Positions 1 to 64,000 of a DNA stretch of 64,000 nt are shown piece after piece. The position numbers and the translations under genes were made by a program. The notes under the pieces were generated by a model that saw nothing but the letters and a program-made list of their open reading frames with translations, was not told the origin of the DNA and made no database searches. Location of the stretch: positions 9,273-73,272 of the forward strand of contig JAMCUI010000004.1 of the NCBI GenBank assembly GCA_023379265.1, read 5' to 3'. This stretch comes from Patescibacteria group bacterium. Lineage in GTDB: Bacteria > Patescibacteriota > Microgenomatia > 2-02-FULL-39-11. Within the stretch, counting starts at the first letter, position 1, and each line of letters begins with the position of its first letter.

Positions 1-320
1 ATCAAAGAAATTTAGAGAGATTTTGGAAAAAGTCAACTGTTTTTATTGTCCCAATTAGATACGGATCAGGATTAAGACTAAAAATATTAGAAGCAATGTC
101 CTGGGGAATACCAATAATTTCAACTGACGAAGGAGCTAAAGGTTTAGAAGTAAAAAACGGTCGCGAAATCCTTTTGGTTCAAAGCGGGAAAGATTTTACA
201 GATAAAATTGAATTACTTCTCAATAAAAAAAATCTTCAAAAAAAGCTTGTCGAAAATGCTTATATATTTCTATCTAAAAACCATTCATTAAATAAACTGC
301 AAAAGATATTCACAACATAA
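1..320 (+). CDS. glycosyltransferase family 1 (GT4-like), C-terminal fragment; the 5' end lies outside the window
   Basis: The frame is open from the window start. It translates to ...FIVPIRYGSGLRLKILEAMSWGIPIISTDEGA..., the classic GT1 C-terminal motif (E-x7-E region). Confidence 0.7.
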   Translation, partial: QRNLERFWKKSTVFIVPIRYGSGLRLKILEAMSWGIPIISTDEGAKGLEVKNGREILLVQSGKDFTDKIELLLNKKNLQKKLVENAYIFLSKNHSLNKLQKIFTT

Positions 321-600
321 TTAAATGATAGCGGGTCATAATTATTTATAACTTATTTAATTCCCACCATCTTGTTAATATTTTTGCTCCCTTAACAACT
401 TACAATAGATAAATAAGGTTAGTAATTTCCAGAGGGTTGGGAACATTGTAAATCACTACCAAATGATACAGAAAACAGTAGGCTACCAGATACGATAAAC
501 CGCCAAAAACTCTAAGGTCAATTTAATCAGACTATTTCTTAATTAGGCCTAAACAACACATAAAAGTATAATAACCACTGAACAATTTTACTTGTAAGTA

Positions 601-3426
601 TTACCATTTAACTATCTCAATTGGTCCATTATCTACATATACATCCATATTAGGTCCTGTTTTGACCACAGAATAAACATAAGCACTTGAATGAACGTTC
701 TTAAGAACAGGATCACCTCCATCCGGTGCCATTTTACCCTTAACTGATTGATGATAATGTATCGTATTCCCATCAGAATCTACCTTATCCCAATCTAAAT
801 TAGCTATTAATGATCTGTCAGGATTCACTCTGAGCTCAAATGTATAGAGAATATTAGGATTAATCGTAAAACCATCTGGAAAATAAATCCTATCTGAAAT
901 ATCATCATTCTGATTCATAGGTGCTAAAAATGGATGACCATATTTGTCAATATCCACCGTAGCTACATTATGCCATACACCGTCTTGCTCACCTGTTTTG
1001 TTAAATGCACTTATCACATTCATATCTCCTTCATATACCCATCCGTTACTCATCCTAAACGGTACTATCACAGAAAAAGGTCCAGATATAGTTTCCCCCC
1101 ATTTATTTAATTGGACTCTAACATTACCTCCCTCAGTGACATGGTATCTGATAATACCATTAGTCAATAACTCAACATGACCCCCCGTTTCCTGTAAATT
1201 AGTCCAACCCGGATCTTTCCAGGAGCGTGAATCGTCGTTGTGAGCTAATGAAGCAGGACTTTTCCATTCAATTTGATTTGGGGCTGGTGTTATCTCTGGT
1301 ACAAGAGTTTGCGTAGGAGATGGCGCTTTAAGCTTCACTATCCCGTCAAGATTCACGGAATAGACCTTCCCTGTAACGTCATCCTTTACTTGAGTCACGT
1401 ACACTTTCCCACCGACCGAATCCAACTTGAAATACAGATTATCCCTATGGTTGACCAATTCTTGATTTTCAAGTATGACTGATAACTGTGAGCCTATATA
1501 GTAATCAGCATTCTTATCAGAGAGAAATTTAATAACAGCCTTCCGTGTACCATTTGCATCAAGCTCAATAAAATCCTTCAAATTAGAAGGGGAGGATCCA
1601 TTAGATGACCTATAATATCTTGCCCAATCAATTCCTACCAATGCATCGTTTGAAAGTGCCAGATTGAAACTTTGTCCATCTAGAACAAAAACCAAATCTA
1701 ACCAATATTTACTCTTATCTAGACCTGCGTTGCTTTCGATTTTATCTTCATTAACAGTACCCATAAAGCTTGCCCAGCTATCAGTACTAAATTCCCCATG
1801 AACCGCTGTCGGCGTGGCTGTTACTGCTTCTATGGCTGTTGCTTTAGGAGATGGACTAAGAGTGGGAGTCTCAGTTGGTTGGACCACATTTACCATTTTG
1901 CCGGACTCCCGATCAAACGTGGCAATCGTTTGCCATGGACTATCCAGACTTGACCCCTGTCTCTCCCATACCCATGTCCCGTCATCCGTAAATCTTCCTC
2001 TCATATCTCTTGGCACCGGAGGAGGTTGAGTAGCTTCTCCTTTGGAATTCGGAAACCATCTGTTTCCCGTGCTATCCACAATTATCCAATTTACCTTTGC
2101 GGTACTATCCACACTTGGCATTTCCGAAAGAATTGCATCGGGATTTGTCTGATAAATCCTCCTTGCGGCTGTCGCCAGCTGCGGAGCAAAAGCATTTCTT
2201 GCGGAAATCACGTCAACACCATGAAGATCGGAAGGCAAATTACTTCCGTCATACCACATACCTGTTGCCTTATCCCAAATCTGATCTGCCTGTTTCTTGC
2301 CTGAGGCCAAATTTTCCCCTTTACCTTGTCTTATGATGTTTGACCCATCAGAAGTAAATCCTAAATCTCCTGCTGAAGAAGACAATTTTTCTATCCTGTA
2401 CTCCGTCGAATTTCCAATCACGATAGCAGATAGAGTGTATTGATCCTGACCGTGGGAAACAATAAGCGTCGGCGAAGCATTATTACTTTCCCAGGTGTTT
2501 AGCAATGATCTAGTCAAAGGCATTCTGACGCTAAATTCTGATATATTTGTAGAGGGGAATCTCCCAAGAAGAGCTCTACCGGTAATCCCCATATAGTACA
2601 AAATGAATTGGGCGTCAGTAGAAGGAGCCGCGGAACTATCCGGTTTATAATTATTTACGTAAGTAGCCAACTGTCTACTAAGCGCCGGATCTGATAATGA
2701 AGGATCAGGAGTAAAAGTAGGATAGGCTGAAACAACAGGTGTAGCCTCTCTTGAATTCCCAACAACAACGGTAGGAGTAGCTTCTCCCGCATGCAGTGTG
2801 GATGCGCAGGAAGTAAGAATTGCTCCTGAACCAAAGAATAATTCCGCTGCCGAGCCGCCGACATCCGCAACTGTCTGGACAACTTCACCAACCGTATTTG
2901 CGGCTTGGGAAGCCACTACTTCAATATCTGATTCAGTCTTCTTTCCTTTACTGATAATATCCGGATCGCCAAAAGTATCTGTATTTCTAATCTCATTTCT
3001 TGCTTGAGCTATTGCGGCGGAATTTGGTCCCTTATGATGCGCGCCGTCAAATAAAGTACTCCTTCTTGCCTGAGTATTGTTTGGCGATTGATCTTTGCCT
3101 CTAACGCCTTGATCCTGAGCGTGTCCCTGATCGTAACTTGGTGGAGAGGAAGTATTCCCTGCCTGCTTTACAGAAGTGTTACCCTGATCTCCCTTTTTAT
3201 CGGCAAGATACGAACTTTGTGAGGAATCCCTGACACTAAGCCCTGCCGGCGGCCTGCCGTTTCCTTTATTGTCCGCAGAATATTTATTGGGACTTTCAAC
3301 AGGTCCGCCCCCAGCTAAAAACCGGACCATTGTAACACCTAACGCTACCTTCGGTGCGTATTTCTTCCCCATGTCCAATGCCTTCTGTAACCCCAGATGC
3401 TGTTGTTCCTGTTTTGATCCTGGCAT
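601..3426 (-). CDS. large hypothetical protein (941 aa) with a polar low-complexity N-terminus and Thr/Pro-rich linkers
   Basis: Long uninterrupted ORF. There is no recognisable catalytic motif and no obvious signal peptide. PTETPTLSPSPK / APSPTQTLVPEITPAP linker segments are present. Confidence 0.55.
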   Translation of the reverse strand: MPGSKQEQQHLGLQKALDMGKKYAPKVALGVTMVRFLAGGGPVESPNKYSADNKGNGRPPAGLSVRDSSQSSYLADKKGDQGNTSVKQAGNTSSPPSYDQGHAQDQGVRGKDQSPNNTQARRSTLFDGAHHKGPNSAAIAQARNEIRNTDTFGDPDIISKGKKTESDIEVVASQAANTVGEVVQTVADVGGSAAELFFGSGAILTSCASTLHAGEATPTVVVGNSREATPVVSAYPTFTPDPSLSDPALSRQLATYVNNYKPDSSAAPSTDAQFILYYMGITGRALLGRFPSTNISEFSVRMPLTRSLLNTWESNNASPTLIVSHGQDQYTLSAIVIGNSTEYRIEKLSSSAGDLGFTSDGSNIIRQGKGENLASGKKQADQIWDKATGMWYDGSNLPSDLHGVDVISARNAFAPQLATAARRIYQTNPDAILSEMPSVDSTAKVNWIIVDSTGNRWFPNSKGEATQPPPVPRDMRGRFTDDGTWVWERQGSSLDSPWQTIATFDRESGKMVNVVQPTETPTLSPSPKATAIEAVTATPTAVHGEFSTDSWASFMGTVNEDKIESNAGLDKSKYWLDLVFVLDGQSFNLALSNDALVGIDWARYYRSSNGSSPSNLKDFIELDANGTRKAVIKFLSDKNADYYIGSQLSVILENQELVNHRDNLYFKLDSVGGKVYVTQVKDDVTGKVYSVNLDGIVKLKAPSPTQTLVPEITPAPNQIEWKSPASLAHNDDSRSWKDPGWTNLQETGGHVELLTNGIIRYHVTEGGNVRVQLNKWGETISGPFSVIVPFRMSNGWVYEGDMNVISAFNKTGEQDGVWHNVATVDIDKYGHPFLAPMNQNDDISDRIYFPDGFTINPNILYTFELRVNPDRSLIANLDWDKVDSDGNTIHYHQSVKGKMAPDGGDPVLKNVHSSAYVYSVVKTGPNMDVYVDNGPIEIVKW

Positions 3427-3433
3427 ATATTAA

Positions 3434-3456
3434 AAACCTGCTATTTGTAGCAGGTT
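3434..3456. promoter_or_regulatory. 9-bp perfect hairpin (aacctgcta-tttg-tagcaggtt) lying 8 nt upstream of the start codon of the 601..3426 gene
   Basis: The inverted repeat is read directly from the sequence. It is flanked by A-rich and T-rich runs. Confidence 0.3.
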
Positions 3457-3821
3457 AGCTTTTTATAATAATTTTTCCTTTTATATAAGGAAAACTGTAA
3501 AAAATCAATAAAAAATATTTATAACATTGTTTCATTTAACTTAAAAGTTATACCTTATTATCGATAACTGTAAACTAAATTACACTCTATGTAATATTAT
3601 AATTTATCACTATCCTATAGTTTTGTCAAGAAAGCTAGAAAATAGAGTCAGAGGTGGAGACAGTAGGGTATAGAAGTCTGATTTGGAGAAAGACCGCATA
3701 GTAAAATATACGATCATATAAGCTTATTGTAAACAACCATACATATTTGTCAACACCGAATCACTTATAACCGGACAGGAAGTGGAAAATCGACCCAAGA
3801 CTACCATATAATAATTCTATT

Positions 3822-6002
3822 GTGAAAAATAATATCATTTATCTAGTATTCATTTTTTTACTTATCCTTATCGTTTATTCACTAACCACTAGACTATTTG
3901 AAAAAACGCTTTTTGTCTCCACAAACGGAAGTGATAACAATTCCGGAACTTTCGGCAAACCGCTCAGATCCATTCAATATGCAGTAAATATCGCTACTGC
4001 CGGCACCACAATCCATATCCTACCCGGTACTTACAGGGAGTCTGTCACGGTATCAAACAGCGGAACAAAAGACTCTCCAATCACTTTATATGTTGCCCCT
4101 TCTGATAGAGGAAAAGTGATACTTGAAGGATCCGAACTTTCATCACAAATGATATGGCATAAATGCAATACCGTGAATTGTAAAAAAATTCCAGTGAATT
4201 CCGGACATGAAGTTTTTTTTACTCATCTGGATTGGAATGAAATACCTTATCAGATATATGAGAATATATCGGGAAGAGATTTATACCCATTACGTCTTGC
4301 TAGAACTCCAAATTATAACGTCACAACAGATTGGAAATTTCACCAGAACTGGTGGACCTCAGAAGATTCCTCTGAAAATAATAAAGTTTTGTCTGATCAC
4401 AAGCTGAAAAACATAGGTGATATCAACGGCGCTACAATAAACCTGATTGACGGTGGAACGCGTTGCGGAGAATTTTCATATTCCAGAGTTATAGATAATT
4501 TCAACGGACAAAAAGGCCAAATCATCTTTGATCAACCGGTAGGCTTCTCAATTTTCGGCTCCCAAGAAAACGGTATAAGCCAGTACACGAAATATTATGT
4601 CGAAAATAAACCACAATTTCTGGATGAAAAAGGGGAATGGTTCTATGACAAGAAAAGTGGAATACTTTATATCTGGCCATTGGAAGAGAAAAACCCAAAA
4701 AATCTTGACATCGAAATTTCAAAGAGATCCTTTGGATTGAACTTATCAAAAGCTTCAAACTTTATAGTAGACGGTTTGACTATCAAATATATAAACGAAT
4801 CAGATATATTTCACAACGAATCCTCTGCAGCAATCATTATTAATCCAGAAGAAAACTCTCAAGTTAAAAATATCAAGTTAGTGAACTTAGACATCAATCA
4901 TTCGTCAGCCGGAATTACTATCTCCAGCCCCTATAACTTATCTAGAGTAGAAAACATATCACTTACCAAAAGCAAAATTGACTATATTGATAAAAATGTC
5001 TTCGTTGCTGCTGCATCTTCACAATTCCCTTCAAATGTATCCAATATAACCATTAACGACTCTGATTTTGGATTTTCATCATTCCAAAACAACGATATCG
5101 GTCTTAGTTTTGTCAGAGTAAGCAACATCAAACTTGTAAATAATAAAATCCACGATTTTGCCAATTATCCAATCGTTTTTACCGGTTTTGAGAGAAATGA
5201 CGGTACCGTAAAAAACTTAGTAATAGAAAATAATTTTATAAATAATAATTGTCTAAATCTTTCAGCCTGTAGCTCGATAAAAATATATGGAGGAAAATTT
5301 TTAGATACACTCATAAAAAATAACATCATGGAGAATAATAAGGGTTGGTCTTATTGCCAGGAAGCAAAATATGGACAAGGTTATGCTCATGGAATATTCA
5401 TCAGCAATGCCAGCGGAATTACCGTCCAGAATAATATAATCTTAAACATGTCTGACATCGGTATTGAAATTTACCCGAGGCAAATTCCTACTACCAACAA
5501 CTACATTATAAATAACTTGATTAGTCGTTCTTCAACCGGAATAAATCTTGGTAACCCAAAAGATGCATTTGATTTGAATAAACTTGCACACAACACCAGA
5601 CATGACGGAGATATAATAAAAAATAACATTTTTCTGAATAATAATACCGCAATTAATATCGATCCAGCTGATTCAAACAGTATAGCAATTGACTACAGTG
5701 CCTATATCAACAATAAAAATGATATGATTTTCAGAAATGATCCGTTGATTTCTTTAAATTCCATTAGAAATGCTTTTCCTAAATGGGACATTCATTCTAT
5801 AGAAACAAATACTCAAGCATTCAGAAATGCAAAAAGTGGTGATTTTAATCTTTACTACACCAGTCCGCTTCGAGGAAAAGGAGAACCGCAATCCGGCAAT
5901 CCGTGGATCCAAGCCAACTTGTTTCTCCTGGGTCTGGCAAATGATATCGGTCCCTGCAAATTTTCCTGGGTGGGAAATACGTGCGCTGTTAACGGAAACT
6001 AG
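3822..6002 (+). CDS. right-handed parallel beta-helix repeat protein (pectin-lyase fold) with an N-terminal signal/anchor
   Basis: N-terminal hydrophobic segment MKNNIIYLVFIFLLILIVYSL. Repeated NNxIxNN-type beta-helix rungs (IENNFINNN, IKNNIMENN, VQNNIILN, IINNLISR, IKNNIFLNNN). Confidence 0.7.
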   Translation: MKNNIIYLVFIFLLILIVYSLTTRLFEKTLFVSTNGSDNNSGTFGKPLRSIQYAVNIATAGTTIHILPGTYRESVTVSNSGTKDSPITLYVAPSDRGKVILEGSELSSQMIWHKCNTVNCKKIPVNSGHEVFFTHLDWNEIPYQIYENISGRDLYPLRLARTPNYNVTTDWKFHQNWWTSEDSSENNKVLSDHKLKNIGDINGATINLIDGGTRCGEFSYSRVIDNFNGQKGQIIFDQPVGFSIFGSQENGISQYTKYYVENKPQFLDEKGEWFYDKKSGILYIWPLEEKNPKNLDIEISKRSFGLNLSKASNFIVDGLTIKYINESDIFHNESSAAIIINPEENSQVKNIKLVNLDINHSSAGITISSPYNLSRVENISLTKSKIDYIDKNVFVAAASSQFPSNVSNITINDSDFGFSSFQNNDIGLSFVRVSNIKLVNNKIHDFANYPIVFTGFERNDGTVKNLVIENNFINNNCLNLSACSSIKIYGGKFLDTLIKNNIMENNKGWSYCQEAKYGQGYAHGIFISNASGITVQNNIILNMSDIGIEIYPRQIPTTNNYIINNLISRSSTGINLGNPKDAFDLNKLAHNTRHDGDIIKNNIFLNNNTAINIDPADSNSIAIDYSAYINNKNDMIFRNDPLISLNSIRNAFPKWDIHSIETNTQAFRNAKSGDFNLYYTSPLRGKGEPQSGNPWIQANLFLLGLANDIGPCKFSWVGNTCAVNGN

Positions 6003-7396
6003 AAACTGTCCAAGATTCTTTGCAGTTTAATACTCACCTCCTCATCCTTTGCCGGATTTTGGGAAGAAAGGTCGCCTAATTCTTTTTTATCAGATCCTAA
6101 ATTATAAAGTTCATTTATATTAGTCTCCAAATCAGTAATAATTTTCCATCCGTCAGAAGTGATAAACGCCCTCTTAAATACCGCATAGCGATAATCTGTT
6201 TCGGAAAAAGCATCAAGATTCATCTTGCCGCCCTCCATAGCCGGAATTAGACTCACTCCTTGCATTTGTTTTTTTAATACATCATCGGGTGCAATATCCA
6301 ATACCGACAAAACTGTAGGCATGACATCTATACTACTAACTAAACTGTTAATTTTTACTCCGGAACTCATCCCGGGTACTGAAATTATTAAAGGCACATG
6401 AATAAGCTCCTGATAAAGGCTGTGGCCGTGGTCTATCTGCCCGTGGTCATACAATTCCTCGCCATGACCTGAGGTAAAAACAAAGATTGTTTTATCCATT
6501 AAACCCAATTTTTTGTATTCAGATAGAAATTTGGCGAGTTCTGTATCAGCACGCTGTAATTTCTCATCATATATCGCATTTAGAAATCTGACATCGTCCT
6601 TTGAAAGAAAAAGCTTTCCCTGGGCTAGACCGCTCTCACGAAGCTGAACCTCCTCATCTTTTGATCCCGTCAACTTACCTTTATAGGGAAAATCCAAAAA
6701 ACGGAAGTCATAACCGCCTTGGGGAACATATTCGCCATGGGTATCATAACCCTGAAGAAAGACAAAGAACTTATTTTCCTTGTGTGCTTTTATCCAATCG
6801 ATAGCCTTGGGATAGGTATATGGCAACCCGGCAAAATCCTTATCGTCAACATAGGTATCAAAACCAGCGCTGTAACCAAATTCACGGTTTACCGCAGCGC
6901 TTCCGGTAAATCCGCCTGTAGCATAACCGTTTTTCTTCAGAAATTCGGCAAAAGTAACAATGTCAGGCGCAAGCACCTTAAGATTGGAAATAATCTGAGA
7001 TCCCGGTGACAGAAGAGTGTATTTATTCAAAACTTTGTGTCTGGATGGATAAACTCCAGTCAACAAACTCATGTCAGCAGGAAGAGTCCAGGATGAAGCA
7101 CTGATATCGTTTGTAAAAGCGAAACCATGTGAGGCTAAAGAATCAATCGTAGGAGTAGTATCACGCATATACCCATATGAGTGGATATGATCCGCGCGAA
7201 GCGGATCCAAGACGATAAGCACTATATTACAATCACGGCAGGATATATCCGAAGGGTAATTTACTAACCTTGATTCATTTTTTCCCGAATGAAATACGGT
7301 GCTATAGATTACTGCTCCAGCAAGTATTAAAATTATAAAAGCAGCGATAATAACAAATTTATATTTCAAAGCGACACTGTCAAACCGCATCAGCAT
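5999..7396 (-). CDS. sulfatase-like / LtaS-family alkaline-phosphatase-superfamily enzyme, membrane anchored
   Basis: N-terminal TM segment. Motifs CNIVLIVLDPLRADH and SGHGEELYDHGQIDHGHSLYQELIHVPLII are typical of the sulfatase / phosphoglycerol-transferase fold. Confidence 0.7.
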   Translation of the reverse strand: MLMRFDSVALKYKFVIIAAFIILILAGAVIYSTVFHSGKNESRLVNYPSDISCRDCNIVLIVLDPLRADHIHSYGYMRDTTPTIDSLASHGFAFTNDISASSWTLPADMSLLTGVYPSRHKVLNKYTLLSPGSQIISNLKVLAPDIVTFAEFLKKNGYATGGFTGSAAVNREFGYSAGFDTYVDDKDFAGLPYTYPKAIDWIKAHKENKFFVFLQGYDTHGEYVPQGGYDFRFLDFPYKGKLTGSKDEEVQLRESGLAQGKLFLSKDDVRFLNAIYDEKLQRADTELAKFLSEYKKLGLMDKTIFVFTSGHGEELYDHGQIDHGHSLYQELIHVPLIISVPGMSSGVKINSLVSSIDVMPTVLSVLDIAPDDVLKKQMQGVSLIPAMEGGKMNLDAFSETDYRYAVFKRAFITSDGWKIITDLETNINELYNLGSDKKELGDLSSQNPAKDEEVSIKLQRILDSF

Positions 7397-7420
7397 ATAA
7401 AATTATTTTAGCATTATTTT

Positions 7421-8032
7421 ATGTCCATCAAACATCCAAGGAAAAAAACAACACCGCTTATTTTTCTTCTGTTCCTTGTTTTCTTTGCTTTATCCGCTTT
7501 TATTGTCACAATAATTTCACACTGCCAAAAAATTCAGTGTATTTCCATGGCTGATCTTCCTAAATACTCCCTGAAAGAAATCTACCAGAATACCAACAAT
7601 ATATACCGCGCGCTTTATACAAATGACAAGGATATACTTCGCGTCGAGATTAGGTCTGGAATAAACGAAACGGAAGCGCAAAAATCTATCGACGCACAAA
7701 CTGCCAGGATGGAAGCTCTTTTTGCCGATGCCACCTCGCCCTATCCCGGAGACATAACAAACGAGATAAGCTGCAACAGCAAATTCAAGCCGAAAATGGC
7801 AATAGAGAACATAAACGGAATAAGAATCACCCACTTTACAGGATACCTGAACAACAGGCTGACGTTTGGCGCATGTACAGATGACCAAGCTGTTAATAAA
7901 GGAATTGAAGCGTTATTTTATTGTTCTAGTCAACGAAAACTTTACCAAACAGAGATTATCGCTCCTACAAGTAAATTCAACTCAAATGAAAATTTCTATA
8001 ATGGAGTATTACATTCAATACGTTGTAAATGA
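7421..8032 (+). CDS. hypothetical membrane-anchored Cys-rich protein
   Basis: ORF with an N-terminal TM (LIFLLFLVFFALSAFIVTII). No recognisable motif. Confidence 0.45.
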   Translation: MSIKHPRKKTTPLIFLLFLVFFALSAFIVTIISHCQKIQCISMADLPKYSLKEIYQNTNNIYRALYTNDKDILRVEIRSGINETEAQKSIDAQTARMEALFADATSPYPGDITNEISCNSKFKPKMAIENINGIRITHFTGYLNNRLTFGACTDDQAVNKGIEALFYCSSQRKLYQTEIIAPTSKFNSNENFYNGVLHSIRCK

Positions 8033-8035
8033 TTC

Positions 8036-9604
8036 CTAAAAATATCCTGTTTTTATAAGTTTTTTTCTTTCCTCTTGATCCACCCATGCCGGAAACGGTT
8101 GGTTATCTTTCTGCTCATACACCGGTTGTTTATCAAGTATGGTATTTAATTTATTTTCCATTGAGGCAGCTATTCCTGGGTATTCGAAAATAACATTTTT
8201 TGTCTCATTATAATCATTATCCAGATTGTATAATTCACGCATTATATTGCCATTGAAATTCTGATTTATTATCAGCTTCCAATCCTTAGTCAAAATAGCC
8301 TGTTTACCTATCTGTAAACGTTGAGTAACAACATATTTATTCTCATAGGTAGAAAATAGATCATTCCCCTGAAATTGTGCGGGTGTGCTTATGCCCAAAA
8401 TATGAAATAATGAAGGAGCAATATCAATACTCTCTGCCAGTTTACCAATCACCTGTGGTTTTGCCCCCGGTATGTACATAATCAATGGTACATGAATCTC
8501 TTCGTTATATAAATCTGCACCGTGAGACCAATTACCGTGTTCCTGAAATTCTTCACCATGGTCAGCAGTGATTATGACTACAGTATTTTTCAGGAAATTT
8601 TTATCCTTAAGATATTGGAAAAACTTTTTCAGTTCAAAATCCAACTCATAAATTCTAGCCTCATAAAATGCTTGAATATACTTTCTTCTTTCATCTAGGG
8701 GGATATTTGAAAAAGCACTCATATAACTATCTACCCTTTCATCAAAAAACTGTGCGGTTTCAGCATATGATGACGAGTCGATATACTTTTGCGTATACAA
8801 TGTGAGAACATTACAATAATCTCCAGACGGATTTCCTTTTGGTATTAAATTTTTAATTCTATCAGGGTGTAGATTCATTAATTCTTCATAAGTCTTTTTA
8901 CATAAATCATTATATGAAATATAAGCAGTGGCGGGACCGTTATAAAATTTCTTAATGTCCTCTTTTTTGGGAATATATGGTATGTGTACCCAATATGAAT
9001 GAAGAAGAGCAAAGAATTTTTGGTCTCCTTTTATATCCTTATTCATATCAGCCATCCATGTTTGAGGGTCATCGGCAGATTCAATAAGTTTAAATCCTCT
9101 TCCCAATCCGCGATCCAATGGTTGGTTAATATCTCCTATGGAACTGGCATACATTGTCAGGTAACCGTTTTTTTGGAGTATCTGCGTCAATGTTACGATC
9201 TGGTTGCTTAAATTACTCACTAACGGAATAATCATTTTATGAGAAGATGGTAATAGGGAAGTGAAAATGGAAAATCGGTTATCCAAAGTATATGAACTCT
9301 GACTGTATGAATTTTTAAAAAGGAATGATTTGCTAGCAAAATCACAAAGGTTGGGAGCAGTATTTTTAATATACCCGTAGCAGGGTAGACTCTTGGCCCG
9401 CAGTGGAACGATGGTCATTAGTATCACGTTACAATCCTTACAGAAACCTTCTGGCAGTATATTTCTTTTTAAAAGATCAATTCCAAATATAGTCTTCAGG
9501 AAAAAAAATTGAAAAGCGGCAAATACCAGAATAAACGCAATAAAAGAAAAACCGACAATATATTTTTTACGGTGTTGTAACATTTTCCACTCAGTTAAAA
9601 ACAT
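8036..9604 (-). CDS. sulfatase-like / LtaS-family alkaline-phosphatase-superfamily enzyme (paralog of 5999..7396)
   Basis: N-terminal TM. Motifs CNVILMTIVPLRA and ITADHGEEFQEHGNWSHGADLYNEEIHVPLIMYIPG. Confidence 0.7.
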   Translation of the reverse strand: MFLTEWKMLQHRKKYIVGFSFIAFILVFAAFQFFFLKTIFGIDLLKRNILPEGFCKDCNVILMTIVPLRAKSLPCYGYIKNTAPNLCDFASKSFLFKNSYSQSSYTLDNRFSIFTSLLPSSHKMIIPLVSNLSNQIVTLTQILQKNGYLTMYASSIGDINQPLDRGLGRGFKLIESADDPQTWMADMNKDIKGDQKFFALLHSYWVHIPYIPKKEDIKKFYNGPATAYISYNDLCKKTYEELMNLHPDRIKNLIPKGNPSGDYCNVLTLYTQKYIDSSSYAETAQFFDERVDSYMSAFSNIPLDERRKYIQAFYEARIYELDFELKKFFQYLKDKNFLKNTVVIITADHGEEFQEHGNWSHGADLYNEEIHVPLIMYIPGAKPQVIGKLAESIDIAPSLFHILGISTPAQFQGNDLFSTYENKYVVTQRLQIGKQAILTKDWKLIINQNFNGNIMRELYNLDNDYNETKNVIFEYPGIAASMENKLNTILDKQPVYEQKDNQPFPAWVDQEERKKLIKTGYF

Positions 9605-11588
9605 CCAGAGGTTTTCCCTGAACGAAATCAGGTATTTTTACTTTAAGGGCTTTCATGATAGTCGGGTACTGGTCAATCTGAACTGCCGGCGTATCACCCA
9701 AAAAGTTGTTTTTCTTTATCCCCGGGCCGGCTATGATAAACGGGGTCCACATCCCCGGATCGTCCTTTGCCAGGATGGCCTGTTTATATCCGGTAATCAA
9801 TGGGGAAGTGAAAACCTTCAAATCGTTTGACATCTCTTCATTCCAACCATAACCCGGGGCATTGGCTATCACCAAATCACCAATTCTTGAAGGATCAAGC
9901 TGCATAAATCTTTTGGCATCCTCCCACTTCACCACCTCTGCCACCGGCTTACTGCCGTCTTCATCCTTCAAGTTTTCCAAAGCGTCGATCACCTGGTTTC
10001 GCAGATATTCATACTCCGGACCGGAGGCACGGTGATAGTCTCCGGCCAAACCGTTGGGGTTTATATAAACATGCGCCATTTTAAGATAAATCACTTTTGA
10101 GTTTTTCCAGTCGATATTCGGTTCTCCTGTTTTGGGATCAATGGTGAATTTCAACCAGCCTTTCTGGGCAAAAAGGTTATTCAGATTCACGTTCCGGTTC
10201 AAGGGTACGGCACCATGGTCGGAACTGAAAACGATAACCGTATTTTTGCCGGAGACTTTTAAGATTTCACCGACTATATTATCCAGCTTCTTGTACATAC
10301 CCCGCACTTCACCCCAAAGCTTTTCCCTTTCCTTATCGGAAATGTCTTTATAATGTATGCTTTTGGGGTCAACATAACCCATCCACCAGCGGCTGGTAAG
10401 CATCTGGTTGGGGGTATAAATGTCCTGAATGACGACATTTGGCGAAAAGTCCTTCACCATGGCGCTTACTGCTTTTGTATGCCACTCAAACGACATATCA
10501 GCCTCATCCATAAATGTCTTTTTATCCTCAGGGTAGTATACCAACTGGGCCGGGAAATTATCGGCAAAATCGATCATAGGACCAACTGAATTCTCCATCG
10601 CACTTGCTGCCTCTGGAGGCTGGGCAATATACTGGTTCAAGTTGTCATAGTCTATCCTGATCCTGAAAAATTTATCGCTTCCCAGTTTTATTACAGTCGC
10701 CTTAAAATGCGTATCAACCGGAATGTCCTTATCGGTGGTAACCCAATGTAAAGTAATGGGAAGCCACCCAGACCATTTGCCGGGTGTCAAATCCGCCAGA
10801 ACATCTTTCTTATCCAGGGAAAAGAGAACATGATCATAGTCCGTTTTACCATTATCCGTCGAATCATAAACGAAAGCGTAAACGGGAGTACCCCAACCAT
10901 CCATTTTCACCTCATAAGGAGGTGAGAAACTTTTGGGAGTATTAACCCACCCTGAAGGAGAAACAGAATCGATGTATTTAGTCAACTCAGCACCAAAGAA
11001 AAAAAGGTGGACCGCCCGGCCCTGTAGAACTCTCTGAAGGAGATTCCCCTTTGTCTCAAAGTTTATGGCATTAAAATCTGCACCCCAACCTCCCCATCTT
11101 CCTCTTATTACTACCCCTTTTTGGATCTCAGGAGGAGTAGATCCGGGAACTGATAATACCGCAACTTTCATACCGGCATCCTCAAGTGTCTTCCAAATTG
11201 CCGGCACCTTTCTGGCAACCGACCTGAAACCGCCTACTGCTACCTTATCAAGAGGACTGCCAATGGCATGCATGGGGCCGTCATCCACACCATTCACCTC
11301 GGGATAGGCACCCGTGAGAAGTGCGGCAAAATTGACGGGAGTATGGGAAGGAAAAGTGGGAAACGAATATCCATAAGAACCCATCTCCATCAACTTTTTA
11401 ATATTGGGAAGCTTACCTTCCTTGGCCCATTTATAGATATTAAATAGTCCCGGCTCGGCACGGACACCATCCGGAATAAACCAGTAAAGCTTGAGAGTGT
11501 TTTGAGGCTGAGTTTTTGGAGAAATAACCTTTGATACACCAAAAATAATAAGAATCAATAAGATAATAACTGCGGCTGTCTTCTTCAT
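9591..11588 (-). CDS. type I phosphodiesterase / nucleotide pyrophosphatase (NPP) family protein, alkaline-phosphatase superfamily; secreted or anchored
   Basis: Signal/anchor MKKTAAVIILLILIIFGV. Motifs LYWFIPDGVRAEP ... FPTFPSHTPVNFAALLTG ... VIVFSSDHGA. Confidence 0.65.
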   Translation of the reverse strand: MKKTAAVIILLILIIFGVSKVISPKTQPQNTLKLYWFIPDGVRAEPGLFNIYKWAKEGKLPNIKKLMEMGSYGYSFPTFPSHTPVNFAALLTGAYPEVNGVDDGPMHAIGSPLDKVAVGGFRSVARKVPAIWKTLEDAGMKVAVLSVPGSTPPEIQKGVVIRGRWGGWGADFNAINFETKGNLLQRVLQGRAVHLFFFGAELTKYIDSVSPSGWVNTPKSFSPPYEVKMDGWGTPVYAFVYDSTDNGKTDYDHVLFSLDKKDVLADLTPGKWSGWLPITLHWVTTDKDIPVDTHFKATVIKLGSDKFFRIRIDYDNLNQYIAQPPEAASAMENSVGPMIDFADNFPAQLVYYPEDKKTFMDEADMSFEWHTKAVSAMVKDFSPNVVIQDIYTPNQMLTSRWWMGYVDPKSIHYKDISDKEREKLWGEVRGMYKKLDNIVGEILKVSGKNTVIVFSSDHGAVPLNRNVNLNNLFAQKGWLKFTIDPKTGEPNIDWKNSKVIYLKMAHVYINPNGLAGDYHRASGPEYEYLRNQVIDALENLKDEDGSKPVAEVVKWEDAKRFMQLDPSRIGDLVIANAPGYGWNEEMSNDLKVFTSPLITGYKQAILAKDDPGMWTPFIIAGPGIKKNNFLGDTPAVQIDQYPTIMKALKVKIPDFVQGKPLDVFN

Positions 11589-11665
11589 CTTTACTATTTA
11601 CCAAAGCATAAGATTTTATTCCGATAAATGTCAAGACGAAAAAAGAGGCATATAACAAGAGCCAA

Positions 11666-11690
11666 AATTTATCGGCAAGCCTTGCCGCCT
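11666..11690. terminator. short hairpin (cggcaa-gcc-ttgccg) between the pilin block and the NPP gene; weak terminator candidate
   Basis: Inverted repeat followed by a T-rich run on the + strand and by ATAAATTTT on the - strand. Confidence 0.3.
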
Positions 11691-11698
11691 TTTCATTT

Positions 11699-12229
11699 CT
11701 ACTGGTAATTCCTCAGAGATATCGTGCTTTGGTATTCCAAAGTATTATAACTACCAGGAGTGGGGGTCAAAGATGTCCCGCTGTAATTTACGGTATAGTT
11801 TATAAAAACATACTTTGGGGAAGTGGGAGGAGTAGGGCAGACTATGCGGAAATTGCATCCTGATACATCAACCTTGGAACTGGTCAGGGATACCATTCCT
11901 GTTGGGGTAGGATTCGGCCAGGCGGAAATAGAAGATATTTGATTTCCGCTGCTACAGTCAAACATTGTCGTGTTTCCATCGGGATTCGTAATGGTAAGCT
12001 GGCTGGTGTTTGAATTACATTGTATTTGCTGTATGTCTACAGCATTCCTTACCATAGATTCCATCACCGACATTGCAAAATCACCGTTTTGTTTAATTTC
12101 CTTCAGAGTCTCGCTTCTTGTCTGGGATTTTATTCCCAAAATAAATATCTGGGTGGTAATGATACCGATTATCCCAACCAAAGTGGTAACTATCAAAAGC
12201 TCTATCAGTGTAAAACCATTTTCTCTCAT
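11699..12229 (-). CDS. type IV pilin / pseudopilin with prepilin-type N-terminal cleavage/methylation domain
   Basis: N-terminus MRENGFTLIELLIVTTLVGIIGI has the G|FTLIE prepilin motif followed by a hydrophobic helix. Confidence 0.75.
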   Translation of the reverse strand: MRENGFTLIELLIVTTLVGIIGIITTQIFILGIKSQTRSETLKEIKQNGDFAMSVMESMVRNAVDIQQIQCNSNTSQLTITNPDGNTTMFDCSSGNQISSISAWPNPTPTGMVSLTSSKVDVSGCNFRIVCPTPPTSPKYVFINYTVNYSGTSLTPTPGSYNTLEYQSTISLRNYQ

Positions 12230-12258
12230 AATTATCTTATTTTCATATATTCTTTATC

Positions 12259-12762
12259 TTAATTCCAATTAGTCAAACATGACGATATGTCCACTTCAGG
12301 AGCTGGGGTTACACCCACAGCTCCTTTAGACCATTCCACTTTTGCCGTAATCTTATACGCCACGGGAGTGGGAGTTATTGTTGCTACCGGTAACGGACAG
12401 TCAGCGGGATTAGAACCGGAAATTTGAAGCGATTGGCCATAAGTTCCTGTCGGTGTAACCGGAACCGGAGTAAGGCCGCTGTTTATGTAGCAAGAGGAAA
12501 AACAGTTAGTAGTGAGAGAGCCCAGTCCGCCCGAATCCCGTATCACTCTTGCACGCTCGATCTGTTGGTTGGCAAGATTGGTAGCGATGCTCTTATTTTC
12601 CGAAAAGATAGAATTTCGTATGGCATATAGTTCAATAGCTGTAATACCGGACATAAACAGTATGATAAGAGTCAGCGCTACCAATACTTCAATCAGTGTT
12701 TGACCGCGTGTTATCAGACCTGCCGAGTCGGAAGCAACTCCTGTGCTAACATCAATGATCAT
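12259..12762 (-). CDS. pilin-like protein with an extended leader (MIIDVSTGVASDSAGLITRG|QTLIEVLVAL)
   Basis: G-QTLIE variant of the prepilin motif plus a hydrophobic helix. Its 5' end lies inside the 78-bp tandem repeat. Confidence 0.6.
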   Translation of the reverse strand: MIIDVSTGVASDSAGLITRGQTLIEVLVALTLIILFMSGITAIELYAIRNSIFSENKSIATNLANQQIERARVIRDSGGLGSLTTNCFSSCYINSGLTPVPVTPTGTYGQSLQISGSNPADCPLPVATITPTPVAYKITAKVEWSKGAVGVTPAPEVDISSCLTNWN

Positions 12763-12975
12763 AAACTTTAATATCTAAGGACACGGTGTTATCAGACCTG
12801 CCGAGTCGGAAGCAACTCCTGTGCTAACATCAATGATCATAAACTTTAATATCTAAGGACACGGTGTTATCAGACCTGCCGAGTCGGAAGCAACTCCTGT
12901 GCTAACATCAATGATCATAAACTTTAATATCTAAGGACACGGTGTTATCAGACCTGCCGAGTCGGAAGCAACTCC
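12709..12975. repeat. 78-bp tandem repeat, about 3.4 identical copies, spanning the junction of two pilin genes
   Basis: Unit starts at 12709, 12787, 12865 and 12943. Each unit carries, on the - strand, TAG, a 12-nt spacer and ATG with 20 further codons, giving the mini-ORF MIIDVSTGVASDSAGLITPCP*. Confidence 0.9.
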
Positions 12976-13527
12976 GGCAGAATTTATACTAATTCTGTAA
13001 TACCCGTCAGCCGGGGCATTTTTATTACTCATACAAATTACCGCCGGCTGACTTACTGTCCCAGAGTTTTCGGTAAACAATATCCTTGCTGTATCAGGCG
13101 GTGTAATATAAGGCGTCACTAAAACATCCTTGGAGAAAGTAAAATTTTGTGTAGAAAACTGGCTGCTACCACACTTGCCATATATTTGTTTATTTGTAAA
13201 GTCGACATACCACCCGTCCCATCCTGTTGAAGAGTCAGGAGAGCAATTGCATACGCTGCAGTCTATCTCACCATTATATGACCTGCTTTGGGCATCCCTC
13301 AAAATGTTTTTCATATTCTGACCTGCGGAAATGACCGTCTGTTTCTGGTTTAGTGTGGCATAGCCGGCAAAACTTACACCCAAAAGAAGAAATATGACCG
13401 TGACAACCACCAGGATCTCAATGAGGGTAAAACCACTCAACAGTTGTGAGTTGTTCCGCCGCTTGCGTGATCCCGCTGAGGCGGGATGAGTTGTAAGTTG
13501 TGAGTTATTTTTTATTTTTTGAGTCAT
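12931..13527 (-). CDS. type IV pilin-like protein with a long leader (…NNSQLLSG|FTLIEILVVV)
   Basis: Prepilin motif and hydrophobic helix. The C-terminus ...SAGVASDSAGLITPCP* is part of the 78-bp repeat. Confidence 0.75.
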   Translation of the reverse strand: MTQKIKNNSQLTTHPASAGSRKRRNNSQLLSGFTLIEILVVVTVIFLLLGVSFAGYATLNQKQTVISAGQNMKNILRDAQSRSYNGEIDCSVCNCSPDSSTGWDGWYVDFTNKQIYGKCGSSQFSTQNFTFSKDVLVTPYITPPDTARILFTENSGTVSQPAVICMSNKNAPADGYYRISINSAGVASDSAGLITPCP

Positions 13528-13573
13528 TTTATAAACTATTAACTAACAACCAACAACTTACAACCCAACCAAA

Positions 13574-14089
13574 TTAAGGATTTGTCACCTGATAATTACA
13601 ATTACTGCCACATAAAGTGCCCCCGGAATCGTTACAATAGGCACTTGAGGCACCGGTACTGCCGTTTTCCAAATGTGCACACAAATCGTAGTGCAATGAG
13701 TCAGTCTGGAGGTAATAATAAGCAAATGCAGGCGATTTGGGATCGGAAGGATACTTCGCTATATAACTGCTGTCCAGACTCGGTATGCCTGTAGTAGTAG
13801 GCAAGGGATAAGATGAATTTTCGGACTTATAGATCTCAAGGGCGGAGCGCACCTGTTCCAGATCGGATTTGCGCAAAGCATCCCGGCCGTTTCTTGTCAT
13901 GGCTTGATATCCGGTCACGCCGATTGTAGACAAAAGGGCAACAATTGTAGCTGCCACCAGAATCTCAATAAGTGTAAAACCGAACATCGGTTGTAAGTGG
14001 TGGGTGGTGGGCCCGCCGGCCGGCTCGTCTCGCGGTGAAGCGGGCGAGGCAGTTTGCGGGTAAACTCTGTTTGATTTGTTCTTTGACAT
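13574..14089 (-). CDS. type IV pilin-like protein (…MFG|FTLIEILVAATIV)
   Basis: Prepilin motif. I trimmed the start to Met9 of the track ORF so that it does not overlap the upstream stop at 14092-14094. The true start is uncertain. Confidence 0.65.
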   Translation of the reverse strand: MSKNKSNRVYPQTASPASPRDEPAGGPTTHHLQPMFGFTLIEILVAATIVALLSTIGVTGYQAMTRNGRDALRKSDLEQVRSALEIYKSENSSYPLPTTTGIPSLDSSYIAKYPSDPKSPAFAYYYLQTDSLHYDLCAHLENGSTGASSAYCNDSGGTLCGSNCNYQVTNP

Positions 14090-14091
14090 GT

Positions 14092-14580
14092 TTACTGCTG
14101 ATTTGAAACGCAAAAATAATTTGGGGACTCAGACTCAAGTCCTGTGCAGACGGTATAGGATGAGGTAGTACAGTTTGAAGCGCCGGGAGTCGGCCCACAG
14201 TAATATGGAGTCCCCTGGGGGTCAACCGGAACAGCGGGCATAATGCTTATCGGTGGAGTGGGACAATTTATAGCAGTAAAAAAGCTGTTTCCGCCTCCGG
14301 CAGGAGTGATATAAGCATAACCGCAAACGGAATAATACTGCTCCAGTGCAGATTGAACTTCCTTAATATCACTTTTTCTTTTGGCATCCCGTCCTTTTTT
14401 CTGGGCGCTTGAGAAGGATGTCAGGCCCATGGCGATAAGTACCGTAATTATGGAAATAACAACCAACAACTCAAGCAGGGTAAAACCATAGTTATCGTTA
14501 TGGATAGATTTCGATTTATAGTCTGAGACTGTTAATCTACCAAAGATTTGAGATTTGAGATTTGAGATTTGAGATTTCAT
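14092..14580 (-). CDS. type IV pilin-like protein (MKSQISNLKSQIFGRLTVSDYKSKSIHNDNYG|FTLLELLVV)
   Basis: Prepilin motif. The start is taken at the ATG immediately after the upstream gene's stop; ATG 14592 is an alternative. The leader contains a heptanucleotide repeat. Confidence 0.65.
   Translation of the reverse strand: MKSQISNLKSQIFGRLTVSDYKSKSIHNDNYGFTLLELLVVISIITVLIAMGLTSFSSAQKKGRDAKRKSDIKEVQSALEQYYSVCGYAYITPAGGGNSFFTAINCPTPPISIMPAVPVDPQGTPYYCGPTPGASNCTTSSYTVCTGLESESPNYFCVSNQQ
14545..14577. repeat. heptanucleotide simple-sequence repeat (GATTTGA)x4.7 on the + strand, equal to (TCTCAAA)n on the coding strand, in the first codons of a pilin gene
   Basis: gatttgagatttgagatttgagatttgagattt read directly from the sequence. 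Confidence 0.9.
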
Positions 14581-14581
14581 A

Positions 14582-15064
14582 TTAAGGTTCATGTATAGTA
14601 TAACTGTTTCCGGTACTAGTATTGCAAGGAGAAACAGGAGTGAGGTCTTTATCCGGATCCACAGCATTCTCAAGACAGGCAGAAAGAGCATATTGTGACG
14701 TACTGCCGGGATTATATATATAAGGTGTGCCTGTCAGGCTTCCCGGATCGCACGGAACTTTTCGCAAGTAAATATTTCCGCTACAGTTGGAGCTTGAAGA
14801 CCAGCACTGTCCGCATATGGAAGCCGGAAATGCGCCCGTTGTGGGATATCGCTGATATTGATCATTTAATTTATATAGTTCGAGGGCTTTTTGGATATTT
14901 GATAAATCACCTTTCCTTTCAGTGTCTCTAGCCCTTTCACGGGCTCCCATGAAATTGGGAAAGAGTACAGCAATTACCATGGAAATTATAGCTATCACCA
15001 CAAGAAGCTCGATAAGGGTAAAACCTGAATTCAGTTGTGAGTTGTTTTTTATTTTATTTATCAT
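14582..15064 (-). CDS. type IV pilin (MINKIKNNSQLNSG|FTLIELLVVIAIISMVIAVLF)
   Basis: Canonical prepilin leader and cleavage motif. C-terminal Cys pair. Confidence 0.85.
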   Translation of the reverse strand: MINKIKNNSQLNSGFTLIELLVVIAIISMVIAVLFPNFMGARERARDTERKGDLSNIQKALELYKLNDQYQRYPTTGAFPASICGQCWSSSSNCSGNIYLRKVPCDPGSLTGTPYIYNPGSTSQYALSACLENAVDPDKDLTPVSPCNTSTGNSYTIHEP

Positions 15065-15107
15065 GTCGTGAAACTGGCTACCTGCTACTTTCTACATATT
15101 ACATAAA

Positions 15108-15617
15108 TCACGGCGTAATATTTGGACTTGAAATTCCATAGTTGTAATACACTGAGCCACCAACTGGACAGGCGACTGTCGGTATAATTTGGGAGTCTTC
15201 CTGGTTCTCCAAATGGGCATACAGCTTGTAATAAGTGCCGGACGCATCAGACGAATAACAATAAGCATATCCCGGGGAAGCCGGATCCTGGGGGAGTTTC
15301 TGCATATACACTACAGATGAGTTACCGGGATTTGACAAAGGTGACCCCCAGGCGGGAAACTGTGTTTCGTTGGGATAAGACCTCATATCATTATAATAAA
15401 GCTCAAGAGACTTGGAGGTAAGTGAAAGATCCTGTTTTCGCCTGGCATCTCTACCTTTTATGATAGAAGTGAAGAAATTTCCCCAAAGAGCACCACTGAC
15501 AATTGCTATAATTGCCATAGCTATAATAAGTTCCAGGAGTGAAAAACCTGACAGATAAATTTTATTTTTTTCCTTCCTGTTTATCCTAACCGTCTTCAAT
15601 TTTTCTCTTGTGACCAT
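15108..15617 (-). CDS. type IV pilin-like protein (…KIYLSG|FSLLELIIAMAIIAIV)
   Basis: Prepilin motif and hydrophobic helix. Confidence 0.75.
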   Translation of the reverse strand: MVTREKLKTVRINRKEKNKIYLSGFSLLELIIAMAIIAIVSGALWGNFFTSIIKGRDARRKQDLSLTSKSLELYYNDMRSYPNETQFPAWGSPLSNPGNSSVVYMQKLPQDPASPGYAYCYSSDASGTYYKLYAHLENQEDSQIIPTVACPVGGSVYYNYGISSPNITP

Positions 15618-15665
15618 TTTTATGAAACTAACTCTTAAACACTCATTTTTGGCTGCAAAAAATAT

Positions 15666-16436
15666 TCAAAACCCCATAAATTTTATGGAAAAAGACCATA
15701 TGCTATATCCGAATAGAAGAGAAACATAAGTGGCTGCCGCAAGAAAAGGACCAAAAGGTATAGTGCTTTTCATTTTTTTCTTACCCTTTATTACCAGTAT
15801 CAGGGAAAAGACCGCTCCTGTCAAGAAAGCCAGGTAAAAAGAAACTATGACAGCAGGGTAACCGAGCACAAGTCCCATGGCAAAAGCAAACTTCACGTCT
15901 CCCAACCCCATACCTTTACCTTTAGTGGCAACAGTCAGAAGGAGGAAAATCAAAAAAGCCGCCAAAGCGGAAAAGAAATTGTTTAAGAACTGGTTGATAT
16001 CAAAAAAAAATAGATATAAAAAACCTGATATCACCATCAGAAGTACTATCTGATCAGGAATTATCCTGTATTTAAGGTCCGCACCAAAAACCACAATCAG
16101 ACATCCTGTGAGCAACAACCAATATAAAAACTGGAAATCGCTTACCCCAATATTCTGAGAAAAAAGTACATACGCCGTAAAAGAAAGGAAAAATCCAGTG
16201 AAGATTTCCGATAGGGGATACTGCCTTGATATTTTTTTACCGCAATATCTGCATTTTGCGCTAAGAGCAACAAAGGAAAATACTGGAATAAGATCGTACC
16301 ATGCCAATTTGTGCCGGCAAAAGTCGCAATGCGACCTTCCTGAAATCACATTTTCACCTTTAGGCAACCGGTCAATAAGCACATTCAGGAAAGAACCAAT
16401 GAACAGTCCAGCGATAAAAATAATGAGTATCATCAT
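15666..16436 (-). CDS. pilD: prepilin peptidase (A24 family)
   Basis: N-terminal LIDRLP plus CDFC...CRYC zinc motif and polytopic membrane domains. Confidence 0.85.
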   Translation of the reverse strand: MMILIIFIAGLFIGSFLNVLIDRLPKGENVISGRSHCDFCRHKLAWYDLIPVFSFVALSAKCRYCGKKISRQYPLSEIFTGFFLSFTAYVLFSQNIGVSDFQFLYWLLLTGCLIVVFGADLKYRIIPDQIVLLMVISGFLYLFFFDINQFLNNFFSALAAFLIFLLLTVATKGKGMGLGDVKFAFAMGLVLGYPAVIVSFYLAFLTGAVFSLILVIKGKKKMKSTIPFGPFLAAATYVSLLFGYSIWSFSIKFMGF

Positions 16437-17788
16437 TTTTCTCTATATTTATTTTTTTTATTTCCCGCCTCCGACGCCATCCATAAAATAATCATATCAG
16501 TAACAAAATAGGATTCGTTTATGAATGTATAGCGGAATAAAATATAAAAAACCGAATAAAAAATTGCGACGGACAATAAAACAGCCGTCAAAATTTCATC
16601 ATTTTTTTTATATCCGGCAATTGCCGCATATAAGTTTTTTACCAAGAAGACCAATACCGCTAAAACAACGATTATCGTCACGAAAAACGGAATATCCCGG
16701 TTATAAAAAACGTTGTATAAGGCGTTCAGGCTCATTGCCCTGGGATATGGTATCCACCAATTCTGCTTGTTTGAATAAAAAAATCCGCCGATAGTCTGGA
16801 TAAAGAAAATTTTCGGGTCGGCAATAAAAAATGGAGAAACCGTAACTAAAATGACGGCTACAGAAGCATAAAAAAACTTTTTCACTTTCTTAAAGAGAGG
16901 GAATAAAAAAGGGTAAAGCACAACATAAACAGGTTTTATTCCAACCAACAACCCGAATATTAAACCGCCAAAAATCGTCTTATCAATCCTCCTGGAGCTA
17001 AACTTTTGCGAAAGAATATAAAAAGTAAGAACCAAAAAGAAGAATTCCATTTCCACGAGCCATGACTGCTCGACAATAAAAAGGGAATTTGGCCTGAATA
17101 GATAAATTAACGACAATGATTCAGAAACAATACTTCTTCCACCAATAAGATAAATCAGCAAGGCACTGCCTATTTCTAAAATGGCAAAAAGCAATCTGGG
17201 ATCGCCAAAAAGGGCAACAAACGGAATCTGAAGGAGAAATGACACCGGCCAGTAAGCAAAATAATTGCTGGGTACTCCGGCATACACTTGGGAGTAATGC
17301 GTATTGTAAGGATTTAGGCCTGAAAGTACTTTCATCGGGGCTTCCTTTAATATAGTAAACACATCTATAGTAGGAGATGGAGATGCTATAATTATCAAAA
17401 TCCTAAAAGCCAACGCGGCCAAAAGCAGGAAAACATACCGTAATCTCCTGTCTTTTGCCTGAAAATTATATTGAGGAACAATATAGGACAAAATGACAGG
17501 GAATATGAAAAGGGGCAAAAACTGAAGAATGGCCGATGAAATAAAATCCGTCTGATAAATTCCGCCCGAAAAAAACATAAATAATGAATATGAGACAACA
17601 AGAGAATAAAGCGCTAACGTTTCAGAATTTGATACATCCTTATTGATTTTATTTCTGTAAAAATAGACTATAAAAAGGAGAAATAAAACTGAGACGGCAA
17701 TTAAAATTCCGGCAAAACTCAAGAAACCTCTGTTAAAAGTAGTGACTATTATGGATAAAAAGACAATAATAAAGCTTAGGTTTGCCAT
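16433..17788 (-). CDS. polytopic membrane protein, possible GT-C-type glycosyltransferase
   Basis: About 12 predicted TM helices. No soluble-domain motif recognised. Start codon overlaps pilD (ATGA). Confidence 0.45.
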   Translation of the reverse strand: MANLSFIIVFLSIIVTTFNRGFLSFAGILIAVSVLFLLFIVYFYRNKINKDVSNSETLALYSLVVSYSLFMFFSGGIYQTDFISSAILQFLPLFIFPVILSYIVPQYNFQAKDRRLRYVFLLLAALAFRILIIIASPSPTIDVFTILKEAPMKVLSGLNPYNTHYSQVYAGVPSNYFAYWPVSFLLQIPFVALFGDPRLLFAILEIGSALLIYLIGGRSIVSESLSLIYLFRPNSLFIVEQSWLVEMEFFFLVLTFYILSQKFSSRRIDKTIFGGLIFGLLVGIKPVYVVLYPFLFPLFKKVKKFFYASVAVILVTVSPFFIADPKIFFIQTIGGFFYSNKQNWWIPYPRAMSLNALYNVFYNRDIPFFVTIIVVLAVLVFLVKNLYAAIAGYKKNDEILTAVLLSVAIFYSVFYILFRYTFINESYFVTDMIILWMASEAGNKKNKYREK

Positions 17789-20066
17789 AGGATTAGTTTA
17801 TCACAATATCCTTCTTCTACTCATCCCTGCGTTATTGATTTCATTTTTTTTCTTCAGGCTTTTCTTTCCCAATCCCTCACTCTTTATGATCCCGGATTTT
17901 GGCGAGAGCGACGTGTTACATCTTAACCTGCCACTAAAATTTATCCTTTCTCAATCGTTAAGAAGCAAAAACTGGCCTTTATGGACTCCTTATCTTGGTG
18001 GTGGATTTCCAATCCTTGCGGAAGGACAAATAGGGACCTTCTATCTGCCGAATCTGATCTCTTTCCGGTTTCTCCCGTTTATTACAGCATACAATCTAAA
18101 TCTTCTCTTTGCGTACGTTCTAATCTTTGCCGGTTCATTTTTATTCTTCAGGATTTTAAATTTATCAAAAACCGCCTCAATTGCCGCCGCTACAGTTTTT
18201 ACCTTTTCAGGATATTTATCAGTCCACCTCAACCATTTTGATCTCATCCAGGCAGCCTCACTGCTCCCCCTTATCTATTGGTCCGTAGTAAGGCTTTGGA
18301 AGAAAAAACACAACCTGCAATCAATAATTCTGACTTCATTCCTGCTTTCCCAACAGATATTTACGGGTCATTTTTATATTGTATTTATCACCCTTATTGG
18401 GGCAGCAATGATATTTCTCATGTTATATATATTTGATAGAAAAAATACGTCTATATCTCATTTCCTCTATAAATCGGGACTATTCTTATCGGCACTTCTT
18501 TTAACCTTTTTACTCTCAGCAATCCAGCTTTTCCCGACAATTGAACTCTGGAAACAATCAACAAGAAAAGCCGGCCTGGATTATAATACGGTGACGGCTT
18601 ATCCCTTTTCTTTCAAAGAGTTTGTCACCTTTCTCAAACCATATTTTTTTGGCAGCCCCGCAAACGGCACTTATCCTCAGTTTAGCAACGATTGGGGTGT
18701 TTTTTGGGAAAATACGGGATATATAGGAATAATTCCTCTTACCATGGCCCTTGCCTGCCTGCTGTTTTTCAGGGATAAAAGGGTAAGAATCGCCGCTGTA
18801 ATGTTATTTTTTTCCCTACTTCTTGTTTTGGGAAAAAATTCCCCATTATATTTCGTTTTTTCCTTTCCACCTTTTTCTTTTTTCCGCGTGCCTTCAAAAT
18901 TTCTCCTCTTAACTGATTTTTCGCTCGCTTTTCTGGTAGCAATTTTGCTGCATAAGACTTTAGAAAGCATAAGAGGTGTATATAAAAAATCTGCTTTATA
19001 TAAAACCAAGCTTATAACTGTACTTTTCCTACTTTGCTTACTGGCAGGGGGAATAGTAGGGGACGAGTATCACTTCTCATATTCATACCCGCCGACAACA
19101 CCAGCCAATTGGTGGACAACCCCCCCGGAAACCGCAAAACTATTACAGGCTCAACCAAAGGGCGGAGTCACTGATATCGGATCCAGAATCGCCTGGAATG
19201 AAATTTTTCTCACACATGGATGGGATGATATAAAACTTTTCTCCTACCTGAGAAATTATATTTATCCAAACTATAACTCACTATTTTCCCTAAAGGGATT
19301 TGATGTAAACACAGGAGGTCTAGTACCCATAAGGCAGAAACTGTTTATTTCCGCAGGCCAGCAATGGGATACCAAAAATAATATCGCTACAGTTAGCGCT
19401 GTGGCTAAAAATATCTTATCGCTTGCTGGAATACGCTATGTCTTGTCTCCTTATCGGCTGGACGGGATAAAAACTGAAATTGTCGATACGGTCAGATTTC
19501 CCGCAAAAAAAATCAGGCCTATCAGTATCTACAAAAATATATCAGCCTTGCCAAATGCTTATATGTCTTATAAAACCAAATTCATCTCCACTCTTGACGA
19601 GTTCTTCAACGCTTTGGAAAATCATAAGATTTTAACAGACAGGACTGTTCTAATAGAAAATAAACATTTAGCGGTAAATAATAACCCTGAAACCTTAAAT
19701 AATGTCAAGCTTATAAAATCACACGATAATCAAAATATTTGGAAAGTTTATACTGAAAACAAAGGTATTTTTGTCATTTCAGACACTTATTATCCGGGCT
19801 GGTCTGCAAATGTGGACGGAAAAAGCGTTCAAATAGCACCAGTAAACCTGACCCAACGGGGAATACCTTTGGAAATGGGAGAGCACACCGTAATTTTAAG
19901 ATATGAACCATTATCGTTTGCGCTGGGCAAATATACCACTTACGCGACAATGGTCATAATTGTTTCAGTTCTACTTGTTTCCCTCTCGATTTCTCATCAT
20001 AAAGTTTACGGTAAAACTCAGCCTTACCCTTATCCTGGAAACAAACGGCATAATTTATCGACATAA
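17742..20066 (+). CDS. YfhO-like large membrane protein (putative GT-C glycosyltransferase)
   Basis: 774 aa. N-terminal polytopic domain and C-terminal extracytoplasmic domain, the YfhO-family architecture. Assignment is by architecture only. Confidence 0.5.
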   Translation: MTIMDKKTIIKLRFAIGLVYHNILLLLIPALLISFFFFRLFFPNPSLFMIPDFGESDVLHLNLPLKFILSQSLRSKNWPLWTPYLGGGFPILAEGQIGTFYLPNLISFRFLPFITAYNLNLLFAYVLIFAGSFLFFRILNLSKTASIAAATVFTFSGYLSVHLNHFDLIQAASLLPLIYWSVVRLWKKKHNLQSIILTSFLLSQQIFTGHFYIVFITLIGAAMIFLMLYIFDRKNTSISHFLYKSGLFLSALLLTFLLSAIQLFPTIELWKQSTRKAGLDYNTVTAYPFSFKEFVTFLKPYFFGSPANGTYPQFSNDWGVFWENTGYIGIIPLTMALACLLFFRDKRVRIAAVMLFFSLLLVLGKNSPLYFVFSFPPFSFFRVPSKFLLLTDFSLAFLVAILLHKTLESIRGVYKKSALYKTKLITVLFLLCLLAGGIVGDEYHFSYSYPPTTPANWWTTPPETAKLLQAQPKGGVTDIGSRIAWNEIFLTHGWDDIKLFSYLRNYIYPNYNSLFSLKGFDVNTGGLVPIRQKLFISAGQQWDTKNNIATVSAVAKNILSLAGIRYVLSPYRLDGIKTEIVDTVRFPAKKIRPISIYKNISALPNAYMSYKTKFISTLDEFFNALENHKILTDRTVLIENKHLAVNNNPETLNNVKLIKSHDNQNIWKVYTENKGIFVISDTYYPGWSANVDGKSVQIAPVNLTQRGIPLEMGEHTVILRYEPLSFALGKYTTYATMVIIVSVLLVSLSISHHKVYGKTQPYPYPGNKRHNLST

Positions 20067-21963
20067 GAAAGTAAACTGTCGGGCTATCGGGAGAAATCTT
20101 TTCTGCCGCCTCAATCTGTTTTTTTGCGTCCTGACATCGCTTCTTCTCTATATATACCTGTGTCAGAATGGTATAACTGTCGCTGTCTCCTGGATTTAGA
20201 CTTTCGGCCCGCAAGAGATTCTTTTCCGCATCACCTGAATATCCGTTTTTAGCCTCCCAGAAGCCTGTTTCCTGACGCGCGGTAGAATAAATTGACAGGT
20301 TATCTGACAAAAGGAGGTTCTGGAAATGGGAAAGGCTGCCGGATAGTGGATCATGATAAATACTCCATAGTTTTTCGTTTTCTTTATGGATAAATTCTTT
20401 TTGGGGAACATCACCTTTTTCATAATATCTGAAAACTAAACCCCAGGGTATCCAAACTCCCTCCGTATTACCAAAAGCAAGTTTGCTGAAAACGGGAAAC
20501 TTACCATAGTTGTCCTTTACAAACGACTTAAACAGGAATACTGTGTCATCCGAATTTTGAGGTAAAGTCAAATCAGGATAACTCCTTTTCAGTTGGTCAA
20601 AATAGTAAGGAGTGCCGAATTTCCCCAGATGTATAAGTTTTACATCCGGCCGTATTTTCTGAGTGTAGTAGACATACTGTGTGTTGAAAAGGGGTGTGTC
20701 CGTGGAAATGACAAAAACACTGTTTTTGGGCAGGCTGGACAAAATATCATAAGCCAGGTTTTCTGCAGTAAAATCATCCCTGAGAATAGTGATTTTGGGA
20801 TAATTTATAAGAAAAATACCTACCGGATAAATAATAAACATAAGAACAAAAAGGCTTAAAACCGTATTACTCTTGGCTGAGGAAAACAAACGGGCAAGGA
20901 GCACCTTCATAAACAAATAAAGCTGTAACAGACCAAAGACGGTAAAAAAAGATAAAAGTATATAAAGCGGCTGGACAAAACGCTCAAAAGTACCAACCAG
21001 AAAATTCCCCACAAGTGGAAAAGAGGCATAAAAAATAAAAAAGAGATAAGAAACGGTCGAAAAAAGTAGCATAAAGAATACATCTCTTTTTTTCCTGAAT
21101 AAATAGAAAGATCCGGCAAGAATTAAAATTATCCCAAGAACACGGAAATCGTTAAAGACGAAATTAAATGCCGCCCAGACGTCTAAAGCCCGAAGCGCCG
21201 GTTCCATCATCACAAACGACCCGACCTTAAATGTCCCGTAGCCGGCGCGACTCACAAGCGCAACTACGTTTGAAGGCGTTACCTGACCTTGCCAGTTTAG
21301 AGGTGAATAAGATAATGAAGGAAGCAGAATATATATGTATGGCAAAAGGCCCGCGATAAAAAGAAATATAGATTTTATCAGTAAAGTCTTTCGAAATAGT
21401 CTTTTGTTTTTCCAAAAGAGCCATAAAAGGCCTGGTAAAACGAAAATAATTATCTGGTGGTGGGTAAAAGACAATCCAAGGAAGAATGAGAAGAGATAGA
21501 TATATTTGCTCCTTTTTTCTTTTGTAAACCGCAGAGCCGCCCAAAAAAGCAATATTATAAATAAATTGTTCAGCGCAAACACTTCCACTACTTCGCTATA
21601 GAGCCATACCGGATAAAGAAAGGCATAAGAAAAAACGCTTAAAAGGGGAATAAAAACTGATCCTCCCGTCAGAATATAAAAAATATCAAAAAGAAAAAGC
21701 AGGGAAATAAGCGAAGGAATACTGGATAAAAACCCCACTTTCCAAGCGGCAGTACCTCCCGTAACAAACTTTAGAATTAAAATTCCAAGAGAAGTATAAA
21801 GAGGATAACCCGGCGGATGGGGAATACCTGCTGTCACAATGGCGGAGACCAGATCACCTGCATCTCCGCCATAGATTGTCTTTAATTGATAATATAAGTA
21901 TAGGCTACCGCATATAAAAAATATACTCAGTAGCCCGAGAAAATATCTTTTTTCTTTTACCAC
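19954..21963 (-). CDS. DUF2723 (TMEM260-like) membrane glycosyltransferase-like protein with C-terminal TPR repeats
   Basis: N-terminal GGDAGDLVSAIVTAGIPHPPGYPLYT matches the DUF2723 signature. Many TM helices. The C-terminus carries TPR-like repeats. Confidence 0.6.
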   Translation of the reverse strand: MVKEKRYFLGLLSIFFICGSLYLYYQLKTIYGGDAGDLVSAIVTAGIPHPPGYPLYTSLGILILKFVTGGTAAWKVGFLSSIPSLISLLFLFDIFYILTGGSVFIPLLSVFSYAFLYPVWLYSEVVEVFALNNLFIILLFWAALRFTKEKRSKYIYLFSFFLGLSFTHHQIIIFVLPGLLWLFWKNKRLFRKTLLIKSIFLFIAGLLPYIYILLPSLSYSPLNWQGQVTPSNVVALVSRAGYGTFKVGSFVMMEPALRALDVWAAFNFVFNDFRVLGIILILAGSFYLFRKKRDVFFMLLFSTVSYLFFIFYASFPLVGNFLVGTFERFVQPLYILLSFFTVFGLLQLYLFMKVLLARLFSSAKSNTVLSLFVLMFIIYPVGIFLINYPKITILRDDFTAENLAYDILSSLPKNSVFVISTDTPLFNTQYVYYTQKIRPDVKLIHLGKFGTPYYFDQLKRSYPDLTLPQNSDDTVFLFKSFVKDNYGKFPVFSKLAFGNTEGVWIPWGLVFRYYEKGDVPQKEFIHKENEKLWSIYHDPLSGSLSHFQNLLLSDNLSIYSTARQETGFWEAKNGYSGDAEKNLLRAESLNPGDSDSYTILTQVYIEKKRCQDAKKQIEAAEKISPDSPTVYFLMSINYAVCFQDKGKAEFYRKLYDEKSRGKQVELKQL

Positions 21964-22016
21964 TTCTTCAACCTATTTCCGTCCCCTGTAACACGCAGGT
22001 TACAGGGGAAAAGTAC

Positions 22017-22571
22017 TTATTTAATACACCAGTAACAGGCAGTACCCGTCGAAGTTACGGAGAGACAATTTGCTCCCGTTGATCCATCACTATTATATTT
22101 TGCGTTCGCATCATTCCCGAAAGATTTCGACTGAGGAAGGAAACATACGGTCACATTTTGTGTAACTCCGTTTACATCAGCTGTAGACGTCATGTATATT
22201 TTGCCCAAATTGCCCGATCCGGCCAACTGGATAAACTCGGGTTTCAATTCTCCTGCACTTATTATCTGGTTCAGGTAGCCGTTTGGAGCACTAGTCATAT
22301 TCGTATTGGACAGTTGCATAGCATTGACATCAGTCGTCCACGGCCAGACATTCTTGACTGAATAATACCTGATAGCGGAATTATAAACCTCCTCAGCTGT
22401 ATTTCTGGTAGAAGTATCGGTTCCTTTCTTTAACTGCTCAAATGGGTCAACTGTCGCCAGAAGACCTACGGCTAAAGCTCCCAAAAGAGCTATAACGATA
22501 AGAAGCTCAATAAGCGTAAAACCTTTACTTAGAGATGAACGGACAGTTTTAATTTTCAATTCAATTTTCAC
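22017..22571 (-). CDS. type IV pilin, candidate major pilin
   Basis: …SLSKG|FTLIELLIVIALLGALAVGLLA. Located directly downstream of pilB-pilT-pilC. Confidence 0.8.
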   Translation of the reverse strand: MKIELKIKTVRSSLSKGFTLIELLIVIALLGALAVGLLATVDPFEQLKKGTDTSTRNTAEEVYNSAIRYYSVKNVWPWTTDVNAMQLSNTNMTSAPNGYLNQIISAGELKPEFIQLAGSGNLGKIYMTSTADVNGVTQNVTVCFLPQSKSFGNDANAKYNSDGSTGANCLSVTSTGTACYWCIK

Positions 22572-22621
22572 CCCCTCCAGAAAAATAAAGGATTTTTATC
22601 CGAATCAATAATATCTTTTAA

Positions 22622-23824
22622 CTAAAACTTGCTGGTCAACGAATATATTGGCAATAGCACTGCCATCACTAAAAACCCCACTCCAAGGCCCAATACAACC
22701 ATGATAAGTGGTTCCATAAGGGTTGTCAAGGAACGTATGCCGTTCTCCGCTTCTGTCTGAAAATATATGGATAATTTATACAGGGCGTCACCCAATTTTC
22801 CAGTCTGTTCACCTACAGTCACCATTTGCGGCAATATTGGAGGGAAAAGGCTGGGATCTGATAACGGCTCTGAGAGAGGTAAACCTTTTTCTACCTTTTT
22901 GGCAGCCAGTGAAAAAGCCTCCTGATATAATACGTTACCCGTGGCGTCCTGCGAAATTTTAAGAGCAAGAAGGATGGGGACACCTCCTTCAACAAGCATC
23001 GACAGAGTTCTGGTCACCTCAACTAAAGTGGATTCCCTCACCAAATTTCCAAATACCGGAATCTTAAGAGAAATTGTAGCTAAAATATGTTTACCCAACC
23101 AGGTTTGTTTCCATTTCAAAAATGCGGTAACAAATACTACGATACCGATAATAAGAAAATACCAGCTGTGTAACATCAGGTTTGATATAAAAATGAGAAT
23201 CTGTGTAGGCAGAGGCAAATCCACGCCAAATTCCATATACATTGAAGACAATCTTGGTATCACAACAGTCATCACTATTACTGTAACTATACCCATACCG
23301 GTTATGACTACAGCAGGATACATCAGTGTTCCTCTGACTTTGCTCTGGAAATCTCTTGACTTCTCCAGATTATCCGCCAGTCTAGTCAATATCACATCAA
23401 GCTTACCTGAGGCTTCTCCTGCTTTTACTAATGCAATATAAATCGGTGGGAAAACTTTAGGATATTTTTCCAATACATCCGCAAAAGCCTTTCCACCCTG
23501 CACCTCATCTTCAATTTGGCTGACAAGCTTGAGGGATGAAGGATTATTCATCTGCTGTTGCAATATATTTAAGGCTTCAACCAGCGTCAGTCCGGCCGTA
23601 ATCATTGTCGCCAGCTGTCTAGTAATATGGACCAGATCGCTAAAACTTATCTTACTCCCTGAAGCGGAAAGATTTAAGATCGGTTTTGAGGTCTCCTTCA
23701 AAGAAACGACAAAAAAACCTCTTTCGTGCAAGAGTGAAAGAGCCTGTTGGTTAGTAACCGCTTCAACCACGCCTTTTTGAGTCTTGCCTTCGGCATCCTT
23801 CACCTGATAAGAAAAACGTGACAT
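22622..23824 (-). CDS. pilC: type IV pilus assembly platform protein (GspF/PilC family)
   Basis: Two T2SSF-type repeats with 3-4 TM helices and the conserved MVTVGEQTGKL motif. Confidence 0.85.
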   Translation of the reverse strand: MSRFSYQVKDAEGKTQKGVVEAVTNQQALSLLHERGFFVVSLKETSKPILNLSASGSKISFSDLVHITRQLATMITAGLTLVEALNILQQQMNNPSSLKLVSQIEDEVQGGKAFADVLEKYPKVFPPIYIALVKAGEASGKLDVILTRLADNLEKSRDFQSKVRGTLMYPAVVITGMGIVTVIVMTVVIPRLSSMYMEFGVDLPLPTQILIFISNLMLHSWYFLIIGIVVFVTAFLKWKQTWLGKHILATISLKIPVFGNLVRESTLVEVTRTLSMLVEGGVPILLALKISQDATGNVLYQEAFSLAAKKVEKGLPLSEPLSDPSLFPPILPQMVTVGEQTGKLGDALYKLSIYFQTEAENGIRSLTTLMEPLIMVVLGLGVGFLVMAVLLPIYSLTSKF

Positions 23825-23840
23825 AATTAGTGTTTGATCA

Positions 23841-24908
23841 TCAGTGTTCCATCAATTGTAAATACCTATCAGGCCGCAAAGCGTATTCCAATGCGACATC
23901 ATGGGAAATAATATTCTGCTCTACCATTTGCCTCAAATTTTCCTCAAAAAGCATCATTCCTGTTTCGGCGGATGTCTGAATAATATTGTCAATCAGATGA
24001 GTTTTCCCCTCCCGGATGGTATTTTTTACACCGGCTGTACCCAAGAGTATTTCACACACAGGTACCCTTCCCCCGGAAGTGCTCGGTACCAACCTCTGTG
24101 AAACAACGCCTGACAACACCATGGAAAGCTGCAATCTCACTTGGGACTGCACGCCGGGCGGAAAACTATCAATAATCCTGTCAATCGTCTGGGAAGTGGA
24201 ATTGGTATGCAATGTCGAGAAGACAAGATGACCAGTTTCAGCAATAGTCAGTGCAGAAGAGATAGTATCATAATCCCTCATCTCACCAACATAGACTATG
24301 TCCGGATCTTCACGAAGTACATTTTTCAGTGCCCCAGCCCATGAATGCGTATCCTGATACATTTCCCGTTGGGATATGATTGATTTTCCCTTTGCGTAAA
24401 CATACTCAATTGGATCCTCAATTGTCACGATATGGCACATCCTACTGACATTTATTTCAGCAATAATAGAGGCGAGAGTAGTAGACTTACCTTGGCCTGA
24501 TGCGCCAGTAAGAAGTATAAATCCTTGGCGCATTTTGACAAATTCATGCAGAATCTGCGGCAGATGAAGTTCTTCTACGGTGGCGACTCTTGAGGGAATA
24601 AGCCTGAACTCTGCAGCAAGGGAATCGCGCTGGTAATAGGCATTTCCGCGAAAACGGTACTCCCTTTTATCATCGGTTTCAAAAACTGAGGAAAAATCAA
24701 GTTCCCTATTTGCAATTAAAAGTTCCTTCTGGGCAGGATTGAGAAGGCTGTAGACCATCTGCTCAATATCCGCAGATGATATCTGGGGGAAAGTAATAAG
24801 AGCATGCAACTCGCCATGAATCCTCAGAGTAGGCACATGGTTTACCACAAGATGCAAATCTGAAGCATTTCTGGAAATCGTAACTGCAAATAATTCCCTT
24901 ATATCCAT
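23841..24908 (-). CDS. pilT: twitching-motility retraction ATPase PilT
   Basis: 355 aa. Walker A GASGQGKSTT and the PilT-type His box. Confidence 0.85.
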   Translation of the reverse strand: MDIRELFAVTISRNASDLHLVVNHVPTLRIHGELHALITFPQISSADIEQMVYSLLNPAQKELLIANRELDFSSVFETDDKREYRFRGNAYYQRDSLAAEFRLIPSRVATVEELHLPQILHEFVKMRQGFILLTGASGQGKSTTLASIIAEINVSRMCHIVTIEDPIEYVYAKGKSIISQREMYQDTHSWAGALKNVLREDPDIVYVGEMRDYDTISSALTIAETGHLVFSTLHTNSTSQTIDRIIDSFPPGVQSQVRLQLSMVLSGVVSQRLVPSTSGGRVPVCEILLGTAGVKNTIREGKTHLIDNIIQTSAETGMMLFEENLRQMVEQNIISHDVALEYALRPDRYLQLMEH

Positions 24909-24916
24909 AATAATCT

Positions 24917-26614
24917 TTATTCCTCCGCCACTCTTATAACCTCTTCTATAGTAGTAGTCCCATCCAAAACCTTGAGATATCCATCCTGTTTTAATGTAAT
25001 CATGCTTTCCTCCCGCGCCTGATTTTCAATCGCTTCTGCAGTTGCCCTCTCCATAATAAGCTTGGCTATCGAAGGAGAAACGATAATTACTTCGAAAATC
25101 CCTACTCTTCCTAAATAACCTGTATTATTACACTCCTTACAACCCTTCCCCCTGTATAAAACAATATCCTGTTTGTCTGGTGGATAAAGCTTGCCCAAAA
25201 CATTTTTGATATCAGCTACAACTTGAGGAGTAGGCTTATAAGTTTCCTTGCATGCTGTACAAATTTTCCTAGTAATTCTTTGGGCTTCAACAGCATTAAG
25301 GACTGACACCACCAGAAACGGTTCGGCACCCAAATCCAAAAGTCTTGGTATGGCTGTGGCCGCATTATTGGTATGCAGTGTAGAAAAGACCAAATGGCCT
25401 GTCAGAGCTGCCTGAACAGCCAGGTTCATTGTCTCATTATCCCTTATCTCACCAACAAGAATGATATTTGGGTCCTGACGAAGAAAAGAACGGAGTCCTG
25501 AAGCAAAAGTGAGACCGGCTGTGGGATTTATCTGAACCTGGCTTAGTCCCACAATTTCATACTCCACCGGATCTTCCAGGGTGACTATATTTACTTTCTC
25601 TGTATTCAGCTTTGACAGAACCGAATATAAGGTAGTGGTTTTCCCAGAACCGGTAGGCCCGGTTACAAGTATTATACCATGGGGCCTGGTGATGGCATTG
25701 TTTAGATAATTAAGCGATATGCCGTGTAACCCCAATTCGGGCAGATCCGGAATACCGCCAGTTTTCTTCAGAAGCCTCATCACAATCTTCTCTCCGTGTA
25801 CAGTAGGCAGTGAGGAAACACGAAGGTCGATCTCATCACTTCCCAGTTTGAAATTAAAACGCCCATCCTGGGGAACCCTCCTTTCATCAATCTTCATTGC
25901 AGACAGTATTTTTATTCTTGAGACAACAGCTTCATGCACTGACCTTGGAAGAGCTAATTTTTCGTGAAGTATACCATCGATACGATAGCGAACGCGGGTA
26001 CGCGTTTCCTGCGGTTCTATATGGACGTCTGAAGCCCTGCTGCGCACAGCATACTCAAGAATGGTAGACACTATTTTGGCAATAGGGGCTTCCTTTATAA
26101 TCTGACCTAACTGTTTTGCGTCAATAGTCTTTACCGTTGCAGTCTCTTTGAGAGCTTCGGAAACTTCAGTAGAAAGGCCGGCTGAGTAAACTTCTTCTAT
26201 CTTCTGAGTAATCTCGCTTTCTTTGGCCAGGTAAGATACTATTGATTTTCCGGATTTTTGCTCCAGAAATTCAATAAGAGGCAAATCAAGAGGATCCACC
26301 ATCGCAATTTTTAATTTGTTGGCTTTTTTATCAAGATCAAAAGGAACCAGTCTGTATTTCCGCGCCACAGGCTCAGGGATAAAAGTCAGAATCTCAGGAG
26401 ATATGCCTCTACCTGATAGGGAAACAAACGGCACGTGATCAATTTTTGCTTTCGCCTCTAAAACTGCATCCTCACTTACCAAATTTTTGGAAAGAAGTAT
26501 TTCAATAGTGCTTTTTCCGGAGTTAAGAGCGCTCAATTTCACCTCATCGGCAATCGTTTGGGAAATTAAACCCTCTTCAACAAGTATCGCTAATAGTTGC
26601 TGGCTGTTATCCAT
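24917..26614 (-). CDS. pilB: type IV pilus extension ATPase PilB (GspE family)
   Basis: 565 aa. N-terminal GSPII_E_N-like domain, Walker A GPTGSGKTTT and a tetra-Cys motif CTACKE...CKEC. Confidence 0.85.
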   Translation of the reverse strand: MDNSQQLLAILVEEGLISQTIADEVKLSALNSGKSTIEILLSKNLVSEDAVLEAKAKIDHVPFVSLSGRGISPEILTFIPEPVARKYRLVPFDLDKKANKLKIAMVDPLDLPLIEFLEQKSGKSIVSYLAKESEITQKIEEVYSAGLSTEVSEALKETATVKTIDAKQLGQIIKEAPIAKIVSTILEYAVRSRASDVHIEPQETRTRVRYRIDGILHEKLALPRSVHEAVVSRIKILSAMKIDERRVPQDGRFNFKLGSDEIDLRVSSLPTVHGEKIVMRLLKKTGGIPDLPELGLHGISLNYLNNAITRPHGIILVTGPTGSGKTTTLYSVLSKLNTEKVNIVTLEDPVEYEIVGLSQVQINPTAGLTFASGLRSFLRQDPNIILVGEIRDNETMNLAVQAALTGHLVFSTLHTNNAATAIPRLLDLGAEPFLVVSVLNAVEAQRITRKICTACKETYKPTPQVVADIKNVLGKLYPPDKQDIVLYRGKGCKECNNTGYLGRVGIFEVIIVSPSIAKLIMERATAEAIENQAREESMITLKQDGYLKVLDGTTTIEEVIRVAEE

Positions 26615-26796
26615 GGGCAGTTTATTTATAATTTATCCAACAAATCCACTACACTATAAAACAGTGTTAAATCAGAATCTTTATCTCATTATCTCCATTT
26701 TGGAGTATAATTGTCAACAGAACAAATACATAGACCACCTTCCACTGCAGCTGAATTTCAGGATAAGAGTGAAAATGGCTGTACGGGGCAGAAAAT

Positions 26797-27501
26797 ATGC
26801 AAACATTTCTTTTAGTCTCATCTGATAAAAAATTTATAAAAAAGGCAACTGATGACATGGTAAATAAACTGGGGGTCTCAGATTACAATCTGCACCCAAT
26901 TTATCCCGAACCCTCAATCGGTATAGGACAGGTCAGAAAAATCACCCAACTTATAACAGTCAAAACCTACGCGGGAGGCAACAGGCTTATCATCATAAAC
27001 GATATGGGTAAAGCAACAACCGAGGCGCAAAATGCGCTTTTGAAAATTCTTGAAGAGCCTCCTTTGGGAACTTATTTTCTCTTAACCGTAGATAATGCCG
27101 ACAGACTTTTGCCAACCATAATATCCCGTTCCCAGATTATTTCAAACAGGCTTAGAGATGACAACGAAAGTTCCCCTGTTTCAAAAATCTCTGACCTTAT
27201 AAATCAGGTTATTAACTCAAGTGAAGGTGATCGCCTGATAATTTCCGCTGCCCAGGCAAAATCAAAAGAAGATACTATTATATTAATGGATAATATAGTA
27301 TCGGCGCTGGAAAAAAATATGCAGCAAAACGCCAATACAATTCCTCTCTCCCGGGCAGATACGGCACTTCTTATAAGAAAAGTTCTGGCAGCCAAGGAAT
27401 ATATAAACAGAAATGTAAATTATAAAACCACACTGGATCTTCTATTTTTAGGCTTCCCGAATAAACAACTCTCCCTTAAACCCTCACCCCTCCCTCAATA
27501 A
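26797..27501 (+). CDS. holB: DNA polymerase III delta-prime-like subunit (short)
   Basis: ATTEAQNALLKILEEPP clamp-loader sensor motif. The protein is shorter than canonical delta-prime. Confidence 0.6.
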   Translation: MQTFLLVSSDKKFIKKATDDMVNKLGVSDYNLHPIYPEPSIGIGQVRKITQLITVKTYAGGNRLIIINDMGKATTEAQNALLKILEEPPLGTYFLLTVDNADRLLPTIISRSQIISNRLRDDNESSPVSKISDLINQVINSSEGDRLIISAAQAKSKEDTIILMDNIVSALEKNMQQNANTIPLSRADTALLIRKVLAAKEYINRNVNYKTTLDLLFLGFPNKQLSLKPSPLPQ

Positions 27502-27525
27502 TTTTTAATTCCTAAATTTTAATAA

Positions 27526-29700
<2,175 letters not shown>

Positions 29701-29765
29701 TGTTATATTAGATATAGCAGAAATAATAAATATATTATAAACAGCCTGATCAATTAGGAGGATAT

Positions 29766-31799
29766 ATGAACAATTACATATTAATGGCGGCGGGAGGAGG
29801 ACTTTTAGCGGTATTATATGGCCTTTTTCTTTCCGCCAGAATTTTCAGACTTCCTTCGGGCACTAAAGATATGCAGGATATATCAGACGCCATAGCCGAA
29901 GGTGCCTCAGCATTCCTCAATAGGCAATATAAAACAGTAGCAGCAATAGCCTTGGTAATATTTGCTATATTATTTTATACACTTGGCCTTCTGTCTGCAG
30001 TTTCTTTTGCTGTTGGAGCCGCCTTTTCAGCCATGGCAGGCTTTATCGGCATGAACGTGTCAGTCCGGGCAAATGTAAAAACAGCCCAGGCGGCCAAAAA
30101 CGGTCTAAGTGACGCACTTGAAGTTGCTTTCAAAGGAGGTTCAGTAACAGGACTAATGGTTGCCGGTCTGGCACTTCTTGCTTTAAGTATAATTTTTTAT
30201 ATAGTCGTAGGAGGAAACCCCTCGGCAGTAAACTTACAACCGGTTGTAACTCTCAGTTTCGGAGCGTCGCTTATCTCTGTCTTTGCCCGTCTGGGTGGAG
30301 GTATTTATACAAAAGGAGCGGATGTCGGGACGGATATGGTCGGTAAAATTGAAAAAGGCATCCCGGAGGACGACCCAAGAAACCCAGGCGTGATTGCTGA
30401 CTTGGTAGGGGACAACGTTGGCGATGATGCCGGAATGGCCGCTGATCTTTTTGAGACTTATGTAGTGACCGCAACCGCTGCCATGCTTTTGGCACAGCTT
30501 ACTATGCCGGGCTTCACAAATGCCCTTGTTTTTCCATTAATTGTCGGCGCGGCGGCCATAGTCACCTCAATTATAGGCACGTTTTTCGTAAAACTGGGCA
30601 AGAACGGGAAAATTATGCCGGCACTTTATAAAGGACTTATAACGACAGCAGTACTTTCGGCCATAGTCTTTTATTTTGTCACAAAGGCAATCATGACAGG
30701 AAACGGCATGTACACAAGCCTTAACCTCTATCTTGCCAGCCTCATTGGAATAATAGTGACTATTGGCATGGTGGCAATAACCGAGTATTACACATCAAAA
30801 AATTATTCACCCGTAAAGGAAATTGCTCAAGCTGCAAATACAGGACACGGGACAAACATAATTGCGGGTCTTGCCATATCGATGAAATCCACACTTTTGC
30901 CAATATTATTGATATCAGCCGCCACACTTTCCGCCTACTATCTTGCAAATCTTTTTGGGATTGCTATTGCTGCAGTTGCCATGTTATCTCTTACCGGAAT
31001 TGTTGTCGCAATTGACGCCTTTGGTCCAATCACAGATAACGCAGGAGGAATAGCAGAGATGACAAACCAGCCGGAAAAAGTCAGGGAAGTAACGGACGCT
31101 CTGGATGCTGTCGGCAATACAACTAAAGCAGTAACCAAAGCCTACGCCATAGCATCGGCCGGTCTTGCAGCTTTAGTCCTTTTTGCCAGCTATACCCAGG
31201 AATTGTCAAAATCCGTAGTCTTAAACACGCTGCAGCTGACAGCCAGTTTTTCTCTCTCTGATCCAAAAGTGCTTGTCGGTCTGCTCATAGGCGCAGCCTT
31301 ACCTTATTTTTTTGGCGCCCTCGCTATGGAAGCGGTCGGGAAAGCTGCTGAAGCGGTAGTAATAGAAGTGAGGCGGCAGTTTAAGGAAATCAAAGGAATA
31401 ATGCAAGGTAAAGCCAAACCCCAATATGGGGTAGCTGTAGATATAGTCACGAAATCAGCATTAAAAGAGATGATATTACCAGCCTGTCTTCCTGTAGCTA
31501 CTCCCATAATAGTAGGATTTATCCTGGGTCCTTATGCATTGGGAGGATTCCTTGTAGGAACAATTGTTACGGGTCTTTTTGTAGCAATCTCCATGACGAC
31601 CGGCGGGGCTGCCTGGGATAACGCCAAGAAATATATCGAAGAAGGCCATTTTGGCGGGAAAGGCAGTCCGGCTCACCAGGCTGCGGTCACCGGCGATACG
31701 GTAGGAGACCCTTATAAAGATACCGCCGGTCCCGCTATAAACCCGATGATAAAGGTAGCAAACATTGTTGCGTTACTGATAGCAGGCTTTATTCATTAA
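29766..31799 (+). CDS. hppA: membrane-bound H+-translocating (V-type) pyrophosphatase
   Basis: [17 protein letters not shown] and [17 protein letters not shown] motifs, about 16 TM helices. Preceded by a Shine-Dalgarno sequence (AGGAGG). Confidence 0.95.
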
Positions 31800-31877
31800 A
31801 AGTCAGGACCTGCCATTAATCCTATGATTAAAGTGGCAAATATTGTGGCTCTCCTTATCGCAGGATTTATACATTAA
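31800..31877 (+). repeat. in-frame duplicate of the hppA 3' end (KS + [23 protein letters not shown]), diverged only at synonymous sites
   Basis: 23 codons give identical amino acids, with 16 third-position or synonymous nucleotide differences relative to the hppA end. Confidence 0.85.
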
Positions 31878-32025
31878 GGTTTACGCGCAAGAATGTCTTC
31901 CGAAATGGCCGGTTGAAGAGATTTCCAATCATTAAAAGTAGATGGTAACTTTAATGAAAAATAAGTGAAATTTGTAAAAAGACTGCCGGAAACAGTAAAT
32001 CTTATAAAACAATTGTTAAATTATT

Positions 32026-34596
32026 ATGAATGACATAGGCAAATTACAGCACTCGGAGATAACTGCAGAGATGAAGCGCAGCTACCTGGACTATGCCATG
32101 AGCGTCATAGTCTCGCGTGCTCTACCAGACGTGCGTGACGGCTTAAAACCGGTACACAGGCGCATACTTTATGCCATGCATCAGATGGGACTCCATTTCT
32201 CCGGTAAAAATACCAAATCCGCCAAGGTAGTCGGAGAAGTGTTGGGAAAATACCATCCTCACGGGGATATGCCGGTATACGACGCTTTAGTACGTCTGGC
32301 ACAGGAATTTTCCATGCGCTATCCCCTCATCAAGGGTCAGGGTAATTTTGGCTCAGTGGATGGAGATCCACCGGCAGCTATGCGTTATACGGAAGTAAAA
32401 CTAGCCAAAATTGCCGAGGAAATGCTTCTTGATATTGAAAAAGAGACGGTAAAATTTTCCGATAATTTTGACGGAACTCTTAAGGAACCGGACTGGTTGC
32501 CGGCCAAACTGCCAAATCTTCTCCTTATGGGTTCAGACGGAATAGCGGTAGGCATGGCTACCAAAATACCTCCCCATAATCTCTCAGAGATTGTTGATGC
32601 CATAGTTTATGCCCTTGGGAAAAGCAAGTTTGTAAAAAAAGAGGAAGAAACATCCGACATCACGCAACTGGCCTCAAACAACCAGTCCTCACCGGTCAAG
32701 AAAAAAAGCGAGGAAAAACAACCAGCAGTACAAACAGTTCTGAAAACCGATGTAACTTTGGACGAGTTAATGCAGTTTGTAAACGGACCGGACTTCCCTA
32801 CAGGTGCCGCAATCTATGACATGGAAGAGATAAAAAATGCTTATGCCACCGGACGGGGCAAAATCATCATGCGTGCCAAAGCCGAAATTGAAGAAATAGG
32901 CAATGGCAAATCAGCCATAATCGTAACTGAAATACCTTATCAGGTAAACAAAGCCATGCTTATAGCCAAAATTGCCCAACTGGTCAAAGACAAAAAAATT
33001 GAGGGCATATCGGACCTCCGGGATGAATCAGACAGACATGGTATAAGGGTAGTAGTGGAACTCAAACGCGATGCCGTACCCAAAAAAGTCCTCAATAATC
33101 TTTTCAAACACACTGAAATGCAATCAAGCTTCCCTGTAAATATGGTAGCCCTCGTTGAGGGCACACCCCAAACCCTAACCCTTAAAATGATCGTTGAGGA
33201 ATACATAAAACACCGCCACCAGGTCATAAAACGCCGCAGCGAGTTTGAACTCCGGGAGGCCAAAGCCCGCGAACATATTCTGGAAGGCCTAAAAATTGCC
33301 GTAGACCATATCGATGAAGTAATAGAGATCATAAAACGAGCAAAAGATGTAGAGGACGCAAAGATAAAACTCATGTCCAAATTTTCGCTCAGCGACATCC
33401 AGTCACAAGCGATTTTGGATATGCAACTGAAGCGCCTGGCTGCCCTTGAAAGGCAGAAAATTGAGGATGAACTGGCAATGATAAGGGAAACAATAGCTTA
33501 TCTTACAGACCTTCTTTCCCACCCAGAAAAAATTCTGGTAGTGATAAAGGACGAACTCCTGAAACTGAAAGAAAAATATGGCGATGAGAGACAAACCAGA
33601 GTTTACAAATCAAAAGTCGGCGAATTCTCAGACGAGCAGCTTATACCAAATGAAGAGACTGTCATCGTCATTACAAAGACTGGTTATGTCAAAAGACAGT
33701 CACCCTCATCATTTAAGCTTCAGGCAAGAGGCGGAAAAGGTGTAATAGGAATTACAACCAAAGAGGAAGACAGCATACAGCATTTGCTTTCCGCTTTTAC
33801 ACACGACAATATCCTTTTCTTTACCAATAAAGGCAAAGTCTACCAGCTGCGGGTCTGGGATCTGCCTGAGGGCACAAGGATAAGCAAAGGCCAGGCCATA
33901 GTAAACCTCATCAATATCGACCAAAACGAGCTTGTAACGTCTGTCCTTTCCTACGCGCTAAAGGGAGAAGAAAGCAAAAAATATTCATACATCACCATGG
34001 CCACAAAAAAAGGAACAGTAAAGAAATCAAAACTCAAAGAATATGAAAACATAAGACGAAGCGGACTTATAGCTATCAAACTTGAGTCAGGTGACGAATT
34101 GACATGGGCCAAACTATCTACAGGAGAGGACAGCGTGCTTATGGTCTCGCACGAGGGTAAATCCATCAAATTTTCAGAAAAAGAAGTACGCCCCACCGGA
34201 CGTGACACAATGGGTGTAAGAGGAATACTTATAGGAAGTGAAGATTATGTCATAGGCATGGAGATAATTGGTCCAGACAGCAAGTCACTTGATTTCCTTA
34301 CAATAATGGAAAAAGGTATAGGCAAAAAGACACCCACGTCTGGATTTCCCATGCAACACAGGGGTGGACAGGGAGTCAAAGTAGCCCAGGTTACACCCAA
34401 AACAGGAAAAGTGGCCTGCGCGCAGCTTATACCCGCCGACTGTCAAAATCTGGTTTTGACTTCCCACAAGGGACAAGTAGTCAAACTTCCAATCATTTCC
34501 GTACCAAAACTGTCCCGTGCTACTCAAGGGGTCATCCTGATGCGATTTTCCACAGATAAAAATGACTCAATAGCGGGTGCTACCTGTCTTGCATAA
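32026..34596 (+). CDS. gyrA: DNA gyrase subunit A
   Basis: [16 protein letters not shown] and [19 protein letters not shown] motifs, with C-terminal beta-pinwheel repeats. Confidence 0.95.
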
Positions 34597-34631
34597 AAAG
34601 CTGGAAGTAAATAAATTCTCGGACATTTTCA

Positions 34632-35471
34632 ATGAAAATTGACGGCAGAAAAATCGCCTACGGAATAAAAAATAGCCTGAAGAAGCAGGTAAACATCATC
34701 CTTTCTCAAAATATTTCTCCTCATCTTGCGGTAATTATTGTCGGGAAGGATAAAAGTTCGCTTGCCTACGTCAGGCAAAAACAAATAACCGGCGCCGATA
34801 TTGGAGTAAAAGTATCTGTAATATCCTTTCCTGATAATCTGGCGCAAAATAAGCTTTTTTCAGAAATTGACCGATTGAACCAAGATCGGTCAGTCCATGG
34901 CATCATAATCCAAAGGCCTCTACCAATAACCGTAGACAATATAAAACTTGATAAGGCCGTAACTCCACAAAAAGATGTTGATGGCTTTCACAAAAATTCC
35001 TTATTCCGCCCGCCAATAGCCCTAGCCATAATGCATATATTACATAATATATTTAGCACTATAAAAAATGATAAAAATGAAAGTTTTTCCGGCTGGCTTT
35101 CAAAAAAGAAAATACTGGTCATCGGTAGGGGAGAGACTGGTGGTAAACCTATAGCAAATTATTTGATGAAAAATAATTTATCTATAACTATAGCTCATAG
35201 TAAAACAACCGACTTAAAAAGGGCGTGTCTTACCTCGGAAATTATCGTAAGCTGTGTAGGGAAGTCAAACATTGTGCGACATGATATGATAACAAATAAA
35301 ACAATCCTGATTGGAGTCGGACTGCACCCTGAGGATAACAAACTACGGTCTGATTATGATGAAGCTGAAATCGCCCAAAGAGCCGCTTTTTACACACCAG
35401 TTCCAGGAGGTGTAGGACCTGTTAATGTAGCATGTCTCTTTGAAAATCTAGTTAAAGCGTGTAAGATATAG
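34632..35471 (+). CDS. folD: bifunctional methylenetetrahydrofolate dehydrogenase / cyclohydrolase
   Basis: AYVRQKQ ... VIGRGETGGKPIANYL ... TPVPGGVGPVNVACLFENL. Confidence 0.9.
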   Translation: MKIDGRKIAYGIKNSLKKQVNIILSQNISPHLAVIIVGKDKSSLAYVRQKQITGADIGVKVSVISFPDNLAQNKLFSEIDRLNQDRSVHGIIIQRPLPITVDNIKLDKAVTPQKDVDGFHKNSLFRPPIALAIMHILHNIFSTIKNDKNESFSGWLSKKKILVIGRGETGGKPIANYLMKNNLSITIAHSKTTDLKRACLTSEIIVSCVGKSNIVRHDMITNKTILIGVGLHPEDNKLRSDYDEAEIAQRAAFYTPVPGGVGPVNVACLFENLVKACKI

Positions 35472-35628
35472 AAGATTTTACAGATCTACCGGACCTGTTA
35501 ATGTAGCATGTCTCTTTGAAAATCTAGTTAAAGCGTGTAAGATATAGAAGATTTTACAGATCTACCGGACCTGTTAATGTAGCATGTCTCTTTGAAAATC
35601 TAGTTAAAGCGTGTAAGATATAGAAGAT
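35415..35628. repeat. 76-bp tandem repeat x2.8 whose first copy is the 3' end of folD
   Basis: Unit starts at 35415, 35491 and 35567. The last copy is truncated. Confidence 0.9.
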
Positions 35629-36284
35629 TAATACCTCTTATCAATAAACTCCATTTTCCCGTTATCAATCTTTAAGTACTGACCATAACCCCAGCGAATA
35701 AAACCTGTATTTATATATCTCTCCCTTAAATTAAACTCAGCCAGATGACTGTGTCCGCATACCAAAACAGTATTTTCCGGAAGATTGCTATTTAACCATT
35801 TTCTCATCCGGTTATTCTGACTTTTATAATAACTAAGTAGCGGCTTGCCCAAAATGGCCAAAGGTATCTTTTCCCGCAAAAACTGGTAAGCAGCCGTCAG
35901 TATCCGGCCATGAGGCAACCACAAATACCTGTCGTCAGCAGCTGGAGCTATACGGCAACCGTGCTCTATATGCAGGATTTTACCTCCGGCTTTCATTTTA
36001 TATATGTTCCGCTGGCTGACCGAAAAAAGATTCAAACTTTTATCAGACAGGCTTTTCCGGTCATGGTTACCAAAAAGATAAATAGTTTCCCGGGATTTTA
36101 ACAAAGGGAATAATTTTTTCCAGCCGCTTTCGAGAAAATCATCAAGGCTAACAATATACCCATCCCAGAAATCGCCATTTATTATCACTCTATCGGCAGG
36201 AGTGATAAGTCTGGTAAGGAAATCAAATTTAGTCTTTTCAAACTTTTTTGTCAGATGAGTATCTGAAAACACTACGGAAATCAT
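35628..36284 (-). CDS. calcineurin-like metallophosphoesterase
   Basis: VFSDTHL, INGDFWD, GNHD and CGHSH motifs. I chose the internal Met (MISVVFSDTHL) to avoid overlap with the xer gene. Confidence 0.7.
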   Translation of the reverse strand: MISVVFSDTHLTKKFEKTKFDFLTRLITPADRVIINGDFWDGYIVSLDDFLESGWKKLFPLLKSRETIYLFGNHDRKSLSDKSLNLFSVSQRNIYKMKAGGKILHIEHGCRIAPAADDRYLWLPHGRILTAAYQFLREKIPLAILGKPLLSYYKSQNNRMRKWLNSNLPENTVLVCGHSHLAEFNLRERYINTGFIRWGYGQYLKIDNGKMEFIDKRY

Positions 36285-36300
36285 ATGCAAACGTGAAAAG

Positions 36301-37245
36301 TTACTTGCGGTGAAATTTTTGATGAACCTGGCGCAGCTGCGGGTTAGTGACGTGTGTATATATCTGGGTTGTCGAAATATTTTTGTGCCCAAGCATCTCC
36401 TGGATCGAGCGCAAATCAGCTCCGGCTGACAATAAATCTGTGGCAAATGAATGTCTCAGCCCGTGCGGTGTAATCTTTACAGGCAACCTGGCTTTTTTGA
36501 CATATTTCTCCACAATCCTTTGGACTGAACGTACATTCAGTCTTGCCGCCTCATTTTCCCGTCCCGGTGAAGCTTTCCTGCCCGCATAACGAATAAATAA
36601 TGGCGAAAACGTATCCTCCCTTTCCTTCAAGTAGCGCTCAAGCCACAGGACTGCTGAATCTGACAGAAAGACTACCCTAGGCCGTCCGCCCTTTCCTATC
36701 ACACCAAACTCTTTTCTTTCAAGATTTATGGAGTCGCGGTTGAGCCGCGTCAGTTCGCTCACGCGAAGTCCGGTGCTAAAAAGCACCTCTAATATGGCTT
36801 TATCCCTCATGCCCTGGGGCGTAGAGATATTGGGCATATTCAAAAGCCTTTCAACCATCTCCCGATCAAGAAACTTCAGCGATCTGCTCTCCGCCTTTCC
36901 CAACTCTACTTTTTCAGGATTCAGAGTGGGCTTATCCTGCCTTATAAGAAACCTCAAGAAAGCCCTAAGTGCAATCAGATGATAATTTTGCGTAATGTGT
37001 TTGAGAGTCAGACCGTGGTCATCTGAATATCTGGATAAAAATAACCTGTAATCCCTTACCGTTTCTGCCTTTATTGAGTCTGTATCTGATATAGTAGGGG
37101 ATTGCAAGGCTCCAAATTGCAAAAACCTGTTTAGATAATGCCTGTAGTTCCTGATCGTTAACCTCGAACAATTCCGTTCAAGTTCCAAATAGATCAGAAA
37201 CTGATCAATCGCTTCAGATAGCTTCATTCTTACATTTTGCGACAT
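36301..37245 (-). CDS. tyrosine site-specific recombinase, XerC/XerD family
   Basis: C-terminal HGLRHSFATDLLSAGADLRSIQEMLGHKNISTTQIYTHV carries the R-H-R-Y catalytic signature. Confidence 0.85.
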   Translation of the reverse strand: MSQNVRMKLSEAIDQFLIYLELERNCSRLTIRNYRHYLNRFLQFGALQSPTISDTDSIKAETVRDYRLFLSRYSDDHGLTLKHITQNYHLIALRAFLRFLIRQDKPTLNPEKVELGKAESRSLKFLDREMVERLLNMPNISTPQGMRDKAILEVLFSTGLRVSELTRLNRDSINLERKEFGVIGKGGRPRVVFLSDSAVLWLERYLKEREDTFSPLFIRYAGRKASPGRENEAARLNVRSVQRIVEKYVKKARLPVKITPHGLRHSFATDLLSAGADLRSIQEMLGHKNISTTQIYTHVTNPQLRQVHQKFHRK

Positions 37246-38917
37246 CTATATATATTTGTCAAATTTTATCCGTCTTGAACTCATCTCGATATACTCACGT
37301 AACTTCGGTTTGCAATTGAGTTACTCAGTATATACCCCTCATAAATTGCTTCTGTCCGGGCTGGAAAATCAAAGGAACAAAGTGCCAGATTTGGTTAAAT
37401 TACTTCCGGAATGTCATATCAATACGAAAACGCAACAAACCAGTCAAGAAAATTAAAAAGGTGGAAAATCAGAATCGTTGTCAAAATACAGGTTTTAACC
37501 TTCATTCCTGGCCTCCTATAATCGTTTTTGAGGGCTTTAATTTGATTAGGATGTATATTTAGTCATCTTAACCCTAAAAGGTAAGAACCGTTTTATTTAG
37601 TTTGAGAAAATAGCATTTTACATAATAGAAGTTTTGACGGACCTATCGTAAATTTGACGGATAACTGATTTATAAAGAAAAAGAGAATTATAAATAAGAA
37701 AGACAATTCAACAACTTAATTTATAAATATCACTACGAAAATCTAAGCAGATGAATATGGTAAAAATTGGCACTTCTCCGGAGATCCGTGCGTATATATG
37801 TCGCAAAAGATATATTGTGCGACAATATAGCAATCCATATCCCCGGCCTTTTTTTAACGAAAGATTCTCTTCTTTACCTATATCATAAAAATGAGAATAA
37901 ATACCGGGGAAGGTAGAGACTCATACCGGTCAAATCTGCCAGGAATAAATAAACCGTTCGTCATCGAATAACCAATTAACAGTGCTTGCTGGACAGAATA
38001 TGTTTGGTCCATAGAGAGGCTTTCGGTTTTTTTCTTCTCTACACTATTTAGATCTATATAACGCTCTAAACTCATATATCTGAAGCTAAAATTATTATCT
38101 TCTACTTGCATTAAATACGGAATAGAGCGTCATCAAAATCTAAACAACTATTTTCGTGGCTAATATACTCTATTTATCCGATTATCTATATGGAATTATA
38201 CTCAATTTAGCGCATAACAACGCTCTGATTTCTAATTTTTGAGGCTAATCTTTCATTATGCCTTTTCTGTACACGTATTACTAGAGAGCATTATGACGCT
38301 CTAATCCTTTTATTATGAAGCTAAGTATTTTTCGACATTTCTTATTCGTTACTTTAATGTAAGAGTAAAAATAAGTCCTATAGTTTAGGGCTTCGCAATA
38401 GTCCAAATATTTAATTCTAAAGCTAAATCAACTTTCATTTATTATATGAATATCTATGGTATAGAGCATAATGATGCTCCATTCTCTCTTTATTTAAGCT
38501 AATAGGAAAACTGTAAACCTCTATACGGATAATTGCTATAAAATATAGTTTAGGGCTTTATTAGGCTCCATAGCAATCACGTTGAGGCTAATTTTTTGGT
38601 ATTTTAGGATAATAAAGATAGTATAGAAGGTCATGATGCTCTAAACTAACAATGTTATGCGTAATTAATTTGTTCAGTCAGGCATATGTGTTTTCACTTA
38701 CACTTTGAGAGTGATACCGTGAAAAGTCGGTACAAATATTCGTGAAAAGTTATCCACATTACTATAGGATACTATAGGCTTTTGTACCATATCAAACTAT
38801 ATCACTACTCTACTTCCCCATTCCCGCCACAACTTTTAAATTTCTTTGGACTAAATAAATTCTTGATAATAAAACTTCCTAATTCTAAATTGGAAATTAA
38901 AAATTGAAATTAACCGG
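37246..38917. other. 1.67-kb ORF-free AT-rich region with a degenerate palindromic repeat family, one perfect DnaA box and an inverted duplicate of the xer gene 5' end
   Basis: No ORF of 80 aa or more in any frame. Imperfect palindromes of form tAGAGCnnnATGAyGCTCtaa recur about nine times between 38060 and 38650. TTATCCACA at 38750-38758. Confidence 0.6.
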
Positions 38918-39763
38918 TCAACCCCAAGCTGTAGTAACAAAAGCCACCAGGAAGGTAAAAATAAAGGCAAAAATATATTCCCGCACCGTGTTGGCAAAAA
39001 GCCTATCCTGGATTTTCTGCTGCAATATGCCTACCATCGCATAAAAACCAGACGCCACAAGAAGAGACACTGTAGATATCTGGATCGGCCAGAAAGAAAT
39101 TACCATTGCCAATTCCCCTACTAATATTCCGATAATGACGGAATATGATATTGCCTCATTTGTAAGTTTTGATTCTAAGTTTACTGACCAAATAGACTGC
39201 AGAGACAAAAGTCCTGCAAAAGGAGACAATATAAGCATATTTGCCCAAAATGACATCCTGAAGGAGAAAACTATACTAGTCAAAAGAAACATGACAATAA
39301 GAGTAATAAGAAGCCCAATGCTTTGCGCCGCCCGCAAAAGTTGTATAGATCTCTCTGCGGCTACGTTATATATATTTTCTACCAGAAGATAAGCATAAGT
39401 TCCAATAGCAAAAACAGTTGCTATGGTCAACCTGATAATCCAGCGTGCTGGAAGCAGATAATAAAAAAGTGATACCGAGGCTGTAAAAACAACAGGAAGT
39501 ATAAATAAAAGCAACCACTCTGTTCCTCTTATGTCTTCAGCAAGAGACCAGGCAGTCAAAATGTACGACGCAACAGCAAGAAGCCCAACCATATAAAACC
39601 TGTAATCCTCCCAAACAAGCTGGGTCAAAAGAAGACCTCCCGATAAAATGAGCGTCTGGAGGGCAAACCTCTGTCTTTTAGAAAGGGAGTCCAATAAATC
39701 CCAATGCGGAATAACCCTCTCAAAACGTTTCTTCTTCTTTGGTTTTATATGAAAGTAGTTCAA
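38918..39763 (-). CDS. hypothetical polytopic membrane protein
   Basis: 281 aa with about 7 TM helices. No motif recognised. Confidence 0.5.
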   Translation of the reverse strand: MNYFHIKPKKKKRFERVIPHWDLLDSLSKRQRFALQTLILSGGLLLTQLVWEDYRFYMVGLLAVASYILTAWSLAEDIRGTEWLLLFILPVVFTASVSLFYYLLPARWIIRLTIATVFAIGTYAYLLVENIYNVAAERSIQLLRAAQSIGLLITLIVMFLLTSIVFSFRMSFWANMLILSPFAGLLSLQSIWSVNLESKLTNEAISYSVIIGILVGELAMVISFWPIQISTVSLLVASGFYAMVGILQQKIQDRLFANTVREYIFAFIFTFLVAFVTTAWG

Positions 39764-40506
39764 TGGAGTAAATTATCAGGAATATCAAAATTGGCAAAAA
39801 CTTTTTGCACATCTTCCAACTCTTCCAGTGAGGTAAGAAGGGATAAAACTTTTTGAGCAGTTTGGCTGTCATTTACCGGAATGGATGTCACCGGCCGGTA
39901 ATAAAGCTCAAAAGATGATACGGGTACCCCCGCTTGGGAAAGAGTCTCTTTTATTTTATGTACATCCTTGGGTTCTGTATAAACCTCAATATCATCACCT
40001 GTATCGTCAATGTCAATTGCCCCGGCATCAATTGCCTGCTCCATAACTTTATCATTGTCATTGCCGGTCTTTGGAATTGTTATAAGGCCAACATATTTGA
40101 AAAGGTGGGAAACGGCTCCAGTTGTAGCCAACACTCCTCCTCCCCTTTCCAAAACATTTTTTAAGTCAGAAACAGTCCGTTGCTTATTATTTGTTGCGGC
40201 CTCAATAATTATTCCCACTCCCGCCGGGCCGAAAGCCTCATACACAATTTCGTTTATCTCCTCCCCCTCTCCTCCTCCAGCTGCCCTCTCTATTGCCCTT
40301 TCTATATTCTCTTTGGGCATATTCAGACTTCTGGCTTTTTCCACTATCAGACGCAATTTGAAATTACTCTCAGGATCTTTTATCCCTCCGCCCTCCTTTA
40401 CAGCAACAATTATCGCATTGGCTATCTTTGTGAAAATTTTACCTTTTACGGCATCTGTCGCTTCTTTCTGGTGCTTGACCTTTGACCACTTGGAATGTCC
40501 GGACAT
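39760..40506 (-). CDS. yebC: YebC/PmpR-family transcriptional regulatory protein
   Basis: MSGHSKWSKVKHQKEATDAVKGKIFTKI... family signature. Confidence 0.9.
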   Translation of the reverse strand: MSGHSKWSKVKHQKEATDAVKGKIFTKIANAIIVAVKEGGGIKDPESNFKLRLIVEKARSLNMPKENIERAIERAAGGGEGEEINEIVYEAFGPAGVGIIIEAATNNKQRTVSDLKNVLERGGGVLATTGAVSHLFKYVGLITIPKTGNDNDKVMEQAIDAGAIDIDDTGDDIEVYTEPKDVHKIKETLSQAGVPVSSFELYYRPVTSIPVNDSQTAQKVLSLLTSLEELEDVQKVFANFDIPDNLLH

Positions 40507-40684
40507 ATTTTAATTATCCAATATTACTTAAATAAAAATTTGATAATTGGGAATTAGTAAGTTGGATATTTTATTTTATAACGCCTATTGACTTTTCTCA
40601 AGCCGCCACTTAAACTACCGTTATCTTTTTTTACAAAATAGGCATAATTTTCCTTAAAACATCGGCGGTTATTCATTCTTCTTT

Positions 40685-41422
40685 ATGAGTGATTCAAACC
40701 TTTCTAACTTAGCAATACAAGCAGCGTTATCAAACGAATGGGAAGAAGCTATTTCCCTCAACGGTAATATATTAAAAGAAAATCCTCAAGACATAAATGC
40801 ACTAAACAGAATGGCATTTGCTTATGTACAGGTACGGAAATTTGATGATGCAAAAAGGATATACAAAAAAATTCTCGGCTTTGACCGCTACAACATTATC
40901 GCGCAGAAAAATCTTGACAGGATCAACAATTTACTCAAACAAAACAAGTCAGGCCTGAATTCTAAAAACACAATATTCCCTCTCTCCCCCAGCCTGTTTA
41001 TTGAAGAACCGGGTAAAACAAAAACTGTAGTGCTAAGTAATATTGCGCCTTCATCCGTCCTCTCAAATCTAAATATGGGCGATCCTGTCACATTTAAGCT
41101 TAAAAAACATTCTGCGGAAATAAGAGATACAAACAATGTATATATTGGAGCCTTACCTGATGATATTGCCTTCAGGCTGATAAGATTTACAAAAGCCGGC
41201 AATACCTATCTGGTGAATATAAAAAATATCACTAAAAACAGCGTATCAGTCTTCATAAGGGAGATAAAAAGAGGAAAACGTTTTGCTTCACAACCGACTT
41301 TTATCTCTCTTGTCTCTGAGAAAAATTATGTGAGCCACCATACCACCTCAAGACAAACCAATGAGGATGAAGATGATAATTCTTCGGAAAATGAAGAGGA
41401 CGACGCTCAGGAAGAGGAATAA
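40685..41422 (+). CDS. TPR-repeat protein with a strongly acidic C-terminal tail
   Basis: TPR-like helices in the N-terminal 90 aa. The C-terminus is NEDEDDNSSENEEDDAQEEE. Confidence 0.55.
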   Translation: MSDSNLSNLAIQAALSNEWEEAISLNGNILKENPQDINALNRMAFAYVQVRKFDDAKRIYKKILGFDRYNIIAQKNLDRINNLLKQNKSGLNSKNTIFPLSPSLFIEEPGKTKTVVLSNIAPSSVLSNLNMGDPVTFKLKKHSAEIRDTNNVYIGALPDDIAFRLIRFTKAGNTYLVNIKNITKNSVSVFIREIKRGKRFASQPTFISLVSEKNYVSHHTTSRQTNEDEDDNSSENEEDDAQEEE

Positions 41423-41626
41423 TGTATTATTTTCTCCTTCAGAAATAATATTACACCGCTCTTCACCTTTTTCCTTTTATTTATCTTAAGGTTCTTGACT
41501 TCTTCTGGAGCTGCCATTTCCTTATCAACAGATCTAACAGCCAGAATAAGAGAAACTATAAATATCGTAATAATCGCAACTGCCATCAACATAGTTAATA
41601 AGTTAATATAAATATATAATTGACAA

Positions 41627-42739
41627 TCATTTAACAAAATCCTCACCTAATACTACTTGAATATCTGTCTGGTTGCTCATGTCTGAACTATTTCCAATCT
41701 CTGATATTTTACACCCGTACCTTTTTTTGAGCTTCGTCACTATATAACTGGTCTTTAGGCTATCTTTTGTAAAGTATATCACGCATGCAAAAGAAACATC
41801 ATTTTGGGCGGTAGTAGTTACCAGAACATTGGCCCCAATATTCCGCAGTATTTTACCAAATTGACCAGCCAGTTGGTTTTGTCCCGAAGCGTTCACAATT
41901 TCCAATGTTACATTTTCCGTACGGATGGCTTGATCCTGAAAGTTATCCTGTATGACTGACGCTAAAATATCTGTATCTATCACTTTAACTGAAGTACCGT
42001 CAGGCAACTTATCATCGCGCAAAACGCTTCTGTCCCCCAGATTTACAAGTCTTATCTGGTCGCTACGAAGACTGGCGATGGATAAATATAATCGCATCAG
42101 ATCCATTTTTGTCAGATTTGTATCCAAAGTATTTGCCCCTGTAAAAACACCCAGCGCTATACCAGGTAATTTCAGGAAAGAAAAATATTTACTTTTATAT
42201 GCAGCTATATCCTTTGAGGATTTTATCGGGAAAGGAAAAGAAACTCCTTTTGTGGCAATATACCCGTCTATAAGAATGTCAAATGAATTCTCTACGCTCC
42301 TTTCCAAAAGCACTCCCGCTGGACGTTTCTTGTCTAATTCACCAAGTTTATATACCGATGAGGCTTTATATTCACCATAACCATAAGGGACATAAAGCAT
42401 TGTTTCTTCCGGAATTACAGCTATATAAGCCTGCCGTTTTACGGGGTCTATCGTAAAAACTGCCATCGGATCGGAATTCAAAACTACAGTCAGACGGTTT
42501 GAACCATCCCATTTGTTTAGATTGTTTAGACTGATAAATCCGGAAAGCAAAAGTATGATTGCCAAACACCAAATTATCAATTTTGGGATACGCTGTCTGG
42601 GGTTTGACTTTCCCCCGCCAACTCGTACCTTAAAGCTTCCGGATCTGTTTGTAGTTCGTCTCATAAAATTGACATCCGGACCAGCTTTGAAAGATATAGG
42701 AAAAATAAGTGAAACAAAGATTAGCAGCTTGTTCCACAA
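41627..42739 (-). CDS. LytR/CpsA/Psr (LCP)-like envelope protein, putative
   Basis: Membrane anchor, then a periplasmic domain. The C-terminus (ENVTLEIVNASGQNQLAGQFGKILRNIGANV) resembles a LytR_C domain. Assignment is tentative. Confidence 0.45.
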   Translation of the reverse strand: MWNKLLIFVSLIFPISFKAGPDVNFMRRTTNRSGSFKVRVGGGKSNPRQRIPKLIIWCLAIILLLSGFISLNNLNKWDGSNRLTVVLNSDPMAVFTIDPVKRQAYIAVIPEETMLYVPYGYGEYKASSVYKLGELDKKRPAGVLLERSVENSFDILIDGYIATKGVSFPFPIKSSKDIAAYKSKYFSFLKLPGIALGVFTGANTLDTNLTKMDLMRLYLSIASLRSDQIRLVNLGDRSVLRDDKLPDGTSVKVIDTDILASVIQDNFQDQAIRTENVTLEIVNASGQNQLAGQFGKILRNIGANVLVTTTAQNDVSFACVIYFTKDSLKTSYIVTKLKKRYGCKISEIGNSSDMSNQTDIQVVLGEDFVK

Positions 42740-43042
42740 AATTTTGTCTCCTGAATCAGCTTTGAGAAACGTATGAAAATCAAATGAACGCAGTACTAGT
42801 CCGCTTATTCCTCATCTTTGCCCTTTTTTATTATCTCAACTCTGGGCAAAACGAAGGATTGTTTTTGAGATAGAATTTGAGCTTTCTTTTCAAGGATGGA
42901 TTTTTTGGCTTTTTTCTTGTCCCCCTTGAAAAAACCTCCAAAATTTCCCATATGTCTAATTTTATAATCCAGTCAAGCAAACGTCAATATTTCAATCCTG
43001 AACATACGTATGAAAGCCAGATAATTGTCATGCCGAACTTGT

Positions 43043-43076
43043 CCCGCCTCAGCGGGATTCCGCTAAGCGGTTTTTA
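43043..43076 (+). terminator. two adjacent GC hairpins (cccgc-ctca-gcggg; ccgc-taa-gcgg) followed by TTTTT; an intrinsic terminator in + orientation between two minus-strand genes
   Basis: Read directly from the sequence. Confidence 0.45.
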
Positions 43077-43147
43077 TTTCAGCACCTCGTTTAGATCCTG
43101 AAATAAATTCATGATGACAACATCCGTGTTTTGAGACACATGTCCCT

Positions 43148-44878
43148 TCAATCCAAACCCTGGTAAGACCTCAAATGTCTTAGCTTTGTTTCAATCTCAG
43201 AATCATCTACCAATAATATGTGTAATAATTTTTCCGTCATGGAAATTGCAGCCTCAAATTCCGGCTGCACCACCGAATCTACTCCCAATTCTTTAAGTTT
43301 TTTCTGATCCTCATCAAAATGCGTCCGGCATATAATTTTTATACCCGGATTCAATGCCATTGCGTTTACCACTACCATCTCCTGTGTATGTCTGTCAGCA
43401 TAAGCCAGAATCAAAACCTTCGCCTCTCTGACGCTTGCAAATTCCAATACATCTATTTCAGCAGGATCGCCATATATAACGTTTACTCCCTTTTTCCTGA
43501 GAAACTTCACCAGCTTGTGGTTGTATTCAACTACAATATATGGTATCTGGGCAAGGGATAAAGCCTTACAGATATACTTACCGACTCTACCGTGACCTAA
43601 AACCACAACGTGGTTTGAGAGCGCACTAACTCTCTCAAGCGGCATACGGTCAAACTTCAAAAGAGCTTTATACATCAGTGGCATATTCGTCCTAAACCAG
43701 CTTCTGGCAACATAGTAAATTTTGTCCCCGGCATAAAGAATCGGCACTGAAATAATAAGGGATATAAAAGAAACAGATAATATAGTCATATAAGTCACTT
43801 GAGTGATAAGATGGGCCGATATACCCATAATGGCCAATACAAAGGCAAATTCCCCCACCGAAATCAGTGAAAATCCAACTAGTGTAGCGGTCTTTGTGTG
43901 ATACCCCAAAAGAAATAAAAGAACGACTGAGATGACAAACTTCAAAACTATGACAAAAACCACCAATGCTAAAATCAGAGAAAATGATGAAAGTATAAAT
44001 CCGGGATTCAACATGAAGCCTAAAGAAACAAAAAATACGGTGGCAAAAAGGTCCCGCAGCGGTCTAACCTCCGAAAATATTCCATGATGGGCTGAAGATG
44101 AGGACAAAAGTACCCCGGCCAAAAATGCGCCTATCCCATACGACAGGCCCATCATCTGGAAAAAATAAGCAAATACAAGACAGAACGATATGGCGGCCAA
44201 AAGCATCAGTTCCCTACTCCGGAAATCAGCCGCCTTTTCCAAAAGATATGGAACAATATTTTTACCCAGTAGAAGCACCAGGAAAAATGTACCACCGGCA
44301 ATAAGCATACTTTTGAAGAAAACCAGAAAAGAAGCAACGCTTACCCCTCCCCCATTCATCGCCAGTCCCAAAGAGGGTAAAAGGATTATAATTGGCAGCG
44401 TATACAGATCCTGCATGAAAAGCCACCCGGAAGCCATCTCTCCATGAAGAGTTTCTACTTCTCCCTTATCCGACAACGTCTTCAGTGCCACTGCGGTAGA
44501 CGATAGGGAAAAAACTGCGCCCAAAAAAAGTGAGGCATAAAAATTAAACCCAAATAGCGGAAAAACCATTATAGACGCCACTATTGTCAGGAGTATCTGT
44601 ATCAGTGATCCAAGGACTATTGTCAAACCCATTTCCTTTAGTTTTTCAGGAGAAAACTCCAATCCCAGAGTAAAAAGGAGCAGTATCACCCCTACCTGAG
44701 CAATGCTGTCAATCGCACCTGATTGGCTAATGTAGTGCGAGAGAAAATTTCCAATGAGTATACCGCCGAAAAGGTAACCTACAATAAGAGGCAGGCGCAT
44801 TTTTTTGGCCACGGATCCGCTCAAAAAAGCCGTCAAAAGCACAATTAGTAGATTCCTGACAAACATGAAGTTAGTCAT
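43148..44878 (-). CDS. Kef-type (CPA2) monovalent cation:proton antiporter with C-terminal RCK/TrkA-N domain
   Basis: About 12 TM helices. A Rossmann GxGxxG (VVLGHGRVGKYI) sits in the C-terminal domain. Confidence 0.8.
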   Translation of the reverse strand: MTNFMFVRNLLIVLLTAFLSGSVAKKMRLPLIVGYLFGGILIGNFLSHYISQSGAIDSIAQVGVILLLFTLGLEFSPEKLKEMGLTIVLGSLIQILLTIVASIMVFPLFGFNFYASLFLGAVFSLSSTAVALKTLSDKGEVETLHGEMASGWLFMQDLYTLPIIILLPSLGLAMNGGGVSVASFLVFFKSMLIAGGTFFLVLLLGKNIVPYLLEKAADFRSRELMLLAAISFCLVFAYFFQMMGLSYGIGAFLAGVLLSSSSAHHGIFSEVRPLRDLFATVFFVSLGFMLNPGFILSSFSLILALVVFVIVLKFVISVVLLFLLGYHTKTATLVGFSLISVGEFAFVLAIMGISAHLITQVTYMTILSVSFISLIISVPILYAGDKIYYVARSWFRTNMPLMYKALLKFDRMPLERVSALSNHVVVLGHGRVGKYICKALSLAQIPYIVVEYNHKLVKFLRKKGVNVIYGDPAEIDVLEFASVREAKVLILAYADRHTQEMVVVNAMALNPGIKIICRTHFDEDQKKLKELGVDSVVQPEFEAAISMTEKLLHILLVDDSEIETKLRHLRSYQGLD

Positions 44879-45611
44879 AGTCTTTTATCTTCTCCAGGCT
44901 GGACAAAGTATCCTGTAAATCTTGTGGGAGCTCACTCTCCAAAACCAACGCTTCCTTCCTGTATGGGTGCATAAATTTTATGTATTTGGCGTGCAAAAAT
45001 AAGCGCCCACAAAACTTTTGATCTCTACGGTAAACTTTCCTTCCTGCATAAAGATTATCCCCTACTATACTATGCCCTATATATTTAAGATGAATTCTGA
45101 TTTGGTGAGTCCGGCCGGTATGCGGAAATGCAGTAAGTAATGTATATTTTTCCTGGCCCAAAGATCCGTATAAAGATTCGCATTTATATAAAGTTATCGC
45201 CTCTTTTCCACCCGGTAAAACGCCAAACTTTTCCCTGCTCCATGGCAACCTGCCTACGCTTGCTTTTATTTCCCCACTTATAGATGGCATCTGCCCATGC
45301 ACAAGAGTAAAATATCTTTTTTCTATTTCCCTCTCCTTAAATTGTGTCTGCATGAGCTTAAATGTTTCGGGGTCTTTAGCGATAATAAGTAATCCTGATG
45401 TCTCCTTGTCCAGTCTATGCACTATACCTGCTCTGGAAATAAAATCATTTGCTTCATTAACCGGAAATTGAGAATTGAGAATTGATAATTTTCTCTCCGC
45501 CCAATCCTGTATAGTTTCCCCCTTTACCGATTCAGCTCTGTTGACAACCACACCAGAAGGTTTTTCCACTACCAATAGATACCCATCCTCAAATACTATC
45601 TTTATTTCCAT
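44871..45611 (-). CDS. RluA-family 23S rRNA / tRNA pseudouridine synthase
   Basis: Catalytic motif GIVHRLDKETSGLLIIAKD. Confidence 0.85.
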   Translation of the reverse strand: MEIKIVFEDGYLLVVEKPSGVVVNRAESVKGETIQDWAERKLSILNSQFPVNEANDFISRAGIVHRLDKETSGLLIIAKDPETFKLMQTQFKEREIEKRYFTLVHGQMPSISGEIKASVGRLPWSREKFGVLPGGKEAITLYKCESLYGSLGQEKYTLLTAFPHTGRTHQIRIHLKYIGHSIVGDNLYAGRKVYRRDQKFCGRLFLHAKYIKFMHPYRKEALVLESELPQDLQDTLSSLEKIKDYD

Positions 45612-45808
45612 ACACTAGAACTCATTTCAAAACCCAATATAACCGGATTTGCGTCATTATCCGTTCTTAAACGGCTCAGGCTTTGCAACAGCTACTAATT
45701 TAACTATATAAGACATTGGGCTTAATTGAAAGAATTGATATTGTACGAAAAATTACGGGATTGTACTAAGTAGCATGGGAAAGTGCCGGGAGAAATTGAT
45801 TAAGGAGG

Positions 45809-46168
45809 TTATTTTTCCCTTTTTTTCTCACACTCAACACAGTAAAGAGCAGTAGGTTTAATTGCCAACCGGTCAGTATCTATCATCTTGTGGCAAGAAA
45901 GACATCTGCCATATGTGCCCCTTTTTATCCTTGCCAGCGCCTGCTCTATTTCCTCAAGATGGAGCCTGAGTTCCTTCTCTAAAGCCTCCATCCGTTCGTG
46001 AGATATTTCTTCTTTGGCATCCGTATCGGACGCCGCATTATCGTTTAGCCTGTCCGGATCCGAGAAAGGGTCCTGCGATTTCAGTGACGACATATTTGAG
46101 ACAACTTTGCTCTTTTCTTTATTCAAATGGTCAGTGATCTTTTTCAGGACGTTTAACGGAAATTTCAT
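45809..46168 (-). CDS. DksA/TraR-family C4-type zinc-finger protein
   Basis: C-terminal CLSCHKMI...CVECEKK four-Cys zinc finger and a coiled-coil N-terminus. Confidence 0.75.
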   Translation of the reverse strand: MKFPLNVLKKITDHLNKEKSKVVSNMSSLKSQDPFSDPDRLNDNAASDTDAKEEISHERMEALEKELRLHLEEIEQALARIKRGTYGRCLSCHKMIDTDRLAIKPTALYCVECEKKREK

Positions 46169-46208
46169 TCTTCACTCCTTATCAATTTAATTTCTTATAA
46201 TTACCTTT

Positions 46209-46976
46209 CTAACTTTTCAATTTATTTTTCTTCCCTGATGTCTTTAACTTAACAAATAATGACCAGGCGGCAATACATATTATTACAAACGCACCCAGTT
46301 GTTTGGCGCTAAATATATATAAGTATAAGGGGTGATCCTTCAAAAATTCAAGCAGGAAAATAATAACCGGTATAAAGATCGTAAAAAATAAAAAGACTAT
46401 TCCCTCGGGCCACTTCTTTCTATTTATGCGGTTATAAATATAGTAAAGCACTATTGATAAAACCAGTATAAGTAGTGCTTCGTATAATTCCACGGGATGA
46501 TGCCGGCCACTCTGACCTATAATTCTTACGCCCAAAATGAAATTGGTAGCCTTGCCAAAACCTGCTCCACCCAACTGTTCCCCTATTTTGGTAAACACCA
46601 GTGAAAAACTTGCCGCTAATGAAAAAAGGTCTGAAATATGCCCAAAATTGTATTTTTTCTGCCGGCAGTACCAGAAAAGAAATAAGAAACCACCAACCAG
46701 CCCTCCCACCAGAGAAAGTCCGGGAGTCTCACGCACCACTATATACCTTAGTATGTTCAGTCCGAAATCACCCGGATGCATAAATATGTATAAAATGCGC
46801 GCGCTGACTAATCCTGCTATGCCGGTAAGAAGAAAGGCGTCAAGATACTCCTCTTCCTTAAACTCCTCCTTTGCTTCCCTCCAGATGATAAACGTGGAAA
46901 GAAGAAAAGAGAATGCTAAAAAGAATCCGAAGGCGTATACGTTGAATGGTCCTATGGTAAAGAGAACGGGTAACAT
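46209..46976 (-). CDS. lgt: prolipoprotein diacylglyceryl transferase
   Basis: Lgt signature region (GGLVGGFLF, HPVELYEAL) and multi-TM topology. Confidence 0.85.
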   Translation of the reverse strand: MLPVLFTIGPFNVYAFGFFLAFSFLLSTFIIWREAKEEFKEEEYLDAFLLTGIAGLVSARILYIFMHPGDFGLNILRYIVVRETPGLSLVGGLVGGFLFLFWYCRQKKYNFGHISDLFSLAASFSLVFTKIGEQLGGAGFGKATNFILGVRIIGQSGRHHPVELYEALLILVLSIVLYYIYNRINRKKWPEGIVFLFFTIFIPVIIFLLEFLKDHPLYLYIFSAKQLGAFVIICIAAWSLFVKLKTSGKKNKLKS

Positions 46977-47049
46977 AATATTTTTATATGGTATTATTTA
47001 ACTTTTTTATTTTCAAGTAAGCAATGACTAAAAATATATTTCTTCAATT

Positions 47050-48327
47050 TTATAATATGGTATACTGACTTCTTCTATCAAAATAATGGTAAATACCGGC
47101 AATGAGTATAATAATACCGATGATAAAAAGAGTCTTGCCTACTCCGACGATATCAGCAAGCACTCCTGAAAAGACAACCGGCAGGAACGAAACTCCTCCT
47201 GTCATTGAAGTCAAAACACCGTATACACGCCCCCTCATGGAATGATGAGTGTCTCCCTGCAGGATAGTATTAGCAGGTACATTTATAAAAGAGTTGAATA
47301 ACCCCAATATAAAAAGGAGGACAATTGCAACTGTCAGATTGGTAAAAAGTATGTGACTTCTGATAAAAAATATATATATACTTATACTCGGGGCGGCAGC
47401 TTTGGTAATAACCGATAAGAAGATAAGCGTGACGGCTGTTCCCAATATCCCTGCCAGTATGATGGAGCCCTTCAGGTATTTTTGCCCGAAACCACCCACC
47501 AGAAAAGCTCCAATAACAAGTCCTACCGCAGCAGGCCCCAATACCAGATACGAAGCTGCCGTAAGATTTATTTTTAACACCTGGTCTGCAAAACCAGGAG
47601 CAAGAACAGCCAGCGTGGCAATTAGTGCCTGGGAAAAGGTCATAAGAATAAGGCTTTGCCTTATCCTTGCATTTTCCCTGATAAAAACCAAACCGTCCCT
47701 GATAGTTCTTCCGATAAAATCCAGGTCAATTTTTTCTGAATTTTTTTTGAGAACTCTTATGGCCGGCATATGATAAACAAAAAAAGTAGCTGCCGCCATA
47801 AGGATAAGCATAAGCATATATACATCCCTATTCCCAAACATCTGTATAACGGGACCCGCTGATACAAAGCCGATTATTGTCGAGAGATAAAAACTGATGG
47901 TAAAAAGCGAATTGGCAGTCAATAACTCATCCTTATCAACCAAATGCGGTATGGAAGGAGCTTCAGCCGGAATAAAAAATTGGGTAATAATGGATATAAA
48001 AATGGTAAGAATAAAAAGAATATATATATTTTTATAAAAAAGGAAAAAAGCAAACAGCAGAAATACACGAATGAGGTTACAATAAAAAAGCACAGCTCTC
48101 TTGTCGTAAAAGTCAACCAGACCTCCGGCAATTACCCCGAAAATAAGAGAGGGAATGCCAAATGAGAGAAGCATAAGCGATACGGCGGTGTTGGAATGCG
48201 TCTCCTGATATACCCTGATAACCAAAACAAAAGAAAGCATGTTTAGGGCTATCTGTGAAGCAACCTGGCCAAACCAAAGATTCCGGAATGAATTGTTTCT
48301 TGCTACTTTAATGTAAGACTTTATCAT
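47050..48327 (-). CDS. MFS-family transporter
   Basis: 425 aa with 12 predicted TM helices in a 6+6 arrangement. Confidence 0.7.
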   Translation of the reverse strand: MIKSYIKVARNNSFRNLWFGQVASQIALNMLSFVLVIRVYQETHSNTAVSLMLLSFGIPSLIFGVIAGGLVDFYDKRAVLFYCNLIRVFLLFAFFLFYKNIYILFILTIFISIITQFFIPAEAPSIPHLVDKDELLTANSLFTISFYLSTIIGFVSAGPVIQMFGNRDVYMLMLILMAAATFFVYHMPAIRVLKKNSEKIDLDFIGRTIRDGLVFIRENARIRQSLILMTFSQALIATLAVLAPGFADQVLKINLTAASYLVLGPAAVGLVIGAFLVGGFGQKYLKGSIILAGILGTAVTLIFLSVITKAAAPSISIYIFFIRSHILFTNLTVAIVLLFILGLFNSFINVPANTILQGDTHHSMRGRVYGVLTSMTGGVSFLPVVFSGVLADIVGVGKTLFIIGIIILIAGIYHYFDRRSQYTIL

Positions 48328-48371
48328 GAAGAGGAAAGAAAATCCAGAAAAAGCTACTGTACTTTTTCAAT

Positions 48372-49871
48372 TTATAATCCGGTTAGGTAGCTCAGTAATA
48401 GCCTCACTCCAAATCCAGTTCCGCCATACGGCGCTATGGGAGTATCTTTTTCTTCATAAGCCGGTCCTGCTATGTCAAGATGTACCCAGGGAGTTTTCCC
48501 TACAAATTCAGACAGGAATAACGAAGCGGTAATTGCACCGCCGTAGCGTCCGGCTTGTACATTTTTGATGTCGGCAATATGGCTTTTTAGGAGCTCCTTG
48601 TAGTCATCGGGTAAAGGCAGCCTCCAGACTCTCTCAGCTGCCGATCTAGCCGCATCCTCTATTTTTGAGAGCAGTTTATCATCATTCCCAAAAGCTCCTG
48701 CAATTTCCTGTCCCAGAGCGACCATACAAGCGCCAGTCAGTGTGGCCAGATCGATAATCTCGTCAGCCTTTTCCTTCATATTGGCAAAAGAAATGGCATC
48801 AGCCAAAGTCAACCTTCCCTCCGCATCGGTATTGAGAACCTCAATAGTTTTCCCGTTCATCGCCCGCAATATATCTCCGGGTTTGAGAGCACGGCCTGAA
48901 GGCATATTCTCACAGGCGGCAATAAGTCCCACCACCTCTACTTTCGGTCCTAATGCGGAAAGTGCGGAAAAAATACCCAGCACCGCTGCGGCTCCTGACA
49001 TATCAAGCTTCATTGTCTCCATAAATTCGGCAGGTTTGAGGGAAAGCCCCCCGGCGTCAAAAGTAATGCCTTTACCAATTATCACCACTTTTTTCTTTGC
49101 CACTGCTGAGGGCTTGTAGGACAGGTGTATGAATTTGGGCGGTTTATCGCTTCCCTCAGCCACTCCCAAAAATGACCCCATACCCAGTTTGGCAATCTCT
49201 CCTTTTTCAATAATCTTCACGCTAACTGATCCTTTTGACTTTTTGGCAATAAGAAGAGCGGTATTTGCCAAAAATTCCGGTGAGGTTAACTCGGGAGGTT
49301 CGTTCACCAGATCCCGCGCAAATATGACTGCATCTGCGGTTATCTTGCCCGGCGCTAAGCCGGATTCTCCGCCAGCCAGCTTGTTTGGCGGCAGATGGAT
49401 AACTACTTCCTCTATCGGTCTCGATTTGGATTTTTCTTCTTCTCCCTTAAACTTAAGAAATTTATAGGCTGAAAGCGATACGGCCTCAATAATTCCTTTT
49501 ACTGTCTCTCGTGCCGATAATTTGTTTATCCAAAAATCAGCTACTGAGATTGATATTTTTACAGGCTTGAGGCTCTGGGCTTTTTTTATTGCCAGGCTGA
49601 CAAACTTATTCAAGTTATAGTAGTCGACATTCTCAATCTTACCGGTCCCGACAAAAAGCACCTTGTAAGGCTCAATTTTGCCCAGTCCGGAGACTATCAG
49701 AAACTGCCCTTCCTTTCCTTCAAATATTTCTCTTTGGGCAGCGTCTTTGACAATTGATATAAATTCCTGACTAAATCCCTTCAACTTCCTTATCTCACCT
49801 TCGGAAACAAATTGTATTAATAAATCTGTGGAGAGCTTTGACGGTTCGGTAGGTTTCAATAGAAATTTCAT
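48372..49871 (-). CDS. pepA: leucyl aminopeptidase (M17)
   Basis: NTDAEGRLTLADA signature plus metal-binding K/D/E residues. Confidence 0.9.
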   Translation of the reverse strand: MKFLLKPTEPSKLSTDLLIQFVSEGEIRKLKGFSQEFISIVKDAAQREIFEGKEGQFLIVSGLGKIEPYKVLFVGTGKIENVDYYNLNKFVSLAIKKAQSLKPVKISISVADFWINKLSARETVKGIIEAVSLSAYKFLKFKGEEEKSKSRPIEEVVIHLPPNKLAGGESGLAPGKITADAVIFARDLVNEPPELTSPEFLANTALLIAKKSKGSVSVKIIEKGEIAKLGMGSFLGVAEGSDKPPKFIHLSYKPSAVAKKKVVIIGKGITFDAGGLSLKPAEFMETMKLDMSGAAAVLGIFSALSALGPKVEVVGLIAACENMPSGRALKPGDILRAMNGKTIEVLNTDAEGRLTLADAISFANMKEKADEIIDLATLTGACMVALGQEIAGAFGNDDKLLSKIEDAARSAAERVWRLPLPDDYKELLKSHIADIKNVQAGRYGGAITASLFLSEFVGKTPWVHLDIAGPAYEEKDTPIAPYGGTGFGVRLLLSYLTGL

Positions 49872-50054
49872 AATTTTTAGAATAACTGAAAATTAATAAA
49901 TTGTAGGATTCTTCTGGCAGGAATCAATTATTTGACTTATACTACTTATACAAAATATAATCGGGGGAGTCAATAAAACGGGTTGTTTAGTGGTCAGTCG
50001 TTTGTAGTTGGAGTTGGTTTTTTGTTTATTCTTTGTTATTTGTTCTATGAAATA

Positions 50055-50081
50055 GCCGAGGTGGCGGAATTGGCACCCACC
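50055..50081 (+). pseudogene. 5' fragment (acceptor arm plus D-arm) of a degenerate type-II tRNA, here called tRNA-B
   Basis: GCCGAGGTGGCGGAATTGGCA... Its acceptor 5' strand GCCGAGG is complementary to CCTCGGC at 50233-50239. Confidence 0.5.
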
Positions 50082-50088
50082 TAAATAT

Positions 50089-50175
50089 GCCGCGATGGTG
50101 GAATTGGCAGACACGCAGCTCTCAAAAAGCTGTGAGCCCAAAGCTCATGTCGGTTCGACTCCGACTCGCGGCACA
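50089..50175 (+). tRNA. tRNA-Leu(CAA), type II (long variable arm)
   Basis: Acceptor GCCGCGA/TCGCGGC, D-arm GTGG..CAC, anticodon stem CAGCT/AGCTG with loop CTCAAAA (anticodon CAA), variable-arm stem GAGC/GCTC, T-arm GTCGG-TTCGACT-CCGAC. Confidence 0.85.
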
Positions 50176-50180
50176 ATTTT

Positions 50181-50240
50181 TGGCTGGTCAAAAACCTGTG
50201 GGCCTCAAAGCTCATGAGGGTTCGAGTCCCTCCCTCGGCA
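50181..50240 (+). pseudogene. 3' portion (anticodon-loop region, variable arm, T-arm, acceptor 3' strand) of degenerate tRNA-B
   Basis: T-arm GAGGG-TTCGAGT-CCCTC is intact. The acceptor 3' strand CCTCGGC matches the 5' fragment upstream of tRNA-Leu. The anticodon stem does not pair. Confidence 0.5.
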
Positions 50241-50307
50241 CTTCGATCCGACATAATGTCGGGCCTCAGTGTAGGCACGAATGTCACACGGTTGTCTAGC
50301 CCATCAT

Positions 50308-50612
50308 TCTATCACCTGAACTACAAAATCTATGCACTCTGTTCCGTTTCAGCTGTCTTTTCCATACTGTAGAACCTTATTCTATCACCTGAACTACAAA
50401 ATCTATGCACTCTGTTCCGTTTCAGCTGTCTTTTCCATACTGTAGAACCTTATTCTATCACCTGAACTACAAAATCTATGCGCTCTGTTCCGTTTCAGCT
50501 GTCTTTTCCATACTGTAGAACCTTATTCTATCACCTGAACTACAAAATCTATGCGCTCTGTTCCGTTTCAGCTGTCTTTTCCATACTGTAGAACCTTATT
50601 CTGTCACCTTTG
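50308..50612. repeat. 73-bp tandem repeat x4.2 covering the dnaB 3' end. Each copy encodes ...MEKTAETEQSA* on the - strand
   Basis: Unit starts at 50308, 50381, 50454, 50527 and 50600. Copies 1-2 versus 3-4 differ by a single synonymous change (AGT versus AGC). Confidence 0.9.
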
Positions 50613-51889
50613 AAAATAAGGTCTATCTCCCCCAAAGCTCCGTTTCTGTGCTTGGCGATTAGAAGCTTGACTATCTGATGATCCCATTTCTCCAACTCTT
50701 GCTCCTCACGGTATAGAAACATCACTACATCTGCATCCTGCTCTATGGCACCTGACTCACGAAGATCCGCCAACTGCGGCACCTTCGTACCTCTTGCTTC
50801 AACAGCACGTGAAAGCTGGGAAACAGCAAGTACCGGAATCTTTAATTCCCTGGCAAGATTTTTTAAGGATTGTGACACTATCGATACTTCCTGCACCCTA
50901 TTATCATACCGGCGGCCGGGGTCTACCAGCTGCAGATAGTCAACAATAAGAAGTTTCACGTTGTGACTTACCTGAAGCCGACGGGCCTTAGTCCTCATTT
51001 CAAAAAGATTTATACCCGGCGTATCATCAATAAAAATTGGCGCTTCGGATAGCTCCCCCATCGCTTCTGAAAGCCTAGTAAAATCATCATCATTTAGTCT
51101 GCCGGTTTTCAGCCTCCAGGCATCTACATCAGCCTGCGCTACAAGTAACCTATCTACTAACTCTTCCTTGCTCATCTCCAAAGAAAATATGCCGACAGCC
51201 TGCTTTTGCGCCAGCGAAACGTACTGGGCAATATTTAGGACAAAAGCTGTTTTTCCTTGTCCTGGACGGGCGGCTAGTATCACCAGGTTGGAATCCTGCA
51301 GTCCAGCCAATTTGTTGTCTAAATCGGAAAATCCTGTAGGCACGCCCCGAAGTGATGAACCTCTCTTGTGCAATTCATCCAGCCTGTCAAAGCTTTCCGC
51401 CAGCGCATCCTTCACCTGTACAAAATCCTGTCTTGATCTTTTCAGAGCAATGGACAATATGTCGCTCTCTGCTTTATCAAGAAGCATCTTTACATCCGAC
51501 TGGTCACCAAAAGCAGACTCACTTATCCTGCCTGAACTTTCGATGAGACGCCGCTTGACATAGTTATCCGTCACTATATTGCTGTATACCTCAATATTGG
51601 CAGAAGTGGGTACGACATTGGTCAGATCTGTCAGGTATGCTGTGCCTCCAACATCCTTGTATTTGCCCATTTTTTTCAGTTGTGAGGTAACAGTGACGAT
51701 ATCAACCGGCTCATGCCGCTCAAAAAGAGCCATCATCGCGGCATAAATATGATTGTGTGCATCCTTATAAAAAAATTCCGGCCTGAGGAAATCAACCACA
51801 TCTGCCAAAGCGTCTTTATCAATAAGTATGGCACCCAACACACTGGCTTCTGCCTGCTCATCATGAGGGGGTATTCTTGCTTCAGCCAT
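50549..51889 (-). CDS. dnaB: replicative DNA helicase DnaB
   Basis: Walker A ARPGQGKTAF, Walker B LLIVDYLQL, and DnaB N-terminal domain ILGAILID. Confidence 0.9.
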   Translation of the reverse strand: MAEARIPPHDEQAEASVLGAILIDKDALADVVDFLRPEFFYKDAHNHIYAAMMALFERHEPVDIVTVTSQLKKMGKYKDVGGTAYLTDLTNVVPTSANIEVYSNIVTDNYVKRRLIESSGRISESAFGDQSDVKMLLDKAESDILSIALKRSRQDFVQVKDALAESFDRLDELHKRGSSLRGVPTGFSDLDNKLAGLQDSNLVILAARPGQGKTAFVLNIAQYVSLAQKQAVGIFSLEMSKEELVDRLLVAQADVDAWRLKTGRLNDDDFTRLSEAMGELSEAPIFIDDTPGINLFEMRTKARRLQVSHNVKLLIVDYLQLVDPGRRYDNRVQEVSIVSQSLKNLARELKIPVLAVSQLSRAVEARGTKVPQLADLRESGAIEQDADVVMFLYREEQELEKWDHQIVKLLIAKHRNGALGEIDLIFKGDRIRFYSMEKTAETEQSA

Positions 51890-52075
51890 AGTTCAACTCC
51901 AGTGGAAATTTAACTAAAATTAAAAACTGCTCATCATGAGGGGGTATTCTTGCTTCAGCCATAGTTCAACTCCAGTGGAAATTTAACTAAAATTAAAAAC
52001 TGCTCATCATGAGGAGGTATTCTTGCTTCAGCCATAGTTCAACTCCAGTGGAAATTTAACTAAAATTAAAAACTG
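51854..52075. repeat. 73-bp tandem repeat x3 covering the dnaB 5' end (start codon plus the first 12 codons plus 5'UTR)
   Basis: Unit starts at 51854, 51927 and 52000. The third copy has a GGGGG to GGAGG change. Confidence 0.9.
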
Positions 52076-52087
52076 CTGTTTTGACGT

Positions 52088-52111
52088 TTGAGTTTTGAGA
52101 TTTGAGATTTT
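52088..52111. repeat. imperfect heptamer repeat (TTTGAGA-like x3.5), the same motif as in the pilin leader at 14545
   Basis: tttgagttttgagatttgagatttt read directly. Confidence 0.7.
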
Positions 52112-52113
52112 AA

Positions 52114-52758
52114 TTATTCCATTACCACCACTGTCATTTCTGACGGTAATTTATCTTTTGTCACCAAAAGCTTCGGCACCGGCGCCAGATTCTCCTTACC
52201 CATCTGTTTGAGAAATACATCAAGAGTCGCCACCTTGGCAAATGACTCAGCTTTATGGCTTTCAGTCCTGTAATGCATAGGTATCACTATATCAGGCTCT
52301 ACTTGGGAAACCACCTCAGAGGCAATATCGGCAGATATGGTATAATAGCCACCCACCGGAATTAAAAGCACATTTACCCCATCCAGGGCGTCAAGAGTCT
52401 TATCATCCAGCTTATGTCCCAAATCACCAAGATGCACAATATAAATGCCGTCTATCTCAATCCGATAAATTGTATTCAGTCCCCTTTCACTGCCTTTTGA
52501 TTGGTCATGGTAAGTGGAAAGCCCGAATATCTTGATCCCTTTGGACTCATATTCACCCGGGCCGGAAATAATAAGAGGATCTCCTTCTACACCCTCTCCC
52601 CAACTGTGGTCTGCATGTCCATGTGAAATTGTGACTATGTCTGCTGCCACTTTGGGAAATTTCATCCCTGTCTTTTCAGGGTTATAAGGATCAGTGACAA
52701 CTACAGCTGATCTACCGCGTAACTTAAAAGACGAATGGCCTAAATATGTAATCTCCAT
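52114..52758 (-). CDS. MBL-fold metallo-hydrolase
   Basis: HGHADHSWG motif and downstream His/Asp ligands. Confidence 0.8.
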   Translation of the reverse strand: MEITYLGHSSFKLRGRSAVVVTDPYNPEKTGMKFPKVAADIVTISHGHADHSWGEGVEGDPLIISGPGEYESKGIKIFGLSTYHDQSKGSERGLNTIYRIEIDGIYIVHLGDLGHKLDDKTLDALDGVNVLLIPVGGYYTISADIASEVVSQVEPDIVIPMHYRTESHKAESFAKVATLDVFLKQMGKENLAPVPKLLVTKDKLPSEMTVVVME

Positions 52759-52872
52759 TGTGTTTTATTGAATTAATTATTCTGAATTTGGTAAATCAAT
52801 TTTTAACACTTTTACCATATCTTGACAAGGGGTATAATTGGAAATTAAGATTGGAATATTATTCCCAAACTT

Positions 52873-53304
52873 ATGAAAAGGGACATTGTTATCGCCCTCG
52901 TAATAGGCTTTTTTATCGGATGTGCCACGGCACTCACCGCTGTCAATCTGCCCAATATCGTCAAAGGCAGACTTACATTATCATCAAATAAGTTATCGCT
53001 CGTTTCCCCAAGTCCGGCAGTAAACATAGAAAAACCAAACCAGCTGGCCATCTCAACTCCCAAAGATAAAAGCGTTTCGGATGAAAAAACAGTCAGCATT
53101 GAAGGGAAAACAAAACCCGGTTCCGTAGTGCTTATGGAAAGCAGTCTTGACAGTAAAGCTTTTGAGGCCACAGGGGATGGAAGCTTCAAAAACACCATGC
53201 CCCTTACTGACGGCGCAAACAATATTTATGTCACGTCTTATGATAAAAACGGGGAAAACGCGGCACAGGAATTAACAATTTTTTACACGAGCCAAAATTT
53301 ATGA
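52873..53304 (+). CDS. hypothetical secreted protein (Ig-like domain?)
   Basis: N-terminal signal/anchor. No motif recognised. Confidence 0.45.
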   Translation: MKRDIVIALVIGFFIGCATALTAVNLPNIVKGRLTLSSNKLSLVSPSPAVNIEKPNQLAISTPKDKSVSDEKTVSIEGKTKPGSVVLMESSLDSKAFEATGDGSFKNTMPLTDGANNIYVTSYDKNGENAAQELTIFYTSQNL

Positions 53305-54113
53305 GATTTCGCCTGACTACCATCTTTATATCTATTTTTACAGTTTCCGTACTCTTCTTTATCCGTGCCGGCTATGTGAAATCTGCCAGCCCTACCCCAA
53401 CTGATGTTTCCCCCAGTCCTAATTCTGATTCTGTCGCTGATACTATCTCTTCTGATTCAGCCAACCTACTTGATAAGCTGAAGAAAATTGAGATATTAAA
53501 AGATAAAATTGCCACCAAAGTCGCCCAGCTTAGAGCCAATGAAAAAGGCGGGGTCACTGGAACAGTCAAATCAATAAGTGATACCACTATTACTGTCAAA
53601 ACCGATAAAGGTGACTTTCCCGTAAGCTATGCCAGTGATGCCACTTTTTACGATCTGACGACATCCGCCCAAGACAACCAAATAAGTATAAAGAAAATCA
53701 GCGTGGGTGATGAAATTACAGCCCTTGGTTATTTTGATGACACCAAATCAACACTTTCTGGGAAGTATATTTACATTGAAACGTCCGGAGTGCATAGCGT
53801 GGGCAAAATTGCAGATATAGACAAATCAAACTATACTGTCACGATAAAAGAACCTGAGGGCAATATCACTGTCGATATTGAAACTTATACTAAAATATAT
53901 TCATATACCCCGGATAAAGGTTTTATAAAAAGCGGATTTTCCAAACTGCAAATAGGAGATATCGCCCAGACTGTCGGCACTCCCAACGCCAAGGAGCAAA
54001 ACCGCATGTCGGCAATAAGGATGATAACTATCTCGTTACCTACGACACAGATAAGCACCACTCCCCAAACAAGTCCTTCACCCACACCCACCCAGACTCC
54101 AAAGAAAAAATAA
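53301..54113 (+). CDS. hypothetical secreted or anchored protein with S/T/P-rich termini
   Basis: N-terminal TM. C-terminal TTPQTSPSPTPTQTPKKK. Confidence 0.45.
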   Translation: MRFRLTTIFISIFTVSVLFFIRAGYVKSASPTPTDVSPSPNSDSVADTISSDSANLLDKLKKIEILKDKIATKVAQLRANEKGGVTGTVKSISDTTITVKTDKGDFPVSYASDATFYDLTTSAQDNQISIKKISVGDEITALGYFDDTKSTLSGKYIYIETSGVHSVGKIADIDKSNYTVTIKEPEGNITVDIETYTKIYSYTPDKGFIKSGFSKLQIGDIAQTVGTPNAKEQNRMSAIRMITISLPTTQISTTPQTSPSPTPTQTPKKK

Positions 54114-54116
54114 CTC

Positions 54117-54932
54117 CTATGGCATTGCCAATAAATTCAATAATTTTCCGTGAAGTACAGGATTGGCAGCCAAAATCCCCGGTGTGAAGGCGTCCCATGC
54201 TCTTCCCTTCTCGTCTGTCACCACTGCCCCTGCCTTTTGCGCCAAAAATGCCGCGGCTGCCACATCCCACGGGTAAAGATGTACATGGTGGTATATATCC
54301 ACTCCACCGCGGGCTAAAAGCGTCAAATCCGTCGCCGCAGAACCCAATATTTTTATCTGCCTCACTTCACCGTAAACTTTATGCAAAAAATCAGTGGTTT
54401 CATCCCTGGTAGACAAAATATGTGACCAATCGGTGCAAACAATTGACTCAGACAGCTCGTTTACGGGTGAAACGTGTATATTTCTGCCATTCCAAAAAGC
54501 ACCGTCTTTACCATCCCTTGCCCAAAACAGCCTGCTTGATATCGGCGCAAAAAGTGCACCCACTATAGGCTTACCTTTTGATACCAAAGCAACGGAAATG
54601 GAAAAATTACTGTCTCCCCGGGCAAAATTGGCCGTCCCGTCCAAAGGGTCCACTACCCACAAATATTCTTCTGAAAGAAGCGGCATAAAATCAGCCGGTG
54701 CCGTCTCTTCCGTAAGAACGGGAATACCCGGATAATTTTTCGAAAGCTCACTCCTTATAAAATTATCTGCGGACAAATCAGCTGCCGTGACAAAATCCAG
54801 TTTCCCCTTCTTGCGGCTTTCAAGATTCTCTGAGTGGAAATACCTGCGCAGTATCTGTCCTGCCCTGGGCAACATATTTTGCAGAAAATTCTCTACGCTG
54901 GGCAAATCGATATCTTTTTCAGGTTTGGTCAT
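54117..54932 (-). CDS. inositol monophosphatase-family protein (SuhB/CysQ-like)
   Basis: VVDPLDGTANFARG metal-binding motif. Confidence 0.85.
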   Translation of the reverse strand: MTKPEKDIDLPSVENFLQNMLPRAGQILRRYFHSENLESRKKGKLDFVTAADLSADNFIRSELSKNYPGIPVLTEETAPADFMPLLSEEYLWVVDPLDGTANFARGDSNFSISVALVSKGKPIVGALFAPISSRLFWARDGKDGAFWNGRNIHVSPVNELSESIVCTDWSHILSTRDETTDFLHKVYGEVRQIKILGSAATDLTLLARGGVDIYHHVHLYPWDVAAAAFLAQKAGAVVTDEKGRAWDAFTPGILAANPVLHGKLLNLLAMP

Positions 54933-55078
54933 ATACCGTCAATCTTTTCTCTGATAAAATAAAACCTGATTTCATTATAACTTATACTTCTCGCGTTTGA
55001 GACTGCGATCAGTATAAACCTCTCCAAGTTGATTTCCGGGAAATAAATTCGCAAAATCAACGAAGACGATATATCTTT

Positions 55079-56161
55079 ATGAAAGAAAGATTGGACAGGC
55101 TCAGGCGTATTCTCATCGTAGAAAAGCTTGGTGCTCTTTTTGTCACCGATCAGGCAAATGTCACTTATCTTACTGGCTTTGCCGGGCTTTCCCCGCATGA
55201 ACGGGAGGGTTTCCTTTTCGTCACAAAAAAAGATGCATATTTATTGACTTTCCCTACATACTTTGGCCTATATAAAAAGGGTTCAGACAGTTTCAAAACA
55301 GTAAATATTACTCCCGTACATAGACTGACCGACTACCTAAATGAAATTACTCAAGGCCAAAAAATAAAACATGTTGGGGTGGAAAAAGAAAACCTGACAC
55401 TGTCCGAAATGGAATCGCTTAAGGCAAAAACTGAATTTGAATTCCGGGAAACCGCCGGCCTGGTCGAGAAGTTGCGAGAAATAAAGGATGAAGAAGAAAT
55501 CGGTTATATCAGCCAGGCGGCAGCGATAACGGATGACGCTTTTGAGTTTATCAAGACAAAAATAAGAAAAGGCGTTACCGAACACGGATTGGCGCTCGAG
55601 TTGGAATTTTTTATAAAGAAAAAGGCAGACGACATCGCCTTTTCCCCCATCGTGGCGTTTGACGAGAATGCGGCAATCCCACACTATCTTCCAAACAAAA
55701 AACAAATAACAAATAACAATTTAATACTTTTAGATTTTGGAGCTAAGATACACGGTTATTGCTCTGACATGACACGAGTAGTCTTTTGGGGAAGTCCCAA
55801 AAACGATAAAATAGTCACAATTTTCCAAACAGTTCTTTCAGCGCAAGAGGCGGTTATGTCGCATCTGAGAATCGGTAAAACTGGCCATGAAATAGATATC
55901 ATTGCCAAAGAGATAATAAAAAATGCCGGATTTCCCGAGTATTTGCACGGATTGGGACACGGAGTGGGATTAAACATCCATGAAGCCCCCAGGCTGAAAA
56001 AGGACAGTCCTGACATTATGACAAAAAACATGGTCGTGACTGTGGAACCGGGCATTTATATAGAAGGCTTTGCTGGCACAAGAATTGAAGATTTGGTAGT
56101 ATTAAAGGAAGACGGAATTGAAATATTGTCCAAGTCGGATAAAACGTTACAGATAATATGA
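55079..56161 (+). CDS. M24-family Xaa-Pro aminopeptidase / prolidase
   Basis: HGLGHGVGLNIHEAP and the pita-bread-fold metal ligands. Confidence 0.85.
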   Translation: MKERLDRLRRILIVEKLGALFVTDQANVTYLTGFAGLSPHEREGFLFVTKKDAYLLTFPTYFGLYKKGSDSFKTVNITPVHRLTDYLNEITQGQKIKHVGVEKENLTLSEMESLKAKTEFEFRETAGLVEKLREIKDEEEIGYISQAAAITDDAFEFIKTKIRKGVTEHGLALELEFFIKKKADDIAFSPIVAFDENAAIPHYLPNKKQITNNNLILLDFGAKIHGYCSDMTRVVFWGSPKNDKIVTIFQTVLSAQEAVMSHLRIGKTGHEIDIIAKEIIKNAGFPEYLHGLGHGVGLNIHEAPRLKKDSPDIMTKNMVVTVEPGIYIEGFAGTRIEDLVVLKEDGIEILSKSDKTLQII

Positions 56162-57366
56162 TTACTCCACAGACATTAAAAGGCTTCCGTGACTTTCTGC
56201 CTGAGGAAGCGATGAAACGCCAGTATGTCATCGATATCATAAGGCGCACTTTTGAGCTTTACGGTTTTGAACCGGTAGAGACTCCGGCTATAGAATATAT
56301 TGAGGTCTTTACGGGCAACATCGGCGAAGATGAGAAGCTTTTTTACCGGTTTACAGACACTGGAGGACGCAAAGTGGCTCTTCGCTACGACCAGACTGTT
56401 CCTACCTGCCGGCTTATTGCCCAGTATCCTGATAAAATCACTTTGCCTTTCAAAAGATACCAAATACAGACTGTCTGGCGTTCCGAGAAACCGCAAAAAG
56501 GCAGATCCCGAGAATTTCTACAGTGTGATGCCGATATTTTTGGAATTGATGACCGCACAGCAGACGCTGAAACAGTGGCTTTGACAATAGATATTTATAA
56601 GAATCTGGGATTTAAGAAACCCATCGCTGTCATAAATGACCGGGATTTGTATGCTGGCATACCGTACAAAGCAATCGTGGCAATAGATAAACTTGAAAAA
56701 ATCGGCGAAGAAGGAGTAATTAGCGAACTGGAAAATAAAGGTTACACAAAAGATGATGCCGTCAAAATCTTAAATTCCGTAAAAAATAATCAGCCCAACG
56801 AGCGCCTCAATCAGATATTCAGATATCTTGATAATTACGGAATGAAAGACAATTACCGTTTCCAGCCCACGCTTGCTCGCTCATTTTCCTATTCTAACGG
56901 GACTATCTGGGAAATTATAGTTGAAGAATTTGACGCCGGATCCTTGTGTGGCTGTGAACGTTTTGACAGCTTAGTTTCAAGGTTTTCCAAGAAATCAGTT
57001 CCGGGAGTAGGTTTTGCCGTAGGATTTGACCGTACAGTCCTTGCTATGGAGGAAATGGGGCTTCTGCCCGCCATAAAAACCAGATCAAAAGTACTCGTCA
57101 CGGTATTTTCCAAAGACCTTTTGCCTTCATCCCAAAATTTTGCTAAAAAATTAAGATCGGCCGGCATAAATACCGATTTATTTTCCGACCCCAACACCAG
57201 ACTGGATAAGCAACTCAAACACGCAGATAAAAAAGGAGTGCAGTTTGTAGCTATCATAGGACCTGATGAGGCAAAAGAAAACAAAGTCACAGTCAAAAAC
57301 CTGCCAACGCGTGAGCAGAAAACGCTTTCACCATCCGATGCCATCACTTTTATACAAAAGTCATAA
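56158..57366 (+). CDS. hisS: histidine--tRNA ligase
   Basis: Class II motifs: KGFRDFLPEE, RYDQTVP, FKRYQIQTVWRSEKPQKGRSREFLQCDADIFG. Confidence 0.85.
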   Translation: MITPQTLKGFRDFLPEEAMKRQYVIDIIRRTFELYGFEPVETPAIEYIEVFTGNIGEDEKLFYRFTDTGGRKVALRYDQTVPTCRLIAQYPDKITLPFKRYQIQTVWRSEKPQKGRSREFLQCDADIFGIDDRTADAETVALTIDIYKNLGFKKPIAVINDRDLYAGIPYKAIVAIDKLEKIGEEGVISELENKGYTKDDAVKILNSVKNNQPNERLNQIFRYLDNYGMKDNYRFQPTLARSFSYSNGTIWEIIVEEFDAGSLCGCERFDSLVSRFSKKSVPGVGFAVGFDRTVLAMEEMGLLPAIKTRSKVLVTVFSKDLLPSSQNFAKKLRSAGINTDLFSDPNTRLDKQLKHADKKGVQFVAIIGPDEAKENKVTVKNLPTREQKTLSPSDAITFIQKS

Positions 57367-57367
57367 T

Positions 57368-58324
57368 ATGCTTTATGACTTCTCTAAAACCGTCCAAACA
57401 AAGACAATGCAGAAAATCTTATCCAAAAGTCATAATAGGGCGATCCTTGCTCTTATTGTCGCCAACAGTATCTGGGGTGCCGCCTCTCCTATATTCAAAC
57501 TGGCTCTTGAAAATATCCCGCCTTTTACCCTTGCTTTTTTCCGTTTTTTCGGCGCCATGGCAATCATTTTCCCTTTTGCCGTAAACGACTTCTGGATAAG
57601 GAAAAAAGACTGGCCCAACCTCATCTTCCTTTCCCTTTGCGGCATCACGGTAAACATCACTTTCTTCTTCTGGGGACTGCAGGAGGCTCCGGCTATAAAT
57701 GCGCCGATTATAGCTTCCTCTGGACCAGTATTTATATACCTTTTTGCAGTATTGTTTCTCAAAGAAAAACTCCACCCCAAAGTATTATCAGGAATAATGG
57801 TTGGCCTTACCGGAGTTCTAGCTATCGTCCTGCAACCAGTATTTACCCATGAGCCTGACGGGCGGATCCTGGGAAACATTTTCTTCGTCATTGCCACTCT
57901 GGGTACAGTAGGATATGTCATTTTCAGCAAAAAAATTGTGAAGTATTATAATGCTGCCACGCTCACTTTCTGGTCGTTTCTTATCGGCAGCCTGACGTTT
58001 TTACCCATGTTTATATGGGAAATGAGAAACCTCCATCCCTTTTACACGATCGATTACCGCGGTTGGATTGGCCTGGCCTTTGGCATATTCCTCTCCTCCG
58101 CTTTAGCTTATTTCCTTTATGAATGGAGTATAAAAAGTCTCCTAGCCCAGGACGTGGGAATATTTACATATATCGATCCGGTTGTGGCGGCAATTATTGC
58201 GGTACCACTATTGGGAGAAGTCATCACACCAATTTACCTCCTGGGATCATTTCTTGTCTTTGCCGGCATCTATGTAGCCGGGGGCCGTCTGCACTGGCAC
58301 CCGATACATTGGTTAAAGAGGTGA
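57368..58324 (+). CDS. DMT-superfamily (EamA-like) transporter
   Basis: 10 TM helices in two EamA-like halves. Start is taken at the ATG just after the hisS stop. Confidence 0.7.
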   Translation: MLYDFSKTVQTKTMQKILSKSHNRAILALIVANSIWGAASPIFKLALENIPPFTLAFFRFFGAMAIIFPFAVNDFWIRKKDWPNLIFLSLCGITVNITFFFWGLQEAPAINAPIIASSGPVFIYLFAVLFLKEKLHPKVLSGIMVGLTGVLAIVLQPVFTHEPDGRILGNIFFVIATLGTVGYVIFSKKIVKYYNAATLTFWSFLIGSLTFLPMFIWEMRNLHPFYTIDYRGWIGLAFGIFLSSALAYFLYEWSIKSLLAQDVGIFTYIDPVVAAIIAVPLLGEVITPIYLLGSFLVFAGIYVAGGRLHWHPIHWLKR

Positions 58325-58464
58325 CTTCTGCTGCACTGGCACCCGATACATTGGTTAAAGAGGTGACTTCTGCTGCACTGGCACCCGATACATTGGTTAA
58401 AGAGGTGACTTCTGCTGCACTGGCACCCGATACATTGGTTAAAGAGGTGACTTCTGCTGCACTG
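58289..58464. repeat. 42-bp tandem repeat x4.2 whose first copy is the 3' end of the DMT transporter gene (…LHWHPIHWLKR*)
   Basis: Unit starts at 58289, 58331, 58373, 58415 and 58457. Copies are identical. Confidence 0.9.
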
Positions 58465-58507
58465 TGGCCCCACTTCATAAGTTTGTTGGATAACTGAAAT
58501 AAATTGA

Positions 58508-58715
58508 GCCGGAATGGTGGAATTCTGCTTTACTTCACAGCCTAATCGGCCGGAATGGTGGAAACCGGCCGATTGACTCGGTAAAAGCTAATCACCAACC
58601 TCTGATTTACAACGTTCGGGAACTGGCCGGAATGGTGGAAACCGGCCGATTGACTCGGTAAAAGCTAATCACCAACCTCTGATTTACAACGTTCGGGAAC
58701 TGGCCGGAATGGTGG
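58508..58715. repeat. 77-bp repeated hairpin element (stem GGCCGG / CCGGCC, loop aatggtggaaa) x2.2, plus a partial copy upstream
   Basis: Unit starts at 58548, 58625 and 58702, with a partial copy at 58508. Confidence 0.85.
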
Positions 58716-58773
58716 AAGCAGGCTCGATTGCTACTCTTCCCTTCCTGCAAAATAAATGGTATAATCTACTTTT

Positions 58774-59082
58774 ATGAAAGCTAGTATACATCCTAAATGG
58801 TATCCTGATGCCACAGTCGTTTGTGCCTGCGGTAATACTTTTACTGTAGGTTCAACCAAACAAGCTGTCAGGGTCGAAATCTGCCATAAATGCCATCCTT
58901 TCTTTACAGGAGAGATGAAGTATGTCGATACCATGGGAAGGGTGGAAAAATTCCAGGCCAAGCAAAAACAGGCACAAGCTCAAATAGCCGTACTCGCTGC
59001 CAAAAAGAAAAAGAAACTGGAAAAACAAGCCCAGGAAAGAACCCCAAAAACTCTGCGGGAAATGCTGTTGGGAAATGGTTAG
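58774..59082 (+). CDS. rpmE: 50S ribosomal protein L31
   Basis: [10 protein letters not shown] ... CxC ... [10 protein letters not shown] zinc-ribbon signature. Confidence 0.9.
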
Positions 59083-59094
59083 ATTCGTATTAAA

Positions 59095-59190
59095 TTATTA
59101 GGTATTACGTATTAAGTATTGAATTAAGAGATAATTTTCCAAATACTTAATACTTGATACGTAATACTTAATACGATTTTTTTATTTATG
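59095..59190. terminator. long imperfect AT-rich palindrome built from gtattaagtattg / caatacttaatac units; a hairpin-capable element downstream of rpmE
   Basis: Inverted repeats read directly. Confidence 0.35.
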
Positions 59191-59255
59191 ATGTTGCAAT
59201 AATTGAAAGTTGGAGGAGCAGCAGTAGATACAAAAGTTAATTTTACTCACGGATT

Positions 59256-59640
59256 ATGAATAATGATATTGTTATATTAGAAATCCATGGGGCAACAGCT
59301 GACTCGGTCATTTTAGAAATCCATGGGGCAACAGCAGATATGTTAGTATAATTGTTTAACGGATTATGAATACTGACTCGGTCATTTTAGAAATCCATGG
59401 GGCAACAGCTGACTCGGTCATTTTAGAAATCCATGGGGCAACAGCTGACTCGGTCATTTTAGAAATCCATGGGGCAACAGCTGACTCGGTCATTTTAGAA
59501 ATCCATGGGGCAACAGCAGATATGTTAGTATAATTGTTTAACGGATTATGAATACTGACTCGGTCATTTTAGAAATCCATGGGGCAACAGCTGACTCGGT
59601 CATTTTAGAAATCCATGGGGCAACAGGTGGTGATGAAGCC
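59256..59640. repeat. nested tandem duplication of the release-factor gene 5' end. The outer unit is repeated 3 times and contains a 36-bp inner unit ([12 protein letters not shown]) present in 2, 4 and 2 copies
   Basis: Inner-unit starts at 59265 (variant), 59301, 59375, 59411, 59447, 59483, 59557 and 59593. Upstream mini-ORFs are 59256-59351 and 59366-59533. Confidence 0.9.
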
Positions 59641-60285
59641 AATATATGGGCTGCTGACCTCTTACGCATGTATATGCGTTTTGCCGCTTCCCGCAGCTGG
59701 AAGGTAGATTATCTGGACGGGGAAGTAATAAGAATAAAAGGCCCGCAGGCCTATACCCTTCTTCAGTTTGAAGGAGGAGTACATAGAGTACAAAGAATCC
59801 CCAAGACAGAAAGATATGGCAGAATTCATACTTCAACAGCCACAGTAGCGGTCTTACCGGAAATTGAAGAGACTCAAATTTATATAAACCCGCAGGATAT
59901 AGAATGGGACTTTTTCCGAAGCGGCGGACATGGCGGACAAAATGTCAACAAGGTCGCAACAGCAGTAAGGCTCAGACATAAACCTACTGGAATTGTGGTT
60001 TCTGCCCAAAGGGAGAGAAATCAGGAACAGAACCGCCGGATTGCCATGGGACTTCTTCGTTCCAAACTTTGGGAGATTGAAGAAGAGAAAAAAATGCAAA
60101 CACTGTCAAGCGCCAGATCCCTTATCGGCCGGGGTATGAGGGCTGAAAAAATAAGAACCTATAATTTTCCCCAAAACAGGGTAACTGATCACCGCATAAA
60201 CAAAAGCTGGCATAACCTGGAAGATATAGTCGAAGGGAAACTGGACAAGATGCTTTCTACTCTGTCTGAAGCCGCAAACCAATAA
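59548..60285 (+). CDS. prfA: class-I peptide chain release factor, RF1-like (PxT-type), lacking N-terminal domain 1
   Basis: [13 protein letters not shown]...[19 protein letters not shown] (PxT-type codon-recognition loop) and the GGQ motif [12 protein letters not shown]. An in-frame stop lies 6 codons upstream of the first copy of the start. Confidence 0.75.
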
Positions 60286-60332
60286 ATTTTTACTTTTATG
60301 CCATACCAATCCTACAGATTAATTTTACGGTT

Positions 60333-61523
60333 CTATTGCTGACTACCGTCGTTACTTCCCAATATCACATTAAAAGTTTTAGTATTATTATTTCGCCATA
60401 CCTCAACACTCAGGCTATCCCCTACTTTCTTGCCGGAAATGATAGTTGCTAAATCATTATTATCACTGGACCTAAGCCTTTTGCCATCCACTTTGGTTAT
60501 AATATCTCCTTTTTGCAAACCTGCAGTGTCTGCTGGTGACCCGACCACTACATTTTCTACATATGCGCCTTCAGGTACGTCGTTTAGAAGCGCCAGATCG
60601 CGAGTTATCATCTTATAGCGTACGCCCAGAAAAGGCCGTTGGAATTTACCACCGCTTTTATTGAACTGATCGAGTGCGTCTTTAATCACATCGATTGGAA
60701 TGGCAAACCCGATATTCTGTCCCGATTGGGAAACGGCCGTGTTTATACCAATTACCTGGCCACTGGAATTTAAGAGCGGTCCGCCGGAGTTTCCAGGATT
60801 TATTGCCGCATCAGTCTGTATCACATTATCCAGTCTCTCCACATAACCTTCATACGGACTACCGGCAGTAATTCCTCTACCTAATCCTGAAATGACACCG
60901 GTTGTAACAGTATTTCTAAATTCTCCTAAAGCAGTCCCGATTGCAATGGCCATCTGCCCCACTTTCAGTTTCGAGGAATCCCCCATGGCTACCGGTTTTA
61001 ATCCGCTAGCGTTGATCTTGAGAATCGCCAGATCGTTGGCCGGATCACGGTAGATATTTTGCACTTCATATGTTTTGTCGTCTTTGGTGATCACTTTATA
61101 CTTGGCAGTAGTGTCTGAAACCACATGTTTATTGGTTACGATCATTCCATCTTGATCTACTATAAAACCTGATCCTATATCCTGTTGTTGCTGTTGGCTC
61201 TGGCCCTGGCTGCCGCCTGAAGGCGGCAACTGCTGATCCCCAAAAAAGCCAAAAGGGTCAAAAGGATTTAAGTCATATAAGCCGCTTGAGCCTTGTGTGG
61301 TGACGATGGAGACTGTCACCACCGATGGCGAAACTTTATCCACCACATCCGTCACTACCGACTCTTCGCTGACAATTTTGATTTTTTCGGCAGGTTGCGA
61401 GTTTGATGAATTTTGTGGCAAAAGTTGACCCAATTTACTCAATTGCAGCTGCCACTGTCCGTTTGCCGCACCATATGCTAGAAGTACAATAATCAACAAC
61501 ACTAACAGAATTATTCTTTTCAT
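60333..61523 (-). CDS. HtrA/DegP-family serine protease with PDZ domain
   Basis: Catalytic triad contexts TNKHVV, NDLAILKI and GNSGGPLLN. C-terminal PDZ domain. Confidence 0.85.
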   Translation of the reverse strand: MKRIILLVLLIIVLLAYGAANGQWQLQLSKLGQLLPQNSSNSQPAEKIKIVSEESVVTDVVDKVSPSVVTVSIVTTQGSSGLYDLNPFDPFGFFGDQQLPPSGGSQGQSQQQQQDIGSGFIVDQDGMIVTNKHVVSDTTAKYKVITKDDKTYEVQNIYRDPANDLAILKINASGLKPVAMGDSSKLKVGQMAIAIGTALGEFRNTVTTGVISGLGRGITAGSPYEGYVERLDNVIQTDAAINPGNSGGPLLNSSGQVIGINTAVSQSGQNIGFAIPIDVIKDALDQFNKSGGKFQRPFLGVRYKMITRDLALLNDVPEGAYVENVVVGSPADTAGLQKGDIITKVDGKRLRSSDNNDLATIISGKKVGDSLSVEVWRNNNTKTFNVILGSNDGSQQ

Positions 61524-61579
61524 AAATAAATATTTTAAGAGGAATGAAAATTTATTTCAATATATATCCGGAAATAAAT

Positions 61580-62902
61580 TTACTTGACCAAGGTTTCTAC
61601 TGCTTTTTGCAGTTGCAGATCCTCGTCAGGCTTAGTATCGTCATTTGCCACTTTGACATCGGGATCAATCCCTGTACCGTTTATCCATTTACCCGACGGC
61701 AGTAGCCACTTGGCAACTGTAATATGTATTCCTGCGCCTCCGGGCAAATCCTGCGCTTCCTGCACGCTACCTTTGCCAAAAGATGTCTCACCAACCAGTC
61801 TTGCCCTTCCTCTCTCATGGAGAGCTCCGGCTACAATCTCAGCGGCTGAAGCCGTACCTTTATTTATGAGAACAACCATAGGAATAGACAAAAGTGCGCC
61901 TTTCCTGTTGACATTGTAAGTTTCCTTTCCGCCTGTAGTTGATTCCTGTACTACAACAGTACCGTCCTTAAGAAACTCTGATGCGATAAATACCGAACCT
62001 GAAAGATAACCTCCGGGATTGTCGCGAAGATCAAGGACAAGACCTTTAATCCTGCCCTGCCGCCTGTCCTTTTGCATCTCCTGGTTTATTTCTGATACGG
62101 CCTTATTCCATTCGTCTGACGTCTGGTCCCCGAAACGGCTGAGTTTCAGGTAAACCACCTCATCGCATGTTGGGCAGTTCGTCTGTACAATAGCGCATGT
62201 GTTTGCTGAGGAACAGTTGGCGTAAACTGTATTCCAATCGACCGATGACACGGTTATGGTATCGCGGACTACCTTGATGTCCACCGGTACTGCAGTATTT
62301 TTGTGAAGCACCGTCAATGTAACACTTGTACCTTTTGGCCCGCGTATTTTGGTTACAGCCTCAGGCAATGTCCAATCTGCAGTATCTTTACCATCCACCT
62401 TCACTATTACATCCCCTGACTTTATCCCAGCTTTTACCGCTGGAGCACCTTTAAGGGGAGCTACCACAACAATCTTTTTATCCTGCATACCAAGCTGTAT
62501 GCCAACCCCTTCAAGCTTACCTCCCAAATCATCTTTAGCTTCCTGATTTTGCGCAGGCGCAAGAAAGACTGTATAAGGGTCACCCAGCGAATTCACCATC
62601 CCGGATATTGCCCCATACACCATTTTCTGAGGATCAATCTTTGTTTTATCGACATAATAGCGGTTTAGCCTGTCCCAGACGTTCCAGAAAAGGGAAAAAT
62701 CCACACTGACAGGCTTATTGGGAGACCGGCCGGCAATCTGCGAGACGGGGATAATATTATTTTGGCCTGTTGCGTTTACTCCAGCATTGTAGCCCAATCC
62801 GAATGCAATCACTAGAAAAGCTATTCCAAGTATCAGGTTACGGATTGTCCTTAGCGAAAACGGTGGATTTTTTTTAGAATGGTTCACTACAATTTTATTC
62901 AT
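61580..62902 (-). CDS. S41-family C-terminal processing peptidase (Ctp)
   Basis: PDZ domain followed by LVLDLRDNPGGYL and TASAAEIVAGAL...GETSFGKG. Confidence 0.85.
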   Translation of the reverse strand: MNKIVVNHSKKNPPFSLRTIRNLILGIAFLVIAFGLGYNAGVNATGQNNIIPVSQIAGRSPNKPVSVDFSLFWNVWDRLNRYYVDKTKIDPQKMVYGAISGMVNSLGDPYTVFLAPAQNQEAKDDLGGKLEGVGIQLGMQDKKIVVVAPLKGAPAVKAGIKSGDVIVKVDGKDTADWTLPEAVTKIRGPKGTSVTLTVLHKNTAVPVDIKVVRDTITVSSVDWNTVYANCSSANTCAIVQTNCPTCDEVVYLKLSRFGDQTSDEWNKAVSEINQEMQKDRRQGRIKGLVLDLRDNPGGYLSGSVFIASEFLKDGTVVVQESTTGGKETYNVNRKGALLSIPMVVLINKGTASAAEIVAGALHERGRARLVGETSFGKGSVQEAQDLPGGAGIHITVAKWLLPSGKWINGTGIDPDVKVANDDTKPDEDLQLQKAVETLVK

Positions 62903-63632
62903 TTAACACTATTATTTCCCTGCTTTCAGGTCTTAACCAGACATGTCGTGACGTATGGTGTAATAGTCTATTATATACTTCTTTTTCCACTTCTAGAAAT
63001 GGCAATTCCAACTCTTTGTCATCTGGAACATGTTGCGCGATTAACCCTACAGCTCCAATTGCCTCAAGTTTCGTGCTTGATTCGGGCAAAAGAGAAATAC
63101 ACATGACAATTTTGCCGTTTGAATCTGAGTCTATGCTTAGAATTCCGACATTTTCTCCTGAAATATGATGCAGTTTTGCCGTGACATCAGCCCCTTTCCC
63201 TCTTTTGGACTGAAACATCTCCCCATCCACTTCGATTTCTAAGCAAGTCTTTGTAATAGCTTTTACCTTTCCCGTTACTGGAAGGCAAACTTTCCCTCCA
63301 CCCGCAACTTTATTTCTTATCAATACAACATCACCTGTCTTCAAATCAATTTCCTTGAGCATTGCACCCCCCGGAGACTTGACTTGATACGAAGAGAATA
63401 GACCCTTTTTTTCGGCAATTATGTCTCCTTCGCTAAGTTTTTCTCCTATACCCTTTTTCAGAAATTTAGGCAAAAAAACAGGATTTATCTTAAAAATTTT
63501 GGCTACGGGTATGGACTGGAGGTTTTCTTCGTCTCTCTTTTCAAAAACAGGAATACTTGGGTCGATTCTGTCACCAGTGTCAACTAAAATTCGTGTCTTT
63601 TCATCGATGGGGAGTTGGACAGTTACTTTCAT
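62895..63632 (-). CDS. hypothetical protein
   Basis: 245-aa ORF. No motif recognised. Confidence 0.45.
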   Translation of the reverse strand: MKVTVQLPIDEKTRILVDTGDRIDPSIPVFEKRDEENLQSIPVAKIFKINPVFLPKFLKKGIGEKLSEGDIIAEKKGLFSSYQVKSPGGAMLKEIDLKTGDVVLIRNKVAGGGKVCLPVTGKVKAITKTCLEIEVDGEMFQSKRGKGADVTAKLHHISGENVGILSIDSDSNGKIVMCISLLPESSTKLEAIGAVGLIAQHVPDDKELELPFLEVEKEVYNRLLHHTSRHVWLRPESREIIVLNE

Positions 63633-63748
63633 TAAGCGCGAGTCTGGTACTTTTCTCTTCTAAATCCCAATCGTCTCTTAATCCGTACCAGGTATAAAAA
63701 TTTCTGGAATTAGGCACCAGGGCGTATTAAATTAATAATCGTCAAGGA

Positions 63749-63997
63749 TTATGATGGTCGGACGACATATGGCAAAATAGCTATATAGCGTGCCCTTTTT
63801 ATTGCGCTGGACAACGCTTTTTGATGTTTTTGACAAATACCGCTTAGCATTCTACCAATTATTTTGCCCCTGTCAGACACGCCGTGCTTTAGAGTCTCCA
63901 GATCTTTATAATCGGGTTCAATTTTCTGTTTACAGTAGAAACAGTTTTTCCTCTTTATTATCCGTCTTCGGGTTGTACGCCTGCGATCTTTTAACAT
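63749..63997 (-). CDS. rpsR: 30S ribosomal protein S18
   Basis: …CKQKIEPDYKDLETLKHGVSDRGKIIGRMLSGICQKHQKALSSAIKRARYIAILPY. Confidence 0.85.
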   Translation of the reverse strand: MLKDRRRTTRRRIIKRKNCFYCKQKIEPDYKDLETLKHGVSDRGKIIGRMLSGICQKHQKALSSAIKRARYIAILPYVVRPS

Positions 63998-64000
63998 AAT

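Follow-up and report, generated by a model that had tools for sequence, protein, structure and literature searches.

Bacterial minisatellites (VNTRs) consist of head-to-tail units of 10-100 bp whose near-identical copies differ between strains in presence or number and evolve in concert. Mutants lacking flap nucleases (yeast rad27 and the E. coli polA 5'-nuclease) reportedly duplicate unique sequence of up to about 100 bp with 3-12 nt direct repeats. Integration of phage 21 or e14 at icd leaves a copy of the gene's 3' end that carries function-preserving substitutions. MIRU units are said to measure 46-101 bp and to include a 77-bp class. MIRUs form one dispersed family of related, apparently mobile sequences. 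They contain short ORFs that overlap the neighbouring start codon, allowing translational coupling (PMC12548453). The tandem repeats of Borgs, which are extrachromosomal elements, are genome-specific, pervasive, perfect and fast-evolving and arise independently at many loci; quoted example units are 18-21 nt long, Borg units are strongly A-enriched (48% A), about half of the repeats lie in frame inside genes, and partial repeats flank units whose middle is of unclear origin (PMC9879509).

The window analyzed here, a stretch of 64,000 nucleotides, comes from an uncultured Candidatus Gottesmanbacteria (Patescibacteria/CPR) population from groundwater/sediment, in which 88% of the genome is coding. 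A preliminary description had proposed that tandem duplications occupy gene ends at nine or more loci. TRF, a repeat search and a separate offset scan all recovered the arrays at the places given in Table 1, and the offset scan returned 0 matches at control offsets of 3020-3400 and 7020-7400, which indicates that the arrays exceed chance. The nine tandem-duplication loci of the window have periods of 78, 71, 78, 76, 73, 73, 42, 77 and 74 bp. Although the arrays stand, their copy counts are minimum values that the assembler imposed, because assembled array lengths equal the minimum for one traversal of a de Bruijn loop (k=127 for the window, k=55 for the GenBank record). The sequence surveyed comprised about 73 kb of the focal genome and about 70 kb of a sister species; the comparison strain is 99.4-99.9% identical to the window and the sister species about 92-94%.

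Table 1. Arrays, echoes and stubs in the window. Copy numbers are assembler-set lower bounds.
Feature	Position	Strand	Unit or period, copies	Remarks
Pilin gene junction array	12708-12975	-	78 bp x3.4	100% identity
gyrB 3' end	29529-29697	+	periods 71 and 35	two degenerate echoes of last 8-16 codons and stop
hppA last 23 codons and stop	31728-31799	+	period 78	followed by 6-nt linker
hppA untranslated echo	31806-31877	+		identical peptide encoded, 18 nucleotide differences
folD 3' end array	35415-35629	+	76 bp x2.8	near-perfect to perfect
Inverted short copy of xerC-like start region	37793-37812	+		553 nt upstream of that start
tRNA-Leu(CAA) between stubs	50055-50241	+		gene 50089-50174; 5' stub 50055-50075; 3' stub about 50190-50241
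dnaB 3' end array	50306-50609	-	73 bp x4.2	near-perfect
dnaB 5' end array	51854-52077	-	73 bp x3.1	near-perfect
EamA/DMT transporter 3' end array	58289-58498	+	42 bp x4.2 (58289-58464)	near-perfect to perfect; then one older degenerate copy
Intergenic array	58507-58730	+	77 bp x2.4 (58548-58730)	near-perfect; degenerate partial copies either side
RF1 5' array, complex	59250-59626	+		upstream of short RF1 gene 59548-60285

The array at the pilin junction takes in the stop codon of one pilin gene (12931-13527), the start of a second (12259-12762) and the 12 nt between them, and the downstream prepilin leader now includes a 34-nt piece of the 3' end of the upstream pilin gene. The sister species has no array at this locus; its two genes overlap by 10 nt, and its prepilin leader reads MKYCSGG versus MIIDVSTGVASDSAGLITRG in the window. 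The folD array covers the final 18 codons with their stop, together with the short interval that precedes the stop of a convergent phosphoesterase gene; in the sister species a 6-nt spacer occupies this position without an array. Units at the 3' end of dnaB hold the last 17 codons, the stop and 19 nt of downstream sequence, with an imperfect microhomology of 12 nt on the flanks. The EamA/DMT unit is built from the last 11 codons, the stop and 6 nt, with CTGCACTG as the junction microhomology, and this gene end is single-copy in the sister species. Just outside the window, arrays also occupy the 3' ends of RecR (76 bp) and of an FeS-assembly gene (75 bp). One RecR junction carries a 1-nt filler that creates a palindrome, and several arrays, FeS among them, have the form X-J-X, in which the linker J is missing from the single-copy allele or unrelated between lineages.

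The unit at the 5' end of dnaB comprises 37 nt of leader, in which the ribosome-binding site lies, and the initial 12 codons; AGCAG microhomology flanks the array. Every additional unit amounts to an upstream ORF of 25 codons, and the TGA of this ORF overlaps the ATG that follows. The base unit of the RF1 array is 74 nt long (31 nt of leader and the first 14 codons); nested 36-nt duplications and a 182-nt super-unit are superimposed on it, and an older, diverged copy lies farthest upstream. The 77-bp array lies wholly between the transporter and rpmE (L31) genes, and each of its units opens with a short GC hairpin resembling the 5' end of tRNA-Leu. The tRNA fragments noticed earlier around tRNA-Leu(CAA) are real: a 5' stub of 21 nt and a 3' stub of 52-60 nt, which starts at the anticodon loop, represent a different tRNA-Leu(CAA) allele, which the sister species uses as its functional gene. 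An inverted copy of the start region of xer is likewise present, but the match is weak, extending over just 11-12 nt (ATGTCGCAAAA at about 37798), and is probably incidental.

These arrays share with VNTRs the head-to-tail arrangement of near-identical units and the strain differences and concerted evolution documented below. They differ in that each is built from unique DNA of its locus, with the start or stop of the gene itself inside the unit, in their density of about one array per 7 kb, in the coding-like substitution pattern that old copies retain and in unit length, which falls at 70-80 bp in 11 of 12 independent loci of the focal lineage. The tight clustering of unit lengths claimed in the preliminary description is thus borne out; loci of other genomes totalling 1.99 Mb hold 63 arrays with lengths from 21 to 393 bp, of which only two lie between 70 and 80 bp. 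Half-step units of 35-42 bp occur occasionally. Slippage between chance direct repeats predicts broad lengths that decay with distance, which the spike at 70-80 bp does not fit. The microhomologies at the dnaB and DMT junctions match the pattern of the flap-nuclease mutants, whereas those mutants yield a broad size range without a spike at 75 bp. A fixed step of about 75 bases is not explained by anything known.

MIRUs resemble the arrays in unit size and in forming tandem copies at gene junctions, and the overlapping upstream ORF of the dnaB 5' units is MIRU-like. A short ORF coupled to a gene start is found in the dnaB 5' and pilin units, and most arrays are at 3' ends. A dispersed family of the MIRU type is rejected: units of different loci are mutually unrelated copies of adjacent gene ends, the best shared 7-mer is found in only 3 of 11 units, and otherwise only short k-mers are held in common. 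Like Borg repeats, the arrays are perfect, genome-specific, pervasive, fast-evolving and independently arising, with partial repeats on their flanks, and the partial repeats and unclear unit middles of the Borgs parallel the X-J-X form. They differ from Borg repeats in their 70-80 bp units, in lacking adenine enrichment (30.6% A in the units and 30.9% in the window), in that none lies in frame inside a gene, and in residing on a bacterial chromosome. A CRISPR array is rejected, as the units abut without unique spacers and the tRNA was the sole match of an Rfam search. Repeats of a diversity-generating retroelement are rejected as well, for the 18 hppA differences span all four bases and only 5 are from A. 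Att-site duplications share with these loci a displaced gene 3' end with function-preserving changes, and the 3' stub of tRNA-Leu begins at the anticodon loop. Here, however, only 6-22 nt and no element separate gene from echo or stub, no integrase adjoins, and 5' stubs occur too, so integration was rejected as a source. The window encodes a single tyrosine recombinase (36301-37245), an Xer-like protein whose gene is separated from the folD array by about 700 nt.

Comparison of orthologous loci, which the preliminary description had called for, revealed in the sister species degenerate arrays of similar period at the same gene ends (dnaB 5' and 3', RF1 5', and gyrB, hppA and FeS 3'), together with an array of its own at the 3' end of PilC. 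There, two diverged copies at the dnaB 5' end keep the 73-nt period, the dnaB 3' end has a degenerate second copy (period 74), RF1 four degenerate copies (period 73-74), and gyrB three copies with a period of 35/70 and a different copy structure. The other strain also carries the hppA echo, as does the sister species, with an 8-nt linker and a period of 80 in the latter. Arrays persist and are gained independently across a sister species, and they are restricted to this lineage. The two strains are polymorphic both for which arrays they carry and for the variants of the units. At the dnaB 5' end, 3.1 copies in the window stand against a single one (1.07) in the GenBank strain; the FeS array reads X-J-X-J-X in run SRR10267473 and the GenBank record, while a k=31 contig spans a single copy in run SRR10278331. 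The remaining copy-number differences between strains are confounded by the assembler's k. The arrays evolve in concert: in the dnaB 3' units, strain-specific substitutions are fixed in all copies of each strain, and 9 of 54 positions distinguish the FeS X copies of the two lineages, which are identical within each.

Of random 75-bp segments, just 17.6% would be tolerated, the rest lying entirely within a single coding sequence; under random placement, the probability that nine of nine loci fall in this class is 1.6e-7. Every tolerated class of duplication retains an intact gene. Because a gene survives intact in any tandem duplication of which one endpoint lies beyond that gene, placement at gene termini needs no special mechanism, and the suggestion of a high duplication rate filtered by selection is supported with respect to placement. 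For the same reason, the statement that one copy always preserves the ORF is true, but it is automatic for a boundary-spanning duplication and adds no further observation.

Selection cannot by itself account for unit length. A rival reading, raised in outline in the preliminary description, is that the ends of transcripts or coding sequences are copied in blocks of about 75 nt by a dedicated mechanism; examples would be template switching tied to the start or end of transcription or translation and the insertion of reverse transcripts. Placement would then be mechanistic and not selective. The very tight unit length in both lineages, the predominance of 3' ends (8 of 12 loci) and the recurrence of the same gene ends in two species agree with this proposal, as does the copied block of the FeS array, which ends exactly at the stop codon in both lineages, and that of RecR, which ends within 1 nt after it; a pure selection filter does not predict the latter two. 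On the other hand, boundaries are spread from 0 to 19 nt past the stop on the right and 36-75 nt upstream of it on the left, 5' ends, 3' ends and one gene-gene junction are all involved, and one array (58507-58730) is wholly intergenic. Several junctions show ordinary microhomology, the units have no robust common motif or secondary structure, and no reverse transcriptase was seen among the subset of window ORFs scanned. With the selection filter alone accounting for placement, we consider such a mechanism unlikely. Far less probable still is systematic misassembly of short metagenomic reads, which we reject. The minimal loop lengths noted above, and a unit about half the length of a 150-nt read, would fit such an artefact, but a loop needs unit-to-unit junction k-mers to be present in the reads. 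Logan contigs from an independent assembly (k=31) of run SRR10278331 match the window at 100% identity and break exactly at array edges, where branch points are predicted: one (L087) breaks off at 35444, exactly 30 nt inside the folD array, and another (L090) begins within the RecR array and ends at 59605. In the RF1 array, Logan contigs end at 59597 and 59605; in run SRR10267473, L091 starts and ends exactly 30 nt inside arrays. The same assembler traverses the single-copy FeS allele. Degenerate arrays (71, 78, 70, 80 and 73-75 bp), which cannot be loop artefacts, occur in three assemblies, including the MEGAHIT assembly of the sister species from a different study with the same periods, and no arrays occur at four loci taken from the project's sibling MAGs.

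The echoes bear on another explanation. Differences between echo and genic copies are concentrated at third codon positions (16, 19 and 63 at the three positions; P = 4e-10), an excess greater than neutral decay allows. The preliminary description had noted synonymous-only divergence; the pattern is stronger than claimed, with 17 synonymous and 0 non-synonymous codon changes in hppA, and means that duplication is old as well as ongoing. Echoes could be stubs of older alleles, left when imported DNA of a relative replaces a gene or gene end through one-sided homologous plus illegitimate joining, with about 75 nt of the resident allele remaining; donor DNA from a clonemate would give perfect duplications. 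The stubs on both sides of tRNA-Leu are 99-100% identical to the functional allele of the sister species, while the resident tRNA-Leu departs from it by compensatory changes in the stems and is similar to alleles from relatives that are more distant. The nearly synonymous-only echoes of hppA, PilC and gyrB, an HppA C-terminus conserved enough for a distant donor to encode the same 23 residues, and the full type IV pilus/DNA-uptake-type apparatus encoded in the window are also consistent with import. Nevertheless, perfect arrays of three or more copies and their homogenization require amplification in situ, and a length of about 75 bp is not predicted. No donor allele emerged: the nearest orthologue lies as far from the hppA genic copy as from its echo (53 and 54 of 72), and two metagenome scans yielded nothing close. 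Moreover, the hppA echo predates the sister-species split and has changed at just 2 of 72 positions since. We regard allele stubs as a doubtful general source, though less so than a gene-end mechanism.

We favor, with a probability of about 0.58, a lineage-specific, ruler-like process of short duplication followed by minisatellite-type expansion, contraction and homogenization under a selection filter. The lineage would far exceed related genomes in the tandem duplication of short stretches of unique DNA, nearly always 70-80 bp long; once two copies are present, slipped-strand or unequal recombination would expand, contract and homogenize the array. Selection would remove duplications with both ends inside one gene, and those with at least one end outside would leave the gene intact, so that in a genome that is 88% coding the survivors would sit mostly on stop codons, and otherwise on start codons or in spacers. 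Arrays no longer homogenized would decay into echoes. Microhomology of 5-12 nt at some junctions points to slippage or unequal exchange as the engine, and a physical ruler in replication or repair may fix the step. The X-J-X linkers and the palindromic filler at RecR suggest that the founding event may be more complex than one slip. Echoes may be kept codon-clean by selection against contraction products or by imported-allele replacement.

It is possible, if tentative, that a physical ruler in replication or repair, set at about 74 bp and at about 36 bp for a half-step, repeatedly re-copies gene ends and that fast turnover keeps the untranslated echoes codon-clean. The measure could come, for example, from a nucleoprotein that wraps or gauges DNA, or from flaps or imported single strands whose length is fixed. 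If so, contraction can return an echo to the gene, and selection would thereby act on DNA that is never translated.

Judged by the relatives of its DnaB, the window belongs to Candidatus Gottesmanbacteria (Microgenomates, Patescibacteria/CPR). Tandem Repeats Finder, a repeat finder, and an offset scan (identity of at least 67% over 48 nt, offsets 20–400) agreed on nine tandem-duplication loci in the window, whose gene identities were checked with Pfam. The tandem duplications at gene ends reported in the preliminary description were thus described accurately. The same offset scan returned zero matches in the window at control offsets of 3020–3400 and 7020–7400. The inverted copy of the xer start that had also been reported does exist as a match, but it is weak and spans 11–12 nt. 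The finding is real, biological, and unusual.

Tandem duplications in the window, just beyond its edge, and at the corresponding gene ends of the sister species
Locus	Genome	Position	Unit and copies
Pilin junction	Window	12708-12975	78 bp x3.4
gyrB 3' end	Window	29529-29697	periods 71 and 35, degenerate
hppA 3' end	Window	31728-31877	period 78, degenerate
folD 3' end	Window	35415-35629	76 x2.8
dnaB 3' end	Window	50306-50609	73 x4.2
dnaB 5' end	Window	51854-52077	73 x3.1
EamA/DMT transporter 3' end	Window	58289-58464	42 x4.2
Intergenic array	Window	58548-58730	77 x2.4
Complex array upstream of RF1	Window	59250-59626	74-nt unit, nested 36-nt copies
RecR 3' end	GenBank strain	just outside window	76 bp
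FeS 3' end	GenBank strain	just outside window	75 bp
dnaB 5' end	Sister species	ATGs at L001 9928 and 10001	period 73, two copies
dnaB 3' end	Sister species		period 74
RF1 5' end	Sister species		period 73-74, four copies
gyrB 3' end	Sister species		period 35/70, copy structure differs
hppA 3' end	Sister species		period 80
FeS 3' end	Sister species		period 75

The window holds other repeated and unusual sequences. Perfect or near-perfect heptanucleotide repeats (AGATTTG x4.9, AATTGAG x3.6, TTTGAGA x3.4, and AAACAAA x3.9) are found at 14544-14577, 45466-45490, 52078-52110, and 55693-55719, some of them immediately 5' of genes. Downstream of rpmE, two microsatellite-like heptamer runs, GTATTAA x4.7 and AATACTT x4.7 (59087-59180), pair as opposite arms of a long, imperfect hairpin that precedes a T run and is probably the terminator of rpmE; at this site the sister species has a hairpin too, with a different sequence. 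The 1.65 kb that separate the xerC-like gene from its neighbor (37250-38900) lack long ORFs and contain the palindromic motif AGAGCRTnATGAYGCTCT ... GAAGCTAA in dispersed 30–40-nt copies spaced 73–159 nt apart. This region is about 85% conserved in the sister species, has no match in Rfam, and may represent either an array in decay or an RNA locus of unknown type. RF1 occurs in a short form of 232–245 residues that matches the second half of the PCRF domain only and is missing the N-terminal domain, both in the window (59548-60285) and in the related Microgenomates contigs L005 (2892-3590) and L012 (3166-3864).

Exact-protein look-ups yielded three kinds of comparison sequence. The contig JAMDBJ010000009.1 of a GenBank metagenome-assembled genome (MAG; GCA_023487465.1) carries the same proteins and is 99.2–99.9% identical to the window but is a distinct sequence. 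Logan k=31 contigs from run SRR10278331 are 100% identical to the window, and those from run SRR10267473 match the GenBank record at 100% identity. These exact matches indicate two strains from two samples, each recovered in two independent assemblies. The sister species (GCA_964520615.1, a MEGAHIT assembly from a separate study) shows about 92–94% identity and synteny across most of the window.

These comparisons speak against systematic misassembly, which had been offered as one explanation of the arrays. The Logan contig L087 ends at window position 35444, 30 nt into the folD array; L091 ends at 59597, 30 nt within the RF1 array, and starts 30 nt ahead of the end of the FeS array; and L090 starts within the RecR array. 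Full-length DnaB lies on no Logan contig, and both ends of dnaB sit in arrays. Such k=31 contig ends coincide with the de Bruijn branch points expected of real arrays. L090, conversely, continues without a break across its FeS 3' end, which is single-copy there and three-copy in the other strain; none of four loci in sibling MAGs of the same project carries an array; and the degenerate arrays cannot be loop artefacts.

Copy number is a separate matter. A single loop traversal gives the smallest length r + n × u for which L − u is at least k. By our arithmetic, the lengths of perfect arrays in the window fit k=127 (folD 215, dnaB 5' 224, pilin 268, and DMT 176), and those in the GenBank record fit k=55 (folD 139, DMT 134, and FeS 204). 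Assembled array length therefore reflects one traversal. Copy numbers as printed are minimum values, and where the window and the GenBank record disagree on copy number, the disagreement is in most cases uninformative because array length is set by k. We accordingly rejected the folD and DMT differences as strain polymorphisms, and those of the RF1 super-unit and the dnaB 3' array, which fit the rule less well, were likewise left uncounted.

Three strain differences survive this caveat. Only one of the two strains has the FeS array; the dnaB 5' array counts 3.1 copies in the window and 1.07 in the GenBank record; and the two strains carry different sequences in their dnaB 3' units. In the window these units run in the variant order C,C,T,T and all contain 'ttttgTag', whereas those of the other strain run T,T,C and all contain 'ttttgCag', which is concerted evolution. 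Copies of the 54-nt FeS block are identical within each lineage but differ between lineages at 9 of 54 positions, nearly all synonymous. In the sister species, degenerate arrays occupy six gene ends common to the window lineage, so the comparison of orthologous loci recovered the same architecture in a close relative. The sister species also has an array of its own, a 73-nt copy of the PilC 3' end (L093 2839-2980) that has no counterpart in the window; gene and copy differ in 9 codons, 7 of them synonymously, including CTA to TTG. Arrays are absent from its pilin junction, where the genes overlap by 10 nt, from its folD 3' end, where the spacer is 6 nt, and from its RecR and DMT 3' ends. The pattern across the window, the GenBank strain, and the sister species indicates that arrays have been gained, lost, and renewed across the whole sampled time span.

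The clustering of unit lengths noted earlier holds up. Taken once per locus, the periods are 78, 71, 78, 76, 73, 73, 42, 77, 74, 76, 75, and 73, so that 11 of 12 fall within 70–80 bp, with nested half-steps of 35–36. The same scan was applied to 1.99 Mb of other sequence, comprising 79 Microgenomates dnaB loci, 80 diverse hppA loci, and one more distant syntenic relative. It detected 63 arrays with periods of 21–393, only two of which lie in the 70–80 range; in the window, 70–80-bp arrays are denser by about two orders of magnitude. We saw no assembler effect that would favor 71–78 over 20–70 or 79–127, and the degenerate arrays share the same lengths. Unit length is a multiple of three at 4 of the 12 loci, as expected without a frame constraint.

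The 51 genes of the window cover 88% of it, and only 17.6% of random 75-nt segments escape containment in a single coding sequence. Under random placement, the probability that all nine arrays would lie in tolerated positions is 1.6e-7. If one or both endpoints of a tandem duplication lie outside a gene, every gene that it touches keeps one intact copy, convergent and co-directional neighbors included, whereas a gene-internal duplication causes a frameshift or a 24–26-residue insertion. Selection alone therefore gives the observed placement. That 3' ends outnumber 5' ends is likewise in line with selection because 5' duplications add upstream ORFs and shift promoters. Of the two biological explanations put forward previously, a high duplication rate filtered by selection thus accounts for placement. 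A mechanism specific to gene ends is not needed for placement. The step of about 75 bp is not explained by selection alone, and two details of the copied blocks also go further than the filter: in FeS, in both lineages, the block terminates precisely with the stop codon, and in RecR it terminates 1 nt past it. The arrays have lengthened spacers of 5–10 nt to 150–450 nt, separated overlapping genes, rewritten a prepilin leader peptide, and added coupled upstream ORFs to dnaB.

The junctions are of two kinds. Simple duplications are bounded by short direct repeats: AGCAG at the dnaB 5' end, visible directly in the single-copy allele, CTGCACTG at DMT, and 12 nt at the dnaB 3' end. The other arrays have the form X-J-X, in which a linker J separates copies of a block X. 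The pilin X comprises 34 nt of the upstream gene's 3' end, inserted in frame 78 nt away in the downstream prepilin leader. The FeS J is 21 nt in both lineages with unrelated sequences, and the single-copy allele lacks it. The 13-nt folD J resembles the ancestral downstream flank as preserved in the sister species, and at the RecR junction a single A creates AGTACT. Copying of linkers from nearby sequence was rejected, as neither the FeS nor the folD linker has a second copy on either strand. DNA folds of 11 units (z of −0.6 to +1.0) gave no support to hairpin-driven slippage, a terminator, or an RNA element, and tRNA was the sole Rfam match in the window. Plain k-mer sharing among units was no better than among random segments, which dismisses a shared recognition motif at that level. 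In a rarity-weighted permutation test, in which an unfair first null (giving an extreme result) was replaced by a fair one, the heptamer GACTCGG is shared by three unrelated units (pilin, 77-bp, and RF1; P about 0.007). It occurs at 12723-12963, 58575-58658, and 59301-59599 and once in the remaining 62 kb, and its GAGTC core is not avoided in the window; as a common motif it is a marginal lead. A diversity-generating retroelement was discarded since hppA mismatches are not adenine-specific. The units show neither Borg-like adenine bias nor any other base bias.

Several arrays contain an untranslated, degenerate copy of a gene end, here termed an echo. Across ten comparisons of genic terminus and echo, differences number 16 at codon position 1, 19 at position 2, and 63 at position 3, a skew that departs from uniformity (P = 4e-10) and from neutral decay of a frozen copy (P about 3e-4, with third-position changes at roughly 45% by our own estimate). 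The extreme case is hppA, for which the claim of synonymous-only divergence was borne out: 17 codons are changed, none non-synonymously, and the longest shared run is 6 nt. The hppA echo (31806-31877) is older than the sister-species split and has since changed at 2 of 72 positions; the spacer just 3' of it differs by about 12–15%. It holds a possible 17-codon ORF that lacks a good ribosome-binding site, and because the linker measures 6 nt versus 8 nt, the frame of the echo relative to hppA is not conserved.

The tRNA-Leu locus is the RNA analogue of these echoes. At 50055-50241, a new tRNA-Leu(CAA) allele with 13- and 15-nt flanks lies inside remnants of an old one (21 nt at the 5' side and 52–60 nt at the 3' side). 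The stubs are identical to the functional allele of the sister species, whereas the enclosed gene carries compensatory stem changes and has acceptor and T arms like those of more distant Gottesmanbacteria (L009 and L014). From these alignments, the gene appears to have been replaced in place, the old allele being the sister species' functional gene. This reading could extend to echoes in general, such that an imported allele would replace the gene and the old end would stay behind as a stub. The C-terminus of HppA is conserved enough to permit this, but no donor for the hppA echo was found: an exact-pattern scan of metagenomes gave no match, 80 metagenome hppA loci are all at most 69% identical, and no orthologue is nearer to the echo than to the gene. 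We consider allele replacement an unlikely origin of the echoes. Selection might instead act through contraction, in that a slip fusing the echo into the gene would expose the echo, and a very large population could penalize damaging changes. This cannot explain hppA once identity had fallen to 75%.

Most likely, the arrays result from lineage-specific, high-rate short tandem duplication combined with minisatellite-type turnover and purifying selection. A high-rate process particular to the lineage would generate short tandem duplications, arrays would then expand, contract, and homogenize in the manner of minisatellites, and the duplications that purifying selection let through would lie at gene boundaries. 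This account explains neither why the step is fixed at about 75 bp nor why the echoes are codon-clean. Bacterial VNTRs, MIRUs (PMC12548453), and Borg tandem repeats (PMC9879509) are among the closest known phenomena, but the window arrays differ from each in defining respects. The literature searched contained no description of gene-terminus tandem duplications of this pattern in CPR or other bacteria.

For such arrays, short-read MAGs give minimum copy number alone, which makes cross-assembly comparison at differing k misleading; k-dependent array length is a trap for any comparison of tandem repeats between MAGs. In this Gottesmanbacteria population the arrays could serve as strain markers, and the coding-like way in which untranslated copies diverge makes a testable case of selection via recombination products. 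To our knowledge, CPR organisms are not culturable, and their reduced repair repertoires are known from gene lists only. Should the 70–80-bp step reflect a molecular ruler, a so far unrecognized aspect of CPR DNA replication or repair would come to light.

Follow-up and report, generated by a model that had tools for sequence, protein, structure and literature searches.

The pilus operon and the pilin A-pilin B junction

The DNA analysed here (the window, 64 kb in total) is a chromosomal region of Candidatus Gottesmanbacteria, a member of the Candidate Phyla Radiation (CPR), and carries gyrA and gyrB, dnaB, hisS and a type IV pilus operon. The run of pilin genes is headed by a gene for a PilD-type prepilin peptidase, and genes with Peptidase_A24, T2SSF and T2SSE domains belong to the same cluster. 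Two of the pilin genes, which we call pilin A and pilin B, are neighbours on the minus strand, at the coordinates given in the original prediction (Table 1). Both proteins have a leader ending in Gly that is followed by an (F/Q)TLIE hydrophobic helix with Glu at position +5. With the slash marking the cleavage position, the junctions read LLSG/FTLIEILVVV in pilin A and ITRG/QTLIEVLVAL in pilin B, and the motif is conserved in the homologs. The Pfam N_methyl family (PF07963) is matched with 17.5 bits by residues 31-52 of pilin A and with 20.9 bits by residues 19-40 of pilin B, against a gathering cut-off of 21.2; many pilin A homologs carry PF07963, and the NCBI name of pilin A is prepilin-type N-terminal cleavage/methylation domain protein.

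Table 1. Positions of the pilin genes, of array A1 with its parts, and of the other repeat arrays in the window.
Feature	Position	Strand	Description
Pilin A, 198 aa	12931..13527	-	LLSG/FTLIE prepilin motif; tail and stop within first A1 unit
Pilin B, 167 aa	12259..12762	-	leader MIIDVSTGVASDSAGLITRG, then QTLIEVLVAL; ATG within last full A1 unit
Prepilin peptidase, PilD type	15666..16436	-	A24_N_bact and Peptidase_A24; heads pilin gene run
A1, 78 bp x 3.44	12708..12975	-	unit = segment a, then segment b
Terminal 34-nt partial copy of A1	12708..12741	-	puts GVASDSAGLIT (11 pilin A tail residues) in pilin B leader
Mini-ORF 1, 21 aa	12853..12918	-	MIIDVSTGVASDSAGLITPCP, stop; begins 12 nt past pilin A TAG
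Mini-ORF 2, same 21 aa	12775..12840	-	MIIDVSTGVASDSAGLITPCP, stop; then 12 nt, then pilin B ATG
A2, 76 bp x 2.83, 100% identical	35415..35629	+	last 18 codons and stop of folD-like gene
A8, 49 bp (0.68 unit) in window	41629..41677	-	3' end of LytR_C gene
A3, 73 bp x 4.16	50306..50609	-	end of dnaB (~20 codons, stop) and sequence downstream
A4, 73 bp x 3.07	51854..52077	-	start of dnaB: RBS, ATG, first 12 codons
A5, 42 bp x 4.19	58289..58464	+	end of EamA gene (11 codons, stop) and sequence downstream
A6, 77 bp x 2.4	58548..58732	.	intergenic, upstream of ORF 58774..59082
A7, composite 182-bp unit x 1.92	59277..59626	+	5' end of release-factor-like gene

Anatomy of the array

A perfect tandem array, A1, bridges the two genes, from before the pilin A stop to beyond the pilin B start codon. 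Tandem Repeats Finder (TRF) returned it with period 78, 3.4 copies, 100% matches and no indels, and a separate periodicity check gave a maximal extent of 268 bp with 0 mismatches, which corresponds to three full units and a partial copy of 34 nt. Comparable periodicity was never reproduced by shuffled sequence, so the array is not a chance product. The predicted 78-bp repeat at the pilin-pilin junction is thus real; of its proposed span, 12709-12975, the end holds and the start moves to 12708. A1 consists of head-to-tail copies of one unit at 100% identity, and this unit is local sequence that is missing at the orthologous sites in relatives, as in a VNTR or minisatellite.

Read on the minus strand, the unit is composed of segment a (34 nt encoding GVASDSAGLIT) and segment b (44 nt with the codons for PCP, TAG, a 12-nt spacer, ATG and 6 codons). 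One unit therefore holds 14 pilin A codons, the TAG, the spacer, and the ATG with its 6 codons; the original description of 15 codons of one pilin and 17 of the other fits a footprint of 1.44 units instead. At 26 codons, the unit length cannot shift the frame of either pilin gene. The duplicated stretch, from the end of pilin A to the start of pilin B, preserves the frame and stacks decoy mini-ORFs, as had been proposed, although there are two free-standing 21-aa ORFs and not three, the third ATG (12762) being the start of pilin B itself. The 57 nt upstream of both mini-ORFs are identical to those upstream of pilin B. A Shine-Dalgarno motif is not evident upstream of the mini-ORFs or pilin B, and neither a promoter nor a terminator was found within the unit. 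A structured RNA or riboswitch in the unit is ruled out by its fold z-score of -0.34, which indicates no stable fold, and by the lack of an Rfam family match. The 64-kb window contains no further copy of the unit and no silent donor cassette.

GVASDSAGLIT is the native C-terminus of pilin A. The tail is kept in about 33 of 37 pilin A homologs and occurs in the leader of none of the 50 pilin B homologs, which share the G/QT(I/L/M)(I/L)E motif. Leaders of the 40 pilin B homologs with a complete N-terminus measure 3-35 aa, so that the 20-aa leader of pilin B lies inside the natural range. This predicted leader, with the GVASDSAGLIT segment that it holds, should be removed by prepilin peptidase at G/QTLIE. 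As the repeat-derived residues are confined to it, both mature pilins would be unchanged; pilin A is unaffected since its stop lies within the first unit.

Copy number in a close strain, in raw reads and in a sister lineage

The A1 copy number is not invariant. Assembly GCA_023487465.1 (the NCBI strain), which is 99.76% identical, has 2.44 copies with identical flanks, compared with 3.44 in the window, both values being assembly figures for an array type that can be mis-counted when longer than a read. The pilin A and pilin B proteins of this 2.44-copy strain are identical to those of the window. Short-read Logan contigs from four independent runs (SRR10244963, SRR10278331, SRR10252151 and SRR10267473) all end at 12946, 30 nt into A1, and a downstream Logan contig begins at 12737, likewise 30 nt in from the opposite edge of the array; this is the branch point expected of a k=31 graph. 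Because the 34-nt partial copy alone suffices to break k=31 contigs, the Logan data show at least 1.44 copies.

A1 is a derived state. A sister lineage of about 90% identity, represented by one MAG and three read-through Logan contigs, lacks the array and has a single a-b-like sequence without repeat. There, GVASDSAGLITPCP followed by the stop is found in pilin A only, and pilin B starts with MKYCSGG/QTLIE. In distant Gottesmanbacteria the orthologs of pilin A and pilin B overlap by 4-10 nt. The shared peptide had been taken as the site of homologous slippage from which the duplication arose; since the sister lineage and the homologs carry the tail in pilin A and not in pilin B, the sharing is a consequence of the duplication. 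A scan of genome contigs returned solely the sister MAG (~90%), and the 21-nt start of pilin B (ATGATCATTGATGTTAGCACA) gave 0 matches in JGI metagenome contigs, hence no extra alleles. A short-leader pilin B ancestor of the type MIIDVSTRG was not found among the cluster members, and it is thus put forward as a hypothesis that the 34-nt partial copy arose in two steps.

Other arrays in the window

At least eight repeats of this kind, A1 included, occur at gene boundaries; the other seven, all near-perfect, are listed in Table 1. Units measure 72-78 bp in six of the eight, array totals range from 176 to 350 bp, and the genes whose ends carry the non-pilin arrays are dnaB, folD, EamA, LytR and release-factor genes. 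When the window is compared with the NCBI strain, at 0.24% divergence, copy number is unequal at seven of the eight loci, in both directions, with more copies in the window at six. This genome-wide pattern is drawn from one 64-kb region.

Individual arrays show how such differences look. A2, which extends to the stop of a convergent gene, has 1.83 copies in the NCBI strain, and Logan contig L003 stops 30 nt within it. A3 has 3.16 copies there, each with a strain-specific base, so that the copies show concerted evolution. A4 yields two 26-aa mini-ORFs; a contig of SRR10244963 and the NCBI strain both have it as a single copy (1.07), presence and absence at this locus being confirmed by independent raw-read contigs, and a direct repeat of 5 nt, CTGCT, brackets the single-copy state, which is what microhomology-mediated duplication would predict. 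The NCBI strain has 3.24 copies of A5. A6, upstream of an ORF that probably encodes ribosomal protein L31, judging by its translation, is the only array of equal copy number in both strains. The unit of A7 is built of sub-units of 36 and 74 bp; inside the ORF it amounts to a 12-aa repeat that keeps the frame, upstream of it there are stacked pseudo-start ORFs, and the NCBI strain has 0.92 unit. A8 is expanded to 2.68 perfect copies of 72 bp in the NCBI strain, and both this state and the array-less state of the window were confirmed by independent raw-read contigs. With A8 expanded there and absent in the window, a collapse that affected the assembly of the NCBI MAG alone is rejected as the source of the differences.

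The same locus bears on the possibility that an assembler looped at a short repeat, so that the A1 array or its copy number would be unreal, which is how the original prediction said it might fail. Arrays of 176-350 bp are longer than typical short reads, and the count in the window exceeds that of the NCBI MAG at six of eight loci, as looping might produce. However, the independent k=31 contigs of four runs break exactly at the edges of A1, the expanded and absent states of A8 each have independent contigs, strain-specific SNPs lie within units, and the terminal partial copies of two arrays, at 5-8 nt, are too short for looping on a pre-existing repeat. We regard this explanation as extremely improbable: the exact integer copy number aside, A1 is not an artefact.

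The units of the eight loci show no similarity beyond chance matches of 7-9 nt, and none has extra copies outside its array within the 64-kb window, which excludes a dispersed mobile repeat family. Insertion of a small MIRU- or MITE-like element between the pilin genes could be suggested by the intercistronic site, the 46-101 bp size class and the internal ORF, all of which recall MIRUs. Yet the A1 unit consists entirely of native sequence from the 3' end of pilin A and the 5' end of pilin B, over its first 44 nt it shows homology to the pilin A tail of the sister lineage, and it has neither terminal inverted repeats nor a stable fold. Together with the dissimilarity of the eight units and their restriction to the arrays within the window, this refutes the idea, to which we give practically no credence.

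Two further candidates were rejected as sources of the common unit length. Hairpin stalling is not indicated, since all seven units tested were no stabler than shuffles (fold z from -0.01 to +0.95). A tRNA origin could be considered for units of 73-78 nt, the size of a tRNA, but ARAGORN gives only one tRNA-Leu, which lies outside the arrays. Base composition of the units is close to the window average, with an A fraction of 0.24-0.33 on the plus strand; for arrays on the minus strand, A on the coding strand (equal to T) makes up 0.26-0.37.

Possible roles at the pilin genes

An adaptive role would be conceivable if A1 acted as a translational rheostat, in which the number of units is under selection and controls the supply of ribosomes to pilin B by way of the decoy mini-ORFs; it would then set the minor pilin ratio and provide heritable, reversible variation in pilus composition. 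The ancestral overlap of the two genes (ATGA or 10 nt) implies a coupling that A1 has broken, the mini-ORFs share the 57-nt upstream context of pilin B, albeit with no evident Shine-Dalgarno motif, copy number varies across strains, and delivery of ribosomes by short ORFs to a downstream gene is a recognised mechanism (PMC12548453). Against this stands the identical architecture at dnaB and the release-factor gene, as well as the occurrence of arrays at 3' ends, where coupling plays no part; moreover, just two alleles have been seen. The presence of the same arrays at non-pilin genes and 3' ends makes pilin-specific selection unnecessary, and we consider the rheostat unlikely.

The original prediction also saw in A1 a candidate hotspot of pilin shuffling or variation. 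In this reading, programmed recombination between units would fuse or exchange pilin modules or toggle expression. The unit is divisible by 3, collapse to a 0.44-unit state would join pilins A and B in frame, and a sub-unit collapse has occurred at A8. These points are outweighed by the identity of the mature pilins in strains of different copy number, by the unit length that makes a frameshift in either gene impossible, and by the housekeeping genes that bear the same arrays. No A::B fusion was found among 88 homologs in the databases and no homolog longer than 205 aa among the pilin A matches, and the window has no second unit copy or silent cassette that could act as donor. The proposal is largely refuted and very improbable.

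Comparison with known repeat systems

In the type IV pili of Neisseria, pilE/pilS conversion and homopolymer slippage in pilC modify the sequence of the pilin or toggle a reading frame between on and off. A1 resembles such systems in being a repeat at a pilus locus that varies in copy number from strain to strain. It differs in that it alters neither mature pilin and cannot cause a frameshift, and the 64-kb window contains no other copy of the unit that could serve as a donor cassette for phase or antigenic variation.

Closer counterparts are the ETR/VNTR loci of Mycobacterium tuberculosis, which are head-to-tail exact repeats with units of 53-79 bp and strain-variable copy number (PMC3914561). 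The 72-78 bp arrays described here are of the same size class and behave in the same way, but their host is a CPR bacterium, their density is 8 loci in 64 kb as compared to tens in 4.4 Mb, the units are nearly always perfect, and each array straddles a gene stop or start. MIRUs are likewise tandem units of 46-101 bp between operon genes, with a small ORF able to relay ribosomes downstream. They form a dispersed, sequence-related and possibly mobile family, whereas the units of our eight loci are local and do not constitute one sequence family. Furthermore, the MIRU ORF overlaps the flanking stop and start (-4 spacing), in contrast to the mini-ORFs of A1, which are separated from the neighbouring stops and starts by 12-nt spacers.

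The third system is found in Borgs of Methanoperedens. Their tandem repeats are pervasive, perfect, locus-specific, recent and variable between close relatives, with partial flanking repeats of unexplained origin; they begin in or at the ends of ORFs and are in-frame within ORFs (PMC9879509). The arrays in the window share the perfection, the flanking partial copies and the rapid turnover between close relatives. The differences are that the Borg units described as examples have 18-21 nt versus mostly 72-78 bp here, that Borg units are strongly A-enriched and ours of average composition, and that Borgs are archaeal extrachromosomal elements, whereas the window is a bacterial chromosome with housekeeping genes; repeats inside proteins are also few here. 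Literature searches on tandem repeats in Candidate Phyla Radiation, Patescibacteria or Gottesmanbacteria, and on the run and assembly accessions, returned nothing.

Origin and significance of the arrays

The explanation that we favour, and consider probable, is that A1 is a young, fast-evolving and strain-variable VNTR, produced by a duplication process acting across the chromosome and retained at sites where it does no harm. The native segment that spans the stop of pilin A and the ATG of pilin B would have been duplicated locally in tandem, by a chromosome-wide process of duplication and expansion that has other products too and would favour units of about 72-78 bp. The pilin A stop lies in the first unit and the last full unit supplies the only canonical start of pilin B, so that the pilin B leader alone would be lengthened, by the 11 in-frame residues of the 34-nt partial copy. 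The PilD-type peptidase of the operon would cut this leader at G/QTLIE, giving the same mature pilins at any copy number, while a chain of decoy ORFs, one or two in number, each of 21 codons and with 12-nt spacing, would have taken the place of the ancestral stop/start overlap. We infer from its position that A1 is neutral, and it would persist because it is harmless there. The mini-ORFs may be translated, and dependence of pilin B translation on copy number is a plausible predicted side effect, because the two genes overlap in distant relatives.

The arrays presumably originate from replication slippage or a flap-type process. Terminal partial copies are large in some cases (34/78, 63/76 and 49/72 of the unit) and in two arrays comprise only 5-8 nt. 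A single microhomology slippage fails to account for the large ones, for which a second event must be assumed. A bolder proposal, which we put forward tentatively as possible though not the expected outcome, is that this lineage has hyperactive tandem duplication with a built-in ruler of about 72-78 bp, so that perfect arrays pepper its gene boundaries and turn over, per locus, orders of magnitude faster than point substitutions occur per site. It would then be a bacterial-chromosome counterpart of the unexplained Borg repeats.

Taken alone, A1 is an ordinary VNTR with a neat mechanism of tolerance: the duplicated piece holds a stop on one side and a start with a cleavable leader on the other, so that neither mature protein changes. 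It also illustrates that duplication can build a new leader sequence and decoy ORFs out of the end of a neighbouring gene. The context outweighs A1 itself, with eight unrelated near-perfect arrays per 64 kb, all touching gene ends, and with gains and losses between strains of 0.24% divergence that are both confirmed by independent assemblies. The arrays are strain-typing markers for an uncultivated CPR bacterium, with the caution that MAG copy numbers are unreliable at such loci. Finally, empty, filled and sub-unit-collapsed alleles in public reads make this a tractable natural system for the origin of long-unit perfect repeats, a question not settled in the Borg literature. If the ruler reading is true, the public alleles could reveal how repeats and their partial flanking copies form.

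Array structure at the pilin junction

Array A1 sits in a run of seven pilin-like genes headed by a prepilin peptidase gene, with T2SS-E/F-type assembly genes located upstream of the latter. Tandem Repeats Finder returned the array with a period of 78, 3.4 copies, 100% matches and 0 indels, and a direct periodicity check gave a maximal extent of 268 bp, consisting of three full units and a 34-nt partial copy with 0 mismatches. This bears out the 78-bp tandem repeat that the original prediction had placed at a pilin-pilin junction (12709-12975); the location stands, with the start one base off (12708). On the minus (coding) strand each unit comprises segment a followed by segment b, so written that the locus reads L-(ab)3-a-R, in which L and R are the flanks, and the pilin B reading frame crosses the terminal partial a into RG|QTLIEVLVAL. 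The third ATG of the array belongs to pilin B, and there are therefore two free-standing 21-aa mini-ORFs and not three as initially proposed. The stacking of decoy ORFs as such was confirmed, and the rest of that description of the array is correct. No promoter, terminator, stable RNA fold or Rfam family was found in A1.

Features of the pilin locus and the eight array loci (NCBI strain, GCA_023487465.1; L019, a sequence of that strain)
Feature	Position	Strand	Unit or size	Copies, window	Copies, NCBI strain	Content or location
Prepilin peptidase gene	15666..16436					head of pilin run; A24_N_bact 1.6e-31, Peptidase_A24 1.5e-17
Pilin A	13527..12931	minus	198 aa			stop within first A1 unit
Pilin B	12762..12259	minus	167 aa			start is ATG of third A1 unit
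Mini-ORF 1	12918..12853	minus	21 aa			free-standing
Mini-ORF 2	12840..12775	minus	21 aa			free-standing
A1 segment a		minus	34 nt			GGAGTTGCTTCCGACTCGGCAGGTCTGATAACAC; encodes GVASDSAGLIT
A1 segment b		minus	44 nt			pilin A final 3 codons (PCP), TAG, 12-nt spacer, ATG + 6 codons (MIIDVST)
A1	12708-12975		78 bp	3.44	2.44	pilin A stop / pilin B start
A2	35415-35629		76 bp	2.83	1.83	folD-like gene last 18 codons + stop, reaching convergent gene stop
A3	50306-50609		73 bp	4.16	3.16	dnaB last ~20 codons + stop
A4	51854-52077		73 bp	3.07	1.07	dnaB RBS, ATG, first 12 codons
A5	58289-58464		42 bp	4.19	3.24	EamA gene last 11 codons + stop
A6	58548-58732		77 bp	2.4	2.40	intergenic
A7	59277-59626		182-bp composite (36/74-bp sub-units)	1.92	0.92	release-factor-like gene 5' end
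A8	41629-41677		72 bp (49 bp only in window)	0.68	2.68 (L019 16835-17027)	LytR_C gene 3' end

Both proteins match the N-terminal methylation motif where it would be expected, but with scores of 17.5 (pilin A) and 20.9 bits (pilin B) that lie just under the Pfam cut-off of 21.2. PF07963 is present in many pilin A homologs, and the protein identical to pilin A is named prepilin-type cleavage/methylation domain protein at NCBI. The two pilins are identical to MCL4338150.1/MCL5797500.1 and MCL4338151.1/MCL5797501.1 ('Patescibacteria group bacterium'), and the named homologs of both originate from Candidatus Gottesmanbacteria (CPR/Patescibacteria). The neighbourhood contains the chromosomal housekeeping genes gyrA, gyrB, dnaB, hisS and H+-PPase.

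Leaders of the pilins in this operon generally appear hypervariable. The pilin A leader (13430-13527) contains NNSQL twice and is wholly unlike that of the ~90%-identical sister lineage (proteins of 198 vs 187 aa). For the pilin gene 14092..14580, a longer ORF extends through a 7-bp repeat (AGATTTG x 4.9, 14544-14577) situated immediately upstream of the called start and translates it as KSQISNLKSQI.

Origin of the shared peptide

The repeat is absent in the sister lineage, as seen in MAG contig CAZFNL010000017.1 and three read-through contigs from Logan (short-read assemblies). In these sequences pilin A ends in ...GVASDSAGLITPCP*, followed by a 29-nt spacer and the pilin B start MKYCSGG|QTLIE. 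The locus is syntenic in distant Gottesmanbacteria, with the order PilD, five pilins, A, B and one further pilin for the whole cluster, and there the pilin A and B genes share 4 nt (ATGA) or 10 nt (the two orthologs lie at 9486-10465 in L015 and 9498-10465 in L017, two such pilus loci). The tail YY.I.VN.AG.(V/I)SD.GG(L/I)...C.P is kept in ~33 of 37 pilin A homologs, and G|QT(I/L/M)(I/L)E is common to 50 other pilin B homologs. Leader length ranges from 3 to 35 residues in the 40 of these whose N-terminus is complete, and in none of the 50 does the leader contain the pilin A tail. Taken together, the sister lineage, the syntenic relatives and the homolog comparisons show that GVASDSAGLIT is native to pilin A alone and that the repeat put it into the pilin B leader. 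The proposed duplication by slippage between a pre-existing shared peptide thus reverses the order of events, the sharing being a product of the repeat.

The 34-nt terminal partial copy cannot be produced by a single microhomology slippage. As a hypothesis, it could have arisen by a 44-nt deletion in an (ab)n array between ACAC at the end of a and ACAC at the b/R boundary, which would yield exactly L-(ab)n-1-a-R and shift the pilin B start, in frame, to the preceding unit. No intermediate allele for this route was found in scans of database contigs or among protein cluster members.

Copy number of A1

The exact pilin proteins are also encoded on contig JAMDBJ010000009.1 of the NCBI strain, which is identical to the window from ~9,700 to 23,500 save for six substitutions and the length of A1 (190 bp, or 2.44 units, vs 268 bp). 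The copy number is thus variable, as predicted. Single-copy reads would have pointed to an assembly artefact. Logan contigs of SRR10244963, SRR10278331, SRR10252151 and SRR10267473 all end at window position 12946, exactly 30 nt inside A1, and a downstream contig starts at 12737, 30 nt from the opposite edge. Logan was built with a k=31 graph, in which k-1 = 30, and the contig ends are therefore true branch points in the reads. Since segment a measures 34 nt, these breaks prove that each of the four runs contains 1.44 copies or more. The values 2.44 and 3.44 are the counts in the two MAG assemblies, the Logan reads giving at least 1.44; both are likely real, because b-a-b paths are absent at 1.44 copies.

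Arrays at other gene boundaries and their turnover

Besides A1, the window harbors six further near-perfect arrays, and an eighth locus (A8) is expanded only in the NCBI strain. The pilin-shuffling or variation hotspot that had been envisaged is not supported, as similar arrays occur at dnaB, folD-like, EamA, LytR_C and release-factor-like genes. A4 contains two stacked 26-aa mini-ORFs; A7 carries stacked pseudo-starts and a 12-aa repeat in frame inside the ORF. The release-factor-like gene itself (59548..60285) encodes 245 aa only (PCRF + RF-1); its N-terminal 12-aa repeat copies part of a 13-residue segment (window 59256-59640), and the two duplicated pseudo-starts upstream give 31-aa and 55-aa ORFs.

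The unit length is 72-78 bp at six of the eight loci (A8 included). Among perfect duplications in the window, the periods fall at 8-14 bp (trivial) and, beyond that, at 36, 42, 73, 73, 76, 77 and 78 bp, with no others in between. Neither similarity among the A1-A8 units nor extra unit copies were found in the window, so the arrays are local duplications, and a dispersed element as their source is ruled out. A tRNA-derived origin of the units was likewise rejected; they show no A bias and no extra structure relative to shuffled controls. In 12 kb of sister-lineage sequence and ~45 kb of distant Gottesmanbacteria pilus loci, both small samples, no arrays with a period of at least 30 bp were seen.

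Only ~117 substitutions (0.24% over 48.9 kb aligned at ≥99% identity) separate the window from the NCBI strain, yet seven of the eight array loci differ in copy number. As the differences run both ways, a collapse in one assembly alone is ruled out. Presence and absence were confirmed by independent raw-read contigs at two loci, A4 and A8. An SRR10244963 contig that agrees 100% with the NCBI strain reads through the single-copy state of A4; the expanded state is represented by an SRR10278331 contig that agrees 100% with the window and stops 30 nt inside the array. Conversely, this SRR10278331 contig reads through the unduplicated A8 site, and an SRR10252151 contig matching the NCBI strain at 100% identity ends 30 nt into the A8 array of that strain. 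At unit position 18 of A3, the four copies in the window uniformly have A and the three in the NCBI strain uniformly have G; a second position is mixed within the array of either strain. The arrays have therefore been expanded anew or homogenised since the strains separated, and A3 displays concerted evolution.

Two other strain differences were observed. A gene at 8036..9604, assigned to the sulfatase family through the Pfam match of its NCBI strain counterpart, is only ~62-75% identical between the strains, with flanks of ≥99% a few hundred bp away; by sequence, the region 7800-9600 suggests that recombination replaced the gene in one strain. Two non-tandem indels (window 37353-37493 vs L019 12646-12700) adjoin an XerC/D-type integrase gene (36301..37245).

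Proposed mechanism and relation to known systems

The best-supported reading of the arrays is a duplication and expansion process that would act throughout the chromosome, with subsequent selection eliminating gene-damaging arrays. In its simplest form this would be slippage during replication, or a flap-type duplication, between short direct repeats; CTGCT flanks the single-copy state of A4. A stop codon within the duplication leaves the upstream protein intact, and a start codon the downstream protein. Every array has a stop-containing or start-containing geometry or is intergenic, and ORF-internal segments have unit lengths divisible by three (36 bp in A7, 78 bp in A1). The pilin-junction duplication contains a stop as well as a start. 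The 11 extra pilin B residues fall in the leader, which in this family naturally reaches 35 residues, and should be removed by PilD.

A side effect on translation is plausible. The ancestral A/B overlap coupling would have been replaced by one or two decoy ORFs with 12-nt spacing, each with the pilin B initiation context, so that pilin B output may be lowered or otherwise altered as copy number changes; a similar translational effect was proposed for short relay ORFs and MIRUs (PMC12548453). Collapse to a 0.44-unit state would, from the sequence, fuse pilin A and B in frame. A comparable sub-unit collapse is observed at A8, and no A::B fusion protein occurs among 88 homologs.

Array A1 is a bacterial VNTR. 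Among classical systems it comes closest to the exact tandem repeats of M. tuberculosis, which have locus-specific, strain-variable units of 53-79 bp (PMC3914561). MIRUs resemble the array in location and in carrying an ORF, but they form a dispersed and perhaps mobile sequence family, with an ORF that overlaps the codons on either side, and the array shows neither feature. The tandem repeats of Borgs share with the arrays perfection, recent independent origin, variation among close relatives and unexplained flanking partial repeats (PMC9879509), but their unit length, A bias and host are different. Pilin phase- and antigenic-variation systems do not match, as A1 alters neither the mature sequence nor the frame.

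Of the original interpretation, a variable array that stacks decoy ORFs remains; its origin as proposed and its pilin specificity do not. On its own A1 is of modest interest, and the better lead is the presence of dense, fast-turning-over, perfect ~75-bp arrays at gene boundaries in a CPR bacterium.

Follow-up and report, generated by a model that had tools for sequence, protein, structure and literature searches.

To our knowledge, nearly all contingency loci driven by repeats come from pathogens adapted to a host, such as Neisseria, Haemophilus, Campylobacter and E. coli K1. The (CTCTT)n tract of the Neisseria Opa genes and the poly-G tract of PilC lie in the regions coding for the signal peptides. 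Short tandem arrays of 7-nt units that are typical of a lineage are also found in cyanobacteria as the STRR sequences. The Patescibacteria are tiny and mostly uncultured organisms thought to need type IV pili for attachment to host cells and for DNA uptake. In E. coli K1 the O-acetyltransferase gene neuO of prophage CUS-3 carries an (AAGACTC)n tract in its 5' coding region with 3–53 units (mode 20) and is OFF in 42 of 64 complete genomes, or ~66% (PMC13001214). A tract of the unit AACAACC at a TonB-dependent receptor gene of Haemophilus influenzae ranges from 1 to 7 units between strains (PMC2651432), and tandem repeats of the heptamer TAACTGA occupy intergenic positions in Beggiatoaceae (PMC4679880).

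The window (the whole 64-kb stretch of DNA analyzed here, from an uncultured Gottesmanbacteria-like bacterium) contains a prepilin-like gene with a heptanucleotide tract at its 5' end, placed in a type IV pilus locus with the following features.

14092..14580, minus strand: type IV prepilin-like gene, 162 aa, carrying the repeat
14578..14580, minus strand: start codon ATG of this gene, with a second in-frame ATG at 14590-14592
14544..14577, minus strand: perfect heptanucleotide tract, (AAATCTC)x4 + AAATCT, leader-encoding (KSQISNLKSQI)
14533..14543, minus strand: stop codons in both shifted frames (TGG TAG and GAT TAA, within TTTGGTAGATTAA), from the allele model
14582..15064, minus strand: upstream pilin-like gene, 160 aa, C terminus ...SYTIHEP*, its stop abutting the start of the repeat-bearing gene
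11699..15617, minus strand: array of seven prepilin-like genes in tandem, following the gene for the prepilin peptidase, with the repeat in the third
15666..16436, minus strand: PilD-like prepilin peptidase (Peptidase_A24 and A24_N_bact)
22017-22571, minus strand: further pilin, starting with GTG and preceded by a strong ribosome-binding site, part of the type IV pilus machinery at 22017..26614
22622-23824, minus strand: PilC-like platform protein of the same machinery
23841-24908, minus strand: PilT-like ATPase of the same machinery
24917-26614, minus strand: PilB-like ATPase of the same machinery

The N terminus of the repeat-bearing protein reads MKSQISNLKSQIFGRLTVSDYKSKSIHNDNYG|FTLLELLVV..., giving a leader of 32 residues and a mature part of 130 residues. 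The Pfam N_methyl match scores 31 bits against a cut-off of 21.2 (E=1.6e-7), and the cleavage region G|FTLLELLVVISIITVLIAMG is arranged as in a class III signal peptide: Gly occupies -1, Phe +1 and Glu +5, and a hydrophobic helix comes next. The mature part carries a family motif, KRKSD...LEQYYSVCG, which forms invariant columns in the alignment of homologs. The gene has 330 homologs, and those with names are from Gottesmanbacteria or Patescibacteria (Candidatus Gottesmanbacteria). The exact protein is also present in the assembly GCA_023487465.1 (contig JAMDBJ010000009.1, labeled 'Patescibacteria group bacterium') and on one other contig, and the window is 99.9% identical to this assembly over 11.8 kb but only ~91% identical beyond about 12780. 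The TAA stop of the upstream pilin (14582-14584) is placed 1 nt before the ATG of the prepilin, a layout that suggests translational coupling of the two genes, and this junction (AGTTATACTATACATGARCCWTAATATGAAA) is kept at the nucleotide level across orthologous loci. The same locus encodes the prepilin peptidase and the assembly machinery, with homologs of PilD, PilB, PilT and PilC, and the PilD-like peptidase would cut off the leader containing the repeat-encoded peptide. A search of positions 11500-16500 for known RNA families in Rfam gave nothing relevant. Some other leaders of the seven-gene array would retain a degenerate heptamer periodicity, judged by back-translation of the protein, for example NNSQLTTH, which would correspond to an AACTNAC-like heptamer.

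The tract itself was delimited with Tandem Repeats Finder as a perfect 34-nt repeat on the minus strand (14544-14577) with a period of 7, 4.9 copies and 100% matches. On the coding strand the ATG is followed directly by four full AAATCTC units and AAATCT, and then by TTGG. The sequence-only reading had placed a heptamer repeat at 14545-14592, a span that takes in the tract together with the ATG (14580-14578) and the in-frame upstream ATG (14592-14590), and its claim that the repeat encodes KSQISNLKSQI between the ATG and G|FTLLE agrees with the leader translation, MKSQISNLKSQIFGRLTVSDYKSKSIHNDNYG|FTLLE, in which this peptide forms part of the 32 leader residues. An order-3 Markov model gives an expectation of ~0.01 period-7 tracts by chance per 64-kb window, and among perfect short repeats (period 2-12, at least 2.8 copies, at least 14 nt) the whole window has just two, both of period 7. 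The public assembly GCA_023487465.1 carries an identical tract. The heptamer tract is real and far from chance. At least three units is a common cut-off for repeats of 5-9 nt, which the 4.9-unit tract passes, and its size is far below that of proven switches such as neuO.

The only usable start codon precedes the tract, which is itself translated; from the tract to the cleavage site no ATG, GTG or TTG occurs in frame, so translation must read through it. As 7 nt is not a multiple of 3, adding or losing one unit shifts the frame and leaves a truncated product. Among modeled alleles a full-length prepilin is obtained only with 1, 4 or 7 full units, and alleles with 0, 2, 3, 5, 6, 8 or 9 units reach a stop after 6-27 residues. 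The out-of-frame alleles end 2-4 codons past the tract, at TGG TAG or GAT TAA. The predicted frameshift of the pilin on gain or loss of one unit is borne out by these modeled alleles, with truncation after 9-16 residues.

Orthologous loci were collected by scanning metagenome contigs for a motif of the mature part, KRKxD-x7-LEQYYx[VI]C, which is unbiased with respect to the 5' end and yielded 68 loci. When perfect repeats were counted in the 150 nt upstream of the cleavage site at the 62 non-identical loci, a period-7 tract was present in 15 and a period-8 tract in 2, with no other periods. Orthologs carry repeats at the same position, and a lack of the repeat in orthologs had been named in the sequence-only reading as part of the grounds for abandoning the idea. 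Extending the count to all 238 prepilin-like genes of the orthologous loci (about 60), within 160 nt upstream of the cleavage site, gave 43 genes with a perfect repeat, about one in five, 36 of period 7 and 7 of period 8, and no repeat of any other period, including 3, 6 and 9. The pilin 5' windows cover 8.9% of 410 kb, but 34 of the 38 tracts with period 7 or 8 and at least 2.8 copies fall in them, leaving 4 in the rest of the same loci. Relative to other DNA, intergenic DNA included, pilin 5' ends are enriched roughly tenfold or more. A protein-alignment scan of the contigs was rejected as a source of orthologs, being swamped by generic pilins (best match 38% identical, no orthologs), and its 80 loci, with pilins of other CPR lineages, Planctomycetota and others, were used as a distant control only; in these just 2 of 128 prepilin-like genes have a 5' tract. 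The repeat pattern is lineage-specific, specific to pilin 5' ends and restricted to periods that are not multiples of 3.

The units of these tracts are unrelated in sequence (AAATCTC, AAAGATC, AACAAAG, AATTTTC, AAAGTTC, AAAAGTC, CATGTTT, TCAGCGT and others), which makes a conserved binding motif unlikely, and a protein- or RNA-binding motif conserved across genomes was rejected as the main explanation. The repeat-bearing pilin genes have tracts of up to 5.4 units, with a median of 3.1. Among the longer tracts of related populations are (AAAGATC)x5 in GCA_040960175.1 and a double tract in L106. The translated leader contains 43 of 49 tracts, and the remaining six lie just upstream of the start codon (L113, L147 and L139). 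Five units contain an ATG, such as CAAAATG in L104, which provides a start codon in every frame, so that such tracts cannot switch OFF. The lag-7 autocorrelation is 0.389 in leaders compared with a baseline of ~0.30 (about 0.29-0.31), and in leaders lacking a perfect tract it is 0.335, still above the baseline, whereas mature regions show codon periodicity only. The residual signal in tract-free leaders indicates birth and decay of tracts. Many leaders among 120 homolog N termini have a 7-residue period, for example MKYQISNIKYQIF, MKIQNSKFKIQNG, MKDQRSKIKDQRSNSG and MINKFQISNFKFQINK, as is characteristic of DNA repeats with a 7-nt unit when all three frames are read.

Differences in copy number are seen between related genes. 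The start ATG(AAAGATC)x5 in L002 corresponds to ATG(AAAGATC)x2 in L003-L005, which belong to the same 90%-identity protein cluster, have the same junction with the upstream gene (...SYTIHEP* TAA-T-ATG) and encode mature proteins 96.9% identical to that of L002. The DNA of L002 and L003 is only ~88% identical, making this a copy-number polymorphism between related lineages and not within a clone. The proteins P0009 (MKYQISNIKYQIF...) and P0003 (MKYQIF...) differ by seven leader residues, the equivalent of three AAATATC units. Unrelated leaders are found on mature parts that are 95-98% identical, with leader turnover far faster than that of the mature pilin. Between L122 and L103 a ~90-nt leader segment cannot be aligned, although its flanks on either side are 99.1-99.7% identical, and the L103 segment resembles the leaders of adjacent paralogs, a pattern that indicates gene conversion. 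The unit is often common to paralogs of one genome (TCAGCGT in three L152 genes and AAAGATC in two L002 genes). Equal tract lengths are kept in some relatives, as in L093/L107, in P0022/P0109/L156 and in the window and GCA_023487465.1, these last being two assemblies with an identical tract copy number in the gene under study.

Alleles in the OFF state were sought among the orthologs, with candidates picked from homologs that start at an internal Met. None was found among the 43 in-leader tracts, all of which are in frame in the consensus sequences, or among the 62 non-identical orthologous loci. The candidate P0061 (L155) is actually ON, its ATG having been overlooked by the gene caller, and in P0045 (L156) the start codon is changed from ATG to ATA with the tract unchanged. 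P0072 (L006) was also rejected, as its upstream gene differs and it lacks a start codon in frame, with an upstream ATG that is one base out of frame and unconnected with any heptamer tract.

A further, indirect line of evidence comes from Logan assemblies of the same organism from four sequencing runs, which presumably use k=31 and in which the contigs break at the tract. On the left, the last base is at ATG+30 nt in contigs L161 and L162 and at ATG+29 in L163, and on the right L166 begins CTCAAATC...AAATCTTTGG, L165 begins one base before the L166 start, and L167 begins with exactly 20 nt of the tract. In a simulated k=31 de Bruijn graph a clonal 4-unit tract produces no break, any allele of at least 5 units produces exactly the ends of L161, L162 and L166, and a mixture of 4-unit and 2-unit alleles produces exactly the L167 start. 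L163 and L165 each deviate by one base from the simulated prediction, and the left contig from the run of L167 does not end where a 2-unit allele predicts. On this simulation the samples contain k-mers not supplied by the 4-unit allele, and the break pattern needs either a sampled allele of at least 5 units or some other locus built of the AAATCTC unit. The simplest reading of the modeled breaks is heterogeneity of tract length in the samples, and another locus or organism in the samples with at least 5 AAATCTC units would also explain the boundaries of L161, L162 and L166.

One further site in the window has the same unit.

52087..52110, minus strand: degenerate heptamer copy, non-coding, between the stop of an MBL-fold hydrolase gene and dnaB

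On the minus strand this copy reads AAATCTC AAATCTC AAAACTC AAACGTC AAAACAG, confirming to within one base the degenerate copy reported at 52088-52111 between the MBL-hydrolase gene and dnaB. It may be related to the pilin tract. It is identical in four assemblies, was uninformative as a second variable site and gives no support to the switch reading.

The mechanism favored here, with a probability of about 0.55, is that the tract works as a slippage-driven contingency element. The slippage-prone repeat would sit in the part of the prepilin that is removed by the prepilin peptidase, and with the repeat peptide in the cleaved-off leader it would be free to vary with the mature pilin unchanged. 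Slipped-strand mispairing that adds or removes one or two units would shift the frame and bring a stop within a few codons (OFF), alleles of 1, 4 or 7 units would give the full-length prepilin (ON), and a three-unit change would only lengthen or shorten the leader by seven residues. Stop-start spacings in the array are 1-3 nt, and with this tight packing an OFF state would probably also lower translation of the four downstream pilin genes. In the Gottesmanbacteria-like lineage unrelated heptamer tracts, and fewer octamer tracts, would arise repeatedly at pilin 5' ends, where they would expand, contract, decay and be swapped between paralogs. Hypermutability of the tract appears well supported and selected ON/OFF switching is plausible; the 4.9-unit tract would presumably slip at a useful rate, and switching would be what selection maintains. 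Where the sequence-only reading proposed a phase-variation switch, its hypermutable part stands on the in-frame location, the repeats in orthologs and the difference of 5 versus 2 units, and the contig breaks in the four k=31 runs add to it indirectly and would reflect a second tract length or a second AAATCTC locus. The switching part is held back by the lack of an OFF allele, by the short tracts, with which slippage rates may be low, and by the tract length kept in some relatives, the six tracts upstream of the start and the five ATG-containing units.

These same observations can be explained if the tracts are a tolerated by-product, in which a replication or repair bias of the lineage makes 7-8-nt duplications that survive in the leader and 5' UTR, out-of-frame variants are ordinary deleterious mutations purged by selection, and no switch is selected. 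Consensus alleles that are all ON, short tracts, certain lengths kept across relatives and tracts upstream of the ATG or with ATG-containing units would be expected from such a process, and the window has heptamer tracts at other places too: within an RluA-like gene, in an intergenic hairpin and upstream of dnaB. One duplication of 7 nt is enough to kill the gene, however, so tolerance alone predicts that periods of 3, 6 and 9 should dominate in the coding leader, where none is seen against 43 of period 7 or 8, and non-coding DNA elsewhere in the same loci is nearly tract-free (4 tracts versus 34). The lack of triplet-compatible periods together with the pilin-5' enrichment is hard to explain by tolerance alone, leaving the by-product explanation unlikely, though it carries appreciable weight, and the bias in period and location points to selection for, or very specific generation of, frame-shifting tracts in the region of the discarded peptide.

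Considerably less probable is a cis-acting RNA or DNA element, an A/T-rich periodic tract whose copy number would tune expression and not frame, either as an unstructured initiation region for re-initiation or through multiple sites recognized by a small RNA or a regulator particular to the genome. Folding predicts an unpaired tract region with less structure than in shuffled sequences (z=+1.3), but this fold z-score is not significant and an unstructured region has no need of an exact 7-nt periodicity. Hairpins were rejected both at the window tract, which is unstructured (z=+1.30), and for two roughly inverted heptamer arrays in the L122 leader, where the folds are not significant (z=-1.35). 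The sharing of units between paralogs (TCAGCGT, AAAGATC) fits a common site but is equally explained by the gene conversion seen directly in L122/L103, the units are unrelated between genomes, and no Rfam family matches at 11500-16500. The element would also be consistent with the AAATCTC unit upstream of dnaB, with the non-coding position of some tracts and with the intergenic heptamer arrays of suspected regulatory role in Beggiatoaceae (PMC4679880). An assembly or sequencing artifact, with the tract or its copy number created by the assembler, is suggested by several long-period tandem repeats in the window that are 100% identical and have more copies than in the sister assembly, but it is extremely improbable and was rejected because independent assemblies agree: the 34-nt tract is identical in GCA_023487465.1, both of its ends are present in contigs of four independent Logan assemblies, and homologous tracts are found in dozens of unrelated assemblies.

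With the contingency element as the preferred reading, a tentative proposal, with somewhat less than even chances, is that independent heptamer or octamer tracts in the leaders of several tandem pilin genes make these a multi-gene phase-variable set with a combinatorial pilus composition. If true, each pilin gene and the coupled genes behind it would be switched stochastically, a plausible use being escape from pilus-specific phages or changed host attachment, and no contingency-locus system would have been described earlier from the candidate phyla radiation. The lineage-wide association of non-triplet repeats with pilin leaders would suggest localized hypermutation varying the main surface organelle, tracts of 7 or 8 nt between the ATG and G|F would serve as a simple signature for variable surface genes in uncultured lineages, and the switch idea is directly testable from existing metagenomic reads.

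The mechanism is of a known kind. Among the papers covered by full-text searches, none connected Patescibacteria or CPR pilins with phase variation or with short sequence repeats, and we could not find a published description of the placement in a type IV prepilin leader, of the recurrence in tandem pilin paralogs or of the occurrence in Patescibacteria. The arrays of Beggiatoaceae and the STRR sequences are similarly lineage-typical and of 7-nt units, and the Gottesmanbacteria-like lineage also has non-coding tracts upstream of dnaB and, in L113 and L147, upstream of the pilin ATG; in a clear difference, those arrays use one or a few fixed units genome-wide and are intergenic, whereas the pilin units vary by gene and 43 of 49 tracts lie in the translated leader. 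Haemophilus influenzae likewise has 7-nt units at surface-protein genes, some upstream of the start and some within the ORF (PMC2651432), but it is a host-adapted pathogen, no pilin leader is involved, and the hmw1A/hmw2A promoter tracts of 13-38 units act on transcription. In neuO the heptanucleotide is also located in the 5' coding part, only one residue class of copy number modulo 3 is ON, and reading of the tract in all three frames yields a peptide repeat of 7 residues (PMC13001214). The neuO repeat peptide stays in the enzyme while that of the Patescibacteria is in a leader with predicted cleavage, and about two thirds of genomes are OFF for neuO compared with a pilin tract of 4.9 units for which all known alleles are ON. 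Opa and PilC have in common with the present gene a repeat in that part of a pilus protein or surface adhesin which serves as a signal sequence and can be removed, such that the frame is affected and the mature protein is not, and they differ in having pentamer or homopolymer units, Sec-type signal peptides in place of class III prepilin leaders, much longer tracts and ON/OFF switching shown experimentally. By analogy, the leader tract appears to follow the same logic as Neisseria Opa/PilC and E. coli K1 neuO (PMC13001214).

The window and the contig of GCA_023487465.1 share 99.9% identity over 24580-12780 and ~91% over 12897-5841, and the drop in identity near 12780 coincides exactly with a 78-nt repeat where the pilin cluster ends distally, a pattern that resembles a boundary left by recombination between sister strains. 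Two contigs, L122 (2131-2228) and L103 (557-644), differ entirely in the leader-coding segment of an orthologous pilin, and their flanks on both sides are 99.1-99.7% identical. The L103 leader (...KNLLSVICYLLSEKG) is similar to those of the neighboring paralogs, suggesting that leader cassettes are passed between pilin paralogs by gene conversion.

The 78-nt unit bridges two consecutive pilin genes, taking in the 3' end of the first and the leader of the second, and belongs to a set of seven long-period tandem repeats in the window (unit lengths of 42, 73, 73, 76, 77, 78, and 182 nt), the copies within which have 97-100% mutual identity.

12708-12975, long-period tandem repeat
35415-35629, long-period tandem repeat
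50306-50609, long-period tandem repeat
51854-52077, long-period tandem repeat
58289-58464, long-period tandem repeat
58548-58730, long-period tandem repeat
59277-59626, long-period tandem repeat

Several of these sites have a higher copy number in the window than in GCA_023487465.1, with 3.4 copies compared with 2.4 for the 78-nt unit, 3.1 compared with 1 for the 73-nt unit covering the dnaB start (1 copy also in two Logan assemblies), and apparently about one additional copy for the repeats at 50306 and 58289. The 78-nt and 73-nt repeats are break points of Logan contigs. Either the arrays are genuine variable repeats resembling minisatellites, or the assembler over-expanded them.

The junction directly upstream of the tract-bearing pilin gene (14581-14612), together with the final codons of the preceding pilin (...SYTIHEP*), is conserved at the nucleotide level (AGTTATACTATACATGARCCWTAATATGAAA) with the orthologous loci L002 and L003, and orthologs sharing this junction have only ~63% protein identity, a pattern that hints at constraint from translational coupling. 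The conserved junction yields a second in-frame ATG (MNLNM, MNHNM, or MSHNM).

The Logan contig L168 (SRR10267473) begins at 1-17 with the reverse complement of the ATG and tract start (GAGATTTGAGATTTCAT) fused to the interior of the same pilin gene at ...AATTACGGTACTT. This join is either an artifact, chimeric or fold-back, that arose at the microhomology ATTTC(C)AT, or else an inversion of a rare kind. In the ortholog L156 (ENA ERZ4903137 k141_84628, ~190-265) the (AAATTTC)x4.7 tract is intact, and ATA occupies the position where the relatives P0022 and P0109 start with Met. If the ATG inferred for these relatives is right, the upstream stop in L156 would be TAA and not the overlapping TGA, and the ATA would represent a start codon lost or weakened by point mutation and not a repeat-driven OFF state.

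In the regions 16433-21963 and 5999-11588, large membrane proteins carrying TMEM260-like O-mannosyltransferase and YfhO domains break up the pilus locus, and three genes of the sulfatase or phosphodiesterase family come after it, a gene context in which the pilins may be glycosylated or otherwise modified.

Besides the pilin tract, the sole perfect short repeat in the window also has a period of 7.

45466-45490, + strand, (AATTGAG)x2.9 perfect or x3.6 imperfect

This tract, which encodes ...SILNSQF..., is part of a gene for an RluA-like pseudouridine synthase (44871-45611, minus strand). At 59087-59174, two heptamer arrays in inverted orientation, one GTATTAA-like and one AATACTT-like with 4.7 copies each, make up a long intergenic hairpin with a T run after it, which is a terminator-like structure made of heptamer repeats.

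Follow-up and report, generated by a model that had tools for sequence, protein, structure and literature searches.

Introduction

Homology-facilitated illegitimate recombination (HFIR), which combines a homology anchor on one side with a non-homologous join on the other and can leave foreign sequence beside partly duplicated resident sequence, has been described during natural transformation or conjugation in Streptococcus pneumoniae, Acinetobacter baylyi and Pseudomonas stutzeri. The atp6 gene of Allomyces macrogynus is reportedly a hybrid gene made by an endonuclease-carrying insert. HFIR has also been reported in E. coli (PMC3240628). C-terminal displacement is known from polymorphic toxin loci (Rhs, CdiA and T6SS effectors; e.g. 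PMC5361080), and perfect tandem repeats are found in Borg extrachromosomal elements (PMC9879509). Gene exchange in CPR bacteria is inferred, and has almost never been seen at base-pair resolution.

Here we analyse the 3’ end of hppA in a stretch of 64,000 nucleotides from a Patescibacteria group bacterium (the window), in which the stop codon of the gene is followed by a second, silently recoded copy of the gene’s own tail.

Results

Tandem organisation of the hppA 3’ end

The hppA gene (29766-31799; on the forward strand, like the copies and repeats mapped below) encodes a protein of 677 amino acids, which the ORF list, Pfam and homologue alignment place among the membrane-integral H+/Na+-translocating pyrophosphatases. 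The profile PF03030 (H_PPase) matches residues 13-672 over profile positions 1-645 of 645 (E=1e-263). The C-terminus lies at the usual position for the family, and the 120 closest homologues (660-685 aa) end at the same alignment position. By profile match and position of the C-terminus, the gene product is a full-length H+/Na+-translocating pyrophosphatase.

The last 23 codons and the TAA stop of hppA (copy 1, 31728-31799, translated) are followed by the linker AAGTCA (31800-31805) and by codons for the same 23 residues plus TAA (copy 2, 31806-31877, untranslated), which confirms the in-frame second copy described in the initial annotation. Copy 2 is in frame with hppA because the 6-nt linker makes the unit 78 nt long. 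Instead of the 16 nucleotide differences counted earlier, we find 18, located in 17 codons. Seventeen are at third positions and one is a silent first-position change (TTA versus CTC, both Leu), so that the earlier description of the changes as synonymous or third-position holds on recounting: none is nonsynonymous, and the split by codon position is 1:0:17. The copies are 75% identical at the nucleotide level, with divergence only at silent sites. Their flanks are dissimilar, both upstream (KDTA versus stop-KS) and 3’ of the stop codons.

The rest of the spacer between hppA and gyrA (31878-32025, 148 nt, of which the first 51 nt have 47% GC) has no homologue at the DNA or peptide level. In relatives the total spacer measures 27-45 nt (L085, L086, L088 and L093) or 10 nt (L094), with L082 and L091 as exceptions. 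The hexamer AAGTCA also occurs just 3’ of hppA in L086 and L085, where it is the 5’ arm of a post-stop hairpin; with six bases as its basis, this resemblance is weak evidence. An 11-nt direct repeat, TCATTAAAAGT (repeat family D17), runs from the end of copy 1 through the stop codon into the next 4 nt (31793-31803) and recurs 136 nt further 3’ (31929-31939). The second occurrence forms the 5’ arm of a weak hairpin whose other arm is ACTTTAATGA (31948-31957; reconstructed hairpin dG -7.8 kcal/mol, z -1.1). The TCATTAAAAGT pair brackets copy 2 plus 51 nt, as would be expected for a microhomology-mediated switch that inserts 31804-31939; given the weak hairpin, this is suggestive only. The pair is equalled in 11 of 500 shuffles (2%, marginal significance).

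One candidate considered was a convergent gene whose 3’ end would be formed by the 62 nt 3’ of copy 2; a minus-strand frame that terminates in the shared TTAA stays open over 49 codons. It was rejected, since none of the three frames has as many as three 5-residue words in common with any protein in a set of 5.8 billion sequences. Both spacers of hppA lack relics of an hppA head, of a gyrA head and of a third hppA tail. The only Rfam match in the window is a tRNA, scans for promoters and terminators are unremarkable, and RNA folds of the copy-2 region are no better than those of shuffled sequences.

The junction is present in two assemblies

The two-tail structure is real and not an assembler artefact, because Logan contig L001 and a sister-strain genome both carry the junction. 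L001 (run SRR10278331) corresponds to positions 29397-35444 of the window with 0 mismatches. In the sister-strain MAG GCA_023487465.1 (NCBI), which differs from the window by 0.12% background SNPs, linker and copy 2 are identical to those of the window strain; its copy 1 has CTA at codon 16, leaving 17 differences between the copies, all at third positions. We therefore give almost no credence to a fusion, during assembly or scaffolding, of the hppA ends of two co-occurring populations. Although two strains do exist, and the copy number of repeat arrays elsewhere differs between assemblies, the scaffold-free k-mer assembly of the raw run (L001) reproduces the junction base for base, the sister-strain junction is accompanied by SNPs on both sides, and no k-mer common to both copies is long enough for a graph path.

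The two copies diverged under coding selection

Only 5 of 22 codons are identical between copies 1 and 2, and 7.7 (~8) would be expected for random synonymous codons with the usage of this genome. Orthologues at 74-80% protein identity keep 30-45% codon identity, and the observed 5/22 has a probability of 0.03 at 45% codon identity and of 0.002 at 55%. Judged by their codons, the hppA copies are no less diverged than such orthologues. Among the single-base changes possible in copy 1, 24.5% are silent; for 18 of 18 silent differences P is about 1e-11, and even for 9 of 9 it is about 3e-6.

Copy 2 has no replacement change and no indel, and its TAA is intact; therefore it has been untranslated only briefly, for less than roughly 5% neutral divergence. 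Saturated silent sites without a replacement change, indel or lost stop exclude drift after local slippage or in-place duplication (P about 1e-11), in line with the initial annotation, which had held that the second copy is not a fresh slippage product. Its claim of evolution under protein-level selection is borne out as well: the divergence is specific to codon position and at saturation, with frame and stop intact, as expected if coding selection had acted before the joining. The pair must be the recent joining of two hppA ends that had long diverged while both were translated.

Imported variation at hppA

Between the window strain and GCA_023487465.1, the hppA ORF carries 21 SNPs in 2034 nt, 20 of them silent, against a background of 18 SNPs in 15,470 nt. 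This 9-fold excess (P about 1e-10 to 1e-13) is restricted to the hppA ORF. Such a pattern is the signature of DNA import at precisely this gene, and shows that the locus recombines in the population. Directly upstream lies a complete cluster of type IV pilus genes (pilins, PilD, PilC, PilT and PilB), which is compatible with the DNA uptake generally assumed for CPR bacteria.

Relatives and searches for a donor

The relatives L082, L085, L086, L088 and L093 have the order gyrB-hppA-gyrA with one hppA and no tail copy, and L091 and L094 likewise are without the copy (7/7). Given these relatives, an ancient in-place duplication would need many losses. The identities of gyrB, hppA and gyrA to the relatives are congruent, so the bulk of hppA looks native and any exchange may be confined to the 3’ end. 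A sliding codon-identity scan of hppA against the relatives reveals no mosaic breakpoint, and codon usage does not show which copy is native.

Within the clade, the C-terminal 19 residues show almost no variation; among orthologues, the last four vary freely. The exact 23-residue tail is present in 1 of the 119 other closest homologues (P0055), and the ending GFIH in 3 of them, with P0046 and P0060 each having one upstream substitution. The near-invariance of the 19 residues, together with the exact GFIH tail in the distant P0055, makes a diverged donor with an identical tail possible. P0055, P0060 and P0046 were themselves rejected as the source because their 3’ ends do not match.

No hppA with a 3’ end matching copy 2 at the nucleotide level, the counterpart that the initial annotation had envisaged, and more generally no donor allele matching one copy plus its flank, was found among the seven relatives, JGI metagenome contigs, IMG/VR, plasmids and phages. 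The 3’ ends of the seven relatives do not match either copy beyond chance (the best, L093, is identical to copy 2 at 60 of 72 nt). A 29-mer of copy 2 had no match in JGI metagenome contigs and a 26-mer none in IMG/VR, and copy 2 with the spacer gave nothing against plasmids and phages. Among the matches listed in a protein search of genome contigs with hppA, there were only distant homologues (≤69% identity) and no close relatives; these homologues served only as negative controls.

Repeats of about 75 nt at gene ends

A context absent from the initial annotation, and one that we consider decisive, is that duplications of about 75 nt abound at the gene ends of this genome. These are near-perfect tandem repeats of 73-78 nt that straddle gene ends and vary between strains. 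The units of the other arrays measure 78, 76, 73, 73, 77, 76 and 75 nt; the hppA unit, at 78 nt, likewise spans a stop codon. There are seven such arrays in 64 kb here versus none in 786 kb of other loci (>80-fold enrichment), and a scan for tail or head duplicates gave 9 matches here and about 0 among some 1000 ORFs elsewhere. Nucleotide identity within every other array is 97-100%. Arrays also carry short inter-copy fillers comparable to AAGTCA, and the fillers of the roughly 75-nt repeats are not local sequence. Literature searches returned no description of such repeats in Patescibacteria.

A parallel case lies on the other side of hppA, at the end of gyrB (whole set 29529-29683). The true gyrB tail (29529-29577) is followed by a decayed, out-of-frame copy reading KRFSQSHIKSAALDI and stop (29600-29648, 73% nucleotide identity) and by a partial third copy reading KSATLDT and stop (29658-29683); 0 of 500 shuffles reach the score of these copies. 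Their differences by codon position are 4:2:7, which is decay at all positions, as for neutral copies. A plain replication-slippage repeat at hppA was rejected on this comparison: it needs either identical copies or neutral divergence at all positions, and the hppA pair shows 1:0:17 versus 4:2:7 for the gyrB tail copy.

Discussion

We tentatively hypothesize that copy 2 is the untranslated scar of illegitimate or homology-facilitated recombination with a diverged hppA allele, a reading that we consider close to an even call, if slightly under it. The foreign origin of one tail, and the mechanism and direction of the event, are what we infer from the evidence above. For a long period the two hppA 3’ ends would have evolved apart, each terminating a functional pyrophosphatase gene, until a recent illegitimate recombination placed them side by side. 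DNA of a distantly related hppA allele may have entered the cell or served as a repair template, and the incoming allele could have paired with the resident hppA in the highly conserved upstream region. Its other end would have been joined without homology a few bases past the stop codon, by HFIR or a template switch. Plain homologous replacement, as the initial annotation had it, cannot leave a tandem relic, and therefore one junction must be illegitimate; the relic of an exchange with a divergent allele remains, in kind, the best supported of its proposals.

The event may have run in either of two directions. The 3’ part of hppA with copy 1 and AAGTCA may have been incoming, with the resident tail left behind. 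Alternatively, a foreign fragment of 125-136 nt (31804-31939) may have been inserted just past the native stop codon, between the two TCATTAAAAGT copies. Single-tail alleles would reveal the resident tail, either as the hppA body joined to copy 2 without copy 1, or as copy 1 followed directly by AGATGGTAAC. As the pump still ends in the same 23 residues and stop, the event would have been neutral and could survive. Several observations weigh against a scar of this kind: no donor appeared in any collection searched, an identical 23-residue tail is uncommon in a donor so diverged, the bracketing 11-nt repeat is only marginally significant, and the 78-nt unit fits the 73-78-nt gene-end repeats of the genome, a match that a one-off illegitimate join does not predict.

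Other histories account for parts of the evidence. Duplication of the whole of hppA, with both genes kept until their silent sites were saturated and the stretch between 6 nt past the first stop and codon 654 of the second gene then lost by deletion, would explain protein-level selection on both tails as well as their head-to-tail order. However, every relative examined carries just one hppA, located between gyrB and gyrA or immediately 5’ of gyrA, and a duplication old enough for silent saturation should predate the split from them. Nor does either spacer hold another hppA fragment, and a streamlined CPR genome is unlikely to keep two pumps for so long. We thus regard the remnant of a tandem paralogue, the second proposal of the initial annotation, as very unlikely. 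A similarly small probability attaches to an integrative element or homing-endonuclease cassette that brought a replacement tail and was later deleted down to 6 nt. Such elements typically use highly conserved targets and supply a diverged but protein-equivalent gene end, which would explain the silent-only divergence; yet the copy boundaries have no identical core (the longest common runs are 5-6 nt), and no integrase, endonuclease, reverse transcriptase or transposase lies between or beside the copies. The xerC-like gene (36301-37245) has conserved counterparts in relatives, plasmids, phages and IMG/VR gave no matches, and the near-complete later deletion is an extra, unparsimonious step. 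The target duplication of a transposon was likewise rejected, on the substitution pattern and the lack of a common core and of enzymes. Even less probable is a function for copy 2 at the protein level, whether through readthrough of the TAA, which would append 26 residues and an extra helix, or through translation of a free-standing 17-residue peptide. Copy 2 does lie in frame, its coding sequence and stop perfectly preserved. The functional readthrough suggested at first is nevertheless disfavoured, since each of the 120 closest homologues ends where the first stop lies, no relative has a tandem tail, and a degenerate pattern for a tandem MIKV...NPMIKV tail found none in metagenome or viral contigs (the positive control worked). 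TAA is the commonest ordinary stop in the window (22 of 48 ORFs), where conserved genes have normal length, and the only Shine-Dalgarno-like motif, AGGA, is 15 nt away from the internal ATG. Nor are the gyrB tail copies in frame. Moreover, with the last four residues varying freely in orthologues, long independent selection would not keep the copies identical.

The serious competitor, although we consider it unlikely, is that the process behind the roughly 75-nt gene-end repeats made the pair in place, either from a diverged homologous template or with imported alleles later overwriting the translated copy. On this view, the hppA pair would belong to a genome-wide class and would not be a one-off accident. 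The 78-nt unit falls within the 73-78-nt range of eight other arrays straddling stop or start codons, the enrichment of arrays and of tail or head duplicates in this genome is strong, short fillers like AAGTCA recur between copies, and imported variation is present in the hppA ORF. Against this, the near-identity of the other arrays contrasts with the hppA pair, as a local template cannot give silent saturation without replacement changes; overwriting copy 1 to its last codon by homologous recombination would need a crossover within the final 7 nt or so; and the older gyrB tail copies decay at all positions, which the hppA pair does not. We further speculate, with somewhat less confidence still, that a hitherto undescribed process of repair or recombination measures off about 75 nt and adds a gene-end copy and a short filler at gene boundaries from any homologous molecule. 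Self DNA as template would yield the perfect, strain-variable arrays, and DNA of a distant relative the silently recoded hppA tail. If true, the hppA pair would be the first direct evidence that repeat formation is templated from outside the local sequence; the use of non-local templates would also constrain the mechanism of such repeats.

Taken alone, the recoded tail is a neutral scar, yet it would be a rare, clean natural footprint of the illegitimate joining of deeply diverged housekeeping alleles. It also carries a warning for annotators and evolutionary analyses, in that silent-only divergence beside a gene need not mean that the copy is translated.

Comparison with known systems

The product geometry at hppA, with a seamless left side and an abrupt join 6 nt past the stop codon, resembles that of HFIR. 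It differs in that the process is not known from CPR bacteria, the hppA donor was not found, and the duplicated length coincides with the repeat unit of the genome, which HFIR does not predict. The locus also resembles polymorphic toxin loci, where a new 3’ end becomes the translated end and the old one is displaced downstream as an untranslated orphan. Toxin tails, however, encode different toxins with cognate immunity genes, and their turnover is adaptive, whereas the two hppA tails specify one and the same 23-residue end of a housekeeping ion pump, the orphan measures only 72 nt and no advantage is apparent.

In the attL/attR arrangement of integrative elements and in Allomyces atp6, an incoming element gives a diverged, protein-equivalent gene end and the resident end is left downstream, as could be the case here. 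In contrast to these systems, only 6 nt separate the hppA copies, and there is no element, recombinase, endonuclease or identical crossover core; an attL/attR origin was rejected, as no common core exceeds 6 nt and enzymes are lacking. A second near-copy of a gene 3’ end close to the gene is also reminiscent of the template and variable repeats (TR/VR) of diversity-generating retroelements. The changes in hppA are mixed rather than restricted to adenines (T>A, C>T, G>T, A>G and others), all are silent and leave the protein unchanged, and no reverse transcriptase is found among the first 37 of the 48 ORFs, those that the scan covered, so that this origin was rejected as well.

In genomic context there is a likeness to Borgs, which also have genome-specific, near-perfect tandem repeats. 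In both, many arrays begin with a unit located inside a gene end, partial repeats flank the arrays, the origin of the central sequence is unclear, and copy number varies within populations. The host here is a CPR bacterial chromosome, and the units fall within the narrow range of 73-78 nt. The hppA pair itself, 75% identical and divergent at silent sites only, is unlike any Borg repeat described, and it flags a genome with Borg-like, strain-variable tandem repeats of roughly 75 nt at gene ends.

Two diverged hppA ends in tandem

The hppA gene (29766-31799, forward strand) lies between the gyrB (27577-29577) and gyrA (32026-34596) ORFs on the same strand, and its product is a complete membrane pyrophosphatase (Pfam H_PPase, E=1e-263). 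Its last 23 codons and TAA stop (copy 1, 31728-31799) are followed by AAGTCA and then by the same 23 codons and TAA (copy 2, 31806-31877, forward strand). The copies cease to resemble each other exactly at their boundaries. Our analysis confirms this two-tail arrangement, which lies far outside what chance would give. The copies differ at 18 nucleotides spread over 17 codons, with 17 differences in third positions and one in a first position (TTA/CTC, Leu). The initial annotation had counted 16 differences, which our recount corrects; its claim that they leave the protein unchanged stands, as 0 of 18 are nonsynonymous.

Silent changes make up 24.5% of the single-base changes possible in copy 1, and the probability that 18 of 18 are silent is ~1e-11, or ~3e-6 if only half of them arose in the untranslated copy. 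Copy 2 contains no replacement changes and no indels, and its stop codon is intact. Codons are identical at 5 of the 22 non-Met positions, compared with 7.7 of 22 for random synonymous draws at the codon usage of this genome. As a calibration, orthologues with 94% protein identity retain 67% codon identity and those with 74-80% protein identity retain 30-45%; the observed 5/22 has P=0.03 under 45% codon identity and P=0.002 under 55%. By this calibration the tails are therefore as distant as genes of different genera. Judging from the substitution pattern, copy 2 must have been the end of a translated gene until recently; on the same evidence, the joining of the two tails is young and their divergence old.

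Strain comparison

The presence of copy 2 in raw reads, a point raised in the initial annotation, is borne out by Logan contig L001, assembled directly from run SRR10278331, which matches window positions 29397-35444 with 0 mismatches. Two further Logan contigs are likewise perfect matches to the window. The genome GCA_023487465.1 (contig JAMDBJ010000009.1) is distinct from the window, with 18 background SNPs in 15.5 kb, and represents a sister strain. Its linker and copy 2 are identical to those of the window, and codon 16 of its copy 1 is CTA, hence the copies there have 17 differences, all in third positions. Because the two-tail arrangement occurs both in the Logan read assembly and in the sister strain, it exists in reads and is older than the split of the two strains.

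Between these strains the hppA ORF contains 21 SNPs in 2034 nt, 20 silent and one causing V401I (window 29870-31773 compared with sister-strain sequence L095), against an SNP rate of 0.12% in the 15.5 kb around it. The 9-fold excess (P ~1e-10 to 1e-13) is limited to the hppA ORF; it shows that hppA takes in imported DNA and points to an import by recombination confined to hppA.

Relatives and flanking spacers

The order gyrB-hppA-gyrA is kept in L082, L085, L086, L088 and L093, and hppA-gyrA is seen in L094 and L091. Each of these seven relatives has a single hppA, and none has a tail copy. In most of them little sequence separates hppA from gyrA (10 nt in L094; 27-45 nt in L085, L086, L088 and L093), and this spacer frequently contains a significant hairpin. 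The neighbourhood of pilus genes and holB-gyrB-hppA-gyrA-folD-xerC is also found in relatives.

The gyrB-hppA spacer measures 188 nt in the window versus 17-34 nt in relatives, and holds two older copies of the gyrB tail, KRFSQSHIKSAALDI (29600-29648) and KSATLDT (29658-29683), each ending in a stop. These relics of the last 8-16 codons (window 29529-29730) have lost the reading frame and show decay at every codon position, as expected of neutral copies. The spacer also holds three ~35-nt ATAGCAGRA-type repeats. In L082, the nearest relative (P0002, 80% identity), a relic gyrB tail, KSANLDV and stop, follows a hairpin-rich insert of ~190 nt, and the spacers on both sides of hppA are enlarged (3786-4000, 215 nt; 6029-6250, 222 nt). 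The stem-loops there are GC-rich (GTCCGCC...GGCGGAC; CCCGCTGAGGCGGG) and show no relation to the spacers of the window. Insertions seem to recur at the flanks of hppA in this clade.

Tandem arrays at gene ends

The window contains 7 near-perfect tandem arrays with a period of at least 30 nt, versus 0 in 786 kb of other loci, including ~85 kb from relatives. They are located at the end of an ORF and the leader of a pilin-like gene (12708-12975, 78 nt x 3.4), the folD 3' end (35415-35629, 76 nt x 2.8), the dnaB 3' end (50306-50609, 73 nt x 4.2), the dnaB 5' end with its ribosome-binding site (51854-52077, 73 nt x 3.1), the 3' end of an EamA-family gene (58289-58464, 42 nt x 4.2), the intergenic region before rpmE (58548-58730, 77 nt x 2.4) and the 5' end of a release-factor gene (59277-59626, nested 36/182 nt). 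Beyond the window, sister-strain sequence L096 has arrays at the 3' ends of recR (5755-5905, 76 nt x 2.0) and an FeS-assembly gene (6169-6372, 75 nt x 2.7). The arrays straddle gene starts and stops and are 97-100% identical; eight have 73-78-nt units, a length that stays tight although tails range from 54 to 75 nt and fillers from 1 to 21 nt. Searching for duplicated tails or heads turned up 9 matches in ~45 genes here versus essentially none in ~1000 ORFs elsewhere. In a gene-dense genome, selection would tolerate a duplication of ~75 nt only where it takes in a start or stop codon, and this filter would account for the arrays sitting at gene boundaries.

The 78-nt array (within 12259-13542) joins an ORF tail ending in GVASDSAGLITPCP and a stop to the leader peptide (MIIDVSTGVASDSAGLITRG, ahead of QTLIE) of the pilin-like gene that follows; its unit therefore spans the gene junction and holds the start codon. 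L001 ends exactly 30 nt inside the folD repeat, as expected of a k=31 graph, so that this repeat is present in reads. The duplicated segments of hppA (31728, 31806) and folD (35415, 35491, 35567) start at a Gly-Pro codon pair, GGWCC (GGTCC or GGACC), with GGACCTG common to hppA copy 2 and folD; this could reflect chance through codon usage or a preferred break site. Copies of the dnaB 3' and 5' arrays differ by only 3 substitutions, all third-position C/T (GAC/GAT, AGC/AGT, CCC/CCT) and silent in the dnaB frame, despite the position of the variant copies beyond the ORF (~4% by chance with three sites). They may be strain SNPs spread over the copies by the assembler. The release-factor gene (59277-60285) has RF-1 and PCRF domains but seems to be missing the N-terminal half of PCRF; in-frame 36-nt repeats, nested within a 182-nt repeat, make up its 5' end.

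Array length varies between strains. The EamA array has 4.2 copies in the window strain (58289-58464) versus 3.0 in GCA_023487465.1 (L096 14995-15122), and the release-factor array spans 350 nt (59277-59626) versus 207 nt (L096 14007-14213); these differences reflect either rapid evolution or assembly uncertainty. The FeS-assembly array (L096 6169-6372) has 2.7 copies in the NCBI strain and 0 in the Logan/window strain (L097 300-360).

Origin of the hppA pair

Two hppA ends that diverged long ago have most likely been brought together recently by recombination, leaving the pair as a scar without function. The probable event is an illegitimate join of the resident hppA with a diverged homologous molecule, either by homology-facilitated illegitimate recombination or through a switch of template in repair; as the end of the pump stays unaltered, it would be neutral. 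The 11-nt repeat TCATTAAAAGT (31793-31803 and 31929-31939) brackets copy 2 and a further 51 nt, and its second occurrence is the 5' arm of a weak, non-significant hairpin that resembles the post-stop hairpins of relatives. Together these hint that 31804-31939 may be the insert, although 2% of shuffles give an equally good bracket. In their identities to relatives, gyrB, hppA and gyrA are congruent, and the exchange was probably limited to the hppA 3' end. Supporting context comes from the strain SNP excess in hppA and from the full complement of type IV pilus genes (11699-26614; several N-methyl pilins, prepilin peptidase, PilC-like T2SSF, and PilT-like and PilB-like ATPases) directly upstream of holB-gyrB-hppA-gyrA-folD-xerC.

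The initial annotation had offered a divergent-allele relic, a tandem paralogue and functional readthrough as explanations. Of these, a relic of exchange with a divergent allele has the best support. No donor was found in the seven relatives, JGI metagenome contigs, IMG/VR, plasmids, phages or protein matches of the spacer, and the proposed search for an hppA whose 3' end matches copy 2 gave none in the relatives, JGI metagenome contigs or IMG/VR. A donor this diverged with an identical 23-residue tail would be uncommon, as that tail is present in 1 of 119 other closest homologues, and the perfect match is itself the reason that the case stood out (ascertainment bias). Readthrough is disfavoured: the 120 closest hppA homologues all terminate where the first stop lies (120/120), TAA serves here as an ordinary stop more often than any other codon, and a degenerate tandem-tail search (MIKV...NPMIKV) gave 0 matches in JGI metagenome contigs or IMG/VR, with the window itself recovered as positive control. 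The single, tail-free hppA of the relatives likewise speaks against a tandem paralogue. An ancient duplication in place is disfavoured by the same relatives. The last four residues (GFIH) vary freely among orthologues, so that long independent selection would not have held both copies identical.

Alternatively, the repeat-forming process at gene ends in this genome could have made the hppA pair from a non-local template. The 78-nt hppA unit coincides with the genome-wide repeat length and the geometry of the pair fits the array class, but its divergence pattern is unlike that of the other arrays, and we consider this origin unlikely. The 21-nt filler between FeS-array copies, TTGAGTAATATGAATTCATTC, was found neither in the repeat-free allele nor elsewhere in 77 kb of the genome; the units of that array therefore did not arise simply by duplicating local sequence. 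The hppA pair would gain interest if its link to the repeat-forming process were real. We found no description of such gene-end repeats in Patescibacteria in the literature. The arrays described here, on the chromosome of a CPR bacterium, are similar in pattern to the tandem repeats of Borgs.
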